This document shows positions 1-64,000 of a stretch of DNA of 64,000 nucleotides, piece by piece. The DNA comes from an uncultured virus (IMG/VR IMGVR_UViG_3300002231_004964) (taxonomy: Duplodnaviria > Heunggongvirae > Uroviricota > Caudoviricetes). How positions within the stretch are numbered: position 1 is the first letter of the stretch; each line of letters begins with the position of its first letter. The translations under genes were made by a program, and so were the position numbers. The stretch is from IMG/VR virus record IMGVR_UViG_3300002231_004964; one strand, 5' to 3'. The notes beneath the pieces are model-generated. The model did not search any database. It worked only from the letters and a program-made list of their open reading frames with translations, and was not told the DNA's origin.

Positions 1-44
1 ATGAAGACGGTGATGAAAAGTGGGAATTTAGACAATCGTTAGCC

Positions 45-323
45 TCAAAGGACTTGATAAGTGCCTGACACAGTAATACCAGGTGTGGCGGCAATAGGTC
101 CGCTGAGGTTTCCAGCGCCGATGCCATCATAAGGATTTGCTTCACTAGTTCGAACATCGAGGTCTTGTGCCCAAGCCAGGCCTGCCTCGTCCTCACCACC
201 CAAGCGAACGCGAAGGAAGAAACTACTAGTTTGCGTACCATTATCAGTACCTGCGGTGTTACCTGCAGGAATGGCATCCGTGTACTCTAAGGTAATCGGT
301 GTACCTAATGCGGTGCTTAACAA
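45..323 (-). CDS. Small beta-rich hypothetical (structural?) protein; true start uncertain
   Basis: ORF track; G/T/A-rich; follows 327..1130. Confidence 0.45.
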   Translation of the reverse strand: MLSTALGTPITLEYTDAIPAGNTAGTDNGTQTSSFFLRVRLGGEDEAGLAWAQDLDVRTSEANPYDGIGAGNLSGPIAATPGITVSGTYQVL

Positions 324-326
324 TCA

Positions 327-1130
327 TCAAGCCTTTACTGCGGTTCCAGCGGTAGATATGATAATCCATCCTGCGGCGGCGACACATTTTTGAACTGTAA
401 CGGCATCGCCAACATTAGGTAGGTCATACGCACCAATCGCACCACCTGCAATTGGAGTTTCAAAGGCAACCGACACAGGTGCTTCAGTCGCCGTAACGGT
501 AAATCGTGTTCCATCGTCAATAGCACCCAAAGCGATATTATCACATATAAGGGTCGTTCCTACACCTCCTTTTATGATAACAGAACTAGGTAGGTTGGCT
601 CCGAAACCGAGAGTGGTCAAATCTTCATTCGCTACCGAAAAAACACCCGCTCCAAAGGTGTTACCTCTACTCACTATCAACTTCTCGTCAGAGGTTATCG
701 TGGGTGCCTGAACAATTGTTCCTGCTGTGACTGTAGTGTTGGCCGAGACTGAACCTGTTGCACCGCCTGCAGATATAGAGCCATTGTTAGTAGTAATTGT
801 ACCTGTACCTCCGACGGAGACTCCTGTTCCAGTGGTAGCAACCACGCCAACGGATAAAGTGTCTGTTCCTTCGGTGTAAGTAAATGCGGCTTCGCCTTTA
901 ATGGTATCGGCGCCACTGCCATAGGCAACTTGAGTAACCGCAATAGTACCGCCAATGCCGCCACCACCACCACCACCTGTAGTTACAGTGACAGTGTGTC
1001 CTGAACTAGCCGTGATAGTACCTGCCGAAACAATAATCTTCCGAACGTCGGTATTAGTAGTTGTACCATCGGTGACTTCTAATGTGTCACCGCCTGCCGT
1101 TGTTCCTGTAAAGAAATTGCCTTGCGTCAT
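327..1130 (-). CDS. Gly/Thr-rich fibre/spike-like virion protein
   Basis: Poly-Gly hinge, GT-rich beta repeats; TATA box near 1164-1172. Confidence 0.6.
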   Translation of the reverse strand: MTQGNFFTGTTAGGDTLEVTDGTTTNTDVRKIIVSAGTITASSGHTVTVTTGGGGGGGIGGTIAVTQVAYGSGADTIKGEAAFTYTEGTDTLSVGVVATTGTGVSVGGTGTITTNNGSISAGGATGSVSANTTVTAGTIVQAPTITSDEKLIVSRGNTFGAGVFSVANEDLTTLGFGANLPSSVIIKGGVGTTLICDNIALGAIDDGTRFTVTATEAPVSVAFETPIAGGAIGAYDLPNVGDAVTVQKCVAAAGWIIISTAGTAVKA

Positions 1131-1183
1131 AGCCGTCCCTACATGGTATTTCCACGTTTCAACTACTTAAAGTTGCCTCAAAC

Positions 1184-2144
1184 TTAGACAGTCTTGATAG
1201 CCTGTGAAGTAGTGTCGAAGTAACCGTAGTATTGTTCAGTCCAACCGACGAAAACTGCATCGGCTTCATCACCTGCGGTAATGGTAGCACCAGATTCATT
1301 GATGATGCGGAACACAATTTGTTGTTCGACAACGAGGGGAGATTCGAATTGCCACAAGTCGGAGAAATTAGTTTGACCCCATTGGAAATCACTCCATGAA
1401 ATGGCTAAACTGCCATCAATCCAAATTTGATAACGAATCGGATTGGCTAGTTTATCAGCCCCTGCACCTGCAGGTCGGGGAACTAAGGCGTGACCAAATT
1501 TACTAATTTTATAGTATTCATTGTCAGACCCAAGTTGAGAAGTACCTGCCACACCCGCTTGGCTGAGGCCACCTTGTAAAGGGAATCGGGTGTTTACTCC
1601 TGAAGCATCCGTCCCTGTCGGTACGAAAGTAGACGTAACTCGAGGTGTCGCAGGTGGTGCAATATTAGCAATAGGCTGACCAACAGGAAATGCCGATGCC
1701 TCACCCGCATTCGTCCAAAATTGAGTACCAGGAATATTAGTTTCGGTAACGTTGATAACTAAAGCATCGACGAACTCATTATCGGCTAACAGAACTGTAG
1801 TAGCAGAATCAGCCGCGGCGAATTTGAATTAATTGTCGTTGAATAACGTTACTAGAATCCCCCTTTGGAATCAAAGACCAAGGATACCTAGCCAAATCGA
1901 GAACTTTATCCGTTCCTGCCGAGTAAACGGCTTGTGGACCGTCCTTACCATCGCCACGAAGATAAGTTCGGGCATCTAAACCTGGTCGAACAACGGAAGT
2001 TTGTTGTGTAGTTGTGGTGGAATATGTGTGTTGCGGAACAGGAGTTGCCTCAACGGAATCTCCTGCCACTGCGTACCCTGTTTGAAAAGACTTCTTTCGA
2101 TAGGCTCGCTTCACATCACGAATGTTGTCATTAACACTACCCAT
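1184..2144 (-). CDS. Beta-rich putative structural protein (one gene, frameshift near 1830)
   Basis: Frame of 1184..1552 is open upstream to about 1830 (FKFAAADSATTVLLADNEFVDALVINV...), joining 1809..2144; TATA at 2167-2175. Confidence 0.6.
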
Positions 2145-2166
2145 GAGTTATATTAGCCCGCTCTGA

Positions 2167-2175
2167 TACTTAAAG
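2167..2175 (-). promoter_or_regulatory. TATA box CTTTAAGTA (class 1, leaderless)
   Basis: 22 nt upstream of ATG 2144; same motif and spacing repeated across the window. Confidence 0.75.
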
Positions 2176-2189
2176 GTATTGCAGGACAA

Positions 2190-2708
2190 TTAGCCTTGAA
2201 TTAGGCTTGGGTCAACACAATCTGCGGACTGAATCGCCAATTCACCAATAAGTGTAATCTTAATAGTTCTATTTGGAGTTCCTGCACACGCAGTGTTATT
2301 AGTAACCACAATAGAAAGAGGTTGTTGGAAGAGAACAAGAATAGGAACAGGGAAGGTTAGCGTCTTATCATCTTTACAAGCAATACTTTCAATTGAGAAG
2401 GATTGGCTTGGGACAGCATTCGCACCAACAAGTATCTTCATATCGAAATCCATGCAGGTTGGAGCAGTATCAATAGCATCACAAGAACAACAAACAGGTC
2501 CATTAGCACCGTTAAATGCACCACCAGCAGCACCTGTACCACCTGCCATAATTTCAGCCATAATTCCGTAAATCCTAACTTCTTCATTGTTGGCTTGATT
2601 AGTGTAAATAGTTTGAGTTACGCTAGTTCCAGCCGCAATTGGGTTTGCGTTATCGCCGAAAACGTGCCGTGTCGTGTAGACTTCAGGTTGTGGATTCTGA
2701 TTTGCCAT
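2190..2708 (-). CDS. Putative jelly-roll structural protein, paralogue of 2746..3339
   Basis: Shared NQ.PQPE, QANNEE.R.Y.I, MDF, CKD.KTL.F..P..VLF.QP, RT.KITLIGE; RBS GGAGTGA before ATG 2708. Confidence 0.7.
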   Translation of the reverse strand: MANQNPQPEVYTTRHVFGDNANPIAAGTSVTQTIYTNQANNEEVRIYGIMAEIMAGGTGAAGGAFNGANGPVCCSCDAIDTAPTCMDFDMKILVGANAVPSQSFSIESIACKDDKTLTFPVPILVLFQQPLSIVVTNNTACAGTPNRTIKITLIGELAIQSADCVDPSLIQG

Positions 2709-2745
2709 ATCTTTCACTCCTTGTTCCAACTATTTAAAGTATTCC

Positions 2746-3339
2746 TTAATATTGCTTTTGAATTCCGATTTCTCCGATGAGAGTTATCTTTACCGTACGG
2801 ATACCATAATTTGGTAATGCCGCACCTGCCGCATTTGCTAATGGAGTAGCATTAGAAACTTCGATTTGGAAAGGTTGCTTAAACAAAACAATCACAGGTG
2901 TAGCAAATGCCAATGTTTTACTATCTTTGCAAAAGATGCTAGATGCATCAAAGGTTGTGGAAGGGACTAAATTCCCACCGACACGAATACCGATGTTAAA
3001 GTCCATTCCGCCACCAGACTCGATACCACCAATTACACCATTACTAAGATTCGGTGAATAAACCATATCGGCTGCATTCGTGCCAGCCGCCGTGTCCGCA
3101 GGAAGAATATTACAACAACATAGTTCTACATTGTTATTGACAGTTTTAGCGCCACCTGCTCCATAAGCAACCGTGCCTTCCATTTCAACCTTAATCGCAT
3201 AGAGTCGAAACTCTTCATTATTGGCTTGATATGTAAAGACATCGACTGAACGAGTTGTATTGGCAGGAATTACTGCCGCCGTGTAATCGAAAGTGTGAGT
3301 GGTGGTGATAATTTCTGGTTGAGGGTCCTGATTTACCAT
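2746..3339 (-). CDS. Putative jelly-roll structural protein, paralogue of 2190..2708
   Basis: Same shared motifs; TATA at 3377-3385. Confidence 0.7.
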   Translation of the reverse strand: MVNQDPQPEIITTTHTFDYTAAVIPANTTRSVDVFTYQANNEEFRLYAIKVEMEGTVAYGAGGAKTVNNNVELCCCNILPADTAAGTNAADMVYSPNLSNGVIGGIESGGGMDFNIGIRVGGNLVPSTTFDASSIFCKDSKTLAFATPVIVLFKQPFQIEVSNATPLANAAGAALPNYGIRTVKITLIGEIGIQKQY

Positions 3340-3396
3340 ATTGAATACTCCTATGCCCTTACTTAGACGTTCTTACTACTTAAAGTATTCCATCCC

Positions 3397-3630
3397 TTAC
3401 TCCCAAATATTAGGTGGATTCTTATTTGGTCTTGATTTGCGCCAAATTCGATAAATAAATAAGACGAAGAATAAATCTAAGAGAAAAGCGGCGGGTCCGA
3501 GGCGGTCTAAGTCATTAATAATTTGCATTGGGCTCGTCGGCCAAGTGTAGACGACATAAAGAAGAGAAAACATGGTTAAAATGAAGAATAAAAGCAAAAC
3601 CTCAAGCATGGCTTGTCTTCGTGGGCTCAT
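3397..3630 (-). CDS. Small two-TM membrane protein
   Basis: Two hydrophobic segments; TATA near 3653. Confidence 0.7.
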   Translation of the reverse strand: MSPRRQAMLEVLLLFFILTMFSLLYVVYTWPTSPMQIINDLDRLGPAAFLLDLFFVLFIYRIWRKSRPNKNPPNIWE

Positions 3631-3661
3631 ACTATATTCTCACACCTATGACTACTTAAGT

Positions 3662-4177
3662 TTAACTGTTACTTGCATCATCGCCTTCGGTAAACAATTC
3701 CTCGTCATTAATAAAGGATACTTCTTCGGGAGAAATATACGGCACATCCAACTCGGGAGTCGGTGTCGCTTCGTGTAATTGCTTTGTTTCGAAATACTCT
3801 CGAACGGCTTGGTAAATCTCGGGTGCAATAGCATCGGTATCGAAATCGGAATCATCGGCTTCGGCTTGCTCGACGAGACGGCGTCTAACGTCTGACATCG
3901 CCGAAACAGTTTGATAAAAATCAGGTGTGAAAACTCGCTTGTAAACCGCGCCGATGCGGTCGGCACTGCGTTGAGCAAACACGGCTAAAATCACCGCACC
4001 TAAATTCGTAGCCGCAATAAAGCCTAGTAATTGCCAGGTCCACCAAGCGGTCGGTTGCACAAGGAGAGCAAAAGTTTGCACAATTACTTCGATGAACAAG
4101 ACTAAGGCTATCATTTGAGGAGCGGTGACAAACTCGATATTCGCAATCGCTTCGAAATCATCGCTTTCATCACTCAC
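3662..4177 (-). CDS. Two-TM membrane protein with acidic tail
   Basis: GTG start at 4177 preceded by GGAGGTG; two hydrophobic helices. Confidence 0.65.
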   Translation of the reverse strand: MSDESDDFEAIANIEFVTAPQMIALVLFIEVIVQTFALLVQPTAWWTWQLLGFIAATNLGAVILAVFAQRSADRIGAVYKRVFTPDFYQTVSAMSDVRRRLVEQAEADDSDFDTDAIAPEIYQAVREYFETKQLHEATPTPELDVPYISPEEVSFINDEELFTEGDDASNS

Positions 4178-4754
4178 TGAATCCACCTCCGCCTGTGATT
4201 TGTTGTAAAATAAGATGCCGTTCACCGTTTAACGGGAATTCCCCCACAGGTTGATAACCCCAAACATCTCGTAACTCACGTAACATATTCTTTTTCCAAC
4301 CTCGTCCGAGCGATAAAATAAATTCCGATTCGTGAAAAATACCTTGTCGGTGTAGGGCGGAAAAGTCTTCCCAAGAGTAAACGCGAACACAAGCACCCGA
4401 ACCAATGATTTCCGTTTCTAATTCTTCCTTGACTGTAGCCACTTCGGCCGCTAATTCCTCATTAGTTTTGAAAAAGTCCGTTCCGACAATTTGCAAGATA
4501 TCATCCGTTAAACCGAAGCCTGATTGAAGACGTTCTGCAATAATTGACCACTCGCGTTCGAATTGCGTATCCCAAAATCGACGATTATCAAGATATTCAG
4601 CACCAATGGTGTCGATAGAAGAAGTAATAAACTCTTGTTTGCGAGCGGCAATGTAGTTTAACCATAAGATATCACGGTCTTCATCGTGCAATTCCGTGAT
4701 TTCCGCCACCACGTCTTCAATACCTTCATCGAAAGGTGGCTTCGCCTGGTCCAT
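4170..4754 (-). CDS. Hypothetical acidic protein
   Basis: ORF with TATA near 4777. Confidence 0.7.
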   Translation of the reverse strand: MDQAKPPFDEGIEDVVAEITELHDEDRDILWLNYIAARKQEFITSSIDTIGAEYLDNRRFWDTQFEREWSIIAERLQSGFGLTDDILQIVGTDFFKTNEELAAEVATVKEELETEIIGSGACVRVYSWEDFSALHRQGIFHESEFILSLGRGWKKNMLRELRDVWGYQPVGEFPLNGERHLILQQITGGGGFSE

Positions 4755-4785
4755 AGTTAATTTAACCAGTCATTTGTATTTAAGA

Positions 4786-6168
4786 CTAATCGCTTCGACG
4801 AGTAAATCTTTCGATAATTCCCATCCTTTCAATCGAAGCACCAATTCCAATGCCTAATATACCTGCGGCAAGGGCTACCCAAATATCATCCGAATCGGTC
4901 TGATTTAAAATCTTGGAAGGAATATCTTGTTTCATCTTCTCAGGGTTGTATTTCTTGCGCTTATATTGTCGAGTTTCAGTGGTAATCCCTGATTCTTCCT
5001 TGCTGTCGACCACAGTTTCTTCACGTTTATCCTCTGCTATCCTTTCGGCTCCATAGATATATCGCGAGGAAGTCATCTCGTTATACCGCATCGACTCATA
5101 TCTATCGTGAGTGTAACAAGGCATGTAAACAGTTCTACCGTCCATTTCATGCGTGTGAACGTCTTGACAACCGAGTTCTCGGGCTCGAGCCATGGCTTCT
5201 TCTCGGGTGTAATACATGTCTTGTCCTGTCATTTCAGCGTCGAATCGACTTGAGGTTGCTACGTTTTGCATCCAATTTTTTCCTGCTTGCTCCATACGAG
5301 TATCGTGACCAAGCATACCACTAATTCGAGACAGTTCATCGGTCAATTCATCTTCGGTGCCGACTAAAATTCGACCAGTTTGGAATCCGAACTCATCTAC
5401 ATTCCGACCTGGTGCAGTAGAATAATACATAGCACTAGGATTACCATCAACCGTTCCAATAATAAGAACATTATCATGGCCTTCGGCCTCTAATTTCACG
5501 CGCTTAGCCGCTTCTTCAGGTGTAATCGCTTGGTCTTTGACTAATTTACGAGGTGTGTGAGGCTTACCTGTTATAGTTCGAACCTTTTTACGAGTCTTAG
5601 GTTGTTCTTCAACCACTAAATAATCCAAAATATCGCCTTTTTGCTCGGCATCGAGAACCATTTCAGTTCCTTCTTGCCTTACATTTCGATTTCCAGTAGA
5701 GAATGGATAAGTAAACGAGTATTCCCACGCAACAGGATTTAAATAAACAATATACGCCCCTGTGCTTCCAATATCTCCCCAAAATCTAGGATTGTCTGCT
5801 CTCGGTATAGAAATAATTCCTTTATTTAATAAACCTTGCACAGGTCGACTCATAAATGGTTTATAACCTCTATTATCTACTTCTACATAAGCATATTCAT
5901 GATTATTATGGTAATAAGACATCTTCATCATATTCAAAGATTCCAATTGTTTTTTACTCAATCTAGGTTTTGACTCAGCCTCATAAGATTCGGCATAAGA
6001 TGAGTATCTTCCCATAGGTACACATTCATTGCAAACACATTCTACATCGTGTATATCGGGTCCATATCTTTGATTGCGCCATTCGTTCAAGCAAGCCATA
6101 CAATCAGGGTCTGCCTCACCATATTCTCTATCGCAAGTGCATCGATTCTCATTCATCATCGAGTACAT
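4786..6168 (-). CDS. Modular AE-motif protein: Cys-rich N-terminus, DUF3721-like GC..H..MPC..H module, C-terminal TM
   Basis: YAESYEAE, LDAE, LEAE, FDAE, YGAE separate modules; EEAMARARELGCQDVHTHEMDGRTVYMPCYTH; IWVALAAGILGIGIGA. Confidence 0.75.
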   Translation of the reverse strand: MYSMMNENRCTCDREYGEADPDCMACLNEWRNQRYGPDIHDVECVCNECVPMGRYSSYAESYEAESKPRLSKKQLESLNMMKMSYYHNNHEYAYVEVDNRGYKPFMSRPVQGLLNKGIISIPRADNPRFWGDIGSTGAYIVYLNPVAWEYSFTYPFSTGNRNVRQEGTEMVLDAEQKGDILDYLVVEEQPKTRKKVRTITGKPHTPRKLVKDQAITPEEAAKRVKLEAEGHDNVLIIGTVDGNPSAMYYSTAPGRNVDEFGFQTGRILVGTEDELTDELSRISGMLGHDTRMEQAGKNWMQNVATSSRFDAEMTGQDMYYTREEAMARARELGCQDVHTHEMDGRTVYMPCYTHDRYESMRYNEMTSSRYIYGAERIAEDKREETVVDSKEESGITTETRQYKRKKYNPEKMKQDIPSKILNQTDSDDIWVALAAGILGIGIGASIERMGIIERFTRRSD

Positions 6169-6175
6169 CTTTAAT

Positions 6176-8005
6176 TTAGCCTTGTTTTATCGCCGACTTC
6201 AACTCACGCATATCCGTGACACCTGCCTGTTTTAGAGATTGCAAAGAATTTTCTAAGTTTCTAATTGCTTCTTCAACAGCCGCAATAGATTCGGGTGAGT
6301 TTCCACCTTGTTCAATACAATTCAAACCGTATGCATCACATACCTCACAGTAGCCATCACCGTCTAATTGATGATTGCCCCATTCAGCACCATAGGATAC
6401 TTCGGAACCACTCGGAGAATCACTCAACTCGTAGGGTCTCTCTCCTGCAGGGTCGAAAAACGGGCGCGAAGCATCTTCCATAAGGTAAGATTCACCTTGC
6501 TGTGTCTTAAAGGTTTCGCTCTCGAATTCCACGGTGAACGGGGTGGCGTCGGTATACTCCTCCATGGCATCATCATACGTGTTAACGCCTTCGTATAGTT
6601 TTTCTAACGGCATTTCATACCGACCCGTTGCCATGAATTGGAGTTCGATGACGGCTTCGACAGAACCATAGTAACTGTAGTATTCTCTTAGACCGCTTAT
6701 AGCAGCCTCTAAGTCGAATTCGCCATCTGAAACAAATAATTCATCACCCTCTTGTAACTCTCCTTGTCCCGTAGCGAGGGCTTGGTAGCGATTATATTCG
6801 TCCACATACCCGTCGAAATCATCAGCACTGCGACCTGCTATGGCATACTCGTCTTCATATTCGCTAACGAGTCTCGTTTCGGGGAACACGTATTCGAAAA
6901 AAGATTCCAAAGAATTGACAGCAGGTCCATTTCCACCATACCTTCTAATGCTTGTGTAACCTTCATCACCTCCGACCCATAAATAATTTCCTGTTATGGC
7001 ATCTTTAACAGGATAATCATCGCTTCGGCCGTTTCGAGACATGTTTAAGTTACTCACCATTCCCGTTTGATTATAGGCGCGAGTAGGAACTTCCAAAGGA
7101 ATCTCATATTTGGGAAAATCATCTTGTAACGCCGTTAAGAGGTTTAAACTGTTATTATCAACTTCGAGTTGAACTTGACTGGCAATTTCGTAGGCTCGTG
7201 TGGGATTTGTTATCTTGGTTTCAACATAGGCCATGTGATTCGAGTAACGATTAAGTGGAGAATACTCTTCCCATGTGATGTCGGAACTGAAACGAGCCGT
7301 AACTAAGGCGAGCAAAGCCGCACTTAATTCGACCCGCATCACTTCTTTGAGACGTCTAATCTCATCGGAGTTTTCACCTCGTAACGAGTTTCTAACTTGC
7401 ATTTGGTCTCGGAAAAGTTCAATCCTAGCATACATTTCTTGGAGTTTTGGGATTTCGCGCCATAAGTCCGAATCCGAACGTCGTTTCGAGATGACTCGAC
7501 GAAGGACGGTATTATAAGCCGAAGCCAAGCCGTAAAAGTAATTACTTGACCCGCGATTAAAATTTGAAGAGTTCGTGATGAATTCTTCTCGCTTAGATTC
7601 GGGCAAATGTTGAAACCATTCTACTTCATCTAAAAGGTATTGAGGTGAGAAACTTGTAAATGAATTCACCGACCATTCAACAGGCTGACCGTAAACGTCA
7701 GTATCGACGTTTTGTTCTAAAAAAATTGTCTGAATCCGAGCGATGTAGTCGTCGATGTCAGGGTCAGTACCTTGAAATTTCTCGAGCGTCTCGACGAAAA
7801 AATCTCGCAGGGATTCGTATTCTGCTCGGAAAGCCTCGTCTAAGGTAGAGGAGTCGGCGCGTAACTCGGCAATAGCAGGAGAAGTTGCGTTTAAGACGGA
7901 AACGGAAACTGATAAACTAGGTTCCCAATAAACACTCGTTTTAAACGCTTCCGAGAGGAGGGGAAACGGAACGGTTAATGGATAAGTAGCAAAATACGTA
8001 CTCAT
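6176..8005 (-). CDS. Large acidic hypothetical protein with AE motifs and C-terminal CxxC
   Basis: 609-aa ORF; RBS AGGTGA; FESETF, YGAEW. Confidence 0.75.
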   Translation of the reverse strand: MSTYFATYPLTVPFPLLSEAFKTSVYWEPSLSVSVSVLNATSPAIAELRADSSTLDEAFRAEYESLRDFFVETLEKFQGTDPDIDDYIARIQTIFLEQNVDTDVYGQPVEWSVNSFTSFSPQYLLDEVEWFQHLPESKREEFITNSSNFNRGSSNYFYGLASAYNTVLRRVISKRRSDSDLWREIPKLQEMYARIELFRDQMQVRNSLRGENSDEIRRLKEVMRVELSAALLALVTARFSSDITWEEYSPLNRYSNHMAYVETKITNPTRAYEIASQVQLEVDNNSLNLLTALQDDFPKYEIPLEVPTRAYNQTGMVSNLNMSRNGRSDDYPVKDAITGNYLWVGGDEGYTSIRRYGGNGPAVNSLESFFEYVFPETRLVSEYEDEYAIAGRSADDFDGYVDEYNRYQALATGQGELQEGDELFVSDGEFDLEAAISGLREYYSYYGSVEAVIELQFMATGRYEMPLEKLYEGVNTYDDAMEEYTDATPFTVEFESETFKTQQGESYLMEDASRPFFDPAGERPYELSDSPSGSEVSYGAEWGNHQLDGDGYCEVCDAYGLNCIEQGGNSPESIAAVEEAIRNLENSLQSLKQAGVTDMRELKSAIKQG

Positions 8006-8013
8006 GGAATCAC

Positions 8014-8208
8014 CTAAAACGGACGACGCGCAGGACGTGGTCTCGGATTAGGTCGGCGATTTGGACGTCGAGGGCGAGGTGTTGGCCTTGGCCAGTCTTC
8101 GGAAGGACGAGTTGGTCGAACAGGATAACGATTTGGTGCTTCAAAGGTTTCTACATAACCGATATCATCGATGTGGCCACCTTCGTGAGCGTTAAAGTAC
8201 TTTATCAT
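8014..8208 (-). CDS. Small protein with Arg/Pro-rich tail (possible DNA-condensing)
   Basis: VETFEAP followed by RPTPRPRRPNRRPNPRPRP. Confidence 0.55.
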   Translation of the reverse strand: MIKYFNAHEGGHIDDIGYVETFEAPNRYPVRPTRPSEDWPRPTPRPRRPNRRPNPRPRPARRPF

Positions 8209-8573
8209 ACAAAAATGAATTCATCGATTAAGTATTTTTTGTCGAAATCTCGACCTGCCTTTCGATTGGCTCGGCGAATATCTTTCAAGACCTTTCGCAT
8301 CGGACGACGCAATCCTTCGATAATGGCTTCGTAGTAATGGTCAAAGAATTTACTGTTACAAAACGCTTCGGCTTGTGCGTGAGAACGACCTTCATCACGC
8401 AAGGCTTGATAAGTAGCCTCCCAAAGTGCACCGCCCGCATTCGTGCGAGCGTATCGATTTAAGTCGTAGTCTTCTTCCGCTTCGGGACGGTCAATTTTGT
8501 AGAAGGGTGTTCGGCGTCGTCGACGCAAATCCGACTTAGAGGCTCGGAAAGTCTCCGAAGGCGAAAGTTTCAT
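8205..8573 (-). CDS. Basic hypothetical protein
   Basis: ORF; SETFRA and poly-Arg; may be fused to upstream ORF. Confidence 0.55.
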   Translation of the reverse strand: MKLSPSETFRASKSDLRRRRRTPFYKIDRPEAEEDYDLNRYARTNAGGALWEATYQALRDEGRSHAQAEAFCNSKFFDHYYEAIIEGLRRPMRKVLKDIRRANRKAGRDFDKKYLIDEFIFV

Positions 8574-9168
8574 CTTCTAACATCATTTCTAATTGAGCAA
8601 CGTAGGCGGTAGGACTAGTGTCCATAGCCACTAAAATATCATCGAATAATTCATCCCTCTTGGCATCCACGACAGGTACACCAAAGTAATTAGCCACTTC
8701 AATCAATAATTCGTCGTCAGCCGTTTCTAAAATCGCGACAATAGTTTCTGATTCGAAGGTTTCCGCACGTCGACTCTCGGTCACATGTTGATACCCGTCT
8801 CGTGTTAAATAGTACACGGTTTTTTGCACACGTCCGAAAACTCGGCCGTCATCATCAGTAACGTGAGCCAGTTTTTGTTTAACTAATCCATCACGCATCA
8901 AAGGAGCAACAATTCGATTGACGTTACTTCGATGAACGTCGATAGCAGCCGCTACTCCAAGTTGACTTAGTTGTTGTGGGGCTTCACGAGAATTTTCAAT
9001 CCGTTCGGAATTCCAATTCGATAAGTAGTTAATCAAGGCCTGTTGTTTTTCAGTTAAACTGTGATGTGCCTGTTTAGTAAGGATTCCACAAGCGCCACAC
9101 TGCATTCGGTCTGCACCGTAATTTTCGGCTTGTTTCATTCGTCCAGAACTACAATGATGGCATCTCAT
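8536..9168 (-). CDS. Zn-ribbon plus winged-helix DNA-binding protein
   Basis: CHHC/CGAC; LSQLGVAAAIDVHRSNVNRIVAPLMRDGLV...YYLTRDG; TATA at 9192-9200. Confidence 0.7.
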   Translation of the reverse strand: MRCHHCSSGRMKQAENYGADRMQCGACGILTKQAHHSLTEKQQALINYLSNWNSERIENSREAPQQLSQLGVAAAIDVHRSNVNRIVAPLMRDGLVKQKLAHVTDDDGRVFGRVQKTVYYLTRDGYQHVTESRRAETFESETIVAILETADDELLIEVANYFGVPVVDAKRDELFDDILVAMDTSPTAYVAQLEMMLEDETFAFGDFPSL

Positions 9169-9205
9169 GCCTTATATATCATCTATCTTGCTATTTAAAG
9201 ATGAG

Positions 9206-9532
9206 TTACTCAGGGTTATCATTCTCTTTCTTTGCTTCAACCTTTTCGGTTGCCTCATCTAAATTGGCTTTGGTAAATCTCATAACGGGATACCCAACGG
9301 CAACGGCTAAAATACCTCCGAAAAATAACCACTCACGAGGATTACCAATCATATTTTGCCACGGCCAATCATGCTTTTCACGCAATTTCACAGCATTGGC
9401 AAGACTGCCAATTAAAACTAACCATCCACCGACAATACCTGCAATCGCAGCAGTCCAAGCGTCATTTCCTTCTACGAGTTGTTGCGCTTCCGTTTCATTC
9501 GCTCGGCGGGAAATGGTTTGTTTTTCGTCCAT
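9206..9532 (-). CDS. Two-TM membrane protein
   Basis: Two hydrophobic segments; RBS GGTGAG. Confidence 0.7.
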   Translation of the reverse strand: MDEKQTISRRANETEAQQLVEGNDAWTAAIAGIVGGWLVLIGSLANAVKLREKHDWPWQNMIGNPREWLFFGGILAVAVGYPVMRFTKANLDEATEKVEAKKENDNPE

Positions 9533-9534
9533 CT

Positions 9535-11964
9535 TTACTCACCCTTGGGAATAAACATATATGCCAAAGCCGCCGCTCCAACAAGGCCCAATGCTTTGAG
9601 CCAATTGGTTTTTTCATCATCGTCTTCGAACGGTTCAGTGAATGTATCAATGCCACGAGTTGCATTTAATTGGATGGCAGGGTCATTCATGGAACGACCT
9701 TGGTGCACTTCATCATACGGGGCTTCTAATCCGTTTGGATATCGAATAAATTCCACATTATCGGCAACTCCGACCTCACTTAGTCGCTTACCTGCCCATG
9801 AATTTTCACCATAACTAAATTGACCTTCTTCTAACCCCATAGGATTAGAATCCCAATCGTACATTTCGTTTAAGTCCTCAATAGTCATTTGAGCCTCTCG
9901 TTCGGCATCGGCTTGATTAGCGTATGTTTGTAAGACTCCATCAGTGACGTCACAGGCTTCCCAACCACCCATTTGATTTTCGGCTACGACATATAAGTCA
10001 TCCCAAGAATCTGATTTAAATGTTTCTTCCGCTCGAGCCTGGATGTTTTGTTGTCCTGAATAGTTTAAAGAAGCGTGGTCGAAATCGCCTTGAATGGCAC
10101 TCGATTCAGTAAGTTCTTTACTGGTGAAATCACCGAGAGAGGTGTCTTTAGTAATGTCCATCAAGGCATCAGCGCCTGCATAAGGGGCGTTAAAAGTTGT
10201 CGGTTTATCAATATATAAATTTTGCCCTTGGAAAGTTCGAGCAGCCTCGGCTAATCGAGTCAATTTAGAGTCAGTTTCAGCCGCTAATACCATCGGAGGT
10301 GGAGTGTAAATTTCCACAACTGTTCTATTTTCGCGTAATTCATCTTCGACTTGGTCGTAAACCGCACGAGTTAAACTGTAATATTTCTCGAAAGGACAAC
10401 TAACTCCTCGAAGGTAATTCGGGTTAGCACCTGCATTCGGGTCTGTGATTTCACAAACACCACCTAGGTCACTTAGTAATTGAGAAGCCGAGATACCACA
10501 AACGTTACATTCGATAAGAGATAAGTCACCCGAAGTAACGTCTTCTTTTTGAGCATTGGCCATGGCTTGCAACATCTTGAAACCAACTACACCCTCCATA
10601 GTCAATTCACGGACATCGACTACATCTAATCCCATAGAAGCGATATACGCATCTTGACGGTCATGAGACATCGTAAGCCAAATTTCGGGTGGGATGCCTA
10701 GTGCAACGCCTACTTGCGTGTCTACAGTTTCCAAGTCTTGGTCAGTTTGCTCTGATTTCATCACTCGTTCAGCCGCCTTTTCCTCTTCTTGGTCATGACT
10801 TTCATGTTCTTCTTCATCAGCCCATTCTCGGAACGAGATGTCACCATGTGCCCGAACTTCTTCATCTAACCACTCACGGAAAGACTCATTCGGATTTTGA
10901 CGGAACTCATGCTTTGATTCACCTAATTCAGTTTCACCCCATTCTTTCAGCGTCATTTCCGCATCGAAACCACGCTCTTTCATTTCATCCTTCCATCGGT
11001 TGGCTTCATCAGGAGTCATATCACCCGACAAAACCATATCTAAAGCAATACCTGCCCACGTACCAGGTTCGGGACGTCGAGACTTTTCGACGACTTCTTC
11101 TTCCACAATTTCAGGGAGAGGTTCTTCAACATCTTGGATTTCCTCTTTAGTCGCTTCTTCGCGCAATCTCTCTTGTTCTAACTCCCATGCGTCCATAGCA
11201 GATTCATCGAAATCTTCTACAAAATTCGGGTCATCGAATTCAGGGCGATAATCATCCATAGTAGGATGGGTGTAGCCGTATTCTCTTTTCCGAGCGGCTT
11301 CTTCCATTTCTCTCTCTTGTTCCGTAGCAAAAATTCCTTCGGGAGGAGAAGAAGGGTCATTGTCTTGGACGATGATGCCTGTCAAATCCGCTTCGGCTTC
11401 ACGTTCAGTCAAAGCGCGTCTAGCCTTGCGAGCGTAATCTTCGGCATCGTCTAGTGCTTCACCTTCATCGACATACTCATCCATGATGACGTCATCGATA
11501 GTTGTGCCGACATTAGTGTCCGCACCATAAGTAACACAAGGGTCTTTACCACATCCGCAGTTTTTCTTTTCAGCCTCGAATGCGTCGATATCACTCGGCT
11601 CATCACCCATTGGGACAGGCTCATCGCCACCAACATCTGCAGGAACTCCTGCATTGTCGGGTTCAGTAGGTCCACCAAGGTCACTCGGTTCGGTATCCAC
11701 AGGCGAATCTTCGGCGAAAACCTCCACCTTTTCGATAGTCATATCAGCCACAGGCATACCTGCAGTCATTTTAGCCGTAATTTCATCATACTTAGCCTTG
11801 GATACAAACGAGTTCGCCTTGTGAATCTTCTTCGTCTCTGGGTCGGTGTAAGTACCGTAAAGCCGATATCGAGTACCACGACTTCCTTCAACGGATGAGC
11901 CGTGTGTAATCTCGACCATTTCCTTACGTTTCAAACCTGCGACGTATAATTCCGTGGAGACCAT
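9535..11964 (-). CDS. Large acidic modular AE-motif protein with C-terminal tail anchor
   Basis: 809 aa; VFAE, FEAE, FDAE, KAAE, LAAE, ARAE; ends WLKALGLVGAAALAYMFIPKGE; TATA at 11987-11995. Confidence 0.8.
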   Translation of the reverse strand: MVSTELYVAGLKRKEMVEITHGSSVEGSRGTRYRLYGTYTDPETKKIHKANSFVSKAKYDEITAKMTAGMPVADMTIEKVEVFAEDSPVDTEPSDLGGPTEPDNAGVPADVGGDEPVPMGDEPSDIDAFEAEKKNCGCGKDPCVTYGADTNVGTTIDDVIMDEYVDEGEALDDAEDYARKARRALTEREAEADLTGIIVQDNDPSSPPEGIFATEQEREMEEAARKREYGYTHPTMDDYRPEFDDPNFVEDFDESAMDAWELEQERLREEATKEEIQDVEEPLPEIVEEEVVEKSRRPEPGTWAGIALDMVLSGDMTPDEANRWKDEMKERGFDAEMTLKEWGETELGESKHEFRQNPNESFREWLDEEVRAHGDISFREWADEEEHESHDQEEEKAAERVMKSEQTDQDLETVDTQVGVALGIPPEIWLTMSHDRQDAYIASMGLDVVDVRELTMEGVVGFKMLQAMANAQKEDVTSGDLSLIECNVCGISASQLLSDLGGVCEITDPNAGANPNYLRGVSCPFEKYYSLTRAVYDQVEDELRENRTVVEIYTPPPMVLAAETDSKLTRLAEAARTFQGQNLYIDKPTTFNAPYAGADALMDITKDTSLGDFTSKELTESSAIQGDFDHASLNYSGQQNIQARAEETFKSDSWDDLYVVAENQMGGWEACDVTDGVLQTYANQADAEREAQMTIEDLNEMYDWDSNPMGLEEGQFSYGENSWAGKRLSEVGVADNVEFIRYPNGLEAPYDEVHQGRSMNDPAIQLNATRGIDTFTEPFEDDDEKTNWLKALGLVGAAALAYMFIPKGE

Positions 11965-12029
11965 ACTATCTAATCACCTACGCAACTACTTAAAGTTTAT
12001 GAAACCTGCTCGGTTTAGGCTTAGGGGGC

Positions 12030-12662
12030 TTAAAGCCACTTAAACTTTTCTGCGGAATGGTTAGGTCTAAGAACGACACCAGAGTTGCGACCCGAACTAG
12101 CGTTGAAATCACCGATATTTCCCATAGCACTGCTTAGATTCATCGGGTTCGAGAAGTCGATACCTAATCCTATACCTGTTTTCGTATCAGTAAAGAATGT
12201 TTGAGCCGCTTTAGTTTGCTCGGCAGCACGTTCCGCTTCGGCTTCGGCTTCGGCTTCAAGTTCTTGTTGTTCGGCTTGTCGACGAATGTAACGTTCTGTT
12301 GCTCGAACAAGAGATTCGGCCTGTTTGACACTTCGTTCGGCCGAATGATTCGTCATTCCACGACCCAACAATAAGACTCCACTCAATACACCGACACCTA
12401 GTACAGTGTAAATAGCAGTTGAAGCATCAGTTATACCCTTAACTTTCGCGTAAGCCGTACCTAGAAGACCAGTAGCCATTCCTGCGACGCTCAAAGCCGC
12501 GAGACCCTTACTCATTTTAGAAGATAAAAGACTAGACTTAATCGACGGAGACTCTACATTAGAGTCCGCATCATTTGCAATGTCATTTTCAACATCTGCT
12601 TGAACCGCTTCTTCAGACCCGAGTGCCGAGAAAATTCCTTCGGCTAATTTTGAATAATCCAT
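12030..12662 (-). CDS. Two-TM membrane protein with AE motifs
   Basis: NHSAE twice, KQAE; RBS GAGGTG. Confidence 0.7.
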   Translation of the reverse strand: MDYSKLAEGIFSALGSEEAVQADVENDIANDADSNVESPSIKSSLLSSKMSKGLAALSVAGMATGLLGTAYAKVKGITDASTAIYTVLGVGVLSGVLLLGRGMTNHSAERSVKQAESLVRATERYIRRQAEQQELEAEAEAEAERAAEQTKAAQTFFTDTKTGIGLGIDFSNPMNLSSAMGNIGDFNASSGRNSGVVLRPNHSAEKFKWL

Positions 12663-12673
12663 TTCGTGTCACC

Positions 12674-13024
12674 TCAGAATACAGATTGACCGAGAGCGGC
12701 TCCGTAATTCTGACCGACAGCCTGAACGACTCTTGCATCTGCCGCCCAAGAACTGGAATCAGGCAAATTGGAAGCAGAGTAGTTCACGGTTTGACCAACT
12801 GCCATACCTGATGAATTACCCGTATCAGTTTCGACCTTAGAAACTGAACCGTAGTTAGTCGCTAAAGGAATGCCCGATGCGGCTACAACTTCGGTACGCT
12901 TAGTAGTTTCGGCTCGTTTTAGGTATTCAGCCGCCTTGGGGATAATGTCAAACTTTTGACCTGCGTAAACGGCAGCGACAATAGCCGCTGCGAAGACAGT
13001 TATCTTACCAATTTTTTCCCACAC
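12674..13024 (-). CDS. N-terminally anchored small protein with AE motifs
   Basis: N-terminal TM; KAAE, KRAET; RBS AGGTGA. Confidence 0.65.
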   Translation of the reverse strand: MWEKIGKITVFAAAIVAAVYAGQKFDIIPKAAEYLKRAETTKRTEVVAASGIPLATNYGSVSKVETDTGNSSGMAVGQTVNYSASNLPDSSSWAADARVVQAVGQNYGAALGQSVF

Positions 13025-13076
13025 GTTAAGTCACCTGTAATAATAGATTGTCATCACTGATATTTAAAGATACCGT

Positions 13077-13439
13077 TTAAGGCATCATATTGAGTCCGAG
13101 CAAAACCGAGAGCACGGCGAGAAATCCTGTACCTGTGTATTTGACTACTTGTCCCGAAATGTAACGCTTCATATCAACTAATGGCTTTAATTCCGTTTTC
13201 ATAGTATTCATATCATCGCGCATGGTTTCAACCGAAGTTTGTAGGCCACGAACATCCATTTTAAGGTCGGCTACATCGGTTTTAACGAGTCCAATACTGA
13301 TTCGAGAATCATCCACGTAACTTCGGATATCTACCTTTAATTCTCGCATCTCATCATGCATCGATACTCGTTCATTGATTAAATCTGTTAAAGTCCCTAA
13401 TTTAGTCAAGACTTCTCGAATTTCCTCCGAGTCACTCAT
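13077..13439 (-). CDS. Coiled-coil protein with C-terminal TM
   Basis: Heptad pattern; ends GFLAVLSVLLGLNMMP; TATA near 13463. Confidence 0.7.
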   Translation of the reverse strand: MSDSEEIREVLTKLGTLTDLINERVSMHDEMRELKVDIRSYVDDSRISIGLVKTDVADLKMDVRGLQTSVETMRDDMNTMKTELKPLVDMKRYISGQVVKYTGTGFLAVLSVLLGLNMMP

Positions 13440-13488
13440 ACCTATCATTATTTAGGCTCAACTACTTAAACTTTACGAGAACATCTCA

Positions 13489-14887
13489 CTAGTGGGTGTA
13501 GCCGTTACACCTATTTCCTTTAGGGTCAATTTCCTTCATTTTCTTGACTTGGTTTAACGATTCTTCTAATACTTTAGAGGTGATTTCTTCGTCTCCATTC
13601 TCAATAGTAATTAAGTAAGCCGTAGTCACAACCTCACGCAAATAAGCACCTGTTAAGCCCTCCGACCCTTTAGCAATTTTATCAATAGAAATACGAGACG
13701 TCTTGAACTTGCTTAAATATTTCTTAAGGATATCCCGTCTTAAAATCAACATCTGGAATCGGGAATTCAATTCGGATATCAAATCGACCAGGTCGGTCGG
13801 CTAACGCGCGGTCTAGATATTGAGGATAATTCGTAGTAGCGACTGTGACAACATTTCCTGCAGGCCCTAATCCATTAAGAGAGGCTAGCAATTCCCCTAA
13901 TAGTGGATGACTTGCCCCATCTCTTCGGTCGAGACCTCCAAGAGTGTCGATATCTTCAATAATCATAAGTGTAGGGGCAAGTTTCTCGGCTAAAGCGTAA
14001 ATATTTTTAATTTCACGTAAATTTTCCACCGTGTCGTTGGAAACACATATAACCGTACAATCAACTTGATTAATTATAGCCTCACAGGTCATGGTTTTAC
14101 CAGTTCCAGGTGCACCGTAAAGCAGAATTCCTCGGCTTTTGCTCAATCCCTTAGAAGCAAATAAGTCGGAATTTTTCAAAAAGGAAAGCACATTCCGATT
14201 AATTTTTGAACGCGCTTCATCTTGTAAAACGACTTCTCCAAATTCCGTTGCTAATGGTTTTATATACTCCCATTTATTATTGATAATTTGTCCTTTCAAG
14301 GGCCCTTCTGTGCAAAAGTAATCTTTTACGGCATCCCAAAATGAACGTACAATTGAGTCTTCTCGCAAGTAGTGAGTTCGGAATTCAAGATAACCGTCAC
14401 CACCATCCAAATAGGCTTCTAGTTCGAAGACTACTAAGTTCCCGAATTGTTTATGTTGGGCGAAAATAAAGCCCTCACAAAGTAAACTTTCTTTTTGACT
14501 CGGTCCTACTTCAAATTCGCGATACTTTGGTGCAACTTCCTTATCCGAACCATCAATCGTACGGTTGAAGTTAGTAATTTTTTTAACATCAAAGTCTCGA
14601 ACGACGACATCGTGAAAACATTTGATATTGGCTGAAATTTCGTGTTGCACAAAATCTTTGTGATAAGATTCGAAATCCTCCGAACCTAAAAAACTTTGAA
14701 TGGCATCTAATCTTGCGTCCTTTTTGGTTAAGTTACCGAGACAGTACTGAAACACCGTCGACATTTCTTTGACAGGAACGACGAATTCACGACGCTCGAA
14801 ATCGTAAGAAATGTTTAAAGTTTCGGGTACATCGGCTATTTTCTTCAATGTACCATCTTCGTCATAATGATTCCATGATTGTTCCAT
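13489..14887 (-). CDS. AAA-family ATPase (frameshift near 13745)
   Basis: Walker A GAPGTGKT, Walker B IIEDID, SRH ALADRPGRFD; lid region continues in 13489..13782. Confidence 0.9.
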
Positions 14888-14923
14888 ACTGTAAGTAGTG
14901 CTCTGATACCTACTTAAAGCGTA

Positions 14924-15730
14924 TTAATTTTCTTCACGAACTAAACCATTTCCCGAAAGATAGTAATCATGTCGTTCTCTAAAAATTTCCTTTGAACGTT
15001 CCAACCTTTCAATGCGGTCGGAATCCGTACCTCCAAGTTGTTGACCTCCTTGCGTAGTTTGCTCGGAATGTGCACGATGCTCACCTGTTACGGCAGGAAT
15101 TTGAACACCACAATTACGCAACGCTAGTAATCGCAACCAAAGGTCTTGGTCTTCTCCCAAACAAAGTTCGGTATCAAAACCAAACTCAAGGGATTCAAAA
15201 TCGGACCGTCGAATAGCCACTTGACTCGTCATCAAGGGACTTAAACAAATCGCTTTATGTTGCTCTCGACGAGTCATACGGTCATAATCAATAATATGGC
15301 TAGAGATACGATGAACTCGATGAGTTTCACCAGATTTCGGAAATACTAATTCAATATAACAATCAGCCGCAGTCCAATAAACGACACCGTCGGGTTCATC
15401 ACGCATGTAATTCACAAACTCAATGAGATGCTCATCATACCAATAATCATCGCCATCCAAGAAAGCAATATATGGATTATCTCCAAGCGCAATACCTTGA
15501 TTACGGGCTTGAGAAACTCCACGACCCGTTTGTCGCACATAACAAATTCTACTGTCGGATACGAACGTGTCAACCACGAACATCATCTCCTCGTACTGGG
15601 GCCAATCTTCGGGCGTTCCATCAACAATGTAACACTGCCAATCCGAAACGGTTTGCCTTTGAATGGAAGCAAGACATTGCTCTAGCCACTCAGGTTTAAT
15701 TCTGTAAATAGGCACAATTATGTCGAACAT
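14924..15730 (-). CDS. Glycosyltransferase family 2
   Basis: IIVPIY, CLASI..QT, GVSQARNQG, AFLDGDD, EDQDLWLR. Confidence 0.9.
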   Translation of the reverse strand: MFDIIVPIYRIKPEWLEQCLASIQRQTVSDWQCYIVDGTPEDWPQYEEMMFVVDTFVSDSRICYVRQTGRGVSQARNQGIALGDNPYIAFLDGDDYWYDEHLIEFVNYMRDEPDGVVYWTAADCYIELVFPKSGETHRVHRISSHIIDYDRMTRREQHKAICLSPLMTSQVAIRRSDFESLEFGFDTELCLGEDQDLWLRLLALRNCGVQIPAVTGEHRAHSEQTTQGGQQLGGTDSDRIERLERSKEIFRERHDYYLSGNGLVREEN

Positions 15731-15755
15731 ACCTTTGCATAGCGTGAACCTGTAT

Positions 15756-16103
15756 TTAAGAGTTCTTACGATGAGGGTTGTAAGGAATCATGGATTGATA
15801 CTCGTAATCACGCACTGCACCGCAACAAGTGCACTCTTGACGGTCGTGAATTTCTCGATACCGACGATGTTGCTTGAAATAAAGATTCTTAACTGTAACC
15901 CACTGATGCTTGGTTGATTGCGATAAGGCACATTCCACCTCGTCTACAGCGATATTCTCATATGATTTCGTGCCGCATCGGCGACAACTCCATATTTGAC
16001 GCACGACTCCATCACCGATAGCCGCCGAGGTAACATGCTTTAAAATGCACGGTCTATTGGCTTTCGAACGTGAACACGCAGTTTCAGTAAATCTAACTCC
16101 CAT
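15756..16103 (-). CDS. Cys/His-rich Zn-finger protein
   Basis: CRRCG, CTCCG; TTCATAAG box 22 nt upstream of ATG 16103 (longer ATG at 16184 possible). Confidence 0.6.
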   Translation of the reverse strand: MGVRFTETACSRSKANRPCILKHVTSAAIGDGVVRQIWSCRRCGTKSYENIAVDEVECALSQSTKHQWVTVKNLYFKQHRRYREIHDRQECTCCGAVRDYEYQSMIPYNPHRKNS

Positions 16104-16140
16104 ATTATTGGAAGATAACGCCACCCTTATGAATGTTTCG

Positions 16141-16194
16141 TAGACGGGGGCACTCCACCAACAGAAGTGATGGAGTGGGTGCATCCCCCGTCTA
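16141..16194 (-). ncRNA. Putative small hairpin RNA or structured leader
   Basis: TAGACGGGGG/CCCCCGTCTA 10-bp stem, 7-nt bulge, CACTCCATCA/TGGTGGAGTG stem with one G-U; CTTTAAGTA at 16216-16224. Confidence 0.55.
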
Positions 16195-16232
16195 ATTTAA
16201 GGTAGGTTTTCTTCCTACTTAAAGGTTAACTC

Positions 16233-17165
16233 TCACAGGTCGTCTAAAAATGCCCATTCTTCATCTTCGGTCGTCATAAGGTGTTGCCAATCAGGGTTGT
16301 CAGGAGGAAGTGGAGAAGCGTAAAAAAAGGCAAAGGCATCCATACTCCGACGATTAGGTATATCTCCACAACAATCCATACGTTCAACTCCTTTTAATTC
16401 CGCGGCACCAGACATACGTTGCAACCATGACCAATATTCAACCGTGATGTCTTTAGGTCGAGTAGAATTAACTAGGCTTGGAAAACGACGACACCAATCA
16501 CTAATGGCAGTCATCGTCTTGAAATCATCAGGTTTTTTGGCTAGTGAATCTTCGTGTTCTAAATGATAAGCCGTGATTGCATCAATGTATTGCGGGTGTG
16601 CCTCGGGTAAAAGACTTAAACGTAGCCCTAAGTCGGTATCTTCAAGAACAGGAAGCCGTTCATCAAAGCCTGCAACTGTGTCGAAATGTTCGCGAGGAAC
16701 GACTAAGGTAGTCGGCCAAACAGGTGTGTCTCGATAAAATAATCCTGCAGTCCCTGGTAAAACGTGTTGAGCGTCTAAATAACGCCCACCCACATAGGAT
16801 AGTTCATAATCTTGACCTGCTTCAAAAGCCGTGTGGTAAAAGACGGCATTTGTATTTAGGTGAGGAACAAAACTGGCTAAATGGTGGTCGTACCAGTAAT
16901 CATCAGCATCTAAGAATGCTAAATAGGGGTTCGAGCCTGCGGTTGCACCTTGATTTCGCGCCCCTGCTACGAATTTACGTGACTCATCTTGAATTAACCA
17001 AGTAAATTTATCCATAGGATACGCACTGCGTATAGTAGAGGGAATTTCAGTAGTCGAAACTACGTAACAATGCCAATCCGTAAAGGTTTGAGCAATGACA
17101 CTATCTAAACAAGTGGTTAAATACTGGTCAGGTGTGTCCTTAGAAGGAATAATAACATCAAACAT
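16233..17165 (-). CDS. Glycosyltransferase family 2 (paralogue of 14924..15730)
   Basis: MFDVIIP, CLDSVIAQT, AGARNQG, AFLDADD, EDTDLGLR. Confidence 0.9.
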   Translation of the reverse strand: MFDVIIPSKDTPDQYLTTCLDSVIAQTFTDWHCYVVSTTEIPSTIRSAYPMDKFTWLIQDESRKFVAGARNQGATAGSNPYLAFLDADDYWYDHHLASFVPHLNTNAVFYHTAFEAGQDYELSYVGGRYLDAQHVLPGTAGLFYRDTPVWPTTLVVPREHFDTVAGFDERLPVLEDTDLGLRLSLLPEAHPQYIDAITAYHLEHEDSLAKKPDDFKTMTAISDWCRRFPSLVNSTRPKDITVEYWSWLQRMSGAAELKGVERMDCCGDIPNRRSMDAFAFFYASPLPPDNPDWQHLMTTEDEEWAFLDDL

Positions 17166-17173
17166 GATAGTGA

Positions 17174-17398
17174 TTACGGCCACTTTCTATTTAACTCTTC
17201 TTGCTGTCTTCGTCGTTGAATTCGACGTGTTTTCCACCATTTAGCAAATCGATGAGTAAGGTAAACTAAGACGACTAAAAGTAAAATTTCACCTAAGAGT
17301 TGTAAGCCTGTATGCCAAGTCGCCTCGGCTTCAACACACCAAACAGGAAAATCGTCGGGTGCAGGACTGTAATCATCAACACAAGATTCAAATTTCAT
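17174..17398 (-). CDS. Small single-TM membrane protein
   Basis: LLGEILLLVVLVYL followed by basic tail. Confidence 0.65.
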   Translation of the reverse strand: MKFESCVDDYSPAPDDFPVWCVEAEATWHTGLQLLGEILLLVVLVYLTHRFAKWWKTRRIQRRRQQEELNRKWP

Positions 17399-18226
17399 AG
17401 TGTGCCTTCTAATAGTTGGCGCTTATACCAGTCGACATTTTCAGGTTTAACGGCAATACCCATCTCAACTAGTTTCGTCGCGATAAGGGCATCAGGCCCA
17501 TCATAAAGAGTGTATTGAACAAGACAACACAAGTCTTCTTTTCCAAACAAACCTGGTGCGGAATAATTATATGTGCGGTTGATACCGATGGCTCCACGGC
17601 TATCGTTGTAAACGGTAACTTGAACATCCCATTGTTGACCAGGGAGGATATAGATAGGAGATTCAAAATCAAAGGTGGAACGGCATGAAGCCGTTTCAGG
17701 ACACGGACTTGCCGAACCAGGTAAACCAGGTCCGACAGTGCCATCAGTTTCATCGAAGTAACTAGTAGTGTTGATGAGGACTTGCATAAACATTAAAGGC
17801 CCTGCAATACTCGTAAATGGATTAACGTGGGTAGTTTGAAATGTTAATTCAGGTGCGTTACCACCATTAGGAGTGTAAGTAGGGTTCGGTGAGTTCACGA
17901 CGTTGCCTGGGTTGGCAGGATTTGTCTCAATTCCTGTAGCAATCCCCGCCGCTCCTGCAGGGCCGCCTAATGTTTTGTAGAGAGTAGTTACGGCAGCACC
18001 CGATAAAAAGAAAGACGGTGAACAACGGATGTTGTCAATAGCAACGAATTGCGTCGCCTTGGTCGCGGCAGGTTCAGTAATATTATTACCGATACCACCT
18101 GTGAAGATGGAAAATGGAATACCCGCAATCTGTTCGAAAGTTGTACCTTGGCTAGGGGTCAGCGAATGGGAAACCATTAGTTTGTCGATTAATTTGCCAC
18201 TCGTATAGTTGTCGTCTCATACTCAT
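17395..18226 (-). CDS. Capsid-like paralogue 4 (YDGPDALIA family); frameshift near 18155
   Basis: N-terminus MSMRRQLYEW at 18226 (TAATG overlap) matches paralogues; NNITEPAATKATQF, YILPGQ.WD, YTLYDGPDALIA, NVDWYKR. Confidence 0.75.
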
Positions 18227-18912
18227 TACTGACCGCCTCCTACTTCCGCAAGTAATTGACGTTTATACCAATCAACATTAGACATGCTAACAGGATAACC
18301 CATTTCAACTAATTTTGATGCAATCAAAGCATCAGGACCGTCATATACAGAATAAGTAGTAAAACTAATGCAAGTATCACCAGGGAGGATAACATCTCCA
18401 CCTTGTAGTACAGTTCCCGAGACGGCCGTAAGTGGGATGAATTTATTTTCAAAGGTTTGCCCTGGTAAGATGTAAATAGGTTGATTAAGTTTGTTCATCG
18501 AGTAGGTGTATTGTCCTGGATTACCTGCGGCAATACCTTGCGTGTCGTTATTTTCGGCACCATCAGGGAATGGATATGCCAAACCAGGGAAGGCAGACAC
18601 GTCAGTCGAAGTGCCATCAGGGTTAACGTTGTAAGCCGTAGTATTAACAATAGGCTTGACACGACCCTGTTGATTGATAGAACAAAGCGGTTTTTCAATC
18701 ACAATGAATTGCGTGGCCGTAGCCGACGTAGGCATAGTCAAACTAGGTCCAATTGAATCTGAGAAGGTGTCGGTATTCGTACCTGCCGTAATATTAGTGG
18801 GTCTAGGATTAGTGATGTATCCAGTTGTCCCTGGATAATCGCCTGTTAGGTTGGCCGCTACTGTAAATTGACCACCATTTAACCATAATCGATTAACACT
18901 ACGGGCTGACAT
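18226..18912 (-). CDS. Capsid-like paralogue 3
   Basis: TATQFIVIE, PIYILPGQ, YDGPDALIASKLVEMG, NVDWYKR; TATA at 18935-18943. Confidence 0.75.
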   Translation of the reverse strand: MSARSVNRLWLNGGQFTVAANLTGDYPGTTGYITNPRPTNITAGTNTDTFSDSIGPSLTMPTSATATQFIVIEKPLCSINQQGRVKPIVNTTAYNVNPDGTSTDVSAFPGLAYPFPDGAENNDTQGIAAGNPGQYTYSMNKLNQPIYILPGQTFENKFIPLTAVSGTVLQGGDVILPGDTCISFTTYSVYDGPDALIASKLVEMGYPVSMSNVDWYKRQLLAEVGGGQ

Positions 18913-18951
18913 ACTCTCTAGTTGTCCGTTCTACTACTTAAAGTATTCGAC

Positions 18952-19062
18952 GAAAGAAAACGTAAATTGAAAAAGCCCCCNCTCCGTCAACCGAAGCAGG
19001 GGCTCTAACTTCCCCGCAGGAAGTTAGTTCATGGAAACTAAAACCTTTCAACTACTGTTGAC
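18952..19062 (-). terminator. Multi-hairpin 3' element ending in a GC stem plus U-tract
   Basis: TCAAC/GTTGA, CTAACTTCC/GGAAGTTAG and AGCCCC...GGGGCT stems followed by TTTT, downstream of 19067..19756. Confidence 0.6.
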
Positions 19063-19066
19063 CGAC

Positions 19067-19756
19067 TCACATNCCTTGACTTTGAATCAAGGTTCGCTTG
19101 TACCAGTCAACGTTACCTGGGTTGACGGAAATACCCATCTCCAANAGTTTGTTGGCGATAAGAGCATCTGGTCCATCATACAGGGTGTACTTGACGAAGC
19201 ACTGTAGAGCGCCTGAAGCCAAAGTTCCTGCAGTAGGTGCAGCACCTGGGGTAAGGTAGTTGTTGCTTTGGTAAGCAGTAACACGAACGTCCCATGTCTG
19301 ACCTGGCAAGACGTAAACGTCAGGGTACAGGTTGAAACAAGGTTGGAAGTTCACACTTCGTGGGTATGGACTTGCTGAACCTGGAACACCGTCGTTTCCG
19401 ACGTTGTCTGGGTCTAGGAAGTAATCCGTGGTGTTGATACGGATTTGCACATACGCACGAGGTCCTGCAATACCTGTAGAACCACCAGATGTGGTGTTAG
19501 TTGGTAGACCTCGGTAGGTTTGTCCAGAATTACTCGCTTGAGAGCGCACGTGTTGCACGAAAGCGGACGGCGTAACAGCGATATCTTCGATTACACAGAA
19601 CTGGGTTGCAGTGGTTTCAGCAGGCTTGGTAATGTTGTTACCGAATCCACCGACGAAGATGGAAAGGGCCGAACCGAATTGTGTAGTAGTCATTGCAGTA
19701 CCACTGACAGCGGTGCGGTTAGCGTCCCATTCATAGACTTGGCTACGCATTGACAT
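19067..19756 (-). CDS. Capsid-like paralogue 2 (candidate major capsid protein)
   Basis: MSMRSQVYEW, NNITKPAETTATQF, YVLPGQTWD, VKYTLYDGPDALIANK; RBS GGAGGTG. Confidence 0.75.
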   Translation of the reverse strand: MSMRSQVYEWDANRTAVSGTAMTTTQFGSALSIFVGGFGNNITKPAETTATQFCVIEDIAVTPSAFVQHVRSQASNSGQTYRGLPTNTTSGGSTGIAGPRAYVQIRINTTDYFLDPDNVGNDGVPGSASPYPRSVNFQPCFNLYPDVYVLPGQTWDVRVTAYQSNNYLTPGAAPTAGTLASGALQCFVKYTLYDGPDALIANKXLEMGISVNPGNVDWYKRTLIQSQXM

Positions 19757-20432
19757 TACTGTGCACCTCCGTTAGCAGCAGCAGCCGCAGCAGATGCCGC
19801 AGCAGCACTTTGTTGTTCAATCAGGGTTCGCTTGTACCAGTCAACGTTGTTTGGGTTAACAGTTACTACCAAGTTCCAACAGTTTGTTGGCAATTAGTGC
19901 GTCTGGGCCGTCGTAAAGAGTGTACTTTACGAAAGCAGCAACGGCTAGGGTTGAACCTGCGCCTCCACCGACGTTGTTGTTGGATGTTGTCGAACTGTAA
20001 CGCATATCCCAAACTTGTCCAGGGAGGACGTAAACGTCGGGGGTTAGTTCGAACGCATTCAACAGTTGAACGCCGTTGTCAGCATTGGCTAGTCCGACTG
20101 TGTCACTGCTACCACGGGGGTAAGGTGACGCAGTTCCAGGGACACCTGCTTGCTGTGTTACGTCTGGGTTCTGGGAAGTAACTGGTAGTGTTAATAACTA
20201 CTTGGACCGCTCCGCCAACGTAGGCGGAAGCAGCAAGGTCCTCAATTACAACGAACTGTGTTGCGGTTGTTTCAGCGGGCTTGGTAATGTTATTACCGTA
20301 CTGTCCAGTAAAGACCGAAATTTCTCGGTCAATGGGAACTGCGACCGCTTCAGCGTTTAGACCTCGGCGGAGCATGAAGTTCCCAGATGTAGACAGATTA
20401 GCCCATTCATATACTTGGCTTCTCATACTCAT
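19756..20432 (-). CDS. Capsid-like paralogue 1 (candidate major capsid protein); frameshifts near 20175 and 19866
   Basis: Removing one base at each site restores FQNPD...GVPGTASPYPR and VTVNPNNVDWYKRTL, colinear with paralogue 2; TATA at 20481-20489. Confidence 0.75.
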
Positions 20433-20598
20433 TTTATCATCTCTTGCACTCTTGGTGCATCTTATATTAGTTTTTTGGACTACTTAAAGATTTCGGTAGG
20501 TGAAACGGTCGTGAGTTTCCAGTTTTCGGCACCCTCCTCTAAAGAGGTAGCCTTACGGCACGATGAATAGTAACTAAACGAGTTCGCGGTGTATCCGC

Positions 20599-20925
20599 TT
20601 AAGCGCCGACTGCAGAACCGACCTTGCCGATGACTGCCTTGCCTTCTTCGAGAACTGCACCAGGTTGTGCAATAACTGTACCGAATCCAAGCGGGTCATA
20701 TCCGAGACCGATGTAAAGTACTAGTAGAATACCACCAATACTACCGAATGTCGCTAGAAGTCCGCCAATGATTGGAGAACTGTAAAGTCCAGATAGGGCA
20801 GTTCCGATAGAACCGAAGATACCACCAACACCAGGAATTAGACTTAGTGTTGCCATTGAACCGATAATCATACTGAAACCTACACCGAGTTGTAGGCCTT
20901 TTGCTATTAGATTTGTTATTTCCAT
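20599..20925 (-). CDS. Gly-rich small membrane protein (virion membrane candidate)
   Basis: 2-3 hydrophobic GxxxG segments; RBS AGGTGA. Confidence 0.7.
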   Translation of the reverse strand: MEITNLIAKGLQLGVGFSMIIGSMATLSLIPGVGGIFGSIGTALSGLYSSPIIGGLLATFGSIGGILLVLYIGLGYDPLGFGTVIAQPGAVLEEGKAVIGKVGSAVGA

Positions 20926-20945
20926 TTTTATTCACCTTTTTATTT

Positions 20946-21221
20946 TTATGCTGTTACTGTTTCTTCAATAACTCCGATGATTTCTCCACCAGGGATTACA
21001 TCTTCAAGAGTTGTCTTAGCGTCTCGAAGTAGACTCCAAGAATTAATTAGAATGAATCCACCTGCTAGTGCAGTAACAAGACCGAAAATGTGTCCTACGT
21101 TAAATCGACCGAAAATTTTCCTATTTAGGTCTAGGCCTGTAGCGTATCCCATGGCACCAAATCCAGTGATGAAAACTACACCACCCAAAATCATTGTTCT
21201 AAAGTTTGCATTTCCTAACAT
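20946..21221 (-). CDS. Two-TM small membrane protein
   Basis: RBS AGGTGA before ATG 21221. Confidence 0.7.
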   Translation of the reverse strand: MLGNANFRTMILGGVVFITGFGAMGYATGLDLNRKIFGRFNVGHIFGLVTALAGGFILINSWSLLRDAKTTLEDVIPGGEIIGVIEETVTA

Positions 21222-21231
21222 TTTATTCACC

Positions 21232-22305
21232 TTACTGACCAATTACACTACCCATACCGATAGCACCTTTCATTTCATTGCTAATAGTTGTACCATTTGC
21301 GTTCTTTGTCATGCGTCGAGGAACGGAGTTACCGCCTCGGCGAGCAGTAGTTGTTGGCGCTTGGTAAGAGTTGAACACGTTTTGAATACCTGCCTTGGTC
21401 TCAGCAGTGTAGTGCGCGTTCTTTTGAATCATAGTTGGAGTGTCCTCAGCGTAGTAGGCTTGAGGTTGGTAAGAAGTAGTCTTAGGCATAACGGATTCTA
21501 CGAAGGCATTCTTTGCATCGCTTCCACGACGTTGTAGTGAGCCAGTTGCTTGGGCGAAACTTTGGTCGTGTTCAACTGCAGTTACGCCACCTTGTCCGTA
21601 GTTAACTGGAAGAACGTCGCCTTCGCCGAAGTTTCCTTCTGCACTAGGGCCTGACGCAACTTCTGCCGCTAGAGTAATATCTTTGCGAGTCATCTCAGGG
21701 TCGATAGTAAACGGACTAGTATCTACTTGATAGTTAGATTGTCCTGCGGAAACGTGTCCGCTTCCAGTTGGAGAACGCTTAGTAACAGTCTCAGACTTAA
21801 GGTCGAAACCCGTTACCTTACCAAGAGTAGAGTTCCAAACAGTTCGAAGACCTTGATATGCTAGACCTGCACCTGCGACAATTCCACTAATCTTCCACAT
21901 ATCGGAAGAACTGGAGTTACCCCATGCGATAAAGAATGTTCCAACAATAGCCGTAAATGCTCCACCGAGGGCTTGAATACCTCCATCGGGCAACATATTA
22001 AGAATACCAACTGCAACATTGTTTACCAATCCTGCGGCTACAACTACACCTGCAATCATTCCATAGAAACTAATGTCGGTGTATGTTCGCCAGTCAGTTG
22101 CAGTTTTTGCAGCCCCGACAAAGTCAGTCGAAACACCAGTTACTTGGTCGATAACACCGTCAACGACATCTGTTGCGTCACCCATTATAGTTTCTGCAGC
22201 ACCACTAAAGTTAGTGTATTGATTATCTTGATGTCCTTCTGCGACAATGTTACTATCTTCCTTAATTTCGGAAACGGCAATTGCCTCGTTTACTGGTCCG
22301 ACCAT
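21232..22305 (-). CDS. Three-TM membrane protein with AE motifs
   Basis: GAAET, LKSET, LAAE, YYAE, YTAET; CTTTATATA near 22328. Confidence 0.75.
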   Translation of the reverse strand: MVGPVNEAIAVSEIKEDSNIVAEGHQDNQYTNFSGAAETIMGDATDVVDGVIDQVTGVSTDFVGAAKTATDWRTYTDISFYGMIAGVVVAAGLVNNVAVGILNMLPDGGIQALGGAFTAIVGTFFIAWGNSSSSDMWKISGIVAGAGLAYQGLRTVWNSTLGKVTGFDLKSETVTKRSPTGSGHVSAGQSNYQVDTSPFTIDPEMTRKDITLAAEVASGPSAEGNFGEGDVLPVNYGQGGVTAVEHDQSFAQATGSLQRRGSDAKNAFVESVMPKTTSYQPQAYYAEDTPTMIQKNAHYTAETKAGIQNVFNSYQAPTTTARRGGNSVPRRMTKNANGTTISNEMKGAIGMGSVIGQ

Positions 22306-22345
22306 ATCTTTCACTCTCTCTCTCGACTATATAAAGATTACCATA

Positions 22346-23131
22346 TCATTGCATACTCATTCCAACAGGTGGAAGCACCCTTTGACCCAACGGATTTCCG
22401 AGTTCATCGACTGTTGGCATGGTTAAAGGTTCAGGAATTACTGTGTCACCGAAGATGGATGCTGTGTTTTTCAAAACACCGACACCTGAGTAAGTTGGAG
22501 ACATAGCCAAGTCAATTGGAGGCTCGGCTAGGGAAAAGTTTCCGAAAGCCATATCCGCACTAGCGTTTAGAACGTTTCCTTCACTTTGAATAAATTCAGT
22601 TGGTTGAGTTTCACGGACTGCATTGTCCATGGAACTTCGACTAGTAAAACAATGGGATACAACTCGTTGCGAGATGAGTTTCTTCTCATCGTAAGAAATG
22701 GTGTCGCTTTGTTCAATTGCGTTAAGGAATCGATTGCGAGCGTTTGGTCCCGAGAATTTCAGTTTAACTCCAGGGTCGGTAGTAGTGTAAGGGATAAAGA
22801 GTAGAAATCGCTTTTCGACGGTTTCAGGCTTGTAAAGTGCCCAACTTGTTGTACTCGGCTCGTAAGCCAATTTATAAGCACCTACTGTAGTATCAAGTAA
22901 AGTGTCGCCACATTCAGGACCTGCATCGACTACATCGGGAACAACAGGACGCGGTTCAGTTGCGCCAACAATGCCGAGTGAAATACCTAATAGGTCTTCC
23001 GTAGTATCAATGTCTCGTGGCAAAGCACGAAGTTCATATTGACGACCTAGATTTTGGCCAACACCGTACATAGCCGACTCCATTGGATTTCGCTTTAAAG
23101 CGTTTTGAATTGCTCCATCTAGTTCCATCAT
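22346..23131 (-). CDS. Hypothetical protein
   Basis: ORF; TATA near 23154. Confidence 0.7.
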   Translation of the reverse strand: MMELDGAIQNALKRNPMESAMYGVGQNLGRQYELRALPRDIDTTEDLLGISLGIVGATEPRPVVPDVVDAGPECGDTLLDTTVGAYKLAYEPSTTSWALYKPETVEKRFLLFIPYTTTDPGVKLKFSGPNARNRFLNAIEQSDTISYDEKKLISQRVVSHCFTSRSSMDNAVRETQPTEFIQSEGNVLNASADMAFGNFSLAEPPIDLAMSPTYSGVGVLKNTASIFGDTVIPEPLTMPTVDELGNPLGQRVLPPVGMSMQ

Positions 23132-23156
23132 ACTATCACTTCCACCTTACCGTTAT

Positions 23157-24155
23157 TTAAAGATATTCATTTTTCGAACTACTTGTCGTGTCGTCCCAAC
23201 CTAAAATCGCTTCAACGATTCCATCGCGTAAATCACTGAATGTATTAATCTTGCCAGCGTAGAAAAAATCGACATAGGCGCGTGAATATTCTTCGAATAA
23301 TACTTCATTAGAACTTAAAAACGTTTCGACACTCTTTAGGTTCGGGACTTGATATTGCGGACCAATGAAACCTAAAAATCTAAATTCCGTTTCATACGGG
23401 AAAGCGTCGAATGATTCCATAGAGTACTCTCCTGCATAAGACCCCATCTCTAACTCTTCATAGACCATCATGAACACACCTAAATCGGCCTCGTTACCTG
23501 TTAAGTAATTAGACGAGGTGAAGACAATGGCAGTAGCAGGGTAATCTGACGGAGATAGGAAATCTAAATCTTGCAACGTTTGAGTTTCAAACGCGTCACG
23601 GTCTAGCCAATATCCATCACTGTACCAGGCTTTTTCGCTTTTAGGAATCTCCAATGGACGGTAATATCGAATCACTTCCGCCGAATCAGCATCCAAACTC
23701 GTCGGTTTATATTGCTTATTTACATACTTTAAAATCTTTTCGGCCAACTCATCAAAATTAGCAACGAAACTGATGAACTTAACATTGGCCTCTCCGTAAA
23801 CGGCATCGATATGATTAAACTCACCTTTTCGAGTCATTTTTCTAACTTCTTTACGGCCTCTAACCGTACCTAAATCGACATATTTGTCAAGCCGCAATCC
23901 CCATACTTCATCTAGATATTCATTTTCCGCATAGGTTACTTCTACACCCATGAGGTTTTTAAGCGTATCTCCATCACGTTCTGCAGGCTCAGGGCCAAGA
24001 TGATACGTAGTAAAAATTAAAAAGAACTTCATTCCTTCTTCGAAATTAACTTGAATATCTTCATCGGGGAATAAGTTTTTTTCATTGACCCAAACTCCAT
24101 CACGATATCCTGATTCATACTCCTTTGGAATAGGTTCTAATTGAGCCGAAGTCAT
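23157..24155 (-). CDS. Hypothetical acidic protein, possible internal duplication
   Basis: PIPKEYESGYRDGVW resembles EIPKSEKAWYSDGYW. Confidence 0.7.
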   Translation of the reverse strand: MTSAQLEPIPKEYESGYRDGVWVNEKNLFPDEDIQVNFEEGMKFFLIFTTYHLGPEPAERDGDTLKNLMGVEVTYAENEYLDEVWGLRLDKYVDLGTVRGRKEVRKMTRKGEFNHIDAVYGEANVKFISFVANFDELAEKILKYVNKQYKPTSLDADSAEVIRYYRPLEIPKSEKAWYSDGYWLDRDAFETQTLQDLDFLSPSDYPATAIVFTSSNYLTGNEADLGVFMMVYEELEMGSYAGEYSMESFDAFPYETEFRFLGFIGPQYQVPNLKSVETFLSSNEVLFEEYSRAYVDFFYAGKINTFSDLRDGIVEAILGWDDTTSSSKNEYL

Positions 24156-24370
24156 GATATCTTCTCCTCTGCACCATAAGCGTAATCATTATTAAATGAA
24201 TCTCTCCACCGACTATCGTCATCATAGTCACGGTCATCACCTTGGGAGTAGTAACCCTCGTCATCATCATAATCTAATTTAATATCATAGAATTTATTTA
24301 TCAAAATACCTTTTAATTTCGTGGCAGATTCTATTGTTCCTAAGTATTCGCCTTCGGCATAAGTTTTCAA
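24152..24370 (-). CDS. Small acidic protein with AE motifs
   Basis: TYAE, YGAE; 4-nt overlaps with neighbours. Confidence 0.55.
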   Translation of the reverse strand: MKTYAEGEYLGTIESATKLKGILINKFYDIKLDYDDDEGYYSQGDDRDYDDDSRWRDSFNNDYAYGAEEKIS

Positions 24371-24681
24371 AAGCCAGGAAAATAACTTCCGAGCGATTCA
24401 AAATCTACAATCTCAATATATCCATTACGAGACGTATCGAAATCTACATAAATACGGATTAAATCAGGACTAAAAACATCGGGATATTGGCGAGTAAGTT
24501 CTTGTAAGTTGTTATTTTGAAAAGTATATTGAACACCTTCCTCGTTCGGAGTTACATAAGTTAAATCGCCAAACCAAAGAATGAAGTTTTCTTGTGTTAT
24601 CCATTGACCCCACTCTTCCGCCCAAAAACTCTTATAATTTCTAGGCATTGCTATTGGCGTTTCATCAACCATTTCATTCAC
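24367..24681 (-). CDS. Hypothetical protein
   Basis: SFWAEE; overlaps neighbours. Confidence 0.6.
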   Translation of the reverse strand: MNEMVDETPIAMPRNYKSFWAEEWGQWITQENFILWFGDLTYVTPNEEGVQYTFQNNNLQELTRQYPDVFSPDLIRIYVDFDTSRNGYIEIVDFESLGSYFPGF

Positions 24682-25326
24682 CTCTTAGCATAAATGTAGG
24701 CCAATAAAGTGGTAACAAGGGCTGAACCTCCAAGTAATAAATATCCACGTCCTGTTGACGAAGTGTCTTCAGATAATAACGAAAAAGATTCTTCGGCTTT
24801 AAATGGTGTAAAGGCATCAATCTCTGCCTTTAAAGACACGGGCGTTGATTCGGCCAACAAATTTCGCACAGTTTCTTCGGCTATTTTGCCCTCGATAATT
24901 CTTTTTACTCCACATAGCCGCGGCTAGAGTTAAATCGTGAGCCGAAGGTGCGGCAAATCCTGCGAGAGACATTTCAGCACTTAAAGTTTTAACTGCATCA
25001 TCCATGCCACCTTGCTCAGATAGCCAGGAAACAAACTCACTTAATTTCATCGTTTGAATTCGATGTGCTTCTTCGGCCGCTAACTCTCCCTTAATGGTTT
25101 CGGCCGCTAAAGGTTCTTGAATTGGAACGTGAAGTGGAGCAACTACAGGAGCAGTAGGTGCAGGGAATTCAACTAGAGAGGCTTCGGTATCGACACTGTC
25201 GACAGGTTCGGCAGGTTCACTCGCAGTCGGAGGTAATTCTACCTCGACTTCGGCCACTTCTTCCACAGGTGCGGTTGTAAATTCCTGCTTCAAAGACGCT
25301 AAACCTTCGGAAAGTTCTAAACCCAT
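24678..25326 (-). CDS. AE-motif protein with C-terminal tail anchor (frameshift near 24905)
   Basis: Joined reading ...KRIIEGKIAEETVRNLLAES...; ends YLLLGGSALVTTLLAYIYAKR. Confidence 0.65.
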
Positions 25327-25343
25327 ACTTAGTTTTACATGGT

Positions 25344-25945
25344 TCAGTTATTTAAAGGCTTTGTCTGTAGCGAAAGAAGTTTTGTGAAATCTTTCGGCGC
25401 ACGGCAAGACCAAGTTCCATCCCGATTTTTCAATTCAGACCAAGCCGTCAAAACGTGACCTTTACGAGAAACCACATAACAAAAGACTAGAGCCTCATTA
25501 GATTCAGTATCTACGACAGTAACATCACGTAGGAAATGTGAATTAGTAGGAGTAGAAGCCGTTGATGTAGATTGGATTCTACCCAAAGTTTTTGTAAATC
25601 TTGTCGGTATAATTTCGGAATTGTAGTCGTAACTTTGGCCGAAACGGCATCTCTTTTAATACCACGTTGATACAAATCCTTTTTATGGTCTGCATTCACT
25701 TCGTGTGGATATCCCATTTGAATACGAGCAGTTGCCGTCAATTTAAGTGGTTTCTTCGGACTCGTCATTTGAATGACTTGTCTTTGAAATGTCGGCAATT
25801 CGTCTTGAATCCAATCAGGCCAATAAACGGCACGATGATAGTAATAAAATGGAACTGCATCAGTTTGAACATCGATGTAAAAATCACCAATTGTGAAACC
25901 ACTCATACTACTTGAGTAGTCAATCACCCATATAAAGGCTTTCAC
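25344..25945 (-). CDS. Hypothetical protein (two overlapping ORFs, probable frameshift near 25590)
   Basis: 25511..25945 and 25344..25586 overlap out of frame. Confidence 0.5.
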
Positions 25946-28378
25946 TCTTTCTTAACCATGTTTAGAATCTTATCATCGAGTCCAAGCATCTTACCACCGA
26001 CTAATATGGCGGCAACGCTAGCCACAAATCCTAAGCCCTTCCGAGTCATGATTTCGGCTGCTTTAGTATCAGGGTCAGGTCCTTCACGACTGCCGTCCCA
26101 TTGCAAAACACCTTGTCCAGAATCTGGAGCAGAGTTTGCAGAGCCTAATTTACCGACACCAACTTGATTAGCAGTCAAAGCATCAGGGAAATACTGGTCA
26201 CCATAAAGTGAACCGTCGTAATTCATTTCCGCCGATTGAACGAAAACATCCGACGGTGGAGCCGATGGAGAATCAACATTCACAATATCAAAGCCCGATA
26301 GAGTAGAGTCATCTAGTGGGTCATCACCAGAGGCCATTTCATTAGTAGGTTGAGAGCCAGATGGTTCCGCTCTCTTGTCTTCTTTCTCACACCCACACGC
26401 TTCGAAAGTTTCAGAATGTTTAGTACACCAATTCTCCGCCATAAGGTCTTGTCCAAAGTTTGAACCACTGCCGACAACGCCGAATTCAGCGTTCTTTTCA
26501 GCCTTACCTTTAGCAACGGCGTTACCAACAGTACGTTCCCAAGAGGAAATCCTACCGTCTTTGTCTCGGTCTGCTTTCCGAGGGTCGAAATCAGGATGGT
26601 CTTCGGCAAACTTGATATCATTCGGAGGGGCAGATGGTGAATCTACGGAGATAATTTGGTCGCCTGTTCCTGCGGAACTTGGACCTGCTGTCTTGGGATT
26701 CGCATCGGTCGGACTAGCGTCTGTAGGAGAATAACTTTCAGGAGAGGTCATTGGAGACTCAGCATTCTTTCGGCGTTGTCTTAGGAATCTTTCCATACCT
26801 GAACTCATCATGTCACGGTCATCAGGAGTCATCTCAGCACGTCGTAGTTGCATTTCGGAACGCTTCTTACGACGCATAATTGTTTTAGCGGAAACTCCTT
26901 CACGAGCCGCTTGTGCCATAACTCTTTTACCGTATTTCTTAACACCTAGCATCATAAGCCACTGCACCACCAATCTTCATAGCACGTTCTTCACTCATGC
27001 CTTCATCTTCATACTCATCAGCAACTTCATCTTGCAACTTGTCAAAAGCAGATTCTGCCATCATCATTCTATTGTTACGGTCCATAGTACCGACATTTGA
27101 ATATTTTCGGCGACCCATGTGTCGAGCCTCGCCTTCCGACATGTCTCGTCGGTCGTGCATACTCATTTTACCGTGATGACGACCACGGTTGCGCTCACCC
27201 ATACTTTCGTCGAGGCGAGCATTATATCCTTGATTGTGTTCGGCCATCATCCGATTACCCATATCCATCGTACCTACATTAGAGTACTTTCGGCGTCCCA
27301 TGTGGCGGGCTTCACCTTCAGACATGTCTCTTCGGTCGTGCATACTCATTTTACCGTGATGTCTACCACGGTTGCGCTCACCCATACTATCGTCGAGGCG
27401 AGCATCGTATCCTTGGTCATGAGCCTCTCTAACAAAGTCTCCACGGTGTCCTTGACCAGGTTTTAAATCAGCATTAGGAGTGTATCGGCGACGGTCAGCC
27501 GAGATACTTCTACCACGATTGGTTCGTCCAGTTTGACGTCCTTTACCATCGTAATGCACGTAGTCATCACCATCGATTACTCGATGTGGGTAAGAGTGTT
27601 TTGCCTCGGCCTGCTTGGAAATAGTTTCAGCCAACCATTGTCCATCAGACACAGGGGTTGGATTAATACCTTCTACAGCCTTACTTGTTTCGGCCGAGAT
27701 ATTATCGGAAGCAGTTTCGGAATGGAATGTTTCAGCGGCTAGAGTTTCAGCGTATCCTGTAGTGGTGTAATCCTTGGTTCGCTTTGAACCCTGGGAATAT
27801 TCCTTCATTTTCATCATATTTTTATTTCGACGACGTCGATTAGCCCTGCGGAGGTCTCGCTTACTAGGCTTTTTCCTAGGTGCGGAGAAGGTTTCGGCAG
27901 CCATACTTTCAACAGTAGCCATATCAGCCTCGTTAACTCCCTCAATGAAACTAACAATGGCGTCTTCCTTTTCTTCTTCGTCCTTAGCCGCAATAATTTC
28001 TGTGACTACGAAATCTTCTAAGTCCATTCCTGGAGATTCATAATATCCTTCTTGTCCAACGGCGAACTCGAATGGATAAGCCATTCCAAGAACAACATCT
28101 TCATCACCCATTTCTTCACCTTCTACAATAACCATAGTAGGTTGTTCAACGTTATCTACACGGATAGAAGTTGGACGGAAATTATGGGCGTCAGTCTTAC
28201 CAATTTCGAAATAAAGAGAAGCATGATAAGCCTCTCCATCACTTACTTTTTGCCAATTCACCTTATCAGGCGATACAATTCTAGAATCTTCATAAACTTG
28301 GTCACGTGCACTCCACGAATCGTTAGAGAACGTCCACCAATCTTGGGACCAAACATATACTGCAAAAACATCTTCCAT
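25942..28378 (-). CDS. About 810-aa polyprotein-like AE-motif protein with internal repeats, EF-hand-like motif and C-terminal TM (frameshift near 26947)
   Basis: Joined reading GAVAYDAGVKKYGKRVM; more than 15 xAE sites; KADRDKDGRISSWE; GLGFVASVAAILVGG. Confidence 0.7.
27056..27422 (-). repeat. Tandem intragenic duplication of about 183 nt (61 aa)
   Basis: H.QGY.ARLD.SMGERNRGRHHGKMSMHDRRDMSEGEARHMGRRKYSNVGTMD twice. Confidence 0.95.
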
Positions 28379-28393
28379 AATCAATCACTTACC

Positions 28394-29296
28394 TTAACGT
28401 CTATATAAAATTATCTCTCCCTTACCCATACCAGGTGCAGACGGAATTCCTCGAATCGAGTCATCACTAATCTTTAGTAAAGTGTAATCTTGAGACCACT
28501 CGACAAGGGTTTTTGTAGCACCGATACCAGTCATACTATCTGTACCGTAGTAGGAACTGTTTTCAGCAGGAGAGATTTGTTGTCCAAGTCGACCATCATA
28601 TGAGAAAGCCGATGAAACGACAGGATTATCGCCACCAAGAGGACTTGGAGGCATCGAAGGAACGTCTTGGAAAGGAACATTCACACCCGATACTTGGAAA
28701 GGAAAGTTGTGCCCTTGCTCGGCAGGTGCTTTACAACAAGGTGTACGACCTGAATAATCGACAGGAATCATTGTACCATCCATCAAGCGGGCTTGTACTG
28801 ACGGGTCATAACTTGTAGGGTCAATGTGATGCATCAGTTTAAGCGGACGCAAATCATAGTTGTTGAATTCTTGACCAGGTGCAAGTGCTTGGAAAGTTTT
28901 TTGTTCGGCGGCTTGCACGTTTAAAGTGTCACCAGGGCGGCCTGTCGCAGGAGCAACTTCCTGAGCCGTTACTTCATTAGTGTCAACTAGGTCGTCACGC
29001 TTGAATCCAAGAATACTTCCTAAGCGACTCCAAACTGATTGTTCTTGAGCAATTTCCTCTTCAACAGGTTCGGCCACAGGTTCGGGTTCATTAGCCTTAT
29101 AAGGATTTGGATTCATAGGCTGAACATCGATAACACCAGGTCCATAAGGCAACGTGTTTACCACTGGTCCGCCGTGAGTAAGGTCTAGGGCTTGATAACC
29201 CATGAAACTTTGACTCAACGAGGTCGGAATGATGTCAGCAGTTGAACCTGTCAACTCGATAAACATGGTTTGGTAGTCTGCGTCAGTTACAACCAT
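28394..29296 (-). CDS. Pro-rich hypothetical protein
   Basis: ORF; TATA at 29319-29327; QAAE. Confidence 0.7.
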   Translation of the reverse strand: MVVTDADYQTMFIELTGSTADIIPTSLSQSFMGYQALDLTHGGPVVNTLPYGPGVIDVQPMNPNPYKANEPEPVAEPVEEEIAQEQSVWSRLGSILGFKRDDLVDTNEVTAQEVAPATGRPGDTLNVQAAEQKTFQALAPGQEFNNYDLRPLKLMHHIDPTSYDPSVQARLMDGTMIPVDYSGRTPCCKAPAEQGHNFPFQVSGVNVPFQDVPSMPPSPLGGDNPVVSSAFSYDGRLGQQISPAENSSYYGTDSMTGIGATKTLVEWSQDYTLLKISDDSIRGIPSAPGMGKGEIILYRR

Positions 29297-29339
29297 ACTA
29301 GAACCTAAGTCTTTCCGCTATTTAAAGATACCGCCCTTT

Positions 29340-29945
29340 CTAGGGTGTGGCAATTAAACGGTCTTGCTTAGCCGCACCCTTGGCGGCTGACTTAGCATTA
29401 GACATTTTTACTAAGATGTAAAGAGACAAGAGGAACGTTCCTCCGTATAACACCGTATCGGTAATTTTCGCGATAGTAGTGCTTGAAGTCCAAGGTTTAC
29501 GATTAATGAATAGTGTCCCGAGACCAATGGCGACGACGGCCATTAAGACAAAGGCACGAGTATCGGTTGGAATAACGACTACGGCACTTCCGACGGCATT
29601 GGCAATTCTTTCGGCTCGCTCACGCTCGGCTTTGATGCGCTTTTCCGTGGCTAAATTATCGATGGCGTTTCGCAAAGTAGCGGCATTCGGCCATACAATA
29701 TTAGGTGTAGGAGTGTACTGGAGTTGTCCACGACTAATTTCAACGATATAAGGATTACCTCCTGCATCAACGTAATTATTATAATTACCGTCTGTCTGGG
29801 CGAGAATATCTTCTAAGACGGCTTCTTCGGTTTGTAGCCGACCCGCAGTAAGTGACGTCCGAGTAGGAGTAGCAGTAGTTGGAAGATTACCAACATTTCG
29901 ACCACGACGGCCACGACGTGGATTCGCAGGCGGACTCATTACCAT
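29340..29945 (-). CDS. Membrane protein with basic N-terminus and two C-terminal TMs
   Basis: RRGRRGR; TATA at 29968-29976. Confidence 0.7.
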   Translation of the reverse strand: MVMSPPANPRRGRRGRNVGNLPTTATPTRTSLTAGRLQTEEAVLEDILAQTDGNYNNYVDAGGNPYIVEISRGQLQYTPTPNIVWPNAATLRNAIDNLATEKRIKAERERAERIANAVGSAVVVIPTDTRAFVLMAVVAIGLGTLFINRKPWTSSTTIAKITDTVLYGGTFLLSLYILVKMSNAKSAAKGAAKQDRLIATP

Positions 29946-29976
29946 ATTATTCACTATCCCTTGCTGATATTTAAAG

Positions 29977-31524
29977 TTATTCGTTCAAGTATTGCCTAAT
30001 TAAATCGCGCTTTTCACTTTGCAATCTATCTAGATTATCTAAATTGGATTGAATATTGTATTCTGTATTAGTAATGTTTCTAGCAATCCGTTCTCTTACT
30101 TGAGCCCGAGCAGCGCGAGCGGCTTGATTAACTTGTTGTCTCGTTATTTCTACATCTTGTAGGTCAACTAATTTTGCTCGTGCTTGTTCTAGCCTACGTT
30201 TGCCATCTTGAATACTTTTTATCTAATCGAGGTAACTTAGATTGCAAGGCTTGAATAGCAGAGAAAACCGTTTGTAAATTTTCAATATCTTCGAGGGATA
30301 AGTTTATAGTAGGGACTGCCTTTTGTTGTGAATGTAAAGTTCGGAGATTAGTGCCTCTACTACTATTAGGGTAATACATATTGCTAATATCTCCCTCTGT
30401 GATTGGGTATGACCATCCTAGAGGGATGTCACTAGCAGTTGTGCCTACAAAGTTAATACCAGGTGTAATTAATTCAGTATACACGTCTTTAAGTGTATTG
30501 AGATATTGCATGGCTATATCAGATGCAGGACCTGTAATCGTAGTCAAATTTGATTGACGGTCTGCGATTGAGAATTCAGGCTTTAGACCTCCAAACCATT
30601 CAGTACATAAAGAGGCTAAATCTAAAGGACACTCATCTATGAAAGCACTAATTTGAGAGTTTAAGTCTTGAATCACTTCCTCGACCTCGCTAATAAACGC
30701 CTCCTCACCATCTCCAATATATTCTCCAAACAATTCCGAATTAGAATTACTTGTCATGTTTTGAAGTTGACTAATTATTGTCGGGGCTTGACCATAATAA
30801 TTCCCCGAAAAAGTTGTAAGGAAAAATGAATAAATATCATTGTTGGCATCCTCTTCGATATACCGAAGTGCAGTTTTACTTAGCCACGATTAACCCGACC
30901 GCAATCTCACCAGACCCTAACCGAATCTCTAAAGGGCTAGAAAAAATCTCGGTAATACGATGTGATTGTTCCGTTTCAGCCAAATAGTTAATATATTCAA
31001 TTAAGAAATTGTCAACCGCTCCTCGGCCTATGGAGTCCCATCTCTTTTGTTTATATCCTTGACGAATTTCTTCTAAGGTAGTCAATTGTCCCACAGTAGG
31101 CCATTGGAGAATCATGGACTCTCCACCATACCGAGAAATAGTGTCATTCTGGAAATCCAATGAACCGTCTAAGTCAATTGCACCTTGACCACCAATAAAT
31201 TTCATGACTCCTTGGTCAGTAAGTGTAATCAAATTATCCTTGACATAATGGCAAAAAAGCAACCAAGCAAGTTCTATTTCGGCAGGCGATAAAAGACAAA
31301 GAGACGGTAAATCGAGAAAATTAATATTGGCTAGAGCAATAAAATCATCCGCTGATTGACAATTTAAGACGCTTTCACTAAGGCCTTGACGGTAAGAAGT
31401 ACGGTTGAAATTCCAATCTCTCGACAATCTCTTTGCATTGACCTGTACTAACTATTTGTTGCCAAGTCGTACCAGTATCAAATATCCTCCAAGGATTATC
31501 TTCGGGATTAAAGAATCTCGGCAT
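29977..31524 (-). CDS. Hypothetical protein with C-terminal coiled coil, split by several frameshifts
   Basis: ATG 31524 with TATA near 31547; fragments 30876..31427, 30194..30757 and an open frame ending ...EKRDLIRQYLNE* at 29977. Confidence 0.5.
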
Positions 31525-31555
31525 GTCTTAGAATTAACTCGCTTGATACTTAAAG

Positions 31556-33990
31556 TTAATTAGTGTCATCTTGCTCGGTGGCAGGTAGTTCGATACCAAG
31601 AGCAGTCAACAACGGAGCCCAAGTTGTAGGGTTCGCTTTATACTTACTCATCAAAACGGCTTGTTCACTTGGAGTCAATTTAGTCTTACGAATCGCCTTC
31701 AAAACGCTTTTGTGCCGCCTTCCAGGCTTTCTCTGCATCAGCCAATGCCTTCTTGGCTTGTTGAACTTTCGCTTCTCGATTAACGTCTTGGTTGTAACTC
31801 GCCTTTAATTTTACAATCGTGTCAGTATCCACTTCTAATTGTCTTGCGTCACTGATTTCCGTTGGCATAGTAATGGCTTCGTTTGGAGCAACAGGTGCTT
31901 TCGTCACTTTATCTCTTCCAATCAAACCAATAAGTTTCCTTTCGGCAATAGGGTAAAACATTTCGGCCCAAGTTTTTTGTGGTACAACGTATTGGCCATC
32001 AGCGTTGCGATATCCTCGACCTGCCATGACGCGTTCCAAAGCATTATACTTTCGCACTGAACCGTAACTACGGTCTTCCGACTTAATTTTCCGCGCTTCT
32101 TCATATGAAATTTGTTTCTTATTTCGAATGAATCTTACTTCATCAGGGTTGGTAGCAATTTTAACGCTAGCATACTTTTCATACAGTTGCGTCCAAAGAT
32201 TGTTCAACGCCTCTATTTGTTTCTCGGTATACATTGTCGGGGTGTATCCCCAAGGTGGGCTGTATGAACTTGCACCTTCGGGCTTAATACGCGGTTTTAA
32301 TTGAATTGAGAATGAAGCACTTTCACCGTCTCGCTTTCCACCACGAGGTCCGTATTGTTGCTTAAAATGAACATAACAAAGAGGTTCAGCCTTGGCAATC
32401 TTTTCACTTGTTTCTTTGAGCCACTTATCCGTCTCGGCAATGGTGGTTTGTAAGCCTTCATTGGCCTCTTCCACTCGAGAGGTTTGGTCATCACGCCAAA
32501 TTTTAGCCCAATCTCGATAACACTCTTCGAAAACATCAGAACTGATAGGATTCTCGAACGAGTAAACCGTATCATCGGCTAATGCGAAAAGTCCCATGGT
32601 TTGTGAACGTTGGTTGGTTTGAGAGCCTCTCCAACCTACTAGGTAATTGTCAAAGAAAGACTCATTCCAATTTTTAATACTAACTGGACCTTCCGACAGG
32701 ATTTGTTTCACGGTCGGAAATCCTTCCATGTTTGAATATGTTTCTACGGCGACTTCTGCCCAACGCTCTAACGGCATAACTAAGTTTCTCTGAGGAATAA
32801 ATCCATATTCTTCTTCATTACCTGTTAGGCTAGGCTCGTGCAAAACGACCCATTGGTCAAAGGCCGATAAAGGCTTTTGATATTGTAACTCGTATAATTT
32901 ATTCGACATAATCATTTGGAACAAAACTTCTAATCGGATGCCCATACTTTTCTTTTCCAACCACTGTTCGGCGTGTTCATTAGTTGTGAAATCTTCCCAA
33001 GTTTCGATATACTCAATTTGCTCTGCACCATTTCGTTGATTACGGTTTCTCATTAAGGAGTTATATTGAGCGACAGCATTACACGCTATATTTCCTTTCA
33101 TCTTACTACCGTAACTATCTATGGGAGCGCGTGATGGTGACGTCCAATAAGTATTAATCAAATCGTCAAGCCAAGTCATCATACCGATGATTAATTCATC
33201 ACGGTCACTCGGCAATTTACCGAATTCACTTGGCCAAAAAGTTGGAGGGAATACCCCTAGGCTAGGATTATAATTCCGACTATTAGGTGTCTGAGTAGGA
33301 TTAATAGGATACCATCTATTACTGTATTCGACTTCAACGCCTGCCCTTTCTAAATTCTGCTTTTGATTATAGGAATTTCTTCCTTGAGGCCATTGCATAA
33401 AGGAATTGTTTGGGACGACAGACCAACAAGGTTGATTTCTACCATACCCATAGGAACTGCCAATGCCAATTTGATGATATAAATAGTATTTATTCTGTTT
33501 TCAAATTTTTTAGCCAAGTTCTCCTTTTAGCGTTTCTAAAGGCTGGTCTCGGGACAATATTTCACCCCAATTTAAATTACGCACCGTAGAAGATAGAGTC
33601 ACATTTCCAGATGGATTTGGATTATTCAAAAACAACCAACCGTAAAATCCTTTTAAGGCCGTGGAATCAGGACGAATGACGGTTTGCCCTTTGGCATTCG
33701 CGGCCATTCCTTTGACTGCTAGTAATTCAGTGGAGTAGTCTTTTAGTAGGCGAAATTGTAATTCTATTAATTCCATCACTACTTTATTATAGGCCTTGAT
33801 ATCGGTAGGTCCACGACTTTGAGGGTCGATAGGAAGGAAAACGCAAGGAAACAGAACCCTCTAACTTTGCCAACCGTTGGCGCATCATTTCGCGCTTAAG
33901 CCAGTCTTTATACGCTCGAGTTCGCTTATCTTTCGGCATTGGGTCTGATACAGGCATACTATTGTCTCCTTTGATGTTGCGTGGTGGCAT
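31556..33990 (-). CDS. Large hypothetical protein; core ORF 31686..33398, probably joined to 31556..31738, 33510..33779 and 33787..33990
   Basis: Single promoter GGCTTATAAGGG near 34013; abutting out-of-frame fragments. Confidence 0.5.
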
Positions 33991-34012
33991 GTTCTAGGCT
34001 AGAGGTCTTCCC

Positions 34013-34020
34013 CTTATAAG
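34013..34020 (-). promoter_or_regulatory. TATA box CTTATAAG (class 2)
   Basis: 22 nt upstream of ATG 33990; similar boxes near 16126, 45958, 50949, 57749. Confidence 0.6.
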
Positions 34021-34028
34021 CCTGTCGC

Positions 34029-34436
34029 TCAATTGTCCTCCTCATCATCGTCGTCGGCAGTTTCCATACACTCGCCTTCGACGCATTCCCACCCTATGCC
34101 GTAAAGTGATTCACAACGTTCATCATCCATACAATAATTACACTTCATCTTATAAGCGGCTTCAAATGTTTCCGCAGTACTAATATTAGAACTTTCAGTT
34201 CCTAGATAACCTGCAGTGACACCGAAAATTGGAAATACTAATCCTGCCCATTTCGGTAAATCTCCACGAGTCTGAGTAGGTAAGTTCCACCACAAAACAC
34301 TAAATATACTAGTAAATAAACCTACAGTGGCTAAAACCAAGGTCGTAGAAGCACTTAGAGATTCGGCTAATCTATTTTCCACAGGTTCACTACAAAAGAC
34401 AGATTCAGCGGCTAAATCTAATAATGCTTCTTCCAT
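34029..34436 (-). CDS. Two-TM protein with AE motifs and C-terminal Cys-rich module
   Basis: LAAES, RLAES, TAETFEA; CNYCMDDERCESLYGIGWECVEGEC. Confidence 0.7.
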   Translation of the reverse strand: MEEALLDLAAESVFCSEPVENRLAESLSASTTLVLATVGLFTSIFSVLWWNLPTQTRGDLPKWAGLVFPIFGVTAGYLGTESSNISTAETFEAAYKMKCNYCMDDERCESLYGIGWECVEGECMETADDDDEEDN

Positions 34437-34446
34437 TTTGACTCAC

Positions 34447-35283
34447 CTATTGTGAGCCATATCCGAATCCATAAAGGTGCGCTTCGGCTCCGAAAGAGCG
34501 CCCAGGGCTGTTACCTACACCGCCCGAAACAATAGATTGAGCAGAGAAAAGACCTCCAAGGTCACTTTGGGTAACTGGTGGAGTAACTATTTCTTCTTTG
34601 ATAACCATCGGTCGTGCGGCAGGCATTCCACGAAGTGCCGAAATGATACCACCCATATCAGGTAAGTTTGCTTGAGGGATAGTTCTCTCTTCCATAATTG
34701 GAACGGCTTTATCAGTTGGAGCAATAGTTAATTCAGGTGCACCAGTTTGGTCTGGAGACTCAGGCGAGTAAATCCAAGCGGATTGGTCTTCCATAGTAGA
34801 GCGACCGTAGTTACCTTGCACAACACCGCTAGGTGCGAGCATGTCACCATCGCCAAGTACAACATCAAGAGGAGTGAGTTGAACTCCTGAAATGTCGACA
34901 TCAGCACCACCCATTAGGGCTGAATGTGAAGGTAATGCAGCAAAGTTAGTTGGTAGAACATAAGTATCGACTGGAACTGGACTGTTTCCTAATTCGACGA
35001 TATTTTCAACTTGGTCTTGAAGGGATGTACCTTCGAGAGAAATGTTATTGATACTTGAGTCAAGCAAAGTCATATCAGGCATAGCAGGCGCACCAGGAAG
35101 AACTCCTGAACCGCCAGGGCCGATACCTAGTCCCGCCATACTTGCATTTCGAGCAGAAAGTGTATCACGGGAAGGGTCGAAAGTCAACCCAGATTGCTTT
35201 AAGCCTGCTTGAAGGGCGGATGTGTTAGGCCCTTGCAAGTTACGGAATGATGGAGCCATGGTTGGGTCGAATCTCGTATTCAT
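34447..35283 (-). CDS. Pro/Gly-rich hypothetical protein
   Basis: TATA at 35306-35314; FGAE near C-terminus. Confidence 0.7.
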   Translation of the reverse strand: MNTRFDPTMAPSFRNLQGPNTSALQAGLKQSGLTFDPSRDTLSARNASMAGLGIGPGGSGVLPGAPAMPDMTLLDSSINNISLEGTSLQDQVENIVELGNSPVPVDTYVLPTNFAALPSHSALMGGADVDISGVQLTPLDVVLGDGDMLAPSGVVQGNYGRSTMEDQSAWIYSPESPDQTGAPELTIAPTDKAVPIMEERTIPQANLPDMGGIISALRGMPAARPMVIKEEIVTPPVTQSDLGGLFSAQSIVSGGVGNSPGRSFGAEAHLYGFGYGSQ

Positions 35284-35321
35284 AATATCACCTTTATCTT
35301 CTTGTTATTTAAAGTTACCGT

Positions 35322-35696
35322 CTAAGGAGTCGGATTTCCTCCAATGTTTAAACCAGACTCATCAAAAGACTCACCCAACATTCTAATTACTCCAAAAACA
35401 CCAAATCCAAGGAATCCTAAGCCCAAAATTGTAAAAGGATTCATAGTAGTGTCTTCTGCAGCCTTAACACGACTGTAATTGTAAGAAGGCTTTTTCCACT
35501 CAGCAGATTTTGATTCTTCTGCCATATAGATGGTGGAATTTGTAGGTTCAGGGGTAGGGTTTATCATGGCAATTGTGTCCATAGGCTCACCTGCAATATA
35601 AGTAGGGCTCATAGGACTAGGCAAAGACGATGGAGTTACAGTAGAATTATCAAAAGTAGTAAAGTGAGCAAAATCGGACATGCCTAGATTTACCAT
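35322..35696 (-). CDS. AE-motif protein with near-C-terminal TM
   Basis: YMAEE, KSAE, KAAED then PFTILGLGFLGFGVFGVI; TATA near 35719. Confidence 0.7.
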   Translation of the reverse strand: MVNLGMSDFAHFTTFDNSTVTPSSLPSPMSPTYIAGEPMDTIAMINPTPEPTNSTIYMAEESKSAEWKKPSYNYSRVKAAEDTTMNPFTILGLGFLGFGVFGVIRMLGESFDESGLNIGGNPTP

Positions 35697-35738
35697 ATTT
35701 ATCACTCAACCCTTCCGATACTTAAAGACTTCCTTTCC

Positions 35739-36949
35739 TCAATCATCTCGAAGAAGTGCCAAGACGACGGTGGCGGTGGCTAGAAAACCACCTGTTAAAA
35801 CTAAGCCGAACGTGTAAGGGTTCTTAGTTTTTTCATCCTCTTCCGCTTTCCTTTCTACTACTGGGGCAGACCAAGTTAGAGTAGGTTCATCTAGTTTAGG
35901 AGACATCCAATCGGGTTCGGTGAGGACGGGTGAAGTCACAGGAAGTTTCATCGGGGTGACTTCTGTAGAAAATGTATTGAAACTACTCGTGAATTCCGAG
36001 GCTTTATTTTCCATCACAGGAGTTTCGACGACATCGTAAGCCGTGTGCATTCCAATGTCTTTTTGAGGTCGAACTTCAATGTTTTTACCCTTGTGTTCCG
36101 TTCGTCGGTCACCACGAATCTTACCAATCCATAAGAAACCATCATCTTTCAAGAATTCAGGTGAGTAAAATGATTACATTCACCAGATTGAGCGAAAAGC
36201 GATACCATCTACTAGCCTATCAATCCGCTCTTTATCCGTTCCATAAGATATTTGGTCTTTAATAGCAATCAAGTCACGCGTTTGCATGACGTTGTGAATA
36301 ATGTAAGTACTGGCTTGGGAGAGGGCTTCTTTCGTGATAGCCGCAGGTCGTTGTGTAACCATACAAACACCATAGCCTAAAGCACGACCCAATTTACATA
36401 ATCTAATAATAGGTGCAGTAGCTAGGATTTTCTCTTTTGTAATGGAACGAAATCTTGACACTCTTCGAAAATAGTTAGTAATCCTTTGCCCATTTTGGCT
36501 TGTATTAACGATTCACAATAATCGGCAATCATTTCTTGTTGAGCGTCTAAAGTAAGATTACTAATATCGATAATAAGTGATGAATTAGATTCTTTTAATT
36601 GATTAACTAATTTAGTACAATTAATTGACTCATTTAGTTTCGGAGAAATCTTTTCAATTCCTTCTAATGAGGATAAATGACCGTGAGCGTCGAGCGGGTC
36701 GAAACACACGAATTGAAGACCGAGCCTTTCGAATTCTTCCATCAAAACACCAGCCGTCCACGATTTACCACTTCCACGCATTCCTGTTACGAAGGAAACT
36801 TGATAAATGAATTCTAAAGGAAAGGAAAAATCATCGGCGAGGATAAACTCATCCCTTTGAGCAGTTCGAGGTTCTTCTCGTTGATACTCATCTAACACAT
36901 CGGAANGTTCTCTAGCCTCTCCGACGCCCCAACTTGTGGTTTCATCCAT
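35739..36949 (-). CDS. HerA/FtsK-superfamily ATPase with C-terminal membrane anchor (candidate packaging ATPase); frameshifts near 36445 and 36170-36200
   Basis: Walker A GMRGSGKS, Walker B TIFEECQ, LGRALGYGVCMVTQRP; continuation KIRGDRRTEHKG and TM in 35739..36152; TATA at 36972-36980. Confidence 0.8.
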
Positions 36950-36951
36950 AA

Positions 36952-37398
36952 CTACGGATAGTTGTCCTTACTACTTAAAGTTGACGACCGTTCTCGCCAA
37001 GAAATTCTAAGAGTTACTTGTTTTAAAAATTGAAATTGTCGATGAAACCAAAAATCATTCTTGGCAATAATTTCGTAAAAAGATTTAAACTCCTTACTAG
37101 CAATACTGTATGGCTTTAACTCGTCTAAGAAATCGTGAATTGTGGAATTCATCCAAACCACGATGCCTGTGTCTGACAACCGCAAAATAAACTCTTCATT
37201 AACCATTAAACGACTAAAGAGATTACTGATTTCTCTAGTTTCTACTGCAGGTCGTGAACCAGGAACGTAATTAGGATTAAGATAAATGAAACGCTGAATC
37301 ATTTCTCGATAACTATTAAGATGAATATTCATTAGCCATTCTAGCCATTCTTCGGCTTGCTCGGCTATAAATAATCTCCATACAGGATTTCCCATCAT
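36952..37398 (-). CDS. Hypothetical protein
   Basis: ORF track. Confidence 0.65.
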   Translation of the reverse strand: MMGNPVWRLFIAEQAEEWLEWLMNIHLNSYREMIQRFIYLNPNYVPGSRPAVETREISNLFSRLMVNEEFILRLSDTGIVVWMNSTIHDFLDELKPYSIASKEFKSFYEIIAKNDFWFHRQFQFLKQVTLRISWRERSSTLSSKDNYP

Positions 37399-37405
37399 GA
37401 AACCC

Positions 37406-38476
37406 TCATTCTACTTTATCATTTTCTTCTAATTCTTCAAAGACGAATCCTTCAGAGCGTAATTCTTCAACTTCTTCATCCGATAGATAAACTATGTCAT
37501 CAGATGTTTCTGCTTCTCCCACTGATTCAACCATGAAGTCATCCATATCAATAGAAATATCAGTTAAGGCTACTGGAGTAGTTGTAACATCTGCCCTTTT
37601 TGCTTCGACTCTAGGAGTAGTTGATTCTGTATTCGGTTTGTTAAATCCGCCTGTTCCTGCAGCCAAAACATCGGCAGCATCATTAGCCGACAAACCTGCT
37701 TCGGCAATTAAGTCATCCATACTCATAAACGCTCCTGTTGTAGGAACTAAAGAGTCGTCTAAATTTAAACCTTGACTTAAATCATACTGGTCAGTTTTAA
37801 CGGTTGACTTTCCATTTAATCGGTCGGCTTCGGCTTGAATGTCTTCTAAACTGCCGTAACCCAATGTGGAATCATTACCCATGGTTTGAGGCTTAGCACC
37901 TAAGACGGCTTCCCAATCTATTCCTTGTGTCGGGTCCCAGCCTGCAGGCAAACTAGCCCCTAATGTTTCTTCAATTTCGCGTTGTTGAGCCGAACGTGTA
38001 TCAACAGGTTCGGTTGAGACGGGTTCATCGACCACCTCTTCTCCAAAAGACATCATATCATCCGCAAACAAGTCTGAGAAATCTCCACTAGATTGAGCCG
38101 ACTTAATGGCATCCAGATAAGCACGGTCTTCATCTTCTAATTTCTTTCTTTGACCTGCTAAATAGTCAGTCAGCCCTTGAATAACAGGAGCAACATCGCC
38201 TAAGACGGTAATTAAATCTCCTGCCGTTTGACCTGTTTTGCTTTGAGCGACAGATTTACCGACATTATACTTTTGAGCCATATTGGCGAGTGGAACTAAA
38301 ACCTTTTGAGTTAATTCAGGATTTAGATTCAATGAATCTGCTAATTCATCGATTGACTTTCCTCCCGATAAAAGGTCGATAATATTGTCAGTCGTAGCAT
38401 TACCTGTCGAAGCAGGTTTACTAGGCTCTCGAGGAGTATGATTGCGCTCTACACTATTGCCAAAGTCATTAGACAT
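37406..38476 (-). CDS. Acidic hypothetical protein
   Basis: 356-aa ORF; TATA near 38499. Confidence 0.7.
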   Translation of the reverse strand: MSNDFGNSVERNHTPREPSKPASTGNATTDNIIDLLSGGKSIDELADSLNLNPELTQKVLVPLANMAQKYNVGKSVAQSKTGQTAGDLITVLGDVAPVIQGLTDYLAGQRKKLEDEDRAYLDAIKSAQSSGDFSDLFADDMMSFGEEVVDEPVSTEPVDTRSAQQREIEETLGASLPAGWDPTQGIDWEAVLGAKPQTMGNDSTLGYGSLEDIQAEADRLNGKSTVKTDQYDLSQGLNLDDSLVPTTGAFMSMDDLIAEAGLSANDAADVLAAGTGGFNKPNTESTTPRVEAKRADVTTTPVALTDISIDMDDFMVESVGEAETSDDIVYLSDEEVEELRSEGFVFEELEENDKVE

Positions 38477-38501
38477 AGTATTACATTCCGAGTTATTCTA
38501 C

Positions 38502-38974
38502 TTAAGACTTCCTAATTCCATAAACCGATTCTTCCATGGCGCGAACCCATACATCGACCATAGATTCTCCCTTCTTCCGAATGGAACGAGGTTCTAAGTC
38601 ATTAGATAATTTCTGTAAAGATTGCTTAAGTAGATTTCGGAGGAATTCTTCATCATTGTTGGCATTATAAGCCGCATCTTGTAGGAATGAACCGAACTCG
38701 TAAGTTAATTGCCTAAGTTCCCTTTCACGAGCAGAACTTTTAGATTTAATCATGTCTTGGATAATTTCCGATTCGAAAAATTCAATTAAAACTTCATGGG
38801 GTGCTAATTCAGTTTGCGTTAATTTAGATAACACTTCATTAAGTCTACCAGTCATAGTAGTTCTCAAATCCTCATCAGTGATATTGGCCGCATCTAATAA
38901 AAACTGGTCGAATTGTTGTAGAAAAGTCGTTAATTACGTTCTCGGTCTAGCAAATCACGATATTTACTAATCAT
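38502..38974 (-). CDS. Helical hypothetical protein (5' end frameshifted)
   Basis: ORF 38502..38867 extends upstream; ATG at 38974. Confidence 0.55.
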
Positions 38975-39002
38975 TTCGGTTAAGGCTTCGAAATCGATAG
39001 TA

Positions 39003-39692
39003 TCACCGCCAACCATTGGCGCGATTATACTCGCTAAGGAATTCACTATCCATACCCATTTTTTGCCGCATCATTTTCTGCTTAGCCGTTTCAGCATCGG
39101 CGGCTTTTTTGCGTTGATGCTCAGAACGCTTTACTGTCTCGGCTAATTGACTGACAGTTTCGGCTTGGTTCTCAATAAGTCCCTTTAATTCATCGATTTC
39201 TTTGGATTGCTTGGAAATAACTGCGGCCGTGGGTAAACCCACTACTAAAGCCCCAACGACGAAACCAGGTAAATGTTTTTGTATCGCCCCTTGTGTCGCA
39301 GGAGCGACTAAATCACTAGTCTCTGCCCGAGACATTACTTCATTGTAAACAGTTTCTAAATCCGACGCAAAATCTTCACTGGATTTAGGATTAGTAATCA
39401 TATCGGAAAGAAGCGTTTTCAACTGGTCGGTAGGAACTTGCCCCACATTAACATTTTGTTTAACAGATACAGACTCAGCCGCAAATGCTTTAACAGGCTC
39501 ACCGACAATATGCTCTAGTATTTTGCTAAATCCTCGAACTCCTTTTTGGCGAGCGAATAAGATGTATTTACCAGGCCCAAACGGTTCGACGAGAGCAGAA
39601 AAATCTTGTGGTTCTTCATCCATTTTAATTAGGTCTTTCGTACCTGAACCTTTGACGCCTTTGACGTATCGACGAACAAAGTACTTAATCAT
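39003..39692 (-). CDS. Protein with central TM, coiled coil and AE motifs
   Basis: FAAES, SRAET, LAET, DAET; TATA near 39716. Confidence 0.7.
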   Translation of the reverse strand: MIKYFVRRYVKGVKGSGTKDLIKMDEEPQDFSALVEPFGPGKYILFARQKGVRGFSKILEHIVGEPVKAFAAESVSVKQNVNVGQVPTDQLKTLLSDMITNPKSSEDFASDLETVYNEVMSRAETSDLVAPATQGAIQKHLPGFVVGALVVGLPTAAVISKQSKEIDELKGLIENQAETVSQLAETVKRSEHQRKKAADAETAKQKMMRQKMGMDSEFLSEYNRANGWR

Positions 39693-39802
39693 ACGACCTA
39701 GTTTGGTTGTTCCTGCTACTTAAAGGATTGCTTCGTCAAGATGCTTAAAANNGGCTAATCATTAGGATAGAATAATAGGATATTAGGATGCTATATCCTT
39801 AT

Positions 39803-40222
39803 TTATGACCAAATAGTAGCAATAGCCTCGTAAACGTCATCAAGCGAATCAGGATTCATCCCTTCCATAACTTCTAGAGTTTTGGAAATTTGATTCCATT
39901 TAAGTTTTTTCATTCGTTCGTAAATGCCACGATTTTCGGCTCTCTCTTGAAAACCTTTTTGGACTAAGTAGCGTTGTAGGGCTAACACATCTAGTCTCCA
40001 ACGAATTCCACCTTTACGCTCTTTACTTTGAGCGTGGCGGAACATCGGACGATTTCTTAGAATGCCGACGACTTCACGACTCGTGTAGCGACGAGGTTTT
40101 AAATCAACCATACTATCTGAGATTTGAGTGGAATAACCGTAGCCGTTATTATCCAAAAGATAGTCTACAATATCCAAGACTAGACCTTCGGTCAAAGGAA
40201 GGGCTCGACTTCCGCCTGCCAT
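39803..40222 (-). CDS. Putative winged-helix DNA-binding protein
   Basis: IVDYLLDNNGYGYSTQISDSM...YTSREVVGILRNRPMF...RWRL pattern. Confidence 0.55.
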   Translation of the reverse strand: MAGGSRALPLTEGLVLDIVDYLLDNNGYGYSTQISDSMVDLKPRRYTSREVVGILRNRPMFRHAQSKERKGGIRWRLDVLALQRYLVQKGFQERAENRGIYERMKKLKWNQISKTLEVMEGMNPDSLDDVYEAIATIWS

Positions 40223-40224
40223 AC

Positions 40225-40776
40225 TTACTCACTGTCCTGCAATCGAGCAACTAGGTCTGCCTTTTTACCCGAAACAGGAAGGTCTTTCTCACGGAGAAGT
40301 GACTTAAGGTCGGCGACTGTCATATCGTTGTAATCACGAACCATGGTGTCTTCAATCATCTTGGCTTGCTTTTCGCGATATTCATCTAAGTCGATATCTA
40401 AAGCATCGGCCACCAATAGACCCATTTCCTTTTGATAGGCTTCTTTCGCTTCTGGCTTAGTTAGGCCATCGGCTAAAAGTTCTCGAAGACGAGTCATCTT
40501 GTTATTTTCCATCTCAATCGCGTCTAAAATAGATTGAGTTAACGGGTCAACCTGTACTTCGATATCGGCAGGGTCCATTTCGAAAAGGGATTCGATTTCT
40601 CTTGACAACATATCAGTACTAGGCGCAGTAATTTGAGCGAACTCTTCAACATCATCAACTAAATATTCTCCACCTTGAGGTCCTGTGGAAACCTTTTCTA
40701 CCCATTCATAGGCTTGATTCTTTGTTACGTGCAGTCCAACTCTATCCCAAAATCTTCGTTCTGTCATAGTAATCAT
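40225..40776 (-). CDS. SAP (HeH) domain protein
   Basis: C-terminal MTVADLKSLLREKDLPVSGKKADLVARL. Confidence 0.85.
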   Translation of the reverse strand: MITMTERRFWDRVGLHVTKNQAYEWVEKVSTGPQGGEYLVDDVEEFAQITAPSTDMLSREIESLFEMDPADIEVQVDPLTQSILDAIEMENNKMTRLRELLADGLTKPEAKEAYQKEMGLLVADALDIDLDEYREKQAKMIEDTMVRDYNDMTVADLKSLLREKDLPVSGKKADLVARLQDSE

Positions 40777-40785
40777 TGATGATTA

Positions 40786-41172
40786 CTAAGTATTTAATAC
40801 TTCTACACAAGGGAGCCATGCTTCACTACGATTACCGTTCTTAATTCCGAAAACACGACTCGTTTGTAAGGTAGTTGTTTGGCGAACAGTATCCGAGATT
40901 AAACGTCCTGAGCATTCTAGTCCGAAGTCAACAAACTGATGACGATATCGCATTTGGTCTTCGACTGACATATCGATAGGAGTTAGAATAGACTCGCCTA
41001 AGAAAGTGTTCCAACGCAATTCACCAATCATAACGTGTAAACCTGTTTTAGAAGACGATACACGAATCCAAATATTTTCAATCGGAAAAAGAGTAGTTAG
41101 AAGATGTAAACCAGATTGCACGAGTTCATCTTCAAGGCTAGCATCATCCCAATCAAAAGTTAATCCTGTCAT
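40786..41172 (-). CDS. Small protein with AEP/primpol-like motifs
   Basis: LTFDWDD and SSSKTGLHV. Confidence 0.45.
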   Translation of the reverse strand: MTGLTFDWDDASLEDELVQSGLHLLTTLFPIENIWIRVSSSKTGLHVMIGELRWNTFLGESILTPIDMSVEDQMRYRHQFVDFGLECSGRLISDTVRQTTTLQTSRVFGIKNGNRSEAWLPCVEVLNT

Positions 41173-41177
41173 ATTAA

Positions 41178-42334
41178 TCACTTATACGTTAGCGTAATAT
41201 GATTAGTAGATTTCTTCTTCCTTTTTAAATCTAATCCTTCTATGTTGGGGTAATCATAACGCTCTCCGTCTAAGTAGTAGCCATCGGCCTTTAACTTAAG
41301 GTCGTCGGTAAACGGGATGTGAATTTGTAAGGTAGTAATATCGTCTTTCGATTGCTTGGAAATAATGTGACGTGGCGTAAGTTCTAAATTAGGACAAACG
41401 ACGCGACCGAAATCCACTAAGCGGTCGGCTTTTGGTTCAAAGGGAAATTTCGGAACGCCACAAAGTTTAATACCTAGGGAATTAGTAACCGCACCGTAGT
41501 GAGATAAATAAGGTTGTTGATTATCGCGCTCTAATTTCAGTAAAGCCACGGCTTTATTGGTGTCGGCTAGTTCCCATGTTTCGTCATCAAATGCAGGGAC
41601 AAGATTATTGATAACTACATTCGCCACAGAAATATCGAGCGATTTCAAAAACTTAAATCGTTCTTTGTACACTCTTGGTATCCTGCCTCGGTAGCAATGC
41701 TTACTAGGTTTACTTGCACATGAGACGGGTTTCTAATTAATTCTCTAATTCGTAGCATTAAATTACGAGTATTTTCCAAAAATTCCACAAATGGATTTAA
41801 ATCATCCTTCCTTCGCATCATGAATCCTTTTAAGTTCATAATCTTAGCCCTCATCCGTAAGATACGCAAAATAAAGCCTTCAATGGCTTCGGGACAAGTT
41901 AACGCCTTTAAAGTATGTCCTGTCGGTGCAGTATCGAAAACAATAAGGTCGAACTCAGACCCAACGGTTAAATTTAAGATTTTCTTAAGTGCGAACACTT
42001 CATCCATACCAGGAAAATTAAACCAATCGGAAAACATGTCTGCATCGACACCAGGCATTAAGGTAGCAAAGGAATCTTGCATAAGATTTTGCAATTCACC
42101 GAAAAACTCTTCGGCTTCGGTTGAAGCGTTGATATTAGCAGCCCAAAAATTATCCGAAATATGAGTGGGTTTGAATCCAACAGGAACGCCCAAAACATCT
42201 TCGGTCGAATGTGCAGGGTCGCTACTAACTAAGATGGTTCGATAACCATTTTCAGCCCAAAATTGCGCCGTGGCAGCAGATGTACTCGACTTTCCGACAC
42301 CACCCTTACCAGTAAAGAGAACGAGTCTAGTCAT
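41178..42334 (-). CDS. arsA: ArsA/Get3(TRC40)-family ATPase (frameshift near 41665)
   Basis: GKGGVGKS, SSDPAHS, FPGMDE, FDTAPTGHTL, VVINN; single domain. Confidence 0.9.
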
Positions 42335-42367
42335 GTCGTAGGATAGTTGACGTTCGTATTTAATACT

Positions 42368-42694
42368 TTACGCCCACTCGGAAACGAAATCATCCGAGAA
42401 TTCTGTCTCGAATTCTGTATCGACGTAATAAGAGTCAAGGGACCCTAAAATACTAATTTCAATCGGAACTCCCTCTAAGGTAGCAGGGTAATTCTTAATC
42501 TCGACCTCTAACATTTCAACTATCCCTCGAACACTTTTAGAAACGTCGATATCAATGGTAGCAAAATCACTAGTTTTAAATTTCAAGTCACGACTAGTTA
42601 TCTCAATACCTTCAAAATATAAATCGGCAGGAACGGCGAACAACAATTTTTGTTGTTCTCCAAGTAACAAAGCCTTGGAGTCACGATACTCCAT
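42368..42694 (-). CDS. Acidic hypothetical protein
   Basis: ORF; TATA near 42717. Confidence 0.6.
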   Translation of the reverse strand: MEYRDSKALLLGEQQKLLFAVPADLYFEGIEITSRDLKFKTSDFATIDIDVSKSVRGIVEMLEVEIKNYPATLEGVPIEISILGSLDSYYVDTEFETEFSDDFVSEWA

Positions 42695-42715
42695 ATATAA
42701 ACATAGTTAATACGA

Positions 42716-43936
42716 CTACTTAATTGTTTCCCAATAATCTGCATCTGGAGAAAAGGCACGAGGAAAAACGAAAAGAGAGGTCATATCCACAAATTCACCA
42801 TCTCGATGGATTAAATCTCCAAATAAAATAAAGGTTAAGTAAGAATCATCCTCAAACATGACTTTAGAGACACCACTAAACGCTCCATTTCGATGTGGGC
42901 GTTGCTCTATTCGAGCAATCGGCCGACCATAACCTGGTGCATTCCAATCATCGGCTAATTCTTGTGCGGCGACGAGATTGTTGTATTCTCCCATCATTTT
43001 AACACCTTCGGAAGTTCTAACATGAACTCGGTAAACTGCAGGTTGATAAGGCAAATAATTAGTTAAGATAGTTTCAAACTCATCATGGTCATGGTCATCA
43101 TCGTCGTGGTCATGGTCATGGTCATGGTCATCTTCATTAGGGGCGCCTTCTAAAACCGTCTCAAACGCCTCGAAGATAGTGTGTAATTGCAGTTCAGTTT
43201 GAGTAATGACTTCATCAGGTGTCAAGATATCTAAAGCGACAGGATACGGACCTTCACCAAATCCCTCGATATTTTCTATGAATTCAAAACGGTCAGAACC
43301 GACACGAGAAATGAATTGACGAAGATGACGAGGAGAAAGAATAAATCGAGATTCTAATTCCGTAGTTGCCGAACCTTCGGCCAAGTCCATAAGGAAATCA
43401 TAAGCCTTAGCGGCTTGATAATCCTCTGAATTCCAATCAACATCCTCCCNTTCGAAATCATCACGTCGAACGACGTCACCAGGTGGGTCTGACCAATCGA
43501 CATCATCCCAACTCTCAGCCCCGAAGTCTTGTGGCACTAATCCCATCTTTTGAAGTTCGCGTAACATTATCATTTCCGCCGCATCGGGACTAATTAAACC
43601 CATAGAAATTTCACGGTCTAAGCGCATATCTAATTCCTGCAACTGTGCACGAATCATCATATCATGACGCATCAAGACTTGGTCGACAATTCCTTTCGGT
43701 TTACGACGTTGCACAATGGTGGCTTCAAAGGATTCCGCACTGTAGTATCTTTCTCTCCAATGTACTATCTCTTGACCTGTTTTCGGGTCATGAGCATATT
43801 CACACGTGTTACAGACGAAAAAACGGAAGTCATATGGATTCTCACCAGGCTCCATCTGTCGCTTTTTATAGGCGGACATCCAAGTCCGATTCTTCTTACA
43901 GTTAGGACAATACATTCGTTTGCCTGTTTTAGCCAA
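42716..43936 (-). CDS. Modular AE-motif protein: Zn ribbon, His/Asp tract
   Basis: CPNC/CNTC; YSAESFEA, FGAES; EDDHDHDHDHDDDDHDHDE. Confidence 0.7.
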   Translation of the reverse strand: MAKTGKRMYCPNCKKNRTWMSAYKKRQMEPGENPYDFRFFVCNTCEYAHDPKTGQEIVHWRERYYSAESFEATIVQRRKPKGIVDQVLMRHDMMIRAQLQELDMRLDREISMGLISPDAAEMIMLRELQKMGLVPQDFGAESWDDVDWSDPPGDVVRRDDFEXEDVDWNSEDYQAAKAYDFLMDLAEGSATTELESRFILSPRHLRQFISRVGSDRFEFIENIEGFGEGPYPVALDILTPDEVITQTELQLHTIFEAFETVLEGAPNEDDHDHDHDHDDDDHDHDEFETILTNYLPYQPAVYRVHVRTSEGVKMMGEYNNLVAAQELADDWNAPGYGRPIARIEQRPHRNGAFSGVSKVMFEDDSYLTFILFGDLIHRDGEFVDMTSLFVFPRAFSPDADYWETIK

Positions 43937-44595
43937 TTACTTCGACCTCCTTAATGGTTCTAATCCATCACGGTCCGTCGCAACTACAGAAATGGAATCA
44001 AACACAGGGTGAGTCTTCTTACTAGCCAAGGTTTGAATAGTGCCAACGACCGAACCTAGCACTAATCGACCTCGGACACTAGGACGGTTACGAGGTTCAC
44101 CACGAGTAGGCTTTGTATATAAAACACCATCTAAAATCCCTAGTATCAAAGGCTAAAGTGTAGTAATGGTCACGACCATCATCGACGGAAATTAAAACCT
44201 CACCTTCACCGACTTGTTGTTCTTTGTTTACTACGGGCTAATCGAGGAGGATTATTAGAAGTCCAACGCCACCCTGCGCGATTATTAAAAAGATTGACAC
44301 GATTAGTTCGTCCTCGAAGACTCCGAGAACCTGCCACGTCATAATCTACTAAAAGAGTTGGAACATTAGTCACCGAAATAGAAAACGGGCCGACGACAGT
44401 ATTTGGGACGATATACTCGCCTGTATCAAGCCTAGTATAGCCCCTTTCTTCGTAAATATCTCCACGAACATTCGGACGAGTTTCAGACCAATCCGCTTCG
44501 AAAACTTCGAACTGATAATAACTTAGCATCTCGTCGACACCTGATTGATTTAAACCAGGATTAAACTTCGAGACGAGCGAAGATAGACTATCCAT
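43937..44595 (-). CDS. Hypothetical protein (44206..44595, possibly joined to 43937..44149)
   Basis: TATA near 44618; downstream fragment lacks its own start signal. Confidence 0.45.
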
Positions 44596-44634
44596 GCTTA
44601 GTTTCTTCTTCGTCTTGTTATTTAAAAGCGACGC

Positions 44635-45936
44635 TTATTGAGTGCAAAACACTTCTATCATCGTCTTGAACGGAGTCATCTTACCTTTCTTGATTTTAGA
44701 ACCTGTTGGTAGTGTAGCATTGTAGAAACGGCGAGGGAATCTAAAGAAAGGCAATCCACGACTTGAATAGGATTGCTCGACACAACCTTCAAGGTCGAAA
44801 GACGACTCATCAGCGAAAGCGAAGTTGAAACGCACATATTGTCCGAAACGTGGTGCACGGTCTATGTAGTTAGTTGCATCCGTCATTTCTACCTTCTTGA
44901 TAGCCACAACAGGCAAAACCTTCTCCATCATATAGCCGATAAATTGTAAACGCATATCCTCAGCCATCTGATGAATACTCTTGGTTAACATATCCTCCCA
45001 ATCCGCCTTCAAACCATTGTAAGTCCAAGTTCGGTCTTTAGAACGCCATTTTTGGCTCGGGTCAATGTTACCATACTTGAAGTAACGCTCATGGACGTTG
45101 CAAATCTCTCGGTAATTACGTCGAGTAAACATTTCCTCTTCCGTCCAAACCTTGCCTTGATTATCAGAATCAAATTGCGTCAACATCTCGGATACTCTAG
45201 CGAATTGGTCAACCTTCCATTGCTCGTATTGGGGCATGATGCCATCGTTAATGAGGTTCTCGATTTCGTCTCGAACGGATTCTTTGACGAGGAAGTATTC
45301 CGCAGGCATTTGAACGCCACCAATCATCGGAGGCTTAGCGGCTTTCTTAGCCTCACGGCGTTCTCGATTCCACGTTTTCATTTGTTTTTTAGCGTAAGTT
45401 AATGTATCGAAAGTAGGTTGCCAGGCTTGGCGGAAAGCCACGACTTGGTTAACGACGGCAGTGTTACTGAAAACTCGCAACTTTTCTTCGGCTCTAGTTT
45501 GCTCTTGAGCCGTGTATTCGGCTAATTGCTCGGCAGGCACAGTAGCGTACCAACCTGTATTCGTTTGCTTCTTCCAAGCAGTTTCCCAATTTGTAGCATC
45601 TCGCACCATTTTGGCTACTTTCTTAACGATAGTATCAGGTTTAGAAGCACCCATGGCGGAATTGATAGTAAGGAAATCTTTGATAGTGGCTTTTTCCAAA
45701 AGAGCCGCTCCATAGACGCCTGCAAATTTACGATGTGCCCAACGGTCTCCTTCGGTGTGACGACGATAACTAGTTGCATTAGCGTCATTGCGATTTGTAA
45801 TGGCAGTGCCGCCAAGCACAAGGCGAGTAAACTCGGCCAAAGGCTTAGATTCTAACGAAGCGTCTTTGACTTGGTCAAAGAACGTTTGGAAGGCAGTCAT
45901 ATGTTGCGGGCTCAATCCATGTGGTAGTCGGCTCAT
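44635..45936 (-). CDS. Hypothetical protein with class-2 promoter
   Basis: 433-aa ORF; GGCTTATATACCCC near 45958. Confidence 0.75.
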   Translation of the reverse strand: MSRLPHGLSPQHMTAFQTFFDQVKDASLESKPLAEFTRLVLGGTAITNRNDANATSYRRHTEGDRWAHRKFAGVYGAALLEKATIKDFLTINSAMGASKPDTIVKKVAKMVRDATNWETAWKKQTNTGWYATVPAEQLAEYTAQEQTRAEEKLRVFSNTAVVNQVVAFRQAWQPTFDTLTYAKKQMKTWNRERREAKKAAKPPMIGGVQMPAEYFLVKESVRDEIENLINDGIMPQYEQWKVDQFARVSEMLTQFDSDNQGKVWTEEEMFTRRNYREICNVHERYFKYGNIDPSQKWRSKDRTWTYNGLKADWEDMLTKSIHQMAEDMRLQFIGYMMEKVLPVVAIKKVEMTDATNYIDRAPRFGQYVRFNFAFADESSFDLEGCVEQSYSSRGLPFFRFPRRFYNATLPTGSKIKKGKMTPFKTMIEVFCTQ

Positions 45937-45966
45937 AAACTAGGGATGGCACGGGGGTATATAAGC

Positions 45967-46800
45967 CTATCCGAGAACGGTCAGTAAGTCAACTTGTATT
46001 GTGTAACGAGATTTATCGACCAATGGTTCGAAATCCATAAGACGTTCGGAACGATAACAAGTAATATCAAACAACTTATAAGGATAACGAATAACTTCAT
46101 TCATATAACCGTATAATTTATTCGGATTAGTCCAGATGTTCATCGTACTAGCAGACGCTTTCATCTCGGCTTCATTGGCCTCCATAAAGGAAACTAAAGT
46201 TTGATATTCAGCAATGATTTCTTGATTAAACATGAGTAAAATTGCTTGTAATTCCAAAGGTAAATCAGGCGAAATGAGATTAGGGTCAAACGGAAAAGTT
46301 GCAGGAGTCTTAACACTATTAGGAGTGGGTTCTAAAGGAAGTTTGAAAACTTGTAAAAGTGAATTTTCTAATTCCGTTAAATCTGAAATATACATCGAGT
46401 AATCAGGTGTCAAGAAAACCTCACCACCTCCGTAAAGTGGAGCAATCCGAGTTTCAAGTTGTCCTCGAGGAATAATTTCATCGGGATAAGCATCGATAGT
46501 AGATTGTGGAATCATACGAGGAGTGTAAATACGAAAAGAAAAATCCTCAAGATAAGGGTCGAAAGCCTCTTCATATCCTGCTTCTTCAAGGTAGCCTTCA
46601 TTAATTTGATGAAAACGAGCCCGAGCCAGGCGTAAAACGTCGAGTAAATTATCAAAATAATATTCTTCGACTCCTGCTTCGGCAAAGGTGATTTCGTCCA
46701 TATTTTCTTCGACACTAGTGTCGGTTAATCGTAAGCGATAAACGGCTCGTTTCGACGCCGTAGGACGGCCCCAATTTAGGGAAGCAAATGGAGACTTCAC
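45967..46800 (-). CDS. KSPFA.LNWG-leader protein 3
   Basis: N-terminus MKSPFASLNWG. Confidence 0.75.
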   Translation of the reverse strand: MKSPFASLNWGRPTASKRAVYRLRLTDTSVEENMDEITFAEAGVEEYYFDNLLDVLRLARARFHQINEGYLEEAGYEEAFDPYLEDFSFRIYTPRMIPQSTIDAYPDEIIPRGQLETRIAPLYGGGEVFLTPDYSMYISDLTELENSLLQVFKLPLEPTPNSVKTPATFPFDPNLISPDLPLELQAILLMFNQEIIAEYQTLVSFMEANEAEMKASASTMNIWTNPNKLYGYMNEVIRYPYKLFDITCYRSERLMDFEPLVDKSRYTIQVDLLTVLG

Positions 46801-47483
46801 TTACGTCCCTCCAAGTTTCTAGGTAAAATTTCTAAAGTGACACGAACTGCACTACTATAATACTCATCGTAGAACTCACTCTTAAATTCGATTACTTTCC
46901 AAAGATTCCTCGCAGGAATAAGTTCGATAAAGGTGGCAAACGATTGATTCAGTCGCTCTCGTTCCGATTCTGAGACACGTCGGCGCAAAATGTTTTGATA
47001 ATCTTGCCAAGAATCAAACTGTGTTATCTCACTCAATCGCTCCCAAACCTGGGTACACACCGTACGAAAAGTCACATAGTCCAAGTGTGGTGATGGTTGT
47101 GATGATGATTGATGGCCTGATGAAAATAAAGTAAATTTAGCCTGTCGAGGCGCTTCATTGTAAAAACCTTGTAAATCAAAAACTGTTAAGGTCTCATTAG
47201 TCGGAACGCCTAATTCATCGGAAATTTCTTCTATCGTCATACCCATAGTGTCAAAATTATCAAAGAACCATTCTGCTCGATTGTCCATTTGACTTGCGGC
47301 GCGTTGGAATAGATTCTCAAACGCCGAAGCAAAATCTGTGTAAACTTGCGTAGGGTTAGACCATAGATAAACTGGCTCACGTTCTGTCAACGAACTACCT
47401 GCCCCGTTTATAGAGACCGTAAAAATATAAGGAGACGTAGGTGAATAAACACCCCAATTTAGCGAAGCGAAAGGAGATTTCAT
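46797..47483 (-). CDS. KSPFA.LNWG-leader protein 2
   Basis: N-terminus MKSPFASLNWG. Confidence 0.75.
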   Translation of the reverse strand: MKSPFASLNWGVYSPTSPYIFTVSINGAGSSLTEREPVYLWSNPTQVYTDFASAFENLFQRAASQMDNRAEWFFDNFDTMGMTIEEISDELGVPTNETLTVFDLQGFYNEAPRQAKFTLFSSGHQSSSQPSPHLDYVTFRTVCTQVWERLSEITQFDSWQDYQNILRRRVSESERERLNQSFATFIELIPARNLWKVIEFKSEFYDEYYSSAVRVTLEILPRNLEGRK

Positions 47484-48124
47484 TGAGACCCTCCAATGCG
47501 GTAGAGACGGAATTCACATTTTTCATCGGTTTCATAACCGTCGTAGTAAGTCAAAAGGAGCGAAATAAGTAAGACGCTCTTTCCTTCCTTCCCCCATTTT
47601 CCCCTTCCTGATTGTTCTACATAGAATTCGATTTTAGGCTCTAAATCGGTTAATTCTTGTTGAGTCTCCACAGGAATGACAGGGAGGGTCTTGAGGTGTG
47701 GTCGAAGAAGACTCCCATTTTGATAAAAGTTTTCTGTCTCAAAAACCTCTTTCTTGAATACCTCATTTAAGACGTCTCGAAGGGCATCATTGAGAAAATA
47801 ATCCATCTTGAATGCTTGATTATCACTCATATCATTTCCGTAGTAGACCCAATCCCAAAAATACGTCAGTTCAGCAAATTCTTCCTCAGATAGGTCGGAG
47901 TATTCAGCCACATTTTCTAACCTCCAAATCCAACCTTGATAAATGCTTCGAGCAAATCGATTAACGGCTTCGCCAAATGTCTTGTATGCAGTAGGAGTAA
48001 TCACGTCCCACGTGTTCAAACCTTCTGAACTGTTACTACTACCACCCGCAGCAGTTACTAGATATAAGGCCGAGTCGTTAGCATGAACTCCCCAATTCAA
48101 GGCAGCAAACGGACTCTTAACCAC
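47480..48124 (-). CDS. KSPFA.LNWG-leader protein 1
   Basis: N-terminus MVKSPFAALNWG. Confidence 0.75.
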   Translation of the reverse strand: MVKSPFAALNWGVHANDSALYLVTAAGGSSNSSEGLNTWDVITPTAYKTFGEAVNRFARSIYQGWIWRLENVAEYSDLSEEEFAELTYFWDWVYYGNDMSDNQAFKMDYFLNDALRDVLNEVFKKEVFETENFYQNGSLLRPHLKTLPVIPVETQQELTDLEPKIEFYVEQSGRGKWGKEGKSVLLISLLLTYYDGYETDEKCEFRLYRIGGSQ

Positions 48125-48127
48125 ACT

Positions 48128-50710
48128 TTACTCCCCCAAGAATCGATGAATGTTCAACAGACCCTCGGCGAATTTTTGCACATCGGCTACTGTCGGAGCG
48201 CCGTAAAGTTCATATTCCGCATTTTGATTAGACCCATAATCATAAGAAATAATCGAATCTAAATATTTCATATTATCGGCCATCATGCCCTCTCCTGTGT
48301 AGGCTCGTAGAGTTTTACTAGCCGATTCCAACGATTCAGCCGACTTGACTTGTTCTAAAACGGATTCCGCACTAAACACTTCCTCAGATTGGAATTCGTC
48401 GATAAAAGCAGTTGGGAATTGTATTTGTGGTTCGTCACCGAATTGCAAGTTCTTAACTAATTGGAACATCTCTTGATTTACCGTAATGCTTGGCACTAGG
48501 GCTAAACGCAATAAGTTAATAACCTTGGGCGATGGCGATTTCACTTGGCGGAAATACTCGTCTAAAGCGTGACCTTCATATTTGAATAAGTATTGACCCG
48601 CTACATTCACAGCAGTACGAGAAATGGCCTTGTCTTCGGGCAGGGTTTTACGAGAACGCATATCGATAGCACCACCATCACTGTCTTCATAGTATTTTCG
48701 ACTTAAAGCACGGGCTAAATCACTAAAGTCGAACGGACGTCCACAAACAGTACACCCTGTACCAACACCCATTGGTGGTGGAGGGTCAACCGAGACTCCG
48801 TTGGCTTCGAATTCTTCAATAAATTTCGGACTAAATGCAGGAATACGTCGTGTCGGAGGAGATAAGCCGAAATCTTGAATATCCATCACACGAGCACGAA
48901 TAGTACCTTCAGGTACTAATATATCTCGCAAAAACGCTTCAACTTTCTCAGCCACATTGCTTCGTTTTTTACCTTCGACTAAGTATTGCGCCATGTATGC
49001 ATTCAACGCATCGGTATGAAACCCGTTCCACTGATTACCTTCTTCATCTACCCACGGAACAACGACTAACCACCAGTAGGCTAATGTCCGACCAGTTTTT
49101 CGAACGCCATACGGATTCGACTTAGATTTAAGAGTTGAAGTCGCAACACTATCGATTTGTTGTCGAGTTTCTTCAGGTACTAATTCAATGAAATCACGTA
49201 AATCATCTGTAGTATCGATAGCAACTCCTTGAGAAATTGCTAAGTCAGTGTACGCGGCTGTGCGAGCCGACTTTACAGCACTATCGTACGCATTTTTAAC
49301 TTCTTCGAAACGGAAACGATTAGCCACATCAAACGGCCGAGCGCAAATTATACAATCTGATTCCGTCCAATTCTCGGGTTCATCACGCGGTGCTTCGAAA
49401 GTTTCTGCTTCTAAGGCCTTTTTACCACCTGTCATTTGACGATTTAGCGAATTAAGGGTCGTGAGAGGTGCGTCGATATTACCTCGCTTCATTCCCATAT
49501 CTTTCCACCATTGTTCGATGGCTTCAGGTCGATAACCACGAGCCCTCATACCTCTAACAGTGAACAATTCAGGGTCATCCCACCCCGAATAAACCCCATC
49601 TTTGATTCCTTTAGCGTACGCAGAAGACGAGAATGAGATAGGAACTTCGTTTTCATCCAAGACATTAACTCGACCCCAATATTCAACTTCAGGATAGTCC
49701 CATCCAAAGAATTCATATAAAATTTGTTGCTTTCGTGTCGAGGCTTGTAAATCAATACCTCGAATAATGTGAGTAATTTCTAATTCATAGTCATCAATAG
49801 CCGATTGGAAATCTAAAACAGGCCAACAAACATCATCAGGTTTTCTAGGGTGACCTCCCAATTGCATTCTAAATAAAACGAAATCACGCAAAGCAGGGTC
49901 GGGTGCATTAGGGTCGCTACGAATACGTAGGACGGCTTCCCCAGGTTGGAAACGTCCTTCAATCATATCCTCAAACAATGCTCTATTTTCTTCTACGGAA
50001 CGGTCTCGATTTGGATTAGGCAATCCTGCGGCTTTTAATTCTGCCGCTTCTTCACGAGAAAGAGTGTCGACGTAAGCACCACCTAGATTGATTAATTGAT
50101 AAGCCCACTCATAATAGATATCAAGACGGTCACTAGCATAATAGATTTCATCAGGCATATCCCCAGTTAACCATTCGATATCTTCGGGAATCATTTGATA
50201 AGCCGCCAATAGAGGCGGTTTCGTACCCATTCCTGTATCATCAAATCTCAGGATGAAATCACCACCATACTTATCTGCATAGGCTCGATTAATAGTGACA
50301 CCACGACTATGCCCTAGAGTCAAGGGCGCATTAGGATTCGGAGCGAATCGAACACGGAAGTTGCCTGTTTCGGCATTTGGAAGTTCCTTCAAAACTTGCT
50401 CTCGCTTTTCCTTTGGACCCTCCATTTTTCGAATCCTCGCCACGGTTTCCATTCCGACAGGACCTAATCGAGCCAGATACGAAATAGAATCCTCCCGACC
50501 TTCTTCATCGTACATGGTGATAGCCTCAGCCATGGCTGCATTGACGTATTTTGGAAGATACTTACCAAATCGTTGCAGAGTAGGTTGTGAACCCATCATA
50601 CGACCCATAATAGAGCCCATTTGAGGTTTACCATTATACTCGATAGTGTTGCCGAGGGCAAAAGCCATAATAATGTCGGCTTGCTCAGGCGTTGGTGTCC
50701 ACTCATCCAT
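48128..50710 (-). CDS. gltX: Archaeal-type glutamyl-tRNA synthetase catalytic domain fused to two CxxC repeat domains (no anticodon-binding domain)
   Basis: RVRFAPNPNAPLTLGH, LRFDDT, YYASDRL, PALRD, FQSAIDD, THIIRGIDL, GWDDP, RGYRPEAI; TATA at 50733-50741. Confidence 0.9.
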   Translation of the reverse strand: MDEWTPTPEQADIIMAFALGNTIEYNGKPQMGSIMGRMMGSQPTLQRFGKYLPKYVNAAMAEAITMYDEEGREDSISYLARLGPVGMETVARIRKMEGPKEKREQVLKELPNAETGNFRVRFAPNPNAPLTLGHSRGVTINRAYADKYGGDFILRFDDTGMGTKPPLLAAYQMIPEDIEWLTGDMPDEIYYASDRLDIYYEWAYQLINLGGAYVDTLSREEAAELKAAGLPNPNRDRSVEENRALFEDMIEGRFQPGEAVLRIRSDPNAPDPALRDFVLFRMQLGGHPRKPDDVCWPVLDFQSAIDDYELEITHIIRGIDLQASTRKQQILYEFFGWDYPEVEYWGRVNVLDENEVPISFSSSAYAKGIKDGVYSGWDDPELFTVRGMRARGYRPEAIEQWWKDMGMKRGNIDAPLTTLNSLNRQMTGGKKALEAETFEAPRDEPENWTESDCIICARPFDVANRFRFEEVKNAYDSAVKSARTAAYTDLAISQGVAIDTTDDLRDFIELVPEETRQQIDSVATSTLKSKSNPYGVRKTGRTLAYWWLVVVPWVDEEGNQWNGFHTDALNAYMAQYLVEGKKRSNVAEKVEAFLRDILVPEGTIRARVMDIQDFGLSPPTRRIPAFSPKFIEEFEANGVSVDPPPPMGVGTGCTVCGRPFDFSDLARALSRKYYEDSDGGAIDMRSRKTLPEDKAISRTAVNVAGQYLFKYEGHALDEYFRQVKSPSPKVINLLRLALVPSITVNQEMFQLVKNLQFGDEPQIQFPTAFIDEFQSEEVFSAESVLEQVKSAESLESASKTLRAYTGEGMMADNMKYLDSIISYDYGSNQNAEYELYGAPTVADVQKFAEGLLNIHRFLGE

Positions 50711-50718
50711 ACCTTAAA

Positions 50719-50928
50719 CTATTCCGTTTTGCTACTTAAAGATACTCTTTCATACAACCGCTCGTAAGCGGCGTAAATCGGAATAAAGCAAACGGTAGAG
50801 TAAATCATAAATAAACCGAAGGTACTGCCGTAATTCATATCGGTTAACCAACACCAAAGTAAGGCAAAAGGTTGAAAGGCTATCAATCCTGCAATAGGTC
50901 TCGCTACGTCCTTGAAATTCATCATCAT
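50719..50928 (-). CDS. Small two-TM membrane protein
   Basis: Hydrophobic; TTATAAG box upstream. Confidence 0.65.
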   Translation of the reverse strand: MMMNFKDVARPIAGLIAFQPFALLWCWLTDMNYGSTFGLFMIYSTVCFIPIYAAYERLYERVSLSSKTE

Positions 50929-50957
50929 CTAATAGATGACGAGATTCGCTTATAATA

Positions 50958-51086
50958 CTATTCTATTCGAGAAAGAATTCTCTCTACCACGGCTTGATAA
51001 TGTTGCGGGGGTAAAGCAGGCGTCGGAAATCGATTAAAAACTTTGGTTTCGAGATGTGCTTGTAGAGCCGTGCGCTTCATGACCAT
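50958..51086 (-). CDS. 42-aa small protein not in ORF track
   Basis: MVMKRTALQAHLETKVFNRFPTPALPPQHYQAVVERILSRIE*; TATTAAATA box upstream. Confidence 0.45.
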   Translation of the reverse strand: MVMKRTALQAHLETKVFNRFPTPALPPQHYQAVVERILSRIE

Positions 51087-51111
51087 GATTATTCCACCTT
51101 GTTATTTAATA

Positions 51112-51423
51112 TTATCTGTCGACTAACCCGTAACCGTAGATGAAATCTATTTTCGGCAAGGATAATTGGTCTTCGAAATACTTAATTTGCCAAAATAAAT
51201 CTTCCTTATCAATTCTAAAGCGAGTTAGCGGTGGCGAAATGTATAAATTCATCCGCCCACACAAGGAATCTGCTATGAAATCAGCCGTTAATTCCGCTTG
51301 AGCCGCCACACCGATTAAATCTAGAAAAGAACCAACTTCGTAACGCCAATCTTGAAGTCCTTGCCAAAGCATCGGATGGTCAGTCAAACTCGACTCTAAT
51401 TTCGGCGTAATGATTAATCTCAT
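51112..51423 (-). CDS. Hypothetical protein
   Basis: ORF; TATA near 51450. Confidence 0.6.
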   Translation of the reverse strand: MRLIITPKLESSLTDHPMLWQGLQDWRYEVGSFLDLIGVAAQAELTADFIADSLCGRMNLYISPPLTRFRIDKEDLFWQIKYFEDQLSLPKIDFIYGYGLVDR

Positions 51424-51458
51424 GATAACTCACTATGTTTAATCACAAGTATTTAAGA

Positions 51459-52055
51459 CTATACGGCTACAGGACGAGGCAATTCCATAGTTAAACTCGG
51501 AATATTATCTAAAATATCAATCTTAGACACACCTTCGACAATGCCAAGTACATTCATACTCATCCAAATCAAATTAATGACGACGGCAGGATTAGCCCCG
51601 TAATAGAACGCATTCAAAAGTAATCCACTTGAACCGATTAGGCTTAAGGTGTGATAGGCGACGGAAGTGTTTTCAAGTGTGCCTCGGCTCACGGCTGCGA
51701 CTGCTCCTAATTGCATGAATCCACCTGTAAATCCAAGAATGTTAATCATTCGCTCACTAATATTGTTAGAAATGTAATTATAAATGGAAACGCGATTAAT
51801 CCAGCCAATAATGGCGGTAAAACCCATAATTCCAAATACGCTTAATTTTTCAATATTTATTGGGCTAGACGACTTTAAGTAGCGTTGTTTAAAGGCTAGA
51901 TAATCTCCTTGGAGTTCAGGATTTTCATCTTTGTTGAAAGCGGCTAATAATCGGTCTTGTAAGTCGTCTTGCATCTCGAAATCATTAGGATATTCCGATT
52001 CTACAAACGCGATTATAATCTCATTAGCCTCTCGACTGTGAAATGTCCGACCCAT
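51459..52055 (-). CDS. Multi-TM membrane protein (C-terminal CBU_0592-like helices)
   Basis: YHTLSLIGSSGLLLNAFYYGANPAVVINLIW; TATA near 52078 fixes ATG 52055. Confidence 0.65.
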   Translation of the reverse strand: MGRTFHSREANEIIIAFVESEYPNDFEMQDDLQDRLLAAFNKDENPELQGDYLAFKQRYLKSSSPINIEKLSVFGIMGFTAIIGWINRVSIYNYISNNISERMINILGFTGGFMQLGAVAAVSRGTLENTSVAYHTLSLIGSSGLLLNAFYYGANPAVVINLIWMSMNVLGIVEGVSKIDILDNIPSLTMELPRPVAV

Positions 52056-52134
52056 ACTAAAAGATTTAGGTTCCAACTACTTAAAGACTAGTACAATACT
52101 AACCTTTATATATGTGGCCAACGCACGGGCCCTT

Positions 52135-52383
52135 ATGGCAAATAGTACGTTGTCCGACCACCAAGAGTCCGAGCATTTTTGTTACAATCGAACGTGGGCC
52201 GAAATCGAGGAGATGTTGGACAAGGCTGAACGTGTGATGAACATGCATCATTCTAAATTACACGATGCTAGGGATAAAAAAACAAAAATGTATCACGCTA
52301 GAAACTTCAAAGCATTACAAGGTGTTGTTAAAACTTTGCGATGGACACTAGGCGATAAAGATGTCAAGCATCCTCTAGATTGA
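52135..52383 (+). CDS. Small helical hypothetical protein
   Basis: CTTTATATA near 52104 upstream of ATG 52135; RNFKALQGVVKTLRWTLGD. Confidence 0.7.
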   Translation: MANSTLSDHQESEHFCYNRTWAEIEEMLDKAERVMNMHHSKLHDARDKKTKMYHARNFKALQGVVKTLRWTLGDKDVKHPLD

Positions 52384-52395
52384 TTTCTAGATGTA

Positions 52396-53740
52396 TCATC
52401 CGATACTTCCATCCATTTCCAACTCTAAAAGTTTGTTCAACTCTACTGCGTATTCCATTGGTAATTCTTTTGTAAAGGGTTCGAAGAATCCATTAATGAT
52501 GAGTGCCTTNGCCTCTGCTTCGGTATACTCCCCTACTCATTAGATAAAATAACTGGTCGTCTGAGACCTTTGATACGGATGCCTCATGTTCTGTAATTGC
52601 TGAATGACTTTCTACCTCCATTGTAGGGTAAGTATCTGATTGTGAATTTCCATCCATCAAGAGAGCATCACAAACTACATTAGAGCGGCAGTTCTTTGCT
52701 TTGCGGGATATTTTTACCAACCCTCGGTATGAAGTACGCCCTCCATCCATACTAATACTTTTAGAGAGGATGTTTGAAGTTGTGTTTGATGCAAGATGAT
52801 GAACTTTGGCTCCTGTGTCTTGATGCTGTCCTTCTTTTGCATAAGCAACAGAAATTACTTCTGCATGGGCGTTTACTCCCTTTAGAAGAACGGCAGGATA
52901 TTTCATTGTTAAGGACGAGCCAATGTTCCCATCTACCCATTCAATAATTGCATCCTTGTGGGCAACTGCTCTTTTGGTAACTAGGTTGAAAATATTATCC
53001 GACCAATTTTGAATAGTAGTATAACGGATGTGCGCTCCCTCTAATGCTACTAATTCTACTACGGCTGAATGCAAACTGTTGGTAGAAAATGTTGGAGCGG
53101 TGCAACCTTCAATGTAGTGAATAGATGAGCCCTCATCAGCCACGATAAGAGTGCGTTCAAATTGACCCATATTTTCGCTAGCGATGAGAAAGTATGCTTG
53201 CACAGGTATGTCCACCTTTACGCCTTTAGGAACGTAGATGAATGAACCTCCAGACCATACGGCAGTATTCAAAGCAGAGAATTTATTATCTGCACTTGGG
53301 ACTACACTACCAAAATACTGTTTTACTATGTCAGGGTGTTCTCGTAAACCTGAATCCATATCCATGAAAATAACACCTTGACTTTCTAAATCTTCCCTAA
53401 TGGAATGATAAATAGACTCACTTTCGTATTGTGCAGTTAGTCCTCCTAACCATTTCTGTTCGGCCTCTGGAATGCCTAATGCATCAAAAGTCTGTTTGAT
53501 TTTATCAGGAACTTGGTCCCAATCTTGTTGGGTTTCTCCAAGGACACGAAAATAGCAAATATCATTGAAATCTAAGGTATTCAATTTTTCAGTATTTCCC
53601 CATTGAGGTGTAGGTCGTTTGACAAACTGTTGGTATGCTCTAACACGAATATCCGTCATCCAAGTAGGCTCACGCTTGTAATTAGAAATAGCCCTCACTA
53701 CTTCTTCAGATAGCCCGTCATGAAGTTCATAACTTTCCAT
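52396..53740 (-). CDS. sufB: Fe-S cluster assembly scaffold SufB (frameshift near 52530)
   Basis: [50 protein letters not shown]; alternate frame ends [27 protein letters not shown]. Confidence 0.95.
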
Positions 53741-53787
53741 CTAAATCACCGTATCCACAATCGCAATACGAGTCATGTTGACTGTCC

Positions 53788-55536
53788 TTAACTTTCTAAT
53801 TCGTCAAGGATACCGTCGCCATCATCATCCGTGTCGATGTAATCAGAGACGCCATCATTGTCGTGGTCAAATTGACCTGTCATGTTGTTACCGTCGTTGT
53901 TTTCGAACCAGTCAGAAAGACCGTCGTTATCATCGTCGGTATCAGTTGCGTCCCAAATACCATCATTGTCGTGGTCGTAACGATACTCACCCCAAGAACC
54001 GCCTACTTCATCCACGTCTAAAATGTTATCGTTGTCGTCGTCAGTATCAACTGAATCATTTAGACCATCATTATCGTGGTCACGACTTGCATCAGACCCA
54101 TTTTCATATACGTCATTACGATTATCGATACCATCATTATCGATATCAAAATCGAATCTGTCTTGGATGCCATCATTATCGTGGTCATAAATATCAGTGT
54201 TTGGATTACCATCGTTCACTTCTTCATCATCATTGATACCATCGCCATCATCGTCATTATCTTCATGGTCGTCAATACCATCATTGTCGTGGTCGTTTGG
54301 CGATTCGTCTTGGGAATCAGGGATTCCATCGTTATCATCATCATTGTCTAATACATCGGGGATGCCGTCGCCATCGTTGTCATTGTCACCGTTTTGTTCC
54401 TGGTTGTCAATTTGTTGACCTTGTTGTTGGTCTGATTGTTGACCTTGTTGACCTTGTTGCCCATTCTGAGTTTGACCTTGCTGTTGTTGGTTTTGACCAT
54501 TTTGGTTCTGACCACCTTGGTTTTGTTGCTCTTGTTGACCTTGTTGACCACCTTGCTCACCACCATTTTGTTGCTGACCTTGACCGTTATCTTGTTGTTG
54601 ACCTTGCTGACCTTGCTGACCTTGCTGACCACTTTGGCCTTGTCCAGTTTGTTGTCCTTGTTGGCCTGCTTGTCCCTGTTGGCCTTGCTGACCTTGCTGT
54701 CCTTGCTGGCCTTGCTGACCTTGTTGACCTTGACCTTGTCCCTGCCCTTGACCTTGTCCCTGGTTCTGACCTTGCCCCTGACCTTGTCCTTGACCTTGAC
54801 CCTGGCCCTGACCTTGGCCTTGACCTTGGCCTTNACCTTGGCCTTGTCCTTGGCCTTGTCCTTGGCCCTGTCCTTGGCCTTGTCCTTGTCCTTGTCCTTG
54901 GCCTTGTCCTTGGCCTTGTCCTTGGCCTTGACCCTGTCCTTGACCTTGTCCTTGTCCTTGGCCTTCACCTTGTCCATTGTCGTTGGATTCGCCACCGCCT
55001 TCTGTACCTCCATTACCTGAACCTGCTTGAGATTCTTGATAATCAGGGTCATAAGCATCGGGAATTCCATCACCATCGGAGTCACTAAACTCTCCATCAT
55101 TCGGGTCGTTAGGATACGGGTCGCTACCATCTGGTTTACCGTCACCATCAGTGTCGGCTGAGTTTGGGTTTGTTCCGCGTTGATATTCTTGCGAGTTAGT
55201 TAACCCGTCACCATCAGGGTCTCCATTGGCATCTCCACCATTCAGTGGGTCTAAACCATGATTAACTTCCCAACCATCGGGTAATCCGTCGCCATCAGTA
55301 TCGGGATTATTGAAATTCGTTCCTTCGTTTTGTTCTTCCGCATTAGTTAAACCGTCACCGTCCCAATCGGCCCCACCATCAGATGGGTCTAAGGGGTCAG
55401 TGCCGTCAGCCGCCACCACACCTGCAGACATTGCAAGCATAAGGGCAGTCAAAATTGTTAACAATACGCGCTTCGTTCTAGATTCTTTTACATTCTCCAT
55501 ATTTTCACTTACTTGTGTTCGTTCTAGGAAACCCAC
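53788..55536 (-). CDS. Secreted/anchored protein with TSP3-like Ca-binding D-rich repeats flanking a (GQ)n/(GQQ)n tract
   Basis: Signal-like hydrophobic segment; DxDGDGL and DHDNDG repeats; RBS GAGGAG. Confidence 0.85.
   Translation of the reverse strand: MGFLERTQVSENMENVKESRTKRVLLTILTALMLAMSAGVVAADGTDPLDPSDGGADWDGDGLTNAEEQNEGTNFNNPDTDGDGLPDGWEVNHGLDPLNGGDANGDPDGDGLTNSQEYQRGTNPNSADTDGDGKPDGSDPYPNDPNDGEFSDSDGDGIPDAYDPDYQESQAGSGNGGTEGGGESNDNGQGEGQGQGQGQGQGQGQGQGQGQGQGQGQGQGQGQGQGQGQGQGQGXGQGQGQGQGQGQGQGQGQGQGQNQGQGQGQGQGQGQQGQQGQQGQQGQQGQQGQAGQQGQQTGQGQSGQQGQQGQQGQQQDNGQGQQQNGGEQGGQQGQQEQQNQGGQNQNGQNQQQQGQTQNGQQGQQGQQSDQQQGQQIDNQEQNGDNDNDGDGIPDVLDNDDDNDGIPDSQDESPNDHDNDGIDDHEDNDDDGDGINDDEEVNDGNPNTDIYDHDNDGIQDRFDFDIDNDGIDNRNDVYENGSDASRDHDNDGLNDSVDTDDDNDNILDVDEVGGSWGEYRYDHDNDGIWDATDTDDDNDGLSDWFENNDGNNMTGQFDHDNDGVSDYIDTDDDGDGILDELES
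54410..54975 (-). repeat. Coding microsatellite: about 40 GQ hexamers then GQQ nonamers
   Basis: Degenerate CCTTGN hexamer array on the plus strand. Confidence 0.95.
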
Positions 55537-55594
55537 TGTCTCCTCTAACTAATTAATAAGGTTATTCTACTATTTAAGAGTATGCGCTTGGTGC

Positions 55595-56134
55595 TCACAA
55601 CTCTTCGGCGATTACTATACCGCCGAAAACGAGTAAAGGAATTAAAAAGAGAGTAGCCACACCTAGACCCAAGGCTTTAGCCCTGTCCTCGGTTATAGAT
55701 AAAGCGAAATCGGAAACTACCATAGGAACAGCAACAAAGTTACTTACGGCTAAAGAAAGAATGAAGAAGGGTGGAACGATACCTGATACTAATTCATGAG
55801 AATGGAAAAACGGGTCTCCGTCTTCATCTTTGACATAGGTAGGAATGTACGCCAGTAAATAAGAAAATGCAAATAAGAGAAATTCTAATTTAATGAATCT
55901 TTTCAATGGACTACCCGAAACTAACCAACCACCGTCACTGGACATAATCCATTTCACACCTCGCTCGACAACTCCAACCAGTATATACGAACCCAACAGA
56001 ATTAAAATTCCAATCACTAAGGCACGAGAACCGTAGTTAATATCTATCCGAGTAGTTTCAGATAGATAAGGCCAAACAATTAATCCGATACCTAAGACAG
56101 ATGCGGTTAATGGAAGCAATGAACTAGCCGACAT
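55595..56134 (-). CDS. Multi-TM membrane protein, paralogue of 56136..56669
   Basis: Shared WPYLSE and similar TM layout. Confidence 0.7.
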   Translation of the reverse strand: MSASSLLPLTASVLGIGLIVWPYLSETTRIDINYGSRALVIGILILLGSYILVGVVERGVKWIMSSDGGWLVSGSPLKRFIKLEFLLFAFSYLLAYIPTYVKDEDGDPFFHSHELVSGIVPPFFILSLAVSNFVAVPMVVSDFALSITEDRAKALGLGVATLFLIPLLVFGGIVIAEEL

Positions 56135-56135
56135 C

Positions 56136-56669
56136 CTAAATTAACCCCCACCAATCATTGTCCGCAGAAACCCATCCAAAAGCCCCCGCCGTTGCGGCTA
56201 ATGTTATCATACCTGCAGCCGTAGCCATTTCTCGATTATCAGTTGCTTCCAAGAATAATTTCGAAACGACGATAGGGATGAGGACAGTATTTGTACTAAA
56301 GAAAGTTAGGGCTCCAACATCATTCGGGTGTGGTGATGGCAACTGATTCAACGAATTGGCTAATAAACTTAAGCCCGCAGACCCTGCAATAATTAAGACT
56401 TCCGTTGCTAAGAATTTAAACACCGTTGGCCAAAAACCTGTTGTGCCCGTCCAAATTGAGTGACCTGTGTAAACTACTGCGATTGAGATAAGGACAACGG
56501 ATGAGCAGATAACCAACGGTTCGATACTATCCTGTAAAAAATCCACCGAGCCTGACGCGACGTCTTTCGGAATATCTCGTTTCGATTCGGATAAGTATGG
56601 CCAAGCCCTATATCCAAGATAACCTCCCAAGGCAATCATAGGAAATACAGGTAAACCTAAGACCATCAA
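56136..56669 (-). CDS. Multi-TM membrane protein, paralogue of 55595..56134
   Basis: Shared WPYLSE, F...E, N.V..P.VVS motifs. Confidence 0.7.
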   Translation of the reverse strand: MMVLGLPVFPMIALGGYLGYRAWPYLSESKRDIPKDVASGSVDFLQDSIEPLVICSSVVLISIAVVYTGHSIWTGTTGFWPTVFKFLATEVLIIAGSAGLSLLANSLNQLPSPHPNDVGALTFFSTNTVLIPIVVSKLFLEATDNREMATAAGMITLAATAGAFGWVSADNDWWGLI

Positions 56670-56693
56670 ACTTAAGATAACCGACGCGACTAT

Positions 56694-57500
56694 TTAGTGT
56701 TGTCGTTCTGGAACCCAATGCGTAGTTCGCTTGTCTCGAGTTTCTTCTCGAACCACTCGAAAACCTTCAGGGTCTGTCTTTCGACGATAAACTAAGAACT
56801 TAAAATTATACGTTCCTGTTGAACCATCAGGTAACTCATAGGTAGATATCCTCGCACCGCGTGAAGCGTATGAGGCTCTAATCACCCACTTCGTTTCCTG
56901 GTTTAATCGAACTAATTCTTCATCGGTTAAACTACTATTCACCCTATGTGGCGAAATTCCTGCTCGATACAAAGCCTCGGCCTTGATGTAATTGCCAACA
57001 CCTGCTAAGACCTTTTGGTCCATCAGTGATTGCACCACAGTTCGATTAGGATAGCGCCTCATACAATGCATGAAAGTTTCATCGGAAACATCTTCGGCCA
57101 AAATATCAGGACCTAACGAGGCTAACTTTTTCTCAAACTCATCATTCGAGGAACAAAATCTAAAAGTTCCGAAACGCCGCATATCTTTGTAATGCATCTT
57201 TCCTTTCGAAGTATGAAACGTCAACATAGTATGCTTGACCTTATTCTTTCGCCAAGTTCCCGACATGCCTAATGTATTCCACACAGTCCATCCATTCTCT
57301 AAGGTAAAGTAAATAAACTTACCTTTGCATTGTACGGATTCGATTTGCAATGGGAGGGCGGATTGAAACTCCGCCACCTCCCCTCGCAGTTGCTTTTCCC
57401 CATATCGAGGAACAACGACTTCAATAGATTCTAAAGTAGTATCCTGGAAAAAATCGTTGATACGTTCTGTAATCCGTTTTACTTCGGGACCTTCAGGCAC
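56694..57500 (-). CDS. nei: Fpg/Nei-family DNA glycosylase with zincless finger
   Basis: GTG start MPEGPEV with RBS GAGGTG; KGK, LGMSG, DMRRFG, LGPD, LMDQ..AGVGNY; no Cys in finger (RTTHWVP). Confidence 0.9.
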   Translation of the reverse strand: MPEGPEVKRITERINDFFQDTTLESIEVVVPRYGEKQLRGEVAEFQSALPLQIESVQCKGKFIYFTLENGWTVWNTLGMSGTWRKNKVKHTMLTFHTSKGKMHYKDMRRFGTFRFCSSNDEFEKKLASLGPDILAEDVSDETFMHCMRRYPNRTVVQSLMDQKVLAGVGNYIKAEALYRAGISPHRVNSSLTDEELVRLNQETKWVIRASYASRGARISTYELPDGSTGTYNFKFLVYRRKTDPEGFRVVREETRDKRTTHWVPERQH

Positions 57501-57510
57501 GTAAACCACC

Positions 57511-57717
57511 TCAAGGACGGTTAGTGCAAACGTAACGCATGTATCGTTGACCCATACCATCGACACGCCAAACGTGTTCGAATTGGTAACCCAACTTCTT
57601 CAAATCCATAATACGACGTGGTAGACTGCGAATCTTATAGACGCTCGCAGCCTCAACAGGCGTAATACTAGTTTCGTTCTCAAAATGCTTTCTCAATAAT
57701 TCTACTTGTGACATCAT
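57511..57717 (-). CDS. Small phage-type winged-helix protein
   Basis: SITPVEA...IRSLPRRIMDLKKLGY. Confidence 0.75.
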   Translation of the reverse strand: MMSQVELLRKHFENETSITPVEAASVYKIRSLPRRIMDLKKLGYQFEHVWRVDGMGQRYMRYVCTNRP

Positions 57718-57762
57718 TCGACCTCCAATTTACTGTTGGTCATACACCCTTATAAGAGTTTC

Positions 57763-58446
57763 TTAGTATTGTGCTTGAGGATAGTTGAGAGTTCTTTTGG
57801 ATATTCGAGAAAACAAACTAGGTCCTAAATAGATTGTTGAGTAATCTTCAATATAAGTAAATCCGTATCGAGGGTTGATGAAAATCTCTTCTAAATTATT
57901 CAGCACATCCTCAAATACATAAGTATCACCACTTTCCAAAGCCTCCTCCAACCGATTTATATCTAGACTTTCTAAATATGGATTTATTAAAATTGCACGT
58001 CCCGTATCATATAAATACATTAAAGAAGGGGTAGCACTCGCATAAAATGCATCAGGACCCTGACTTTTTACCATAAGTGTTTCTAATGAAGTTCCCTTTT
58101 CTTCTTTAGGTGTCGGCCAAACTAAATACCAACCTAAAGTGTCGGAAAAACGCTCTTTAGAAACTACTTCATAATCCTTGTAAAGTTCGAAAAGTGACAA
58201 AAGATTCTCATAAATTTGTAGTTTTTCCCTCTTTGGTAGTGTAAATGAATAATAACTGTTTGAACTCGAATTACGATTCTCCTTAGAAATAGAATAGATA
58301 CCAAGACGCCTTAATGTTTCTAAAAAGTTACGTCTATGCATGGGATATTCAGCAGGAATCCAAGGAAGTGGAACATCATTATAAGGTTTAGAAAATACAT
58401 AATCTTCCAATGAATTGAATTCCATACGAAGGAATAATCTCATCAA
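57763..58446 (-). CDS. Hypothetical protein
   Basis: ORF track. Confidence 0.65.
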   Translation of the reverse strand: MMRLFLRMEFNSLEDYVFSKPYNDVPLPWIPAEYPMHRRNFLETLRRLGIYSISKENRNSSSNSYYSFTLPKREKLQIYENLLSLFELYKDYEVVSKERFSDTLGWYLVWPTPKEEKGTSLETLMVKSQGPDAFYASATPSLMYLYDTGRAILINPYLESLDINRLEEALESGDTYVFEDVLNNLEEIFINPRYGFTYIEDYSTIYLGPSLFSRISKRTLNYPQAQY

Positions 58447-58460
58447 CTATATAATACGTT

Positions 58461-59048
58461 CTATTCTAGACGAACCGTTCGCCACTCGACATGTCCTGCC
58501 TCAATCAAGTCCCGTATACGCCGTTGTTTCGTAGTCAAATTAGATTTGCCCGCCTTAACATCTAAGAATACTACTTTACCATCAAGTAAATTATCTTCTT
58601 TATTCGTCGAGTAGTGCCAAACTATGTAGTCGATAGGACTACCTAAGAATGACCAATTTTCAATCTTCCAATCGGTATCAATTTCAGGATGGTCTAGAAA
58701 CGGAGCCCATTTTTCAAGGGCTTGGCCTTTCGAAGTAGCCTGTGAAGCCGCACGTCCTTTTTGATGGCGAACTTCATTGTGCAAACGCTCTATTTCATTG
58801 ATGTAAGTGTCAATCATTTCTGATTGACGGTCACGTTCCGTGCGTAGTTCTGATAATTGCGCTCGTTGTTCTGCCAAACTAGATTCGAACGTTTGCGTCA
58901 CGAGTTCCACATTCGCGTCGGATTGTTCGAGTGTTCGCAGTTCGTCGGCGTGACGTTGTTTTAGGGTTTGAATGAAATGCCAAGAGACTAAGCCGATAAA
59001 AAGAGCGAAAACGAGGAAATAGAACCACATGCAAGTACGGTATCGCAT
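58461..59048 (-). CDS. Holliday-junction-resolvase-like PD-(D/E)XK endonuclease with N-terminal TM and coiled coil
   Basis: KGQALEKWAPF, FLGSPIDYI, FLDVKAG..LT..QRRIRD. Confidence 0.8.
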   Translation of the reverse strand: MRYRTCMWFYFLVFALFIGLVSWHFIQTLKQRHADELRTLEQSDANVELVTQTFESSLAEQRAQLSELRTERDRQSEMIDTYINEIERLHNEVRHQKGRAASQATSKGQALEKWAPFLDHPEIDTDWKIENWSFLGSPIDYIVWHYSTNKEDNLLDGKVVFLDVKAGKSNLTTKQRRIRDLIEAGHVEWRTVRLE

Positions 59049-59099
59049 GATAAGGTATTTGAAAGTTCTCTTTATATAGTAGAATGACGTAGAACAAGT

Positions 59100-59744
59100 A
59101 TGGTAAAAGTTTACGCTAATCCTGAACTCTTACCGATGTTTAATTTATGGCTAGAGCAAACAGGTTCTGAGGCGCTGTCTAATCAATCTCCTTTAACCTA
59201 TGGTGATGCACAATATTATCTATTTATTCGAGCATTAGACGAAGGCAGTAATTGGTCAAATTACGACATGTGGTCTGTCTTAGACGAGTATTATGGAGAT
59301 AACCCCGATTATAACTGGTGGAAAAACGGCCGTAAACCTCATATGACCATTGCAGGATTGGAAACCTCGTTTGGAAGACGAGAAAATCTTGAAGAAAAAT
59401 TAGCGGAAATAATCAAGAGTGACCGAGGGTGGGATGAGCCGCTATTTGATGTCGAAGTCGTCGAGCCATTTGAAAACATGTTGGAGTGGATACAGGCGAC
59501 GCCCGAACGACGCTTGGATTATGAAGAAAGAATCAAGGCTACTCCCGACACTTTAAGGAAAAACGGCGAGATGGTGTTTTCCCTTTACATGACAGGAAAT
59601 TATGTAACTCTTCTTAGTCTAGGCGATTCGGAGGTCGGAGAGGCTTGGCTCAATTCCATTTACTTTACGCTTCGACCTGGTAAAGCGTGGCCTAAACCGA
59701 TACCTCGGAATCGAACTATAAACCACCCAGGAGGGATTCTATGA
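59100..59744 (+). CDS. Hypothetical protein
   Basis: CTTTATATA near 59070 upstream of ATG. Confidence 0.7.
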   Translation: MVKVYANPELLPMFNLWLEQTGSEALSNQSPLTYGDAQYYLFIRALDEGSNWSNYDMWSVLDEYYGDNPDYNWWKNGRKPHMTIAGLETSFGRRENLEEKLAEIIKSDRGWDEPLFDVEVVEPFENMLEWIQATPERRLDYEERIKATPDTLRKNGEMVFSLYMTGNYVTLLSLGDSEVGEAWLNSIYFTLRPGKAWPKPIPRNRTINHPGGIL

Positions 59745-60523
59745 TTACGAGTTTGAATTTCCCGCAATCCATTTCATGGCTACACCGATATCGTTCACCC
59801 GATTACGAACAGTCTCTCTTTAAAGGCATTCCGATTACTTATCGGTATCATCCTGCCGTTCTACGATTGATTAGGGGTGATAACGAACGAGGAGTAAGAC
59901 TACGTCCAAGATATCGAGGCAAGTCGAAACCCGATATCGGGTATAAGCGACGCCAAAGTTATGTAACCGAGGAGTTTGCAGATACCTTTGCATTATACCC
60001 TGTTTCAAATTATCGAGCAGAGACATCTTTAAGTAGTCGAACGGCTGAAACTACTAGTATGAACGAACCTGTCACTTATCCTGTCGGTAATGGAAATGTC
60101 ATCGGTAGCCACTCTGCTCAAGATTTTGTATGGGCAGGACGAGCCGAGGGCGCTCAAGAACAAGCCACTGGCGAAACTGCTACTCACACTCCAATGTCGG
60201 AAGAACCTTACACTGGACCAATCACTGAACCTCTTGGTTCGGATGTTCACTTTGGGGCTGAAGGAAGAAAGATGAGTTGGCCTATGGCCTTTGGTATTGT
60301 CGGAGTTGTCGTTGCTATTACAGGAGTCGTATCATTAATATTCGGAAAATGGATTGAAGACGTTCCTGTAATTGGTAGTGTGGTCAAGGCCGTTCGTTCC
60401 TCTTGGGATGCTAAGAACACACCACAAGCCATTTGGATGTTGTCTACTATTGCATTAGTGGGTTATCTAGGTGCGTATACTTGGGTTAATCAAATGCAAC
60501 TTCGTGCTAGATTAGCAGTTTAA
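59741..60523 (+). CDS. AE-motif protein with two C-terminal TMs
   Basis: YRAET, RTAET, GRAE, FGAE then hydrophobic helices. Confidence 0.7.
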   Translation: MITSLNFPQSISWLHRYRSPDYEQSLFKGIPITYRYHPAVLRLIRGDNERGVRLRPRYRGKSKPDIGYKRRQSYVTEEFADTFALYPVSNYRAETSLSSRTAETTSMNEPVTYPVGNGNVIGSHSAQDFVWAGRAEGAQEQATGETATHTPMSEEPYTGPITEPLGSDVHFGAEGRKMSWPMAFGIVGVVVAITGVVSLIFGKWIEDVPVIGSVVKAVRSSWDAKNTPQAIWMLSTIALVGYLGAYTWVNQMQLRARLAV

Positions 60524-60532
60524 GGTGATTAA

Positions 60533-60682
60533 ATGAGCCTCATTAAAGACATCGCAATCGGAACAGTTGTATTCTTCGGCCTGTCTTTTTTAGCCAAAAA
60601 GGGCGTAGAACTTAAAAACAGTGCTGAAACTAAGGNTGCCGAAGGTTGCGGTTGTGGAAACGGCGCAATCGAGGTGAACTGA
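60533..60682 (+). CDS. 49-aa membrane peptide with AE motifs, not in ORF track
   Basis: RBS AGGTGA; MSLIKDIAIGTVVFFGLSFLAKKGVELKNSAETKXAEGCGCGNGAIEVN*. Confidence 0.6.
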   Translation: MSLIKDIAIGTVVFFGLSFLAKKGVELKNSAETKXAEGCGCGNGAIEVN

Positions 60683-60684
60683 AA

Positions 60685-62775
60685 TCACTCGTAATCGCGA
60701 ATGGCCACGCCGACAGGGAATCTAGGCACTCCATCGTCCGTCAATTCAAAGAATTTGACCGTTAGCATTTTACCAATGTAATCGGAACCATTTTCGAAAT
60801 ACGCTCGACGAACTTCTCGTGTTCCTTCGGGTCGAACTCGGAATTCTTGACCTGCNTCGGTTTTAACAATCCAAACNACAGTNCCTTGGTCGTTACCACT
60901 GGCTTCATCAAAGCCAATGATTTCATATTCGGCATCTTGGAACGTCTTGAACTTTTGCAAATGCTTAGAACGCTTGTTTAAGTCGTAAGTTCCTTGCAAG
61001 TTGCGAATCATGACGCCTTCGAAATCTTCGTCTCCTGTAAATTGTTGATGCAAAGCACCTAAATCGGCAGGACCTCGGAGAGGGAAATTCTCGGTCAAAA
61101 CAAGATTGCCCATGCGTCGCCCTGTCGCAGACGTACTCGAAGGAAATAAAGCCGCCAATTTCGAGTATCGGTCTAAGAAAGTAGCCTTGGGTTCGTCAAG
61201 TAAAATGGCATCATACAAACGATAATCAATTTGCTTCATTTTATCTTCATCGCTGATAATATGAACGGTTTCCGTCATCGGCTTTCCTGTTTCAGGGTCT
61301 AAGCGACCATCATTAGTCGGTACTTCTTCATCCCTCGCAGGTTTCAAAGTCTCTCTTCGAACCAATCCAGTTGCTTCTTGAAATGTTAACGAGTCCGAGT
61401 AAACTTCTCCATCAAGCACCATATTCGGTTCAATGTTCAAAGCCTTGATTTGGTCACGCAAATGCTCGAGATGAGGGAAATCCTTACCTTTTCGAGTCAT
61501 GAGACGAACGGAGCCATCAGCCTGTGTAATCGCCAAACAACGGACACCATCAAACTTTCTTTGGGCGACGGCAGGATACTGAATATCATGACTTCGCTTT
61601 TCGAAATTGTGAGCCAACATCGGCAAGACGACAAGATTATTCAAGGCTTCTTCCTTCGTTAGGAAATAACCTTCATCTTGCTTCTTTTTGAATTTAGAAT
61701 CGGCTTCGAGTTCTGCTTGTTCAAGAGCCGTTCGATTAACCTTTCCTTCGGTAATCAACTTGCCACGACCTTGCGTGATAGCACCATCAACCTTTCCACT
61801 AGCCGTAGTGAGGAGATATCCTCCTTCTTCTTGCGGCAACAGCAAAACTTGCCATTGTTGTAGTGTTCCTGTTGCGGTTTTCTTGTAAATTACGGGGTAT
61901 TGCTTCACTTGCTTCACTTCCTCTGCTTGGAACGTAGTCGTTACTTGGTTATAACGGTTTCGCAAACATGTGCGTGTTTCTGTTAATAATTGTTCTAATT
62001 CGATAGTCGTCAAACCATACGAAGAATCCCGCTCCCAGGAAGATTCAATGTCATCGTAGATGCGAGAACGTAAGAAAGAATCTTCAGGGCTATCAAGGCG
62101 ACAAGCATCTAATTGCAAAGAATTGCTTTTCGCCCATAATTCACCCTGTAATTCACCCCGAGGTTCTACCCAATAAACATCACAATCGAAAATATACATC
62201 AAATATATATCATACTTTTTAACGAAACCGAAATTCTCAACTCGTAAATCAGATACGATGACAGGCAACCGCGTCATAACATCACGCCGAAATGGTTGAA
62301 AAATAGGGTCAAGATTAGTTTCAGGTCGTTCCCATAAAACCGCATCCCATTCCGTAGGTAAGGCAGGGATTTGATAAACTAAGTAATTCCAACGTCGTAT
62401 ATCAGTAGACGTCGAATTTAGTAATTCATCAAGGCGATTCATCGGTCGAATTGTGGCCATGTCGAAATGACCGCTCATTCGGTTTAGACCCATGAAAAAT
62501 TCTTCATCATCAATCGCTCCTGTTTCCAAACGAGTTATCGGAATAAAATTTTGTAACGGGACACTGCGCTGTTGAAATTTAAACGCTTCTTCTAAAAATA
62601 ACGCCGTGGCTAAATTTCGACAATCCGAAAGCGTAAAATCACCAGTTTCATGAGCAGGCCAACAAAGTAATTTTAGATAATATTTATCATCCTCGAAAAA
62701 GGTAGTGATTTGAGTACTCCCTGTAGTATTGACGACATATTTAACATCATTTGTAAACAACTTATCGAGCAACAT
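60685..62775 (-). CDS. lig: ATP-dependent DNA ligase with unknown N-terminal extension of about 280 aa
   Basis: KFDGVR, LDGEVY, YRLYD, EGVMIR, LQKFK, PRFPV; WGR-like domain precedes the ligase core. Confidence 0.9.
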   Translation of the reverse strand: MLLDKLFTNDVKYVVNTTGSTQITTFFEDDKYYLKLLCWPAHETGDFTLSDCRNLATALFLEEAFKFQQRSVPLQNFIPITRLETGAIDDEEFFMGLNRMSGHFDMATIRPMNRLDELLNSTSTDIRRWNYLVYQIPALPTEWDAVLWERPETNLDPIFQPFRRDVMTRLPVIVSDLRVENFGFVKKYDIYLMYIFDCDVYWVEPRGELQGELWAKSNSLQLDACRLDSPEDSFLRSRIYDDIESSWERDSSYGLTTIELEQLLTETRTCLRNRYNQVTTTFQAEEVKQVKQYPVIYKKTATGTLQQWQVLLLPQEEGGYLLTTASGKVDGAITQGRGKLITEGKVNRTALEQAELEADSKFKKKQDEGYFLTKEEALNNLVVLPMLAHNFEKRSHDIQYPAVAQRKFDGVRCLAITQADGSVRLMTRKGKDFPHLEHLRDQIKALNIEPNMVLDGEVYSDSLTFQEATGLVRRETLKPARDEEVPTNDGRLDPETGKPMTETVHIISDEDKMKQIDYRLYDAILLDEPKATFLDRYSKLAALFPSSTSATGRRMGNLVLTENFPLRGPADLGALHQQFTGDEDFEGVMIRNLQGTYDLNKRSKHLQKFKTFQDAEYEIIGFDEASGNDQXTXVWIVKTXAGQEFRVRPEGTREVRRAYFENGSDYIGKMLTVKFFELTDDGVPRFPVGVAIRDYE

Positions 62776-62800
62776 ACTTTAACACACCTTTGACAACTAT

Positions 62801-64000
62801 TTAAATTCTTTCATGAGGAAACCAAATCCCAACGCCGCCTGCTTCGCGCCATTCAGCGATTGTACCCGCGTGGTCATCGAGTAAAACGTCACCTGGTTGA
62901 CAGTAATCAACCTTTTGCTGTCGAGGTACGACAATTACTTCAACATCAAGGCCTAAACGGTCTCGCACCCAAGCCCGTTTATCTTCTATCGAATAATCAT
63001 TCGTACCTCCAATAGGAGCGGATAAGAATGAAAATGGACGTCCACTAGCAATGATTTCGTCTAAAACGTCACGATTTATAACTTCTAAATTGTAAAAGAA
63101 ATCGGGCTCGGAGGCGATTTTATACAACATACGGTCGATAACTTTCTTTTTAATAGGGTCATGAGATAATGATAAATCAAAATCCCGTTCAGTAACAGAT
63201 GTAATTCCTAATTCCTTAGCCTTCCTCGCCGCCCGACGCAAACTTTTCGAGGAAATTTCGGATACATCTTGAACATGCAACACATCATTAACTCGTTGAG
63301 TGATAGCCCCTGCGAAATCCGCAAAACATCCATCCATATCTAAGTAAAGGTGAGGTTCGTCTACGGTTTCGGCGATGTAAGTCGTTGGCTTCATGATGAT
63401 TTCGAATTCAGGTTTCTCTAAGAAAAACAAACAAGAAATTAAGGTAGCAAACCAATCGATGTCTTCGACAGGAACGTCTTTTTCAATGAGGTAATCTTTT
63501 TGAGAACGCGCCCCATCCCATTCATATGTCCAAGTGTAAATTTCGGGATGAAGTGACCAATGTGAACCGTAAGTAAATTGATATTTATTCCGAGAAAGCG
63601 TTCGACCAGGAACGGCATCATTACGGACAGATATCCAACGATAGGCTTTTAAACTGAAATCATTAAATTGACTCGTGATAATTTCATTCAATTGTTTGCT
63701 TCCATAGGTAGTCGAAGTTAGTCTAGAATTCATCCATTGAATCCAACGTAAAACCGCGTAATAGAAGAAATAATTTATCGTGCCATTAGTTTGGAAATCT
63801 TCAATAATTCTCGAAACGACAACGAGTTCTTCATCATAATCATCAAAAAATTCATCAAAATCATTAATATATTCCTCAATGAGTATTTCATCTAAACTAC
63901 CTCCTATAAAATTAGGCTCGGTAATTTTAAAAGCGACGGCGCTAAGAGTGTGATAGACCTCAATTGCCTTTTGAAATTCAGTAGTAGATACCTCTCTAAA
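62801..64000 (-). CDS. 5'-partial fusion: ART-like domain plus HAD 5'(3')-deoxyribonucleotidase
   Basis: Frame open from the window end; LYLDMDGCFADF, LSAP, K..W, LLDD; upstream AYR..HWS..EFE. Confidence 0.8.
   Translation of the reverse strand, partial: FREVSTTEFQKAIEVYHTLSAVAFKITEPNFIGGSLDEILIEEYINDFDEFFDDYDEELVVVSRIIEDFQTNGTINYFFYYAVLRWIQWMNSRLTSTTYGSKQLNEIITSQFNDFSLKAYRWISVRNDAVPGRTLSRNKYQFTYGSHWSLHPEIYTWTYEWDGARSQKDYLIEKDVPVEDIDWFATLISCLFFLEKPEFEIIMKPTTYIAETVDEPHLYLDMDGCFADFAGAITQRVNDVLHVQDVSEISSKSLRRAARKAKELGITSVTERDFDLSLSHDPIKKKVIDRMLYKIASEPDFFYNLEVINRDVLDEIIASGRPFSFLSAPIGGTNDYSIEDKRAWVRDRLGLDVEVIVVPRQQKVDYCQPGDVLLDDHAGTIAEWREAGGVGIWFPHERI

Follow-up and report, generated by a model that had tools for sequence, protein, structure and literature searches.

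Why should one short peptide mark, built on the dipeptide Ala-Glu (AE), recur in so many of the proteins encoded in a 64,000-nucleotide sequence (the window) from an uncultured virus? The preliminary description read it as [FYKLR]xAE[TS], a likely protease cleavage code in virion polyproteins. We analyzed 90 ORFs (20,122 aa) from the window, almost all on the minus strand and chosen by greedy non-overlapping selection. They contain 173 AE dipeptides where about 105-112 are expected. Against whole-protein shuffles AE is enriched (173 versus 105.1, z 7.1), as are AE[TS] (38 versus 14.0) and the strict motif (23 versus 3.6, z 10.3), whose count was matched in none of 1000 shuffles. The motif is thus real. 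The reverse dipeptide EA showed no excess (119 versus 105.5), with 79 of 1000 whole-protein shuffles equaling or exceeding its count. When shuffling was confined to 15-aa blocks, AE was the most over-represented dipeptide (173 versus 111.7, z 6.5) and the top tripeptides included AET (25 versus 8.0) and ETF (14 versus 4.0). With local composition controlled, EA, SE, GE, AD, and AQ were not enriched (AE, 173 versus 112). The Ala is needed, as [^A]E[TS] is not in excess (168 versus 176). Ser or Thr after the Glu is favored, not obligatory (AE[^TS], 135 versus about 96). The extended consensus is a periodic five-residue unit, (S/T)-F-x-A-E-(S/T)-F-x-A-(E), and tandems of two or three units are frequent.

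The strict motif occurs in 18 ORFs, not in the more than 20 proteins first reported, while AE[TS] is found in 20 and AE in 55 of the 90. Several entries in the original list fell away: ORF 8014-8208 has no AE, the ORFs at 6176 and 9535 are not singly enriched (3 versus 4.7 and 11 versus 9.3), and no ORF in our set starts at 60533. The reported sparseness in SufB (2 versus 1.9), the GT2s (0 and 1), and the AAA ATPase (1 versus 1.7) was borne out. AE is not in excess in sub-spans 1-4785 and 13100-21231; its observed to expected ratio (O/E) is 0.76 in the latter and 2.63 in 21232-29954, where the proteins are dark and rich in disorder and membrane segments.

With an identical pipeline, AE O/E was 1.63 in the window and 0.86-1.18 in seven control regions, from the phiKZ head genes, T4, a huge uncultured phage, Alteromonas AD45-P1, Ruegeria RpAliso, and the haloviruses HCTV-1 and HVTV-1. 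The motif is selected at the amino-acid level and not in the DNA. GCNGAR is found 173 times in frame versus 19 and 14 times in the remaining sense frames, and all four Ala codons and several Thr, Ser, and Phe codons are used, in the window and in its relatives. Known catalytic domains are avoided, with an AE O/E of 1.04 within Pfam envelopes versus 1.69 outside. Order-promoting residues are scarcer in the mark regions (0.276 versus 0.331). Unlike T4/phiKZ propeptide sites, AE is not concentrated near N-termini (16 in the first 25 aa versus 19.3 under uniform placement). The last 8 residues hold fewer AE than expected (5 versus 15.6), and none of the ORFs has AE as its terminal dipeptide.

Table 1. 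Positions of the AE marks and marked proteins in the window
Feature	Positions	Strand	Remarks
AE-excess span	4786..63400	-	173 AE in 90 ORFs counted across the whole window
Tandem YAESYEAES	5977..6000	-	Follows Cys-rich N-terminus, ORF 4786-6168
RRAETFESE tandem mark	8749..8772	-	ORF 8536-9168
Strongest-signal gene cluster	21232..29954	-	AE 45 versus 17.1 expected; EA 14
Modular precursor-like protein	25942..28384	-	ORFs 26939-28384 and 25942-26973
Triple tandem mark YAE-TLAAE-TFHSE	27719..27757	-	In ORF 26939-28384
TAETFEA mark	34158..34181	-	Between membrane segments and Cys-rich tail, ORF 34029-34436
DFGAES mark	43514..43519	-	Residue 140, ORF 42716-43936
YYSAESFEA mark	43721..43744	-	After N-terminal zinc ribbon, ORF 42716-43936
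Two AES marks, start of GluRS fusion C-terminal domain	48323..48376	-	Residues 781 and 791
AETFEA mark past GluRS catalytic core	49391..49414	-	Residue 435, ORF 48128-50710
GluRS-fusion AE	50369..50374	-	Residue 113, five residues ahead of Pfam catalytic-domain start
HFGAE mark	60257..60262	+	Directly ahead of membrane module, ORF 59741-60523
AE at ligase homology start	61921..61926	-	Residue 284, ORF 60685-62775
AE (YIAET)	63368..63373	-	Three residues ahead of NT5C/HAD homology, ORF 62801-63733

The marks had been said to lie at domain junctions, and this largely stands: junctions, cassette insertions and swaps, and a nucleotidase-ligase fusion all carry the mark, although predicted helices or the catalytic domain also contain some AE sites (GluRS residues 223 and 848), which are probably structural. 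At the junction described for the GluRS fusion, AE (49403-49408) comes 9 residues after the archaeal GluRS match stops (residue 426), and 80% of 15 orthologues retain the mark at a flank identity of 24%. Immediately upstream of the marks at residues 781 and 791, relatives have extra cassettes, each bounded by AE. The AE at residue 113 is VE in part of the relatives. The AlphaFold model of this fusion (mean pLDDT 51) is too poor to place marks in linkers. An AE was also located at the proposed ligase junction, and in one related locus (L010) the corresponding AE joins an NT5C-like domain straight to the ligase as a gene fusion. In ORF 62801-63733 the AE ahead of the HAD homology was confirmed; residues 1-120 of this ORF matched no family in Pfam, PHROGs, or NCBIfam, leaving their ART-like label unsupported.

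One modular, precursor-like protein is encoded by two ORFs of the cluster that correspond to a single protein of ~700-800 aa in relatives. It has 17 AE sites, with tandem pentads around residues 212-222 and two basic 62-aa repeats, each closed by MMAE at the repeat boundaries reported earlier (27239-27244 and 27053-27058). The AE columns of its triple tandem mark are invariant or almost so in 26 sequences. In the family of ORF 26939-28384, AE is found 382 times versus 116 expected, and EF-hand-like and zinc-ribbon cassettes alternate between FAE and [AS]E-FGVVG. In 4 of 24 aligned relatives, cassettes of 130-190 aa are inserted at the YYSAESFEA mark; they enter exactly at YYSAE-SFEA and the mark is found on either side of the insert. 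The membrane module after HFGAE is present in two interchanged versions.

Across relatives, the AE mark is located in variable linkers, bracketing inserted or swapped cassettes. Counts there come from kindred sequences, so events are not independent: AE 398 versus 247 (O/E 1.61; EA 278) in 18 syntenic metagenome loci, and 519 versus 220.5, with 67 tandem marks, in 73 additional proteins. Numbered from the Glu as P1, the pentad logo in the relatives' proteins has Phe at P4 (6.4-fold), Ser/Thr at P1' (4-5-fold), Phe at P2' (10-fold), and Ala at P4' (5.3-fold). A 40-aa module was found in all 29 proteins inspected, at varied positions and almost always bracketed by AE; one module is N-terminal in locus L019 and preceded by AETFASE in L010. 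In 42 of 411 cases (10.2%) an AE has a large indel edge no more than 6 residues away; the figure is 2.6% for residues overall and ranges over 0.9-4.2% across seven dipeptides used as controls. With a less refined edge test, two families were enriched just 2-3-fold and a third was not (A4, 9 and 12/31; A1, 7 and 4/26; A3, 2 and 1/13). Per-position conservation of AE is moderate, ranking eighth among frequent dipeptides by excess conservation. Of the AE sites that lie in variable regions, just 4 of 14 were conserved islands (overall rate 0.11), and many single AE sites turn over among relatives.

Marks between modules, at insertions, at swaps, and at a fusion behave as expected of processing sites. 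Our best reading, to which we give about an even chance, is that the AE mark is a cleavage code for a predicted Glu-specific protease. Cutting at the mark, the bond that would be cut, and an enzyme encoded by the element are what we infer from sequence. In this reading AE is the constant part of a short linear motif that punctuates independently folding modules, and a putative Glu-specific endopeptidase would cut after the Glu. The site would have an aromatic residue or Lys at P4, Ala at P2, Glu at P1, Ser/Thr at P1', and Phe at P2'. Modular precursors would thereby yield individual enzymes, pieces anchored in the membrane, and small basic units, with pentapeptide spacers set free wherever marks are in tandem. 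The mark is the same at every junction, so modules could be gained, lost, or exchanged as cassettes and still be processed.

Two published reports describe the prohead proteases of T4, phiKZ, 201phi2-1, and SPN3US as cutting after Glu in short motifs, with substrates that often carry several cleavage sites (PMC5694885, PMC10052503). We compared T4 gp21, phiKZ gp175 (MEROPS S80), and SPN3US gp245. Like these systems as described there, the window has a short Glu-ending motif in many proteins of one virus and several sites per protein, but their determinant is at P3 (A-x-E, S-x-E) and here Ala is at P2 with Ser/Thr-Phe past the Glu. In addition, prohead proteases mostly take off N-terminal propeptides, whereas the AE marks are internal, between modules. 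The T4 cleavage motif is [LI]-x-E. Neither [LI].E (212 versus 196.8, z 1.2), [SAG].E (273 versus 297.9, z -1.9), nor A.E (106 versus 110.6, z -0.5) is enriched in the window; the enriched form is x-A-E. Any enzyme would therefore need another specificity, with Ala at P2 and no determinant at P3. The cleavage code as first proposed is partly supported, by amino-acid-level selection, avoidance of known catalytic domains, and junction placement; the T4/phiKZ-type rules are unenriched, and no peptidase family was detected in the 90 ORFs.

The clan CE cysteine proteases pS273R of ASFV and I7 of poxviruses cut GG-X and AG-X. Those too are DNA viruses whose precursors carry a short, dipeptide-based repeated mark, here a putative cut site. 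However, the mark here is AE rather than Gly-Gly or Ala-Gly, AG[AST] (28 versus 24.7) and GG. (113 versus 139.7) are unenriched, and no Ulp1/adenain-like protease was seen in the window. The window thus does not fit processing of the ASFV, poxvirus, or adenovirus type. Sobemovirus-type RNA viruses use Glu-specific chymotrypsin-like proteases at E-T/E-S sites, which likewise place Glu at P1 and Thr/Ser at P1' between functional units, though in one polyprotein of an RNA virus rather than in dozens of genes of a large DNA element in which no S1-fold protease was detected. In multi-core RiPP precursors such as those of cyanobactins, recognition sequences flank each cassette. There, as here, variable cassettes lie between conserved short sequences and exchange is possible, but cyanobactin cassettes are short peptides whereas these are whole domains of 40-200 aa in enzymes and membrane proteins, and no RiPP enzymes were seen.

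The preliminary description had found no protease in the window, and neither did we: none of the 90 ORFs matches a peptidase family in NCBIfam, nor was one found in Pfam (40 + 50 + 7 queries) or PHROGs (58 ORFs). The C5, C57, and C63 cysteine protease families had no matches in Pfam or NCBIfam. Prohead systems encode a protease of the assemblin-fold families (Pfam Peptidase_S77/S78/S80 types) together with an HK97-fold capsid, portal, and terminase. Among the window ORFs, searches of Pfam, PHROGs, and NCBIfam recognized neither a capsid nor a portal nor a large terminase, and fold comparison of a conserved 433-aa protein gave no match, leaving the term virion polyproteins unsupported. The sole packaging-like match is a split HerA/FtsK-type ATPase (36180-36949). 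The element also encodes a PAN/CDC48-like AAA ATPase and a Get3/ArsA ATPase. It is absent from the viral collection searched. A TATA-like box lies at a fixed 30 nt ahead of the ATG, giving the element an archaeal look, and it is probably an archaeal, virus-like, marine element. Contigs carrying its relatives' proteins reach 192 kb, and 66 of 67 proteins in one related set have no Pfam family.

It is also conceivable, though unlikely, that the mark is an uncut docking or linker motif that binds a partner, with tandem copies raising avidity. An assembly factor, the PAN/CDC48-like or Get3-like ATPase of the element, or a host protein could be such a partner. The mark is acidic-aromatic, often tandem, and in regions low in order-promoting residues, as is typical of linear binding motifs, and the two ATPases are encoded. 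The FFAT motif is EFFDAxE, which E-T-F-E-A-x-E resembles. The key FFAT residue is the aromatic at position 2, however, where Ser/Thr is found here. FFAT identity was rejected because, at 456 distinct sites, the residue following the Glu is Ser (4.65-fold) or Thr (4.2-fold), with Phe one residue later. In addition, AE without the Phe is enriched as well, and a binding motif need not flank each cassette on both sides or occupy fusion joints.

Rather improbable is a standard connector kept as a joint for cassette exchange, with mark-to-mark recombination shuffling modules in the absence of proteolysis. The mark is duplicated on both sides of cassettes, like a joint or target duplication, modules swap exactly at it, and the 40-aa module is spread across many proteins. 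However, codons at the mark vary freely, which leaves little DNA identity for recombination and places selection on the peptide, and exchange accounts for the spread of the mark but not for the keeping of A-E-(S/T)-F. Such exchange is compatible with cleavage.

Very unlikely is a structural or compositional habit with no specific function, for example because helices in proteins rich in Ala and Glu tend to start there. Both residues favor helix formation, predicted helices include some AE, one ORF contains an EAEAEAE run, and sites turn over among relatives, but EA is unenriched at equal local composition, the seven control regions have no excess, the flank logo is strong and position-specific (Phe 10-fold at +2), and the indel-edge association is specific to AE. 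A modification sequon, its Ser/Thr glycosylated by the two GT2s encoded in the window or phosphorylated, is highly improbable: E-(S/T)-hydrophobic is similar to D-(S/T)-(A/I/L/V/M/T), the O-glycosylation motif of Bacteroidota, and AE[TS][FYLIVM] is enriched (20 versus 4.4), but 135 of 173 AE sites lack Ser/Thr yet are enriched (95.8 expected), conserved marks include GAEG, RAEW, and FAEG, and [DE][TS][AILVMT] (148 versus 133.2, z 1.4) and E[TS] without Ala are not enriched, so a Bacteroidota-type sequon with obligatory Ser/Thr was rejected.

If the marks are cut, the processing code would extend far past head proteins to a tRNA synthetase core, a DNA ligase, a nucleotidase, membrane-anchored proteins, and small basic repeat units. 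The lineage is common in marine metagenomes and otherwise almost wholly dark. For it, the mark can serve to predict the ends of mature proteins for expression and structure prediction, is a specific peptide signature to seek in ocean metaproteomes, and offers a simple explanation of domain shuffling in these genomes. The TATA-like promoters, at their fixed distance, point to an archaeal host, in which case the element would be unusually large for an archaeal virus-like one. Tentatively, such a marine element may encode much of its proteome as modular precursors with a pentad Ala-Glu mark, cut by a protease of unknown family, the uniform punctuation letting domains move between genes as cassettes. 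If true, this would be a proteome-wide cut-and-shuffle system, undescribed for any DNA virus.

An extended Ala-Glu (AE) motif was proposed in the preliminary description to recur across the window, and it does so well beyond chance. [FYKLR]xAE[TS] occurs 23 times in 18 ORFs with 3.6 expected from whole-protein shuffles, none of which (0/1000) gave as high a count. Our ORF set was chosen greedily without overlaps and comprises 90 ORFs (20,122 aa), almost all of them minus-strand. It contains 173 AE dipeptides versus 105 expected from whole-protein shuffling and 112 from shuffling in 15-aa blocks, where AE is the highest-ranking dipeptide. The block shuffle also gave an excess of AET (25 versus 8 expected) and ETF (14 versus 4); EA, SE, GE, AD and AQ showed none in the window ORFs. 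With an identical ORF pipeline, the observed/expected ratio (O/E) for AE is 1.63 in the window versus 0.86-1.18 in seven control regions, among them two archaeal viruses and the phiKZ head-gene region, for which a Glu-ending cleavage motif is known. Composition or helix bias is excluded as the main cause by the EA count, by shuffling locally and by the seven control genomes. Separately, GQ and QG are in excess because of the long QGQ/GQG repeats in a TSP3-repeat protein (53788-55536, minus strand).

Scanning metagenome contigs with the GluRS fusion (ORF 48128-50710) identified 18 syntenic loci, with identities of 47-93%. Their ORFs, totaling 53,598 aa, contain 398 AE versus 247 expected, 278 EA, and 93 AE[TS] versus 30, though counts across relatives are not independent of one another. 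AE is also in excess in 73 further proteins sharing a 40-aa module with the window (519 versus 220.5 expected; EA 245), and their 456 distinct AE sites were used for a logo. Numbering residues P5 to P1 up to the Glu and P1' to P5' after it, the logo shows Ser/Thr enriched at P5, Phe (6.4-fold), Tyr (3.1-fold) and Met (2.9-fold) at P4, Gly at P3, Ala at P2, Glu at P1, Ser (4.7-fold) and Thr (4.2-fold) at P1', Phe (10-fold) at P2', Glu/Gly at P3', Ala (5.3-fold) at P4' and Glu/Gln at P5'. The logo is periodic and the unit is therefore (S/T)-F-x-A-E, frequently in tandem (67 tandem copies in the 73-protein set; four in the window versus 0.1 expected). In this mark Ala is required; Ser or Thr after the Glu is preferred, not obligatory.

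The AE signal acts at the protein level and reflects selection on the peptide. A DNA-level motif is ruled out as the signal is frame-specific and the codons vary: in-frame GCNGAR matches number 173, versus 19 and 14 in the remaining sense frames of the window, and at AE[TS][FY] sites of the window and its relatives each of the four Ala codons is used, as are several of those for Thr, Ser and Phe. The GCC-GAA codon pair is over-used at AE (60 versus 36 expected from codon usage), for which we have no explanation. Within Pfam domain envelopes AE shows no excess (12 versus 11.5 expected); outside them there are 161 versus 95.3. By same-strand gene cluster, O/E is 2.63 in 21232-29954, 1.94 in 29955-36152, 0.95 in 1-4785 and 0.76 in 13100-21231. 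The mark is best read as the recognition site of a Glu-specific endopeptidase separating precursor modules, a reading to which we give about an even chance. A docking motif that stays uncut is an alternative that we consider unlikely.

Enrichment of the motif is accompanied by its placement at module junctions and by cassette behavior there. The mark placed earlier at the end of the GluRS catalytic domain is borne out: AETFE(A/S) comes after the core and is retained in 80% of 15 orthologues, where flank identity is 24%. Where GluRS relatives have extra modules at this mark, or at another junction close to residue 780, each module is flanked by AE on either side. In the family of ORF 42716-43936 (24 of 36 matches aligned), YY(S/G)AE(S/N/T)FEA follows a zinc ribbon in most relatives, with A67, E68 and F70 nearly invariant. 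In four relatives a cassette of 130-190 aa is inserted exactly at the mark, with the mark on either side, and three distant relatives share the zinc ribbon and mark alone, diverging beyond. The same ORF has an alternating His/Asp run at residues ~268-285, conserved with variable length in relatives. ORFs 26939-28384 and 25942-26973 are a single protein in relatives. In this family (25 of 67 matches aligned) most AE columns are invariant or almost invariant, basic repeat units differ in number, and an EF-hand-like and a zinc-ribbon cassette alternate between FAE and (A/S)E-FGVVG. AE flanks the 40-aa module on both sides in nearly all of 29 proteins inspected out of 80 matches; the module is found at varied positions in no fewer than 70 further metagenome proteins, and all but one of 67 tested proteins with it lack a Pfam family.

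The AE at the ligase start also proved to be a junction. In the related locus L010, the NT5C-like domain, a separate gene in the window, forms a fusion with the ligase, joined at the AE that begins the window ligase homology. One module is N-terminal in a second related locus, L019, and follows AETFASE in L010; a membrane module is exchanged directly after H(F/Y)GAE. A split gene starting at a mark has a single clean case (L019 versus L010), the remaining candidates being start-codon or frameshift differences. In an analysis of 22 orthologue families, a large indel edge was no more than 6 residues away from 42 of 411 AE sites (10.2%); the share is 2.6% among all residues and ranges from 0.9 to 4.2% across seven control dipeptides. 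A recombination joint without proteolysis is a rather improbable alternative.

Other results count against the endopeptidase reading. AE is no more than moderately conserved by position (rank 8 among frequent dipeptides; conserved islands at 4 of 14 variable-region sites), in tests excluding orthologues ≥97% identical, coverage <60% and families of <3 members. In a less refined edge test AE was enriched 2-3-fold in two families and not enriched in a third. AE does not cluster near N-termini and is under-represented at C-termini; the pattern of terminal propeptides is not seen, and none of 288 ORFs ends in AE. Fpg does not require cleavage to expose its N-terminal Pro, as relatives begin MPEGPEV and the window has GTG there. 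Helices or the catalytic domain contain some AE sites, as might be expected if the motif were a structural habit, an explanation that we find quite improbable. Two AlphaFold models were poor (pLDDT 62 and 51) and insufficient to locate marks in linkers, and Foldseek with the pLDDT-62 model found no match at E ≤ 0.001.

The prohead proteases of T4, phiKZ, 201phi2-1 and SPN3US cut after Glu in short motifs of many head proteins (PMC5694885, PMC10052503). The window motif would work similarly in outline, but their P3-type patterns are not enriched in the window and the motif differs from theirs. For each of three further systems, namely processing of the GG/AG type, the FFAT motif and the glycosylation sequon of Bacteroidota, the window motif lacks a defining feature; a modification sequon of some kind is very improbable. 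From these comparisons, which cover 64 kb, we class the mark, provisionally, as a Glu-ending processing motif that would fall outside every named protease system. The word virion, used of it in the preliminary description, found no support.

Protein searches gave 36 relatives of ORF 42716-43936 and 67 of ORF 26939-28384, on contigs reaching 192 kb; the homologues P0028, P0032, P0039 and P0066 are on contigs of 170-192 kb. No relatives were found in a viral contig collection (three proteins and two alignments as queries), in prokaryote species genomes (queries A2 and P0037), among PDB sequences (three proteins) or in the ESM Atlas. Megablast of window 20000-44000 found nothing close at the DNA level in phage records, and literature on Get3 in viruses and on Glu-specific maturation proteases yielded nothing about this lineage. 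Current virus detection seems to miss it. One related locus, L015, parallels the window to about 3776 and then has two long ORFs (959 and 398 aa; L015:3749-7830) with no counterpart in the window or other loci; a chimeric contig, inserted DNA or the end of a genome may account for this.

The window (64 kb, G+C 42-45%) has few recognizable genes. PHROG matches are absent for 48 of 58 ORFs searched, most remaining proteins are dark, and a tRNA search found none. The GluRS lacks the anticodon-binding part, where lineage-specific modules with CxxC pairs stand instead, and the lid domain of the AAA ATPase is encoded by a separate ORF. Four genes are broken into two ORFs each though single in relatives, and the window also has 13 N; the breaks are either assembly errors or genuine frameshifts. 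A hydrophobic segment is found in 25 of 90 ORFs, and seven look tail-anchored; with its Get3-like ATPase, the element may supply its own factor for inserting tail anchors.

Features of the window, with coordinates and strand where assigned
Feature	Coordinates	Strand	Remarks
Archaeal-type GluRS core	48128-50710	-	residues 11-426 match PRK04156, ending at profile position 405/567
PAN/CDC48-like AAA ATPase	13489-14887	-	nearest models: archaeal proteasome-activating nucleotidase, CDC48
Get3/TRC40/ArsA-family ATPase	41178-42334	-	split gene
HerA/FtsK-type ATPase	36180-36949		split gene
220-aa protein	43937-44595		split gene
700-800 aa modular protein	25942-28384		split gene
40-aa module, EF-hand-like DRxKDGxIS loop	26470-26610 (approx.)		residues 121-165 of ORF 25942-26973
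ATP-dependent DNA ligase	60685-62775		known family
NT5C-like nucleotidase	62801-63733		known family
SufB			known family
Fpg			known family
Hjc-like nuclease			known family
GT2 glycosyltransferases			known family, two
SAP-domain protein			known family
Tail-anchored-looking ORFs	4786-6168, 13077-13448, 20946-21242, 25942-26973, 35322-35705, 35739-36152, 51459-52076		
YTTAARTA examples	11987-11994, 23154-23161, 35306-35313, 50733-50740, 62798-62805	-	

The window has 36 copies of a TATA-like box, YTTAARTA, versus 15 expected. Thirty-one copies are on the coding (minus) strand, 16 of them exactly 30 nt upstream of an ATG. Archaeal promoters that give leaderless transcripts have this geometry. An archaeal host is suggested by the box in combination with the archaeal-type GluRS and the PAN-like, HerA-like, Hjc-like and Get3-like genes. 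Alternatively, YTTAARTA may be a bacterial phage late promoter, with which the SD-like GGTGA that some genes have between box and ATG is compatible.

If the mark is an endopeptidase site, a putative Glu-specific enzyme would cut precursors at a predicted scissile bond after the Glu, and the AAA ATPase is possibly an unfoldase serving whatever protease acts there. Such uniform punctuation would make cassette exchange possible in this lineage.

Follow-up and report, generated by a model that had tools for sequence, protein, structure and literature searches.

The archaeal viruses known so far to build their shells from single-jelly-roll proteins are small, and the large marine archaeal viruses known so far are head-tailed. 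The single-jelly-roll proteins of Sulfolobus polyhedral virus 1 (SPV1) and of the Halopanivirales form ring-shaped capsomers. In the Halopanivirales, one of the two capsid proteins bears a surface "tower," and the ATPase and capsid genes lie in one conserved block. SPV1 infects an archaeal host, encodes a glycosyltransferase, and has a shell over an internal lipid layer, with both outer-shell proteins being single jelly rolls (PMC8459092). A second account describes SPV1 as having a 20-kb circular genome, a hyperthermophilic host, and no packaging ATPase, and proposes a path from one jelly-roll capsid gene, as in SPV1, to two, as in the Helvetiavirae (PMC8812541).

Borgs, which are large and linear elements of archaea, combine cell-like genes with consecutive, highly expressed paralogues of single-jelly-roll capsid-like proteins. 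As reported, these proteins are closest to those of HCIV-1, sugar-related genes are proposed to decorate a capsid, and the elements, which have a B-family polymerase, reside in anaerobic methane-oxidising Methanoperedens sampled from soil (PMC12660748). Magroviruses are large viruses of marine group II archaea that are known from metagenomes only and carry many replication genes of their own. They are head-tailed, with a portal, a terminase, and a capsid protein of the HK97 type (PMC11706807).

Here, we analysed a stretch of 64,000 nucleotides (the window), in which ORF reading and pairwise comparison revealed four paralogous genes on the minus strand at 17395-20432. Taken with their relatives, these four genes probably encode single-jelly-roll shell proteins of a large marine archaeal virus. 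The features of the locus are as follows.

35748-36949, minus strand: HerA/FtsK-type ATPase, split by a frame change here; candidate genome-packaging motor
20599-20925 and 20946-21242, minus strand: two small hydrophobic proteins of 108 aa and 98 aa, respectively, directly before the array
20480-20489, minus strand: promoter-like box CTTTAAGTAG of the first pair, box end 47 nt upstream of the ATG
19756-20432, minus strand: paralogue 1, type I, starting MSMRSQVYEWANL; about 225 codons when read through, in three frames here
19067-19756, minus strand: paralogue 2, type II, starting MSMRSQVYEWDA; 229 aa, open, with two X from N
18934-18943, minus strand: promoter-like box CTTTAAGTAG of the second pair, box end 21 nt upstream of the ATG
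18226-18912, minus strand: paralogue 3, divergent type, starting MSARSVNRLW; 228 aa, open
17395-18226, minus strand: paralogue 4, type II derivative, starting MSMRRQLYEWQINRQTNG; frame-broken here
17174-17398, minus strand: protein of 74 aa immediately following the array, with a single hydrophobic segment
16233-17183 and 14924-15730, minus strand: two family-2 glycosyltransferase (GT2) genes with a 142-aa ORF between them
13531-14887, minus strand: AAA+ ATPase resembling PAN/Cdc48; a frame change divides the gene here

Pairwise BLASTP comparison of the three long ORFs gave E-values of 6e-21 to 2e-53, and the 107-aa first piece of paralogue 1 matched the other paralogues at E-values of 2e-8 to 2e-19. 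The first-pass annotation had described four tandem paralogues of 225-280 aa. The array and the paralogy stand, but only two of the genes (19067-19756 and 18226-18912) are open in the window's own letters, paralogues 1 and 4 being broken. The common motifs that it had listed were all found, with TATQF/KATQF..I(E/D), Y(V/I)LPGQ, YDGPDALIA.KL.E.G, and NVDWYKR in all four paralogues and the MSMR.Q.YEW start in three of them. The division into two TAATG-coupled pairs likewise holds, since the stop of paralogue 1 overlaps the start of paralogue 2 at 19754-19758 and paralogues 3 and 4 overlap in the same manner at 18224-18228. Each pair was also said to have its own TATA box, and the box CTTTAAGTAG indeed precedes both. 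When one mismatch at most was allowed, this box had 24 matches compared with 4.6 expected, and a TATA-like box is found 21-23 nt upstream of start codons in the 64-kb window. Small membrane-protein genes, which had been noted beside the array, are represented by the adjoining hydrophobic proteins of 74, 98, and 108 aa. The order of array, GT2 genes, and AAA ATPase is shared by the window and by L001 and L002, the two relatives with flanks scanned. Two hairpins are visible by eye between the two pairs, at about 18970-19030, and are absent from the list of a simple terminator scan.

The family consists of two ancient types, I and II, which are always side by side. At least two adjacent copies were found in 80 of 83 related loci, and the remaining three loci are cut by a contig end. 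In the tree, type I forms a clade of 25 rows (SH-aLRT 100) and type II a clade of 32 rows (SH-aLRT 99). Paralogue 1 falls in the type I clade and paralogue 4 in the type II clade, paralogue 3 forms a long-branch clade of its own, and locus L081 represents an independent duplication of the pair. Column identity averages 73% in type I and 68% in type II. Between the window's type II protein (19067-19756) and the orthologues of two distant relatives, the identity is 63%, compared with 28-50% for most other proteins common to the window and these relatives. An intact orthologue of paralogue 4 (P0039) has 280 aa, and in L005, L006, L009, L010, and L012 the gene is likewise intact and encodes 386-439 aa. 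A variable insert, about 110-150 aa long, is present in the relatives of this paralogue.

The expanded capsid gene set that had been proposed is supported by the 5-7 family matches per related record. At E<=1e-3, 301 clusters (50% identity) match the family, which is common in ocean data, with relatives encoded by at least 553 metagenome stretches. Parts of the 64-kb stretch are present in 20 sequencing runs from 13 studies, and contigs of two RNA libraries, which may contain DNA, span paralogues 1 and 2. Pfam and PHROGs scans returned no family for the paralogues, and 18226-18912 had no tblastn match among 50,697 phage records. A scan of IMG/VR with a single paralogue protein also found none; an alignment-based scan then found four relatives.

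The AlphaFold model of paralogue 2 (pLDDT 84.0, pTM 0.81) is an eight-stranded jelly roll, as assigned by DSSP, with two C-terminal helices, in agreement with the jelly roll and C-terminal helix anticipated earlier. All top rows of the fold search with this model were jelly rolls. The best match among 48,161 chains was the SPV1 chain 6oj0_T (Z 8.4, rmsd 3.4, 137 of 178 residues), and a repeat comparison with 6oj0_A gave Z 8.7 with 140 residues aligned, although these values barely exceed the best Z of 7-8 that is typical of models without a clear match. The next best entry had Z 6.3, and the SPV1 match stands 2.1-2.4 Z units above every other entry, which is a modest margin. Foldseek against the PDB also placed 6oj0_A in the first row (E 6.5e-3), with no row at E<=0.001. 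The weaker model of paralogue 3 (pLDDT 60) likewise had 6oj0_T as its top match, at Z 6.3. We take the matched 178-residue chain of 6oj0 to be VP4 because it is a many-copy chain. Since the model is a jelly roll and its best match is an SPV1 capsid chain, the fold assignment stands, and the reading of these proteins as jelly-roll capsid proteins is supported.

Lectins, cupins, nucleoplasmins, and proteins of spikes or cement are jelly rolls as well, and the lower rows of the fold search, at Z 5-6.3, were filled by proteins of these kinds. The first-pass annotation had referred to the capsid proteins of the Halopanivirales. The closest structure is instead that of SPV1 (Portogloboviridae), and the Halopanivirales capsid proteins scored Z 5.8 (HHIV-2), Z 5.3-5.4 (P23-77), Z 5.2 (HCIV-1), and Z 4.7 (SH1), which is within the range of unrelated jelly rolls. 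The BFVD search gave weak rows only, to unnamed phage proteins (best E 3.9e-4). In the Protein Atlas, the nearest clusters were unnamed and labelled viral. The nearest Pfam-bearing clusters were P2_N/P2_C at a score of 0.76, a level often due to chance, and provide a lead only; P2 is presumably the PM2 coat protein. A complex prediction for a type I protein (the L012 orthologue) and the window's type II protein scored 0.25 and 0.28, with the mark set at 0.32, and spoke neither for nor against a complex.

When the locus is compared with SPV1 (VP4 and VP10; PDB 6oj0), the jelly-roll fold predicted here has its best match in that virus for two paralogues, the two jelly-roll shell proteins of SPV1 have a counterpart in types I and II, and glycosyltransferase genes occur in both. 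On the other hand, the relatives of the window are marine, have records of 123-166 kb, some with inverted terminal repeats, and encode a HerA/FtsK ATPase, PolD, and TFB. There is also no detectable sequence similarity, as structurally aligned residues are 12% identical to those of the SPV1 chain and a profile of 65 family sequences gave no match among PDB sequences at E<=10, indicating no detectable homology to VP4/VP10.

With the Halopanivirales/Helvetiavirae (P23-77 VP16/VP17; HCIV-1, HHIV-2, and SH1 VP4/VP7), the locus shares two adjacent single-jelly-roll genes and an FtsK/HerA-type ATPase, whose packaging role here is putative. This ATPase is present in all five related records and is intact in relatives, at 404-411 aa. 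An intact orthologue matches phrog_2666, annotated as a packaging protein (E 3.6e-17), and HerA chains of the PDB. The Halopanivirales tower is comparable to the insert in the relatives of paralogue 4. Unlike in the Halopanivirales, the ATPase gene is not beside the capsid genes but is separated from the array by about 16 kb in the window (18-19 kb in a 136-kb relative), and the jelly-roll copy number rises to 4-7. The genomes of the known members of the Halopanivirales are several-fold smaller than those of the present lineage.

The nearest published parallel is with the tandem jelly-roll genes of Borgs, likened here by their published description only; there the polymerase is of the B family, whereas the relatives here encode PolD. 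Magroviruses resemble the present lineage in being large, marine, archaeal, and derived from metagenomes, but their HK97 capsid protein, portal, and terminase have no counterpart detected here. No HK97 capsid, portal, or classical terminase was found in Pfam/PHROGs scans of 70 window ORFs or in the collinear 136-kb relative (134 ORFs by Pfam and 107 by PHROGs, with five ORFs crossing 20-kb cuts outside the scan), and PF05065 and PF03237 had no match in the five related records, although divergent capsid proteins of the HK97 or double-jelly-roll kind can escape such profile scans. An HK97 capsid protein or terminase elsewhere, which the first-pass annotation had named as grounds for regarding the four proteins as accessory, was thus not detected in any of these records.

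It is nevertheless conceivable that the element is a virus in which the true major capsid protein is an unrecognised ORF and the jelly-roll proteins are accessory, serving at vertices, in spike bases, as cement, or as decoration. Over 80% of the ORFs in the window and the 136-kb relative have no family match in Pfam or PHROGs, so that an undetected capsid protein is possible. Spike, turret, and cement jelly rolls also match the paralogue 2 model (STIV turret 4ind, Z 5.9; KHP40 cement protein, Z 5.7; PRD1 P5, Z 5.1). In addition, open frames of 966-1574 aa in relatives end in the family's C-terminal module, which would fit such a role and is also as expected of spikes anchored in a shell. We regard the accessory role as unlikely, however, since the best match by the margin given above is a shell protein, the pair is the lineage's most constant feature and among its most conserved proteins, and every scan was free of an HK97, portal, or terminase signal.

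The archaeal setting is supported by PolD (DP2) and TFB, each present in five of five relatives, by the archaeal-type GluRS encoded in the window, and by the TATA-like box before start codons; the archaeal virus suggested earlier is in keeping with these genes. A large genome is supported as well. The earlier estimate of more than 64 kb agrees with related records of 123-166 kb (CheckV completeness of relatives, 53-65%), four of which relatives are in IMG/VR as virus records and two of these with inverted terminal repeats; no terminal repeats were found at the ends of the 136-kb and 61-kb relatives. The lineage had also been called undescribed, and no description of it was found in the open full-text literature, with subscription journals mostly outside the scope of that search.

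Somewhat less likely again than an accessory role is a non-viral origin, in which a marine archaeon harbours the stretch as part of a giant plasmid or Borg-like extrachromosomal element and the pair has another role, for example in binding carbohydrates or in forming a protein compartment or surface structure. The cell-like genes of the window (SufB, GluRS, ArsA/Get3, and Fpg) and of its relatives (PolD and TFB) are consistent with such an element, jelly rolls have many cellular uses, and the GT2 neighbours would fit a glycan-related role too. In Borgs, too, jelly-roll genes occur consecutively, and whether these elements are viruses is not settled (PMC12660748). Several observations argue for a virus instead. 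The four paralogues have no signal peptide or hydrophobic segment, and the HerA/FtsK ATPase has the packaging-type PHROG match described above. No tRNA, rRNA, or Rfam match was found in the window, and Pfam detected no ribosomal-protein family in either the window or the 136-kb relative. Inverted terminal repeats are present in two relatives, related contigs were binned under two unrelated bacterial group titles, as expected of a free element, and automatic pipelines class the relatives as viral.

If the four genes encode shell proteins of a virus, types I and II would probably co-assemble into ring-shaped capsomers, by analogy with SPV1 and the Halopanivirales, and the particle would be tail-less. 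The shell may lie over an internal membrane supplied by the neighbouring small hydrophobic proteins, with the C-terminal helices facing inward as anchors and the variable insert in relatives of paralogue 4 forming a surface insert. The extra copies, paralogues 3 and 4, could provide specialised capsomers, for example tower-bearing or vertex-near ones. Glycans may be attached to the shell by the neighbouring GT2 glycosyltransferases, and the HerA/FtsK-type ATPase would act as the motor that fills it with DNA. Each pair could be expressed as one leaderless transcription unit behind its archaeal TATA-like box, and the virus-encoded TFB may help to read both pairs.

It is quite possible, though we propose it only tentatively, that these are the genes for the major capsid proteins in a high-rank, so far undescribed lineage of archaeal viruses that have linear genomes of about 160 kb with inverted terminal repeats, are abundant in seawater, and combine an SPV1-like pair with a HerA/FtsK motor, PolD, and TFB. 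If so, the single-jelly-roll shell architecture would scale to giant-virus-like genomes (about 160 kb) in archaea, parallel to the double-jelly-roll giant viruses of eukaryotes, and the tandem jelly-roll genes of Borgs would have a marine counterpart. PolD and TFB would then be placed in a virus, which to our knowledge would exceed all other tail-less archaeal viruses in size and be the first virus found to encode a family-D DNA polymerase. The lineage would also link the Portogloboviridae with the two-jelly-roll Helvetiavirae as a branch with large genomes, and it is relevant to the route proposed from a single capsid gene in SPV1 to two in the Helvetiavirae.

The frame breaks in the array are errors or rare variants of an error-prone record and not biology. 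The reading of paralogue 1 (20432-19756) changes frame twice, near 20173 and near 19867, so that three frames are used. Paralogue 4 begins with MSMRRQLYEW at 18226, meets a TAG at 18152-18154 after a CCCC run at 18155-18158, and continues in the next frame, its remainder being the ATG-ORF at 17395-18177 (260 aa). All three breaks act as single-base insertions, and each can be read as an extra base in a short one-letter run. In three public runs (X1, X15, and X16; one DNA library and two RNA libraries), all covering contigs have one base fewer at both 19867 and 20173, and one DNA contig is otherwise identical to the window over 201 bases; this comparison covers the two breaks of paralogue 1 and not that of paralogue 4. 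Among the four-copy relatives, L010 and L012 have all four genes open, and in L013 the fourth copy is truncated by the contig end. The same kind of split affects at least five other window genes when they are compared with intact orthologues, and the record contains 13 N. Programmed +1 frameshifting was considered because all three breaks shift in the same direction, and was rejected in view of the public contigs without the extra bases and of the intact relatives.

That the array is decaying, with two of its four copies left by duplication as pseudogenes, is very improbable: the three frame breaks within 3 kb of the window's letters and a TAA in L002 where TATQF has its Gln codon would fit decay, but the contigs of all three public runs, the open copies in L010 and L012, and the similar splits in unrelated genes of a record with N speak against it. 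For the TATQF motif of L002, an alternative code with TAA read as Gln was also considered, on this single case.

The first-pass annotation had described four tandem paralogues in the window. Four related genes are indeed present from 20432 to 17395 (minus strand), but only two of them are open in the record:

19756-20432, minus strand, gene 1, frame broken near 20173 and again near 19867, so that the reading uses three frames
19067-19756, minus strand, gene 2, intact ORF of 229 aa
18226-18912, minus strand, gene 3, intact ORF of 228 aa
17395-18226, minus strand, gene 4, start at 18226, stop after a CCCC run at 18155-18158, continuation in the next frame

BLASTP between pairs of the three long ORFs in the array gave E values of 6e-21 to 2e-53. 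As had been claimed, the motifs (T/K)ATQF..I(E/D), Y(V/I)LPGQ, YDGPDALIA.KL.E.G and NVDWYKR are found in all four genes and the start MSMR.Q.YEW in three of the four, and TAATG overlaps join gene 1 to gene 2 and gene 3 to gene 4. The small membrane-protein neighbours were also recovered as small hydrophobic proteins on both sides of the array; none of the paralogues contains a hydrophobic segment. The paralogues matched no Pfam or PHROG family and had no named relatives.

The fold check named in the first-pass annotation, which had proposed a jelly roll, was carried out with predicted models. The model of gene 3, built from 36 sequences, was weak (pLDDT 60), and that of gene 2, built from 65 diverse family members, was confident (pLDDT 84.0, pTM 0.81), with eight strands and two C-terminal helices. 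When the gene 2 model was compared with all 48,161 PDB representatives, a capsid chain of Sulfolobus polyhedral virus 1 (SPV1), 6oj0_T, ranked first at Z 8.4 (rmsd 3.4, 137 of 178 residues aligned), with the runner-up at Z 6.3. Foldseek placed SPV1 chain 6oj0_A on top at E 6.5e-3, with no match at E 0.001 or better, and re-examination of its list again put 6oj0_A first (Z 8.7, 140 residues; runner-up Z 6.3). For the gene 3 model, 6oj0_T also led all PDB representatives, at Z 6.3 with the runner-up at 5.6. The Halopanivirales capsid proteins (HHIV-2, P23-77, HCIV-1 and SH1) scored Z 4.7-5.8 against the model, in the range of unrelated jelly rolls. A PDB sequence search gave no sequence signal to solved structures. 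The SPV1 shell proteins VP4, which forms hexamers, and VP10, which forms pentamers, are single jelly rolls according to the ICTV profile (PMC8459092). Together with the fold searches, this indicates that the predicted fold is a jelly roll and that, among solved structures, a shell protein of an archaeal virus comes closest, by a margin that is real but modest.

The family comprises 58 close proteins, 301 clusters at 50% identity match it at E<=1e-3, and relatives are encoded on 553 or more metagenome stretches. Two or more adjacent copies were found at 80 of 83 loci, and the remaining three end at a contig edge. A tree of 68 copies resolved two deeply separated clades, type I (25 rows, SH-aLRT 100) and type II (32 rows, 99), which the N-terminus distinguishes (...YEW(A/S)NL in type I, ...YEWDA in type II). 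Gene 1 falls in type I and genes 2 and 4 in type II, and gene 3 with its orthologues forms a separate long branch whose position in the tree is unsure, so the array of the window's lineage reads I, II, divergent type and type-II derivative. In most lineages the arrangement is a single type I-type II pair. Another locus (L081, 8510-11592) reached four copies through its own duplication of this pair, copies 1 and 3 and copies 2 and 4 being sisters (support 98 and 99). That the pair is retained and duplicated as one unit suggests that types I and II work together.

Both jelly-roll types are unusually conserved; gene 2 shares 63% identity with its orthologues in relatives, versus 28-50% for most shared proteins there. 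Gene 4 relatives carry a variable mid-protein insert of about 110-150 aa, which would have the appearance expected of a surface "tower". In the related locus L002, TATQF has a TAA at 10106-10108 (CAA to TAA) where all other family members have a Gln codon; error, nonsense mutation and read-through are all conceivable explanations of this single case.

Each related record has 5-7 family matches, among them one further pair and one large protein. The large ORF (open frame of 966-1574 aa) has the C-terminal strand and helices of the family at its end, and the short ORF beside it encodes the first two thirds of the jelly roll. The couple lies at:

G002:C16 125674-130846, short and large ORFs, overlapping
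G005:C1 115286-118328, short and large ORFs
likewise in G004 and G006

Together they may be a single protein of capsid fold into which a huge segment is inserted; alternatively, they may represent a spike that has the shell anchor in common.

The window genes are almost all on one strand, no tRNA or rRNA was found, and few ORFs have any Pfam or PHROGs match. The matches are to GluRS, SufB, ArsA/Get3, Fpg, an ATP-dependent ligase, an archaeal resolvase-like nuclease, a SAP-domain protein, two GT2 glycosyltransferases, an AAA+ ATPase and a HerA-type ATPase. The array is followed by the GT2 genes and the AAA ATPase in the same order in the window and in loci L001 and L002. Three genes of the window are:

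48128-50710, 860-aa GluRS fusion, N-terminal half matching archaeal glutamate-tRNA ligase at E 2.6e-130
52493-53740, SufB, 621 bits, near the GluRS fusion
39803-40222, 139-aa protein, the most conserved of those that the window shares with the relatives (73% and 63% identity)

The GluRS match is limited to positions 6-405 of 567 of the ligase, and the C-terminal half of the fusion (about 430 aa) had no match. With GluRS and SufB, an element that resembles a virus carries genes of cellular kind. Since its gene adjoins that of the SAP-domain protein, the 139-aa protein may bind DNA or condense the genome.

The window is collinear with contigs of 136 kb and 61 kb, whose genome bins are titled Rickettsiales and Acidiferrobacteraceae; the contigs are most likely mis-binned. 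The 136-kb relative encodes:

L086:15575-19072, full-length PolD large subunit, TIGR00354 at 962 bits (cut-off 702)
L085:1574-2524, TFB, E 2e-95

It further encodes an XPD-like helicase, Cu/Zn SOD, PP2C, NUDIX and a dNMP kinase, and its Pfam matches include no recognisable DP1 small subunit. To our knowledge, no virus has a family-D polymerase, and literature searches found none. Four relatives of 123-166 kb are found in IMG/VR, which classes two of them as having inverted terminal repeats. PolD DP2, TFIIB/TFB and a HerA-type ATPase were each present in all five related records.

As the best reading, we consider it somewhat probable that the jelly-roll paralogues build the shell of a large virus infecting marine archaea; the steps that lead from a jelly roll neighbouring an ATPase to a capsid are ones that we infer. 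Types I and II would co-assemble into capsomers above an internal membrane, extra copies would provide specialised capsomers, GT2 enzymes would decorate the shell, and the HerA/FtsK ATPase would be the packaging motor. On the other hand, the jelly-roll proteins may be accessory virion parts, as the first-pass annotation had expected if an HK97 capsid or terminase gene lay elsewhere. Neither Phage_capsid (PF05065) nor Terminase_6N (PF03237) matched in any of the five related records. The P-loop domain of the intact ATPase hits phrog_2666, which is annotated as "terminase large subunit" (E 3.6e-17), and the ATPase also matches PDB HerA chains. We regard the accessory role as unlikely.

The shell-protein reading has its closest architecture in the Halopanivirales, with two jelly-roll genes and an FtsK/HerA ATPase. 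Krupovic and colleagues place the SPV1 protein basal to the helvetiavirus jelly-roll branch and describe the virus as without a packaging ATPase (PMC8812541). Unlike SPV1, the window's lineage unites a predicted SPV1-like fold with duplication and an ATPase, in a genome about eight times larger. The closest published parallel is the Borgs of Methanoperedens, large linear archaeal elements in which jelly-roll capsid-like genes are reported to stand in consecutive runs and to be highly expressed (PMC12660748). That the present element is non-viral, with the jelly-roll fold put to other use, seems quite improbable to us. Full-text literature searches, which covered few subscription journals, found no published description of the lineage.

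The frame breaks in genes 1 and 4 of the record could mean that the array is in decay, which we consider very improbable, since covering contigs lack the extra bases in gene 1 and all four copies are open in the related loci L010 and L012. All the breaks behave like one additional base each. Contigs from four public runs were aligned to 19146-20600; the fourth run covered neither 19867 nor 20173, and at both positions all covering contigs (one DNA run, two RNA libraries) were one base shorter. One DNA contig was identical to the window over 201 bases apart from the missing base(s). In locus L013 the fourth copy runs past the contig end, and an unbroken orthologue of gene 4 (P0039) has 280 aa. 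At least five further window genes are frame-split versus intact orthologues in relatives:

1190-2147, 320-aa gene
13531-14887, AAA ATPase
35748-36949, HerA-type ATPase
41376-42361, ArsA/Get3
54396-55491, TSP3-repeat protein

The record also contains 13 N. From the contigs, the intact relatives, the other split genes and these N, we judge the record to be error-prone and the array to be functional. A GCNGCN repeat at 19774-19807, encoding the Ala-rich tail of gene 1, draws very deep unrelated contigs, so that the depth of up to about 8,800 there in one public run (X4) is meaningless.

Each pair had been assigned its own TATA box, and the box CTTTAAGTAG does precede both, at 20480-20489 and 18934-18943. 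In the window as a whole, 24 matches (at most one mismatch) were counted versus 4.6 expected, and none of 100 shuffles reached 24. Further examples are:

11986-11995, CTTTAAGTAG box
14910-14919, CTTTAAGTAG box
36971-36980, CTTTAAGTAG box
50732-50741, CTTTAAGTAG box

Twenty matches are on the coding strand, and 12 of these end 21-23 nt upstream of an ATG opening an ORF of at least 60 aa, a geometry that would fit an archaeal TATA box before leaderless messages. In the 61-kb relative the exact box occurs 22 times, always on the coding strand of that contig; in the 136-kb relative there is none. Between the gene 2 stop and the gene 3 box, at 18970-19030, lie two hairpins rich in GC, with TTTTT after the second. 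They are absent from the list of a simple terminator scan, and their position between the pairs fits two separate transcription units.

Follow-up and report, generated by a model that had tools for sequence, protein, structure and literature searches.

Reading frame and surroundings of the Get3-like gene

The window, that is the whole 64,000-nucleotide stretch of the uncultured virus record IMGVR_UViG_3300002231_004964, carries a Get3-like ATPase gene on its minus strand (Table 1). The initial annotation had placed a single-domain ArsA/Get3 ATPase here. Such a gene is indeed present, and it is frameshifted into two overlapping ORFs, a split which that annotation had overlooked. The first ORF by itself matched Pfam ArsA_ATPase (5.1e-49, profile positions 1–223 of 305) and TIGR00345 GET3_arsA_TRC40 (153.4 bits, cut-off 135). 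Scanned alone against the Pfam and TIGR profiles, the second ORF gave no family match. It aligned with residues 227–384 of the unbroken relatives, which are 384 aa long and 85–96% identical.

Comparison with the relative L094 revealed two additional single bases in the window, 11 nt apart. Contigs with over 99% identity to the window lack one letter at each of these two positions; this was seen in four of four runs, amounting to about three independent assemblies as runs X3 and X4 seem to be one data set deposited twice. Because near-identical contigs of other runs lack both bases, we take the natural gene to encode an unbroken 384-aa protein. The split in this record most probably reflects an error, or else a rare variant. 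Both halves appear, from codon comparison with L094, to be under purifying selection (pN 0.108 and pS 0.728 for the gene; dN/dS ~0.09 for the second ORF). It is very improbable that the two insertions are real and that the gene is a true pseudogene in this genome. The record itself reads as split and several further window genes are likewise split relative to their relatives, which would fit such a reading, whereas the intact contigs in four runs, the 13 ambiguous bases in the window and the selection on both halves all argue against it.

Table 1. Features of the Get3-like locus and of the putative membrane-anchored proteins in the window
Feature	Position	Strand	Basis or remark
Get3-like ATPase gene	41178–42334	−	recorded as two overlapping ORFs
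Get3-like first ORF, 229 aa	41645–42334	−	P-loop, switch I, DTAPTGH switch II, client-binding helices
Get3-like second ORF, 164 aa, different frame	41178–41672	−	remaining ATPase core and C-terminal beta domain
Two surplus single bases splitting the gene	41657, 41668	−	alignment with L094; near-identical contigs
P-loop GKGGVGKS, residues 9–16	42287–42310	−	invariant in 17/17 aligned family members
Switch II signature DTAPTGH, residues 134–140	41915–41935	−	invariant in 17/17 aligned family members
Helix 7, TRC40-insert-like loop and helix 9, residues 140–200, methionine-rich	41735–41917	−	alignment, model
Predicted HSP20/alpha-crystallin-like beta-sandwich, last ~65 residues	41181–41375	−	models, structure alignment
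131-aa gene, conserved neighbour	40786–41181	−	GTG start overlaps Get3-like stop
Conserved 229-aa protein, one internal TM, charged C-terminal tail	39003–39692	−	tail helical by eye
HerA/FtsK-type (DUF87) ATPase gene, three ORFs	35739–36949	−	pieces 36422–36949, 36180–36461, 35739–36152
Tail-anchor-like 127-aa protein, TM 93–111	35322–35705	−	Kyte-Doolittle scan
Tail-anchor-like 343-aa ORF, TM 314–332	25942–26973	−	overlaps ORF 26939–28384; gene limits unsure
Tail-anchor-like 123-aa protein, TM 101–119	13077–13448	−	Kyte-Doolittle scan
809-aa protein, C-terminal stretch weakly hydrophobic (1.53, threshold 1.6)	9535–11964	−	Kyte-Doolittle scan
Tail-anchor-like 460-aa protein, TM 428–446	4786–6168	−	Kyte-Doolittle scan

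The nearest neighbours look DNA-related, not membrane-related: Pfam identified a SAP-domain protein close to the Get3-like gene, and the sole lead for the 131-aa gene was an Atlas cluster of AEP-like primases (score 0.88). Of 14 metagenome loci whose downstream flank exceeds 1 kb, 13 keep this 131-aa neighbour. A further conserved protein of 356 aa (37406–38476) had no Pfam or PHROG match, and the Atlas returned only an unnamed viral cluster for it.

We assign the Get3-like gene to a marine archaeal virus, or virus-like element, with a large linear dsDNA genome. Colinearity with a linear 160-kb contig, on which PolD, TBP and PCNA are encoded, led us to take the element for an archaeal virus. 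The label 'virus' rests on IMG/VR membership, inverted terminal repeats, gene content and the Tara sample name, whose <0.22 label we read as a size fraction. Across the five viral records, searches for PolB and for NCLDV-capsid families gave no match, the latter giving none in the controls either and hence being uninformative, and no capsid protein was recognised in the element. Five IMG/VR contigs were retrieved by the Get3-like gene, and the same five by an independent 139-aa marker; the Get3-like gene is a core gene of the lineage. A single-protein scan of IMG/VR gave no Get3-like match, although an alignment-based search did find relatives. The 50,697 GenBank phage records contained three Get3-like matches, weak and partial, and none to the 139-aa marker; SufB matches in these phages were generic. 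No Get3-like fold was found in BFVD.

Family assignment and domain architecture

On sequence grounds, the gene product belongs to the Get3/TRC40/ArsA family and is not an arsenite-pump ArsA. The Get3-like protein matched PF02374 at 1.7e-57. P0005, an unbroken relative, scored 186.4 bits against TIGR00345 (cut-off 135) and 102.1 bits against the ArsA equivalog TIGR04291 (cut-off 650). The best matches of a PDB sequence search were Chlamydomonas ArsA1 followed by archaeal Get3 3zq6 (143.7 bits) and 3ug6 (129.8 bits), with E. coli ArsA 1f48 at 89.5 bits. Foldseek of the structure model (pLDDT 85.6) returned 3zq6 and 3ug7 on top (E ~1e-22), with 8had also among the top matches, then many Get3 structures, including ones with tail-anchor cargo bound; ArsA 9nbo came at rank 34. 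The archaeal Get3 proteins of M. thermautotrophicus (3zq6) and M. jannaschii (3ug6/3ug7) were the best single-domain matches by both sequence and fold (TM 0.58 on query, 0.71–0.75 on target), at an identity of only 28–30%, and fall in a common broad clade with the viral protein. In FastTree and IQ-TREE phylogenies, which contained no eukaryotic Get3 sequence, the viral clade (support 100) split off from both ArsA halves (support 99) and lay within the archaeal single-domain Get3 clade, one Myxococcota row being the exception. The viral protein thus branches with archaeal Get3, away from both halves of ArsA, and the initial call of a Get3-like protein instead of a pump ATPase was borne out by phylogeny, fold, insert and missing cysteines alike.

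The catalytic motifs, namely the deviant Walker A GKGGVGK[ST], switch I DPAHS and DTAPTGH, showed no variation across the 17 aligned family members (48–96% identity) and are all found in the window ORF. The methionine-rich hydrophobic insert reported after DTAPTGH was recovered with its quoted motif, ILRILRMRAKIMNLKGFMM. Both ArsA halves are gapped in the alignment over residues 140–200, where viral and archaeal Get3 proteins are ungapped; the model places helices at 140–168 and 180–200, joined by a low-confidence loop at 170–176. Ten of the 11 methionines of P0005 fall in residues 70–124 and 140–200. These two segments contain 4–10 methionines per protein across the 17 members and are 47% hydrophobic, in keeping with the methionine-rich, client-binding helices 4–9 of Get3. 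The accessible text of PMC6593721 defines the TRC40-insert with extended helices 7–9 as a feature absent from ArsA, and states that the insert by itself is no predictor of tail-anchor targeting. The insert of the Methanothermococcus Get3 homologue is ~8 residues longer than the viral one. Unlike the archaeal Get3 proteins 3zq6 and 3ug6/3ug7, the virus-encoded protein lacks the CXXC zinc motif of the dimer interface, has a 12-residue insert in its place in the alignment and carries an additional C-terminal beta-sandwich. CXXC is not universal, being missing also from plant Get3a, Get3d and some archaeal Get3 according to the available portions of PMC6593721 and PMC10248533.

A ParA-like ATPase for genome partition or positioning, working with adjoining DNA-binding proteins, is highly improbable. 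The SAP-domain and possible AEP-like neighbours would suit this role, as would a weak PHROG match to a ParA-like partition protein (1.9e-12), which is limited to the N-terminal 138 residues including the P-loop. Full-length matches, however, were to Get3/ArsA and extended over the helical client subdomain absent from ParA and MinD, and ParA-type NCBIfam models reached ~28 bits against cut-offs of at least 180.

Bacterial ArsA (E. coli R773 1f48; L. ferriphilum 9nbo) shares the superfamily fold and the DTAPTGH signature with the viral protein. It differs in having two fused domains (~580 aa), metalloid-binding cysteines and ars operons, and in lacking a TRC40-insert, whereas the viral protein is one domain of 384 aa, not two tandem ATPase domains, and has the insert. 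None of the alignment columns that hold a cysteine in ArsA has one in the viral family. We took these columns from the two-domain ArsA in L048 and presume them to be the metalloid-binding positions. The absence of an ars operon, already suggested from the window, held up: Pfam scans of the window ORFs and of 140 G002 ORFs matched no arsD, arsB/ACR3, arsR or arsC. An arsenite-pump ATPase acting as an auxiliary arsenic-resistance gene, as the source annotations ('arsenite-transporting ATPase') and the Pfam family name would have it, is contradicted by every feature tested and is refuted.

Downstream of the ATPase core, the viral C-terminus is predicted from structure models to be an HSP20/alpha-crystallin-like beta-sandwich, as in Get3d and the Poseidoniales homologues. 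The C-terminal domain model had a pLDDT of 81, and the same domain exceeded 90 within the full-length model. VIA-align matched it to the ACDs of AgsA (Z 7.2), NosGet3d (6.6) and AtGet3d (6.5) over 61–63 residues at rmsd 2.7–3.1, Z values below 8 being only middling for this tool; the two Get3d domains ranked second and third among 48,161 chains. Matches with Z of at least 5 were mostly sHSP, ACD and CS domains. At profile level, ArsA_HSP20 (PF17886) matched none of the viral proteins in a Pfam scan reaching E = 1, but weakly matched L010 (0.0035) and L039 (0.12), and hhalign of viral against Poseidoniales C-termini gave a probability of 2.7%. Some family members of 316 aa (L105–L108) end without this domain.

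Get3d (Arabidopsis At1g26090, 8elf; Nostoc All4481/NosAFP, 3igf/8egk) resembles the viral protein in having a Get3 core followed by an ACD and no CXXC. The relationship is more distant in sequence, with PDB E-values of 8e-10 to 1e-8 compared to 1e-41 for archaeal Get3, and the NosAFP model NF050088 matched P0005 under its cut-off (79 vs 325 bits) and over residues 1–161 only. By our own reading of the alignments, the viral family has a conserved segment aligning with the archaeal Get3 A-loop region; Get3d is reported, in the accessible part of PMC10248533, to have no A-loop. Archaeal homologues with an alpha-crystallin domain, listed as 'Group 11' in Table 1 of PMC6593721 (as far as its text is accessible), are single-domain proteins with a TRC40-insert, no CXXC and a C-terminal ACD-type domain, again like the viral protein. 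Three Poseidoniales proteins (L012, L039 and L043; 387–422 aa compared to 384 aa for the viral protein) show the same architecture, and we liken them to that group by these shared features, not by membership.

Poseidoniales are candidate hosts and have a Get3 homologue of their own. Among the GTDB matches listed, their homologues share ~35% identity with the viral protein, confined to residues 1–250 or 1–310. The viral clade is, judging from the trees, old and divergent. FastTree placed the Poseidoniales proteins as its sister (support 89), a placement that IQ-TREE did not recover as a resolved branch. The homologue of the candidate hosts leaves the need for a viral copy without explanation.

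Tail-anchor-like proteins of the window

Tail-anchor-like ORFs were defined by a Kyte-Doolittle scan (19-residue window, at least 1.6) as having a single TM ending no more than 30 aa from the C-terminus. Among ORFs of at least 60 aa, 8/95 in the window, 15/217 in G002 and 22/973 in cellular loci qualified. Both the TM scan and the ORF calling are crude, and a small number of the ORFs listed are probably spurious. At a minimum of 100 aa the corresponding counts were 6/75, 11/165 and 7/770 (Fisher p = 1e-6). Tail-anchor-like ORFs are thus 3- to 8-fold commoner in viral than in cellular loci, confirming the earlier impression of a proteome rich in tail-anchored proteins. MW495066.1, meant as a 'large phage' control, read like a bacterial chromosome and was kept as a cellular control only, with 1/135 such ORFs.

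Seven individual ORFs had been proposed as tail-anchored. Those ending at 4786, 13077, 25942, 35322 and 35739 passed the scan; the one at 9535 fell below the threshold, and no tail-anchored ORF ends at 24678. None of them was said to have an N-terminal signal, which agrees with six of the seven ORFs checked, the exception being a signal-like stretch in 25942. The proposal that AE motifs usually lie just before the anchor found little support: 'AE' occurs within 30 aa upstream in 3/8 window ORFs, or 6/23 with G002 included. Their density before anchors (8/690 residues, against a background of 505/72,329) lends little support to a release of cargo by AE cleavage. No protease family came up in the Pfam or PHROG scans.

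The 'tail-anchored protein' at 35739 corresponds to the C-terminal part of a HerA-like ATPase whose gene is split in this record, a point that the initial annotation had overlooked. Its C-terminal anchor sits on the last of the three pieces. In the relatives this ATPase is encoded by one ORF of 394–450 aa, whose hydrophobic tail has basic residues behind it, and the anchor is above threshold in four of the five viruses and below it in the fifth.

Proposed function of the viral Get3-like protein

We favour, with moderate confidence, a Get3/TRC40-type ATPase of an archaeal virus that captures viral C-terminal anchors and hands them to a membrane. The mechanism is proposed by analogy with the Get3 family, whose archaeal homologues bind tail-anchored proteins (PMC6593721, accessible text). 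The Get3 ATPase core, with its helical methionine-rich client-binding subdomain, precedes the predicted alpha-crystallin-like beta-sandwich, and the protein would act as an ATP-driven homodimer like archaeal Get3. The groove of this homodimer may capture freshly synthesised viral proteins by their hydrophobic C-terminal anchors, clients that would include the tail-anchored HerA/FtsK-type ATPase. Captured anchors would be kept soluble and then passed to the host membrane or to a virus assembly membrane. Against this reading stand the missing CXXC motif, the DNA-related neighbours, the candidate hosts' own homologue and the negative Pfam search for a receptor in the window and G002. A single complex prediction, in which the 45-residue anchor of ORF 35739 was combined with two Get3-like chains and two ATP, scored 0.01 against a mark of 0.32 and is no evidence either way.

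Alternatively, the protein may act as a general holdase, its Get3-like groove and alpha-crystallin-like domain keeping hydrophobic or aggregation-prone viral proteins soluble while they are mass-produced, with no dedicated membrane targeting. We regard this as possible, if rather unlikely. The HSP20/ACD-like fold of the C-terminal domain is consistent with it. In the available portions of PMC6593721 and PMC10248533, homologues with an alpha-crystallin domain are suggested as possible general chaperones, and yeast Get3 shows holdase activity. Pfam scans of the window and G002 also found no Get1/2-like or YidC/DUF106-like receptor. However, the excess of tail-anchor-like ORFs and the tail-anchored ATPase indicate a specific client class, the domain is lacking in some family members, and AtGet3d binds tail-anchored proteins without needing its ACD (PMC10248533, accessible text).

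A take-over of host targeting is improbable. In that case the viral protein would compete with or poison the host Get3-like pathway, or redirect host tail-anchored proteins. The age and divergence suggested for the viral clade would be compatible with this, as would a homologue in the candidate hosts of the same architecture and, among the matches listed, only ~35% identity. There is no sign of interaction with host factors, and the full conservation of the catalytic motifs suits an active enzyme, not a decoy.

Returning to the capture of viral anchors by the Get3-like ATPase, a doubtful extension is that the lineage runs its own GET-like pathway. Here the Get3-type ATPase would load virion-assembly anchors, including that of the HerA/FtsK-type packaging ATPase, onto a virus-specific membrane via a virus-encoded receptor. 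A speculative candidate for this receptor is the conserved 229-aa protein, in which a charged tail comes after its one TM.

If the anchor-delivering role is true, viruses can carry a post-translational membrane-targeting chaperone besides membrane proteins, a point relevant to the building or decoration of membranes by uncultured viruses of marine archaea. A viral GET-like pathway, if true, would be the first case of a virus encoding a route for membrane-protein targeting. A literature search, with paper supplements outside its scope, found no report of a virus-encoded Get3; in a term search, ArsA/Get3 went unmentioned in the accessible text of a Poseidoniales-virus paper (PMC11706807) and of an archaeal virus database (PMC13465236), and an 'ArsA' match in PMC11936420 proved to be the name of an author. 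The locus offers a compact Get3-like protein without CXXC together with putative natural clients on the same genome. The assignment also corrects the 'arsenite-transporting ATPase' label, from which arsenic resistance might otherwise be deduced in marine viromes.

Family assignment and predicted structure

The Get3-like protein was assigned through P0005, an intact 384-aa relative of the split window protein. P0005 scored 186.4 bits on the family model TIGR00345 (cut-off 135) and 79 bits on the Get3d-type NosAFP model (cut-off 325). A PDB sequence search placed Chlamydomonas ArsA1 first, followed by the archaeal Get3 structures 3zq6 (143.7 bits) and 3ug6 (129.8), with E. coli ArsA at 89.5 bits. 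An AlphaFold model built from a 17-row alignment (pLDDT 85.6) retrieved 3zq6 and 3ug7 (E ~1e-22) and then cargo-bound Get3 structures in Foldseek; ArsA ranked 34th.

The P-loop, DPAHS and DTAPTGH were invariant in 17 of 17 members. The motif after DTAPTGH described in the initial annotation was confirmed in the family alignment, which included proteins translated from named genomes: viral and archaeal proteins have this segment, where either half of a two-domain ArsA shows a gap. The viral family has no cysteine at the columns carrying cysteine in the ArsA halves, which we take to be metalloid ligands; the retained metalloid-binding cysteines that would have spoken for ArsA are, on this assumption, missing. 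The CXXC of methanogen and Asgard Get3 is likewise missing from the viral family, which has a 12-residue insert there, and from Poseidoniales proteins, whose C-terminal extension aligns with the viral one. P0005 has 11 methionines, ten of them within residues 70–124 and 140–200, the predicted client helices, and counts in these ranges run from 4 to 10 across 17 members. Fungal Get3 has at least four in its client-helix region, according to PMC6593721.

Phylogeny against the ArsA and Get3 clades, proposed earlier as a check, set the viral proteins apart from both ArsA halves. In a FastTree of 128 rows, the 23 viral-family rows formed one clade (support 100), sister (support 89) to ten Poseidoniales-type rows and one Myxococcota row, this whole group nesting in a mostly archaeal single-domain clade. 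IQ-TREE (LG+C20 PMSF, quick search, 57 rows) again united the viral rows (support 100) and split them from the ArsA halves (support 99), with the clade's place among archaeal groups a polytomy (support 87). Tree rows were subsets of loci with sequences <280 aa dropped and no eukaryotic Get3.

Residues ~320–384 are predicted to form a seven-stranded beta domain (pLDDT 81 when modelled alone from a 14-row alignment). Foldseek with the isolated domain gave no match at E ≤0.001, its high-probability rows being small heat-shock proteins (sHSPs). VIA-align against 48,161 chains ranked the AgsA alpha-crystallin domain first (Z 7.2; Z <8 is middling per the tool), then those of NosGet3d (Z 6.6) and AtGet3d (Z 6.5), followed mainly by sHSP/CS domains. 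At the sequence level this likeness had no backing: PF17886 did not match the viral proteins, and hhalign of viral against Poseidoniales C-termini gave a probability of 2.7%. The viral architecture matches archaeal 'Group 11' as entered in Table 1 of PMC6593721 (insert, alpha-crystallin domain, single domain, no CxxC). Members at four metagenome loci (L105–L108) are 316 aa long and lack the C-terminal beta-sandwich, with neighbours unchanged.

Literature searches turned up no description of Get3 encoded by a virus. No close homologue occurred among 50,697 GenBank phage records, and BFVD held no Get3-like fold.

Tail-anchor-like proteins and candidate function

By analogy with archaeal Get3, the viral protein would act as an ATP-driven dimer whose methionine-rich groove shields the C-terminal anchors of viral proteins and hands them to a membrane. 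This is its likely mode of action, binding and delivery of viral anchors being predictions of the analogy. Tail-anchor-like ORFs were counted by a Kyte-Doolittle scan on ORF calls, both crude, and a few listed ORFs look spurious. At ≥60 aa they made up 8/95 ORFs in the window, 15/217 in G002 (a 160-kb related linear contig), 22/973 in 80 cellular loci and 0/108 in Poseidoniales loci. The corresponding counts at ≥100 aa were 6/75, 11/165 and 7/770 for the first three sets (Fisher's test, p = 1e-6, odds ratio 8.3).

The initial annotation had AE motifs usually preceding the anchors; one lies upstream in just 6 of 23. K-A-A-E stands 8–12 residues ahead of the C-terminal anchor in window ORFs 25942–26973 and 35322–35705 and in G002 66822–67229, with K-A-E-E in its place at 35739–36152. 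The recurrence may reflect a common motif or common descent. The ORF at 35739–36152 does carry the anchor ascribed to it, and is the last piece of a split HerA/FtsK-type ATPase gene (DUF87; HerA structures matched at E 6.5e-7), not a separate protein. In relatives this ATPase is one ORF of 394–450 aa ending in a hydrophobic stretch and then basic residues; the stretch is above threshold in G002, the window and loci L096 and L097, and sub-threshold in L001. A C-terminal membrane anchor is unexpected on such an ATPase.

The protein might instead serve as a general holdase: according to PMC6593721, alpha-crystallin-bearing homologues may be general chaperones, and a TRC40-type insert is no proof of targeting. 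A host take-over role and a ParA-like role are further, less likely alternatives. Pfam scans of the window and G002 brought up no receptor homologue for the viral protein, and its immediate neighbours look DNA-related (SAP domain, AEP-like lead). An ArsA identity is contradicted by the 102 bits of P0005 on the ArsA equivalog model, against a cut-off of 650.

Reading frame and quality of the window record

The first ORF of the Get3-like gene matched Pfam ArsA_ATPase (5.1e-49, profile positions 1–223 of 305) and NCBIfam TIGR00345 GET3_arsA_TRC40 (153.4 bits; cut-off 135); the second alone had no Pfam or NCBIfam match. A protein search yielded 6,747 relatives, the 18 closest being 85–96% identical, mostly 384 aa. 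In the closest relatives the junction is uninterrupted, reading ...YQECQRTIKFLKSLDI... Alignment with L094, a metagenome contig whose Get3-like protein is 86% identical, revealed two additional single bases in the window, spaced 11 nt. Contigs from four public runs were aligned over window 40700–42800, and each run had one with just 7–8 differences in 2,101 bases that lacks a single letter at each of 41657 and 41668. Contig sets of two runs (X3 and X4) are identical, so the independent assemblies count as about three, and rare variants may escape contig comparison. Against L094 the gene is under purifying selection in both in-frame parts (pN 0.108, pS 0.728), with omega ~0.09 and saturated dS in the post-shift part.

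The window has 13 ambiguous bases (18981, 19073, 19145, 36906, 39751–39752, 43450, 52510, 54834, 60636, 60856, 60877, 60883). Several further genes are broken compared with a relative, for example those for the HerA-like ATPase, for an AAA ATPase and for a 319-aa homologue; splits relative to G002 include ORF pairs 1184–1552 with 1809–2144 and 13489–13782 with 13724–14887. Individual ORFs of this record should be interpreted with care, as it seems prone to errors. From the near-identical contigs without both bases, these other split genes and ambiguous bases, and purifying selection, we conclude that the Get3-like gene is intact in nature and its split an error or rare variant of the window record; the contigs and the selection argue against a true pseudogene.

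Coordinates of features in the window and in G002
Feature	Coordinates	Strand	Remarks
Get3-like first ORF	41645-42334	-	229 aa
Get3-like second ORF	41178-41672	-	164 aa; other frame, overlaps first ORF
HerA/FtsK-type ATPase gene	35739-36949		three pieces in window
131-aa gene	40786-41181		overlaps Get3-like stop codon
406-aa protein	42716-43936		two genes upstream of Get3-like gene
Glu/Gln-tRNA synthetase-like protein	48128-50710		860 aa; class I catalytic domain
SufB/SufD protein	52493-53740		Fe-S assembly
TSP3-repeat protein	53788-55536		582 aa; N-terminal TM
DP2, large subunit of archaeal family-D DNA polymerase	L091:6627-10190 (G002)	-	three Pfam domains, E 1e-83 to 1e-105

Carrier element and host

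Get3-like homologues 44–51% identical occur in five IMG/VR contigs of 84–166 kb, two with inverted terminal repeats; the 139-aa protein of the neighbourhood, as an independent marker, recovers the identical five. Loci L004 and L005 are near-identical in the Get3-like region, and L098 duplicates G002. The conserved downstream order comprises the 131-aa gene, a SAP-domain gene, the 139-aa gene, a 229-aa TM protein, 121-, 356- and 148-aa genes and the HerA-like ATPase. The neighbour was kept in 13 of the 14 metagenome loci with >1 kb downstream flank (of 21 family loci), the exception being L111. For the 131-aa gene, which contains SSSKTGLHVMI, the closest Atlas cluster bearing a name is an AEP-like primase family (score 0.88), taken as no more than a lead.

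G002, examined whole, is colinear with the window and encodes TBP, PCNA, DP2, PolX, ERCC4, an Hjc-like nuclease, RNR, UvdE and three C5 methyltransferases. This gene content speaks for an archaeal virus or virus-like element. PolB was not found in five related records, and no capsid protein was identified for the element. One relative came from a Tara sample whose name is labelled <0.22, interpreted as size fraction. At least 75% of the window's sampled words were present in 20 runs of 9 studies, all except three labelled marine, seawater or aquatic metagenomes. Among cellular relatives (one genome per GTDB species), the best matches listed were 27–36% identical and mostly archaeal. Poseidoniales are our leading guess for the host.

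Several other proteins drew attention. By eye, the paired CxxC strings close to the N-terminus of the 406-aa protein (65% identical in L094) resemble a zinc ribbon; the protein also has a His/Asp run, DHDHDHDHDDDDHDHDE. The bacterial TSP3 (calcium-binding) repeat protein shares 72–91% identity over ~155–200 residues with relatives that are only 30–60% identical in their other genes; the repeats may inflate the higher figure. MW495066.1 ("Microcystis phage MaAM05"), in stretches 1–50000 (L179) and 100001–150000 (L180), encodes ribosomal proteins, SecE/NusG, SecDF, Smc, MurJ and flagellar genes, and there reads like a bacterial chromosome, not a phage.

Follow-up and report, generated by a model that had tools for sequence, protein, structure and literature searches.

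An archaeal-type GluRS core without anticodon-binding domains is fused to duplicated CxxC modules in a putative marine archaeal virus

A GluRS core truncated at the stem-contact boundary

The window analyzed here, a stretch of 64,000 nucleotides, carries on its minus strand an ORF encoding a GluRS core followed by two CxxC modules and a helical tail (Table 1). In the Pfam search, the class I E/Q catalytic domain PF00749 matched aa 119–410 (E 1.1e-52), and positions 6–405 of the 567 positions of the archaeal GluRS model PRK04156 matched aa 11–426 with 435.7 bits. The whole-protein scores were under the curated cutoffs (435.7 vs 516 bits for PRK04156 and 346.8 vs 401.75 bits for TIGR00463), in the case of PRK04156 because the C-terminal third of the model is absent. 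The best solved relative was the archaeal GluRS 3AII, chain residues 5–395 of which aligned with aa 11–425 (E 1.9e-73). In 3AII, residues 1–85 form the YqeY domain, the stem-contact fold extends to residue 399, and residue 400 is the first of the proximal beta-barrel. The PRK04156 match and the 3AII alignment thus place the truncation point exactly at the boundary between the stem-contact fold and the beta-barrel, in agreement with the initial annotation, which had let the archaeal core end near aa 425, where the barrel should start, and had reported LEAETFEAP after it (aa 433–441). The beta-barrel anticodon-binding domains PF03950 and PF20974 had no Pfam match in the 860-aa protein. Elsewhere in the window and in 18 loci, the profile search for an anticodon-binding domain was empty and tblastn returned only hits of E > 0.1, which rules out supply of the domain in trans within this range. 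The description of the protein as a GluRS paralogue that lacks its anticodon-binding domain and is fused to a duplicated CxxC domain is upheld by the models, the 3AII alignment, and the profile comparison of the modules.

Table 1. Features of the fusion gene and its product
Feature	Residues (aa)	Coordinates	Strand	Remarks
Whole ORF: GluRS core, two CxxC modules, tail		48128..50710	-	860 aa + stop; orthologous genes intact 12/12
YqeY-like N-terminal domain, archaeal GluRS	1–105	50396..50710	-	Aligned with 3AII chain residues 5–93
Catalytic core: Rossmann fold, CP insertion, stem-contact fold	106–430	49421..50395	-	PF00749, 3AII alignment
HIGH motif, TLGH	131–134	50309..50320	-	Same as host-lineage form; first position S/T in 26/26 cellular relatives
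KMSKS-equivalent loop, SFSSS	359–363	49622..49636	-	FSTS in cellular relatives
Junction motif 1, AETFEA	435–440	49391..49408	-	Directly past core; E436, T437, F438, E439 invariant in 21 family members
CxxC module 1, helical with small hairpin	447–630	48821..49372	-	C453, C456 invariant; pLDDT 90–95 over ~80 residues
Junction 2, FIEEFEAN and PPPP linker	631–646	48773..48820	-	Low pLDDT in both models
CxxC module 2	647–770	48401..48772	-	C653, C656 invariant; copy found in ~25 other protein architectures
Junction 3, DEFQSEEVFSAES	771–783	48362..48400	-	Cassette insertion site in relatives
Conserved helical C-terminal tail	784–860	48131..48361	-	pLDDT ~78; omega 0–0.16; C-terminus near-invariant in 37 sequences

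The signature motifs had been read as TLGH and ISFSSS (aa 131–134 and 358–363). These letters are correct; the deviance that they seemed to imply is not, since cellular relatives use such forms. Among 26 GluRS of cellular marine Thermoplasmatota, HIGH started with S/T in all and ended with H in 25, and the KMSKS position read FSTS, LSTS, or FSKS; because of these matching variants, TLGH and SFSSS are taken to be inherited rather than decayed. Alignment with the Thermoplasmatota enzymes showed that the Poseidoniales-type GluRS were the closest cellular relatives (42–47% identity). R121, which corresponds to the Glu-binding Arg100 of 3AII, and R317 were invariant in 38 sequences. Of 125 columns conserved to at least 95% in the 26 cellular enzymes, 94 were kept by the fusion clade and 104 by a second viral clade (see below). 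Cell-invariant positions altered in both viral clades were D160 (to G/S), K319 (to I/S/V/E), P383 (to F/Y), and R399 (to E/T/L), and D320 was changed to G in one subclade. All four zinc ligands of the CP domain were lost (C191, C193, C208, and C210 of 3AII are D215, L217, N232, and N234); the full set was also missing in 5 of the 26 cellular enzymes. The lost zinc site sits near the CCA-binding region.

We classify the carrier as a large marine archaeal virus-like element, a putative virus. No capsid, portal, or terminase gene was detected in the window, where the only such trace was a weak HerA/terminase-like ATPase fragment at 36422–36949. No protease gene was detected in the window, and tRNA genes were absent from the window and from 12 loci. 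For the suggested packaging of the protein in the virion, the analysis gave no support of any kind. Among GenBank phages, the neighboring ligase matched only distant phage ligases and a conserved 433-aa neighbor had no match; the latter also had no usable match in the ESM Atlas. PDB profile searches with two conserved neighbors were empty for one and had no hit under E 0.5 for the second. No literature combining a Poseidoniales virus with an aminoacyl-tRNA synthetase was found, and the passages retrieved on magroviruses and tRNA synthetases were unrelated to GluRS.

Relatives, selection, and a second clade

About 40 related fusion proteins were found, with relatives located on contigs of 100–190 kb. 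The C-terminal half gave 44 matches, 40 of which also carried PF00749. The 12 intact orthologous genes came from separate contigs, the gene was present in 18 runs belonging to 8 studies, and it was covered in one piece, junction included, by an independent contig of 27.7 kb from a different run. These many independent contigs establish that the junction is not a misassembly. Omega was well under 1 in all five regions across 8 pairs (mostly 0.07–0.15 in the core), and every region is under purifying selection. Synteny was kept in 6 contigs, and the order of core, two modules, and tail was held down to 40–49% identity (P0046). Of the gene, RNA-library contigs from two studies covered 203 nt and ~240 nt, not enough for a claim of transcription.

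The second clade also lacks the anticodon domain and bears appendages unrelated to the CxxC modules. Its extension is strongly basic (net +17 to +53), and such a replacement of the barrels is as expected if the second-clade core still handles RNA. In the phylogenetic comparison, all 12 sampled cores without the anticodon domain were separated from 26 cellular cores by a single bipartition (support 100/100). The 55 matches of two family patterns in IMG/VR included no relative, and the CxxC half had no relative in 50,697 phage records.

CxxC modules and the junction peptide

The two CxxC domains had been described as related. BLASTP between module 1 and module 2 was marginal (E 7e-4 and 0.011), and the profile-profile comparison established homology (96.9% probability, E 1.4e-10, 97 columns), so that the two are diverged copies. 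Furthermore, module 1 of the distant members L015 and L016 matched an HMM based on module 2 with 72.9 bits. The predicted structures of the repeats were helical and not barrels. The full-length model (mean pLDDT 58, pTM 0.34) was too weak to position the modules against the core. The C-terminal 430 aa had no Pfam or NCBIfam match, PHROG matches were confined to the core, PDB sequence matches stopped at aa 425 and left the C-terminal half unmatched, and the ESM Atlas held no usable match for this half. In the fold search with the CxxC module, the best Z was 4.4 over 57 residues, and Foldseek returned nothing at E <= 0.001. The top weak structural rows were HMG boxes and the helical region of ArgRS (Z 3.2–4.4), values below the tool's noise level for helical folds; the HMG-box rows were consequently not accepted as a true relationship. 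The helical CxxC module appears to be previously undescribed.

Each module contains two invariant Cys, and no further Cys or His is conserved. A classical zinc ribbon or zinc knuckle, which requires four ligands per module, was therefore rejected, and a CxxC module seems to require a partner copy. The predicted complex of module 1, module 2, and Zn scored 0.54 vs 0.02 for the best control, weak support on the tool's scale; the scores of the three runs were 0.69, 0.54, and 0.06, with partner pLDDT down to 37. Module 2 terminates ~25 further modular proteins that have no synthetase part, many of them with N-terminal membrane helices. The net charge of the modules is acidic, a property that does not discriminate for RNA binding in the fusion clade because the anticodon domains of the host enzymes are also acidic.

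A peptide of the form [FLY]xAE[ST]F[EGD]A[EDP] was found at all three module boundaries of the fusion protein and flanked every additional cassette inserted in relatives. This boundary peptide is new and marks every module junction. Its strict form occurred 4 times vs 0.07 expected and its loose form 14 times vs 2.8 ± 1.7 expected, and 0 of 500 shuffles reached the strict or the loose count. Between shuffled mini-modules, a single protein had as many as 7 copies of the motif, its unconstrained flanks were conserved over 108 instances (Ala at −1 in 76%, E/D/P at +5 in 77%), and all junctions lay in low-pLDDT linkers. In some proteins, it lay 3–11 residues from the annotated N terminus. A DNA-level repeat was ruled out because the codons differ between motif sites, and no relevant paper was found for the motif strings. 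Candidate natural gene splits at the junction were also rejected: P0013, P0040, P0043, and P0045 are fragments starting at an internal Met inside known domains, L012 leaves its contig end, and L017 is chimeric.

Candidate functions and comparison with known systems

The explanation that we favor, at slightly less than an even chance, is an active, anticodon-blind GluRS core that was captured from marine Thermoplasmatota and is tethered by a lineage-specific docking unit. According to this sequence-based proposal, a large virus-like element would have taken the core from a Poseidoniales-like host, and both beta-barrel anticodon-binding domains would have been lost once, with lineage-specific appendages in their place. 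The enzyme would use the contacts that it retained, namely, the YqeY domain, the CP insertion at the acceptor end, and the stem-contact fold; left with only these, the core would be a synthetase blind to the anticodon. Rather than reading tRNA, the two CxxC modules would form a docking or assembly unit common to many modular proteins of related elements, positioning or organizing the enzyme without conferring specificity. Each module may be half of a four-cysteine site. In that case, the tandem copies probably pair by folding back, and dimerization would be expected of proteins with a single module. The proposal is consistent with the exact truncation point, the host-type class I motifs, R121 and R317, and the kept conserved columns in both clades (94/125 and 104/125); with the omega values, the 40/44 co-occurrence with PF00749, synteny, the single bipartition, and the basic second-clade extension; and with the tRNA(Glu) specificity that a C-truncated bacterial GluRS reportedly keeps. 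The docking role is suggested by the ~25 unrelated architectures ending in module 2, the two invariant Cys per module, and the Zn complex score of 0.54. Against the proposal, we count the changes at D160, K319, P383, and R399, the D320 to G change, the CP zinc loss, the weak complex score, and anticodon signaling in GlnRS, where, according to a published account, the anticodon conveys important information to the active site. A further point against the docking role is that the modules, having no assignable fold, may bind tRNA.

A non-translational, GluQRS-like glutamyl transferase, which would place Glu onto a modified base, another RNA, a protein, or a small molecule recruited by the CxxC modules, appears unlikely. 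Loss of the anticodon domain, reportedly the defining feature of GluQRS, would suit such an enzyme, as would the viral-specific substitutions at cell-invariant core positions, the loss of the CP zinc site beside the CCA-binding region, and the absence of tRNA genes from the window and 12 loci. However, the best GluQRS model reached 67.6 bits vs a cutoff of 250, the protein has retained YqeY and stem-contact domains as in a complete archaeal GluRS, the class I motifs and Glu-binding arginines are unchanged, and the basic tail of the second clade resembles a generic RNA binder. These unchanged motifs and arginines, with the core omega of ~0.1, also argue against a catalytically dead tRNA-binding decoy or scaffold, which we consider very improbable and to which only the few changed cell-invariant positions and the D320G change of one subclade point. 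That the helical modules instead replace the lost domain and bind the tRNA body or the anticodon arm, like the helical cage of bacterial enzymes, is quite improbable. They occupy its position in the chain, bacterial GluRS has an unrelated alpha-helical anticodon domain, and the top structural rows are nucleic-acid binders; but those Z values (3.2–4.4) are below what the tool treats as noise for helical folds, the modules carry a net negative charge, the same module ends the ~25 synthetase-free proteins, many with N-terminal membrane helices, and the second clade has quite a different appendage.

The junction peptide allows a further reading, in which the fusion is a mode of expression and not one functional unit. 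The AE-[ST]-F-x-A junctions would serve for processing, or else for docking, and cutting of the product would yield a free core without anticodon domain, two CxxC proteins, and a tail, each acting separately. We hold this string of cassettes, or polyprotein, to be doubtful. The motif's presence at all three boundaries and around the relatives' extra cassettes, its enrichment, its copies between shuffled mini-modules, and its conserved flanks, differing codons, and low-pLDDT linkers argue for it. On the other side, no protease was detected in the window, no natural gene split at the motif was found, the order of core, modules, and tail is stable to 40–49% identity, a position 3–11 residues from some annotated N termini is odd for a cleavage site, and the motif strings turned up in no relevant paper. 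In a broader form, for which we likewise see little probability, the lineage would build its proteins as exchangeable cassettes joined by the peptide, a processing or docking code undescribed in prokaryotic viruses, and a released or docked GluRS cassette would glutamylate tRNAs (or another acceptor) irrespective of the anticodon, reshaping host translation during infection. An assembly or annotation artefact, which only the chimerism of the related contig L017 past residue 303 could suggest, is refuted by the 12/12 intact orthologues on separate contigs, the 18 runs from 8 studies, and the one-piece 27.7-kb contig, and its probability is negligible.

Glu and Gln synthetases are the textbook example of catalysis coupled to anticodon recognition. 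A lineage that is natural, conserved, and under selection, with no anticodon readers and an apparently intact active site, is a ready-made test of the lone core. It may reveal how a synthetase operates, or is put to another use, when the anticodon goes unread, and would indicate the benefit that such an enzyme brings to a virus of the abundant marine group II archaea. The CxxC module and the boundary peptide, both recurring in numerous proteins of these uncultured elements, are each a possible handle on the assembly, targeting, or processing of viral proteins.

Among known systems, the YqeY, Rossmann, CP, and stem-contact domains of 3AII, the non-discriminating GluRS of Methanothermobacter thermautotrophicus, align end to end with the fusion core, and Poseidoniales-type GluRS share its HIGH and KMSKS variants. 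In comparison with 3AII, the fusion protein lacks both barrels (3AII residues 400–552) and the CP zinc ligands and has gained ~430 aa of unrelated helical sequence. PMC8651126 describes a class I LysRS gene in the haloarchaeal virus HGTV-1, which, like the GlnRS of Escherichia phage D6, is a case of a synthetase encoded by a prokaryotic virus. Synthetases of GenBank phages matched the fusion protein in the core only, at no more than 33% identity. In the Rad50 zinc hook and the Get3 dimer, each subunit provides one CxxC and two subunits form a four-Cys zinc site; the likeness of these half-sites to the CxxC modules is a proposed analogy, with metal binding presumed and a weak pairing prediction. 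GluQRS/YadB, a truncated paralogue of GluRS which glutamylates the queuosine of tRNA(Asp), likewise has the catalytic core of a GluRS and no anticodon-binding domain. However, GluQRS is bacterial-type, whereas the fusion protein represents a separate truncation, that of an archaeal-type GluRS, on which GluQRS models scored 22–68 bits vs cutoffs of 250–453; moreover, GluQRS is a stand-alone core of ~300 aa and the fusion protein has 860 aa with YqeY, a stem-contact fold, and appended modules. Dubois and co-workers reportedly showed in 2009 that a C-truncated E. coli GluRS, with its distal domain removed, is still tRNA(Glu)-specific. That enzyme is a laboratory construct of a bacterial GluRS with an alpha-helical anticodon domain, whereas the fusion protein belongs to a natural lineage.

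Extent and authenticity of the GluRS fusion

The only Pfam match of the fusion was the class I Glu/Gln catalytic domain (aa 119–410, E = 1.1e-52). Its aa 11–426 matched positions 6–405 of the 567 in the archaeal GluRS model PRK04156 with 435.7 bits, below the model cutoff of 516 bits, since nothing in the fusion corresponds to the final third of the model. The closest solved structure was the non-discriminating GluRS of Methanothermobacter (3AII), in which chain residues 5–395 aligned with aa 11–425 (E = 1.9e-73). The structure paper places the YqeY domain at 1–85, the Rossmann fold at 86–170 and 288–331, the CP domain at 171–287, the stem-contact fold at 354–399, and the beta-barrels at 400–552 (PMC2978374). 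According to the alignment and these limits, the fusion retains all domains through the stem-contact fold, and its core stops within a few residues of the start of the first barrel. The initial annotation had described a GluRS without its anticodon-binding domain, and this description held, as the PRK04156 and 3AII matches both end before the barrels; no anticodon domain was found elsewhere in the window or in the related loci.

When the C-terminal half was used as the sole query, 44 proteins of 860–1179 aa were recovered on contigs of up to 192 kb, and 40 of them also carried PF00749. A metagenome scan yielded 18 loci, 6 of which kept the gene order around the fusion, and the reading frame was uninterrupted in all 12 extracted fusion genes. 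Near-identical DNA occurred in 18 runs, which belong to 8 studies and are all marine, seawater, or aquatic, and a 27.7-kb contig from one of these runs covered the whole gene in one piece. Misassembly, named at the outset as a possible origin of the junction, was excluded by the many loci, the conserved gene order, the intact genes, and the spanning contig, and an artefactual fusion is scarcely credible. At one metagenome locus (L017, 3749–7830), GluRS residue 303 is followed by unrelated sequence with long bacterial-looking ORFs, which makes this public record a probable assembly chimera.

State and origin of the catalytic core

The core was aligned across 38 sequences, comprising 8 fusion-clade proteins, 4 from a second viral clade, and 26 full-length enzymes; the latter were the best non-fusion matches, all with PF00749 and most with PF03950, and the few with a source name were assigned to Poseidoniales, Thalassarchaeaceae, Thermoplasmatota, or Thermoplasmata. 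The first HIGH position was S or T in 26/26 cellular enzymes and the final H was kept in 25, and the position of the bacterial KMSKS motif read FSTS, LSTS, or FSKS in every one; canonical HIGH was present in some fusion-clade members. Because the cellular enzymes all show the same kind of variants, the TLGH and ISFSSS motifs of the fusion are inherited rather than decayed, and the implication in the initial annotation that they are deviant was not supported. In the cellular enzymes, 125 core columns were conserved at 95% or more; the fusion clade kept 94 of them and the second clade 104. R317 and R121, the latter equivalent to 3AII Arg100, which PMC2978374 gives as a Glu-binding residue, were invariant (38/38). 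On the other hand, D160, K319, P383, and R399 were altered in both viral clades, and D320 was changed to G in one subclade. All four CP-domain zinc ligands (3AII C191, C193, C208, and C210; here D215, L217, N232, and N234) were lost in the fusion clade; this site lies near the CCA-binding region, and the full ligand set was also absent in 5 of the 26 cellular enzymes.

The nearest full-length enzymes showed 42–47% identity to the fusion. A maximum-likelihood core tree (LG+C20, 38 rows) separated the 12 proteins lacking the anticodon domain from the 26 cellular enzymes by a branch with 100/100 support; this topology fits a single capture and a single barrel loss but falls short of proof, since the tree has no root and the cellular side was sampled from best matches only. 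The second clade of related proteins (P0076–P0088; 504–728 aa, PF00749 only) was 49–56% identical in the core, which ended at the same place and was followed by xAE[ES][FV]. Most of these proteins carried a strongly basic extension (net charge +17 to +53, pI 9.5–10.2), for which a scan of 7 proteins gave nothing but DUF5872 matches below threshold, in 5 of them, whereas P0076 instead had zinc-ribbon-like modules and a C-terminal hydrophobic helix. With a shared core end and differing extensions, barrel loss is constant and the appendage variable.

Compared with the near-identical locus L001, the fusion gene contained a mosaic block at aa ~211–450, with ~20% versus ~3% nucleotide divergence, whose right edge was junction 1 and whose left edge fell inside the CP domain. 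Differences in dS of up to 60-fold between regions indicate that recombination acts within the gene. Contigs of run X7 ended right beside junction motif 1 (window 49363–49386), which, together with the mosaic edge, suggests recombination near cassette boundaries.

CxxC modules and junction motif

The two C-terminal CxxC domains had been annotated as related. BLASTP between their segments was marginal; the profile-profile comparison gave 96.9% probability (E = 1.4e-10, 97 columns), and an HMM from module 2 matched module 1 of the distant members L015 and L016 with 72.9 bits, so the relationship was confirmed and the duplication is real. The full-length predicted model was poor (mean pLDDT 58) and all-helical past aa 460. 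A model of aa 441–790 (44 sequences) reached pLDDT 90–95 over ~80 residues of module 1 and 60–79 in module 2, and was likewise helical apart from one small hairpin. Both models being helical, the repeats are not predicted to be canonical anticodon barrels, the outcome that the initial annotation had named as counting against it. A VIA fold search of the modules gave nothing past noise (best Z 4.4, rmsd 3.8 Å over 57 residues, an HMG box), and Foldseek returned none at E ≤ 0.001.

An exhaustive HMMER search with aa 431–860 against 1.84 billion representatives retrieved 31 proteins at E ≤ 0.001. About 25 of these had module 2 only, at or near the C terminus of otherwise unrelated proteins strung together from small modules that are often rich in Cys, and several non-GluRS module proteins started with a hydrophobic helix; a Pfam scan of 26 module proteins found no family except in one distant GluRS fusion. 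Invariance across 44 sequences was limited to C, C, R, G, A, and L; with just two cysteines per module, it was considered that one site might be shared by a pair of modules. The predicted complex of module 1, module 2, and Zn scored 0.54 (runs 0.69, 0.54, and 0.06) versus 0.02 for the best control, on a calibration in which the mark was reached by 116/157 solved complexes and 2/215 mismatched pairs and, at 0.60 or under, by only 18/157 solved complexes plus both passing mismatches. Contact agreement between runs was at least 10% and partner pLDDT at least 37; the prediction tool rates such a result as weak support, and it hints that the modules might pair over a shared Zn site.

The junctions of the fusion read AETFEA directly after the core, EEFEA at the end of module 1, and DEFQSEEVFSAES at the end of module 2, and all three lay in low-pLDDT stretches. 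Extra cassettes in relatives (core/module 1 or module 2/tail) were all bracketed by the motif. Strict AE[STDE]FxA occurred 4 times in the window versus 0.07 expected, always in long minus-strand ORFs, and a looser pattern 14 times versus 2.8 ± 1.7; neither count was reached in 500 shuffles. Non-GluRS module proteins contained up to 7 copies each, with identical mini-modules in differing order. Outside the search pattern, 108 non-redundant instances had Ala at −1 (76%), E/D/P at +5 (77%), and F/L/Y at −3 (44%); in this set the density was 3.17 per 1000 aa versus 0.62 in the cellular GluRS set. Codons varied among sites, so the selected unit is the peptide. The motif, new from this analysis, may mark a site of cleavage, mediate docking, or be no more than a linker signature; a literature search with the motif strings found no relevant paper. 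In two conserved window proteins, it lies ~65 residues from the N terminus.

Genomic setting and interpretation

Features of the window
Feature	Coordinates	Strand	Details
GluRS fusion ORF	48128–50710	minus	860 aa
Three tandem paralogues directly downstream of fusion	45967–48124	minus	orthologues in loci L004, L008, L009, L010
Get3/ArsA (tail-anchor insertion type) ATPase	41178–42334		two ORFs, 164 + 229 aa
SufB Fe-S assembly gene, full	52493–53740		TIGR01980, 620 bits
Thrombospondin-repeat protein	53788–55536		582 aa; bacterial type 3 repeats, long (GQ)n / Q-rich low-complexity tract
AAA+ ATPase	13724–14887		most similar to proteasome-activating nucleotidase (PAN), CDC48, FtsH
ORF with junction motif	42716–43936		CxxC...CxxC zinc-ribbon-like head, then motif
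ORF with junction motif	4786–6168		
ORF with junction motif	26939–28384		
ORF with junction motif	34029–34436		
ORF with junction motif	8536–9168		
ORF with junction motif	25942–26973		

The minus strand carried 71 of the 74 tabulated ORFs, and a Pfam scan of 73 found no family in 59. Recognizable genes encoded SufB, the Get3/ArsA ATPase, Fpg, an Hjc-like nuclease, an ATP-dependent ligase, two glycosyltransferases, a PAN-like AAA ATPase, and a SAP-domain protein; no virion hallmark gene or tRNA was found in the window. From genome style and GluRS donor lineage, the element can reasonably be read as a putative virus of marine group II archaea. SufB was present only in the window and L001; five further syntenic contigs lack it at that position, so it is a recent auxiliary gene insertion. 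The Get3/ArsA ATPase is a single ORF of 384–424 aa in relatives, and its split here probably reflects a frameshift or an error in sequencing. The three downstream paralogues, with overlapping stop and start codons, shared an invariant N-terminal S-P-F-A-x-L-N-W-G, a possible signal for targeting or processing; the remainder was only 14–28% identical, and a family search gave no match. The position of the thrombospondin-repeat protein was conserved in all syntenic contigs. The AAA+ ATPase, which scored 95 bits to PAN, far under cutoff, is a candidate unfoldase, perhaps for the modular proteins.

Our preferred but tentative reading is that the GluRS core would stay active and function blind to the anticodon, and that the paired CxxC modules would serve for docking or assembly. 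Core omega was mostly 0.07–0.15 (Nei–Gojobori, 8 pairs), reaching 0.32 and 0.51 at the extremes, both in very close pairs, and a dead decoy is very improbable. The protein might instead be a GluQRS-like transferase, which we consider unlikely. A processed string of cassettes, which overlaps the preferred reading, also seems unlikely; a protease was sought in the window and none was detected. That the CxxC modules form a replacement tRNA-binding domain is decidedly doubtful.

Related literature includes PMC3927822, PMC5628999, and PMC8651126 and, to judge by their titles, Dubois 2009, Salazar 2004, and Blaise 2004. Among known systems, the putative CxxC half-sites can be compared with the zinc sites of Rad50 and Get3, and the junction motif with phage prohead-protease motifs.
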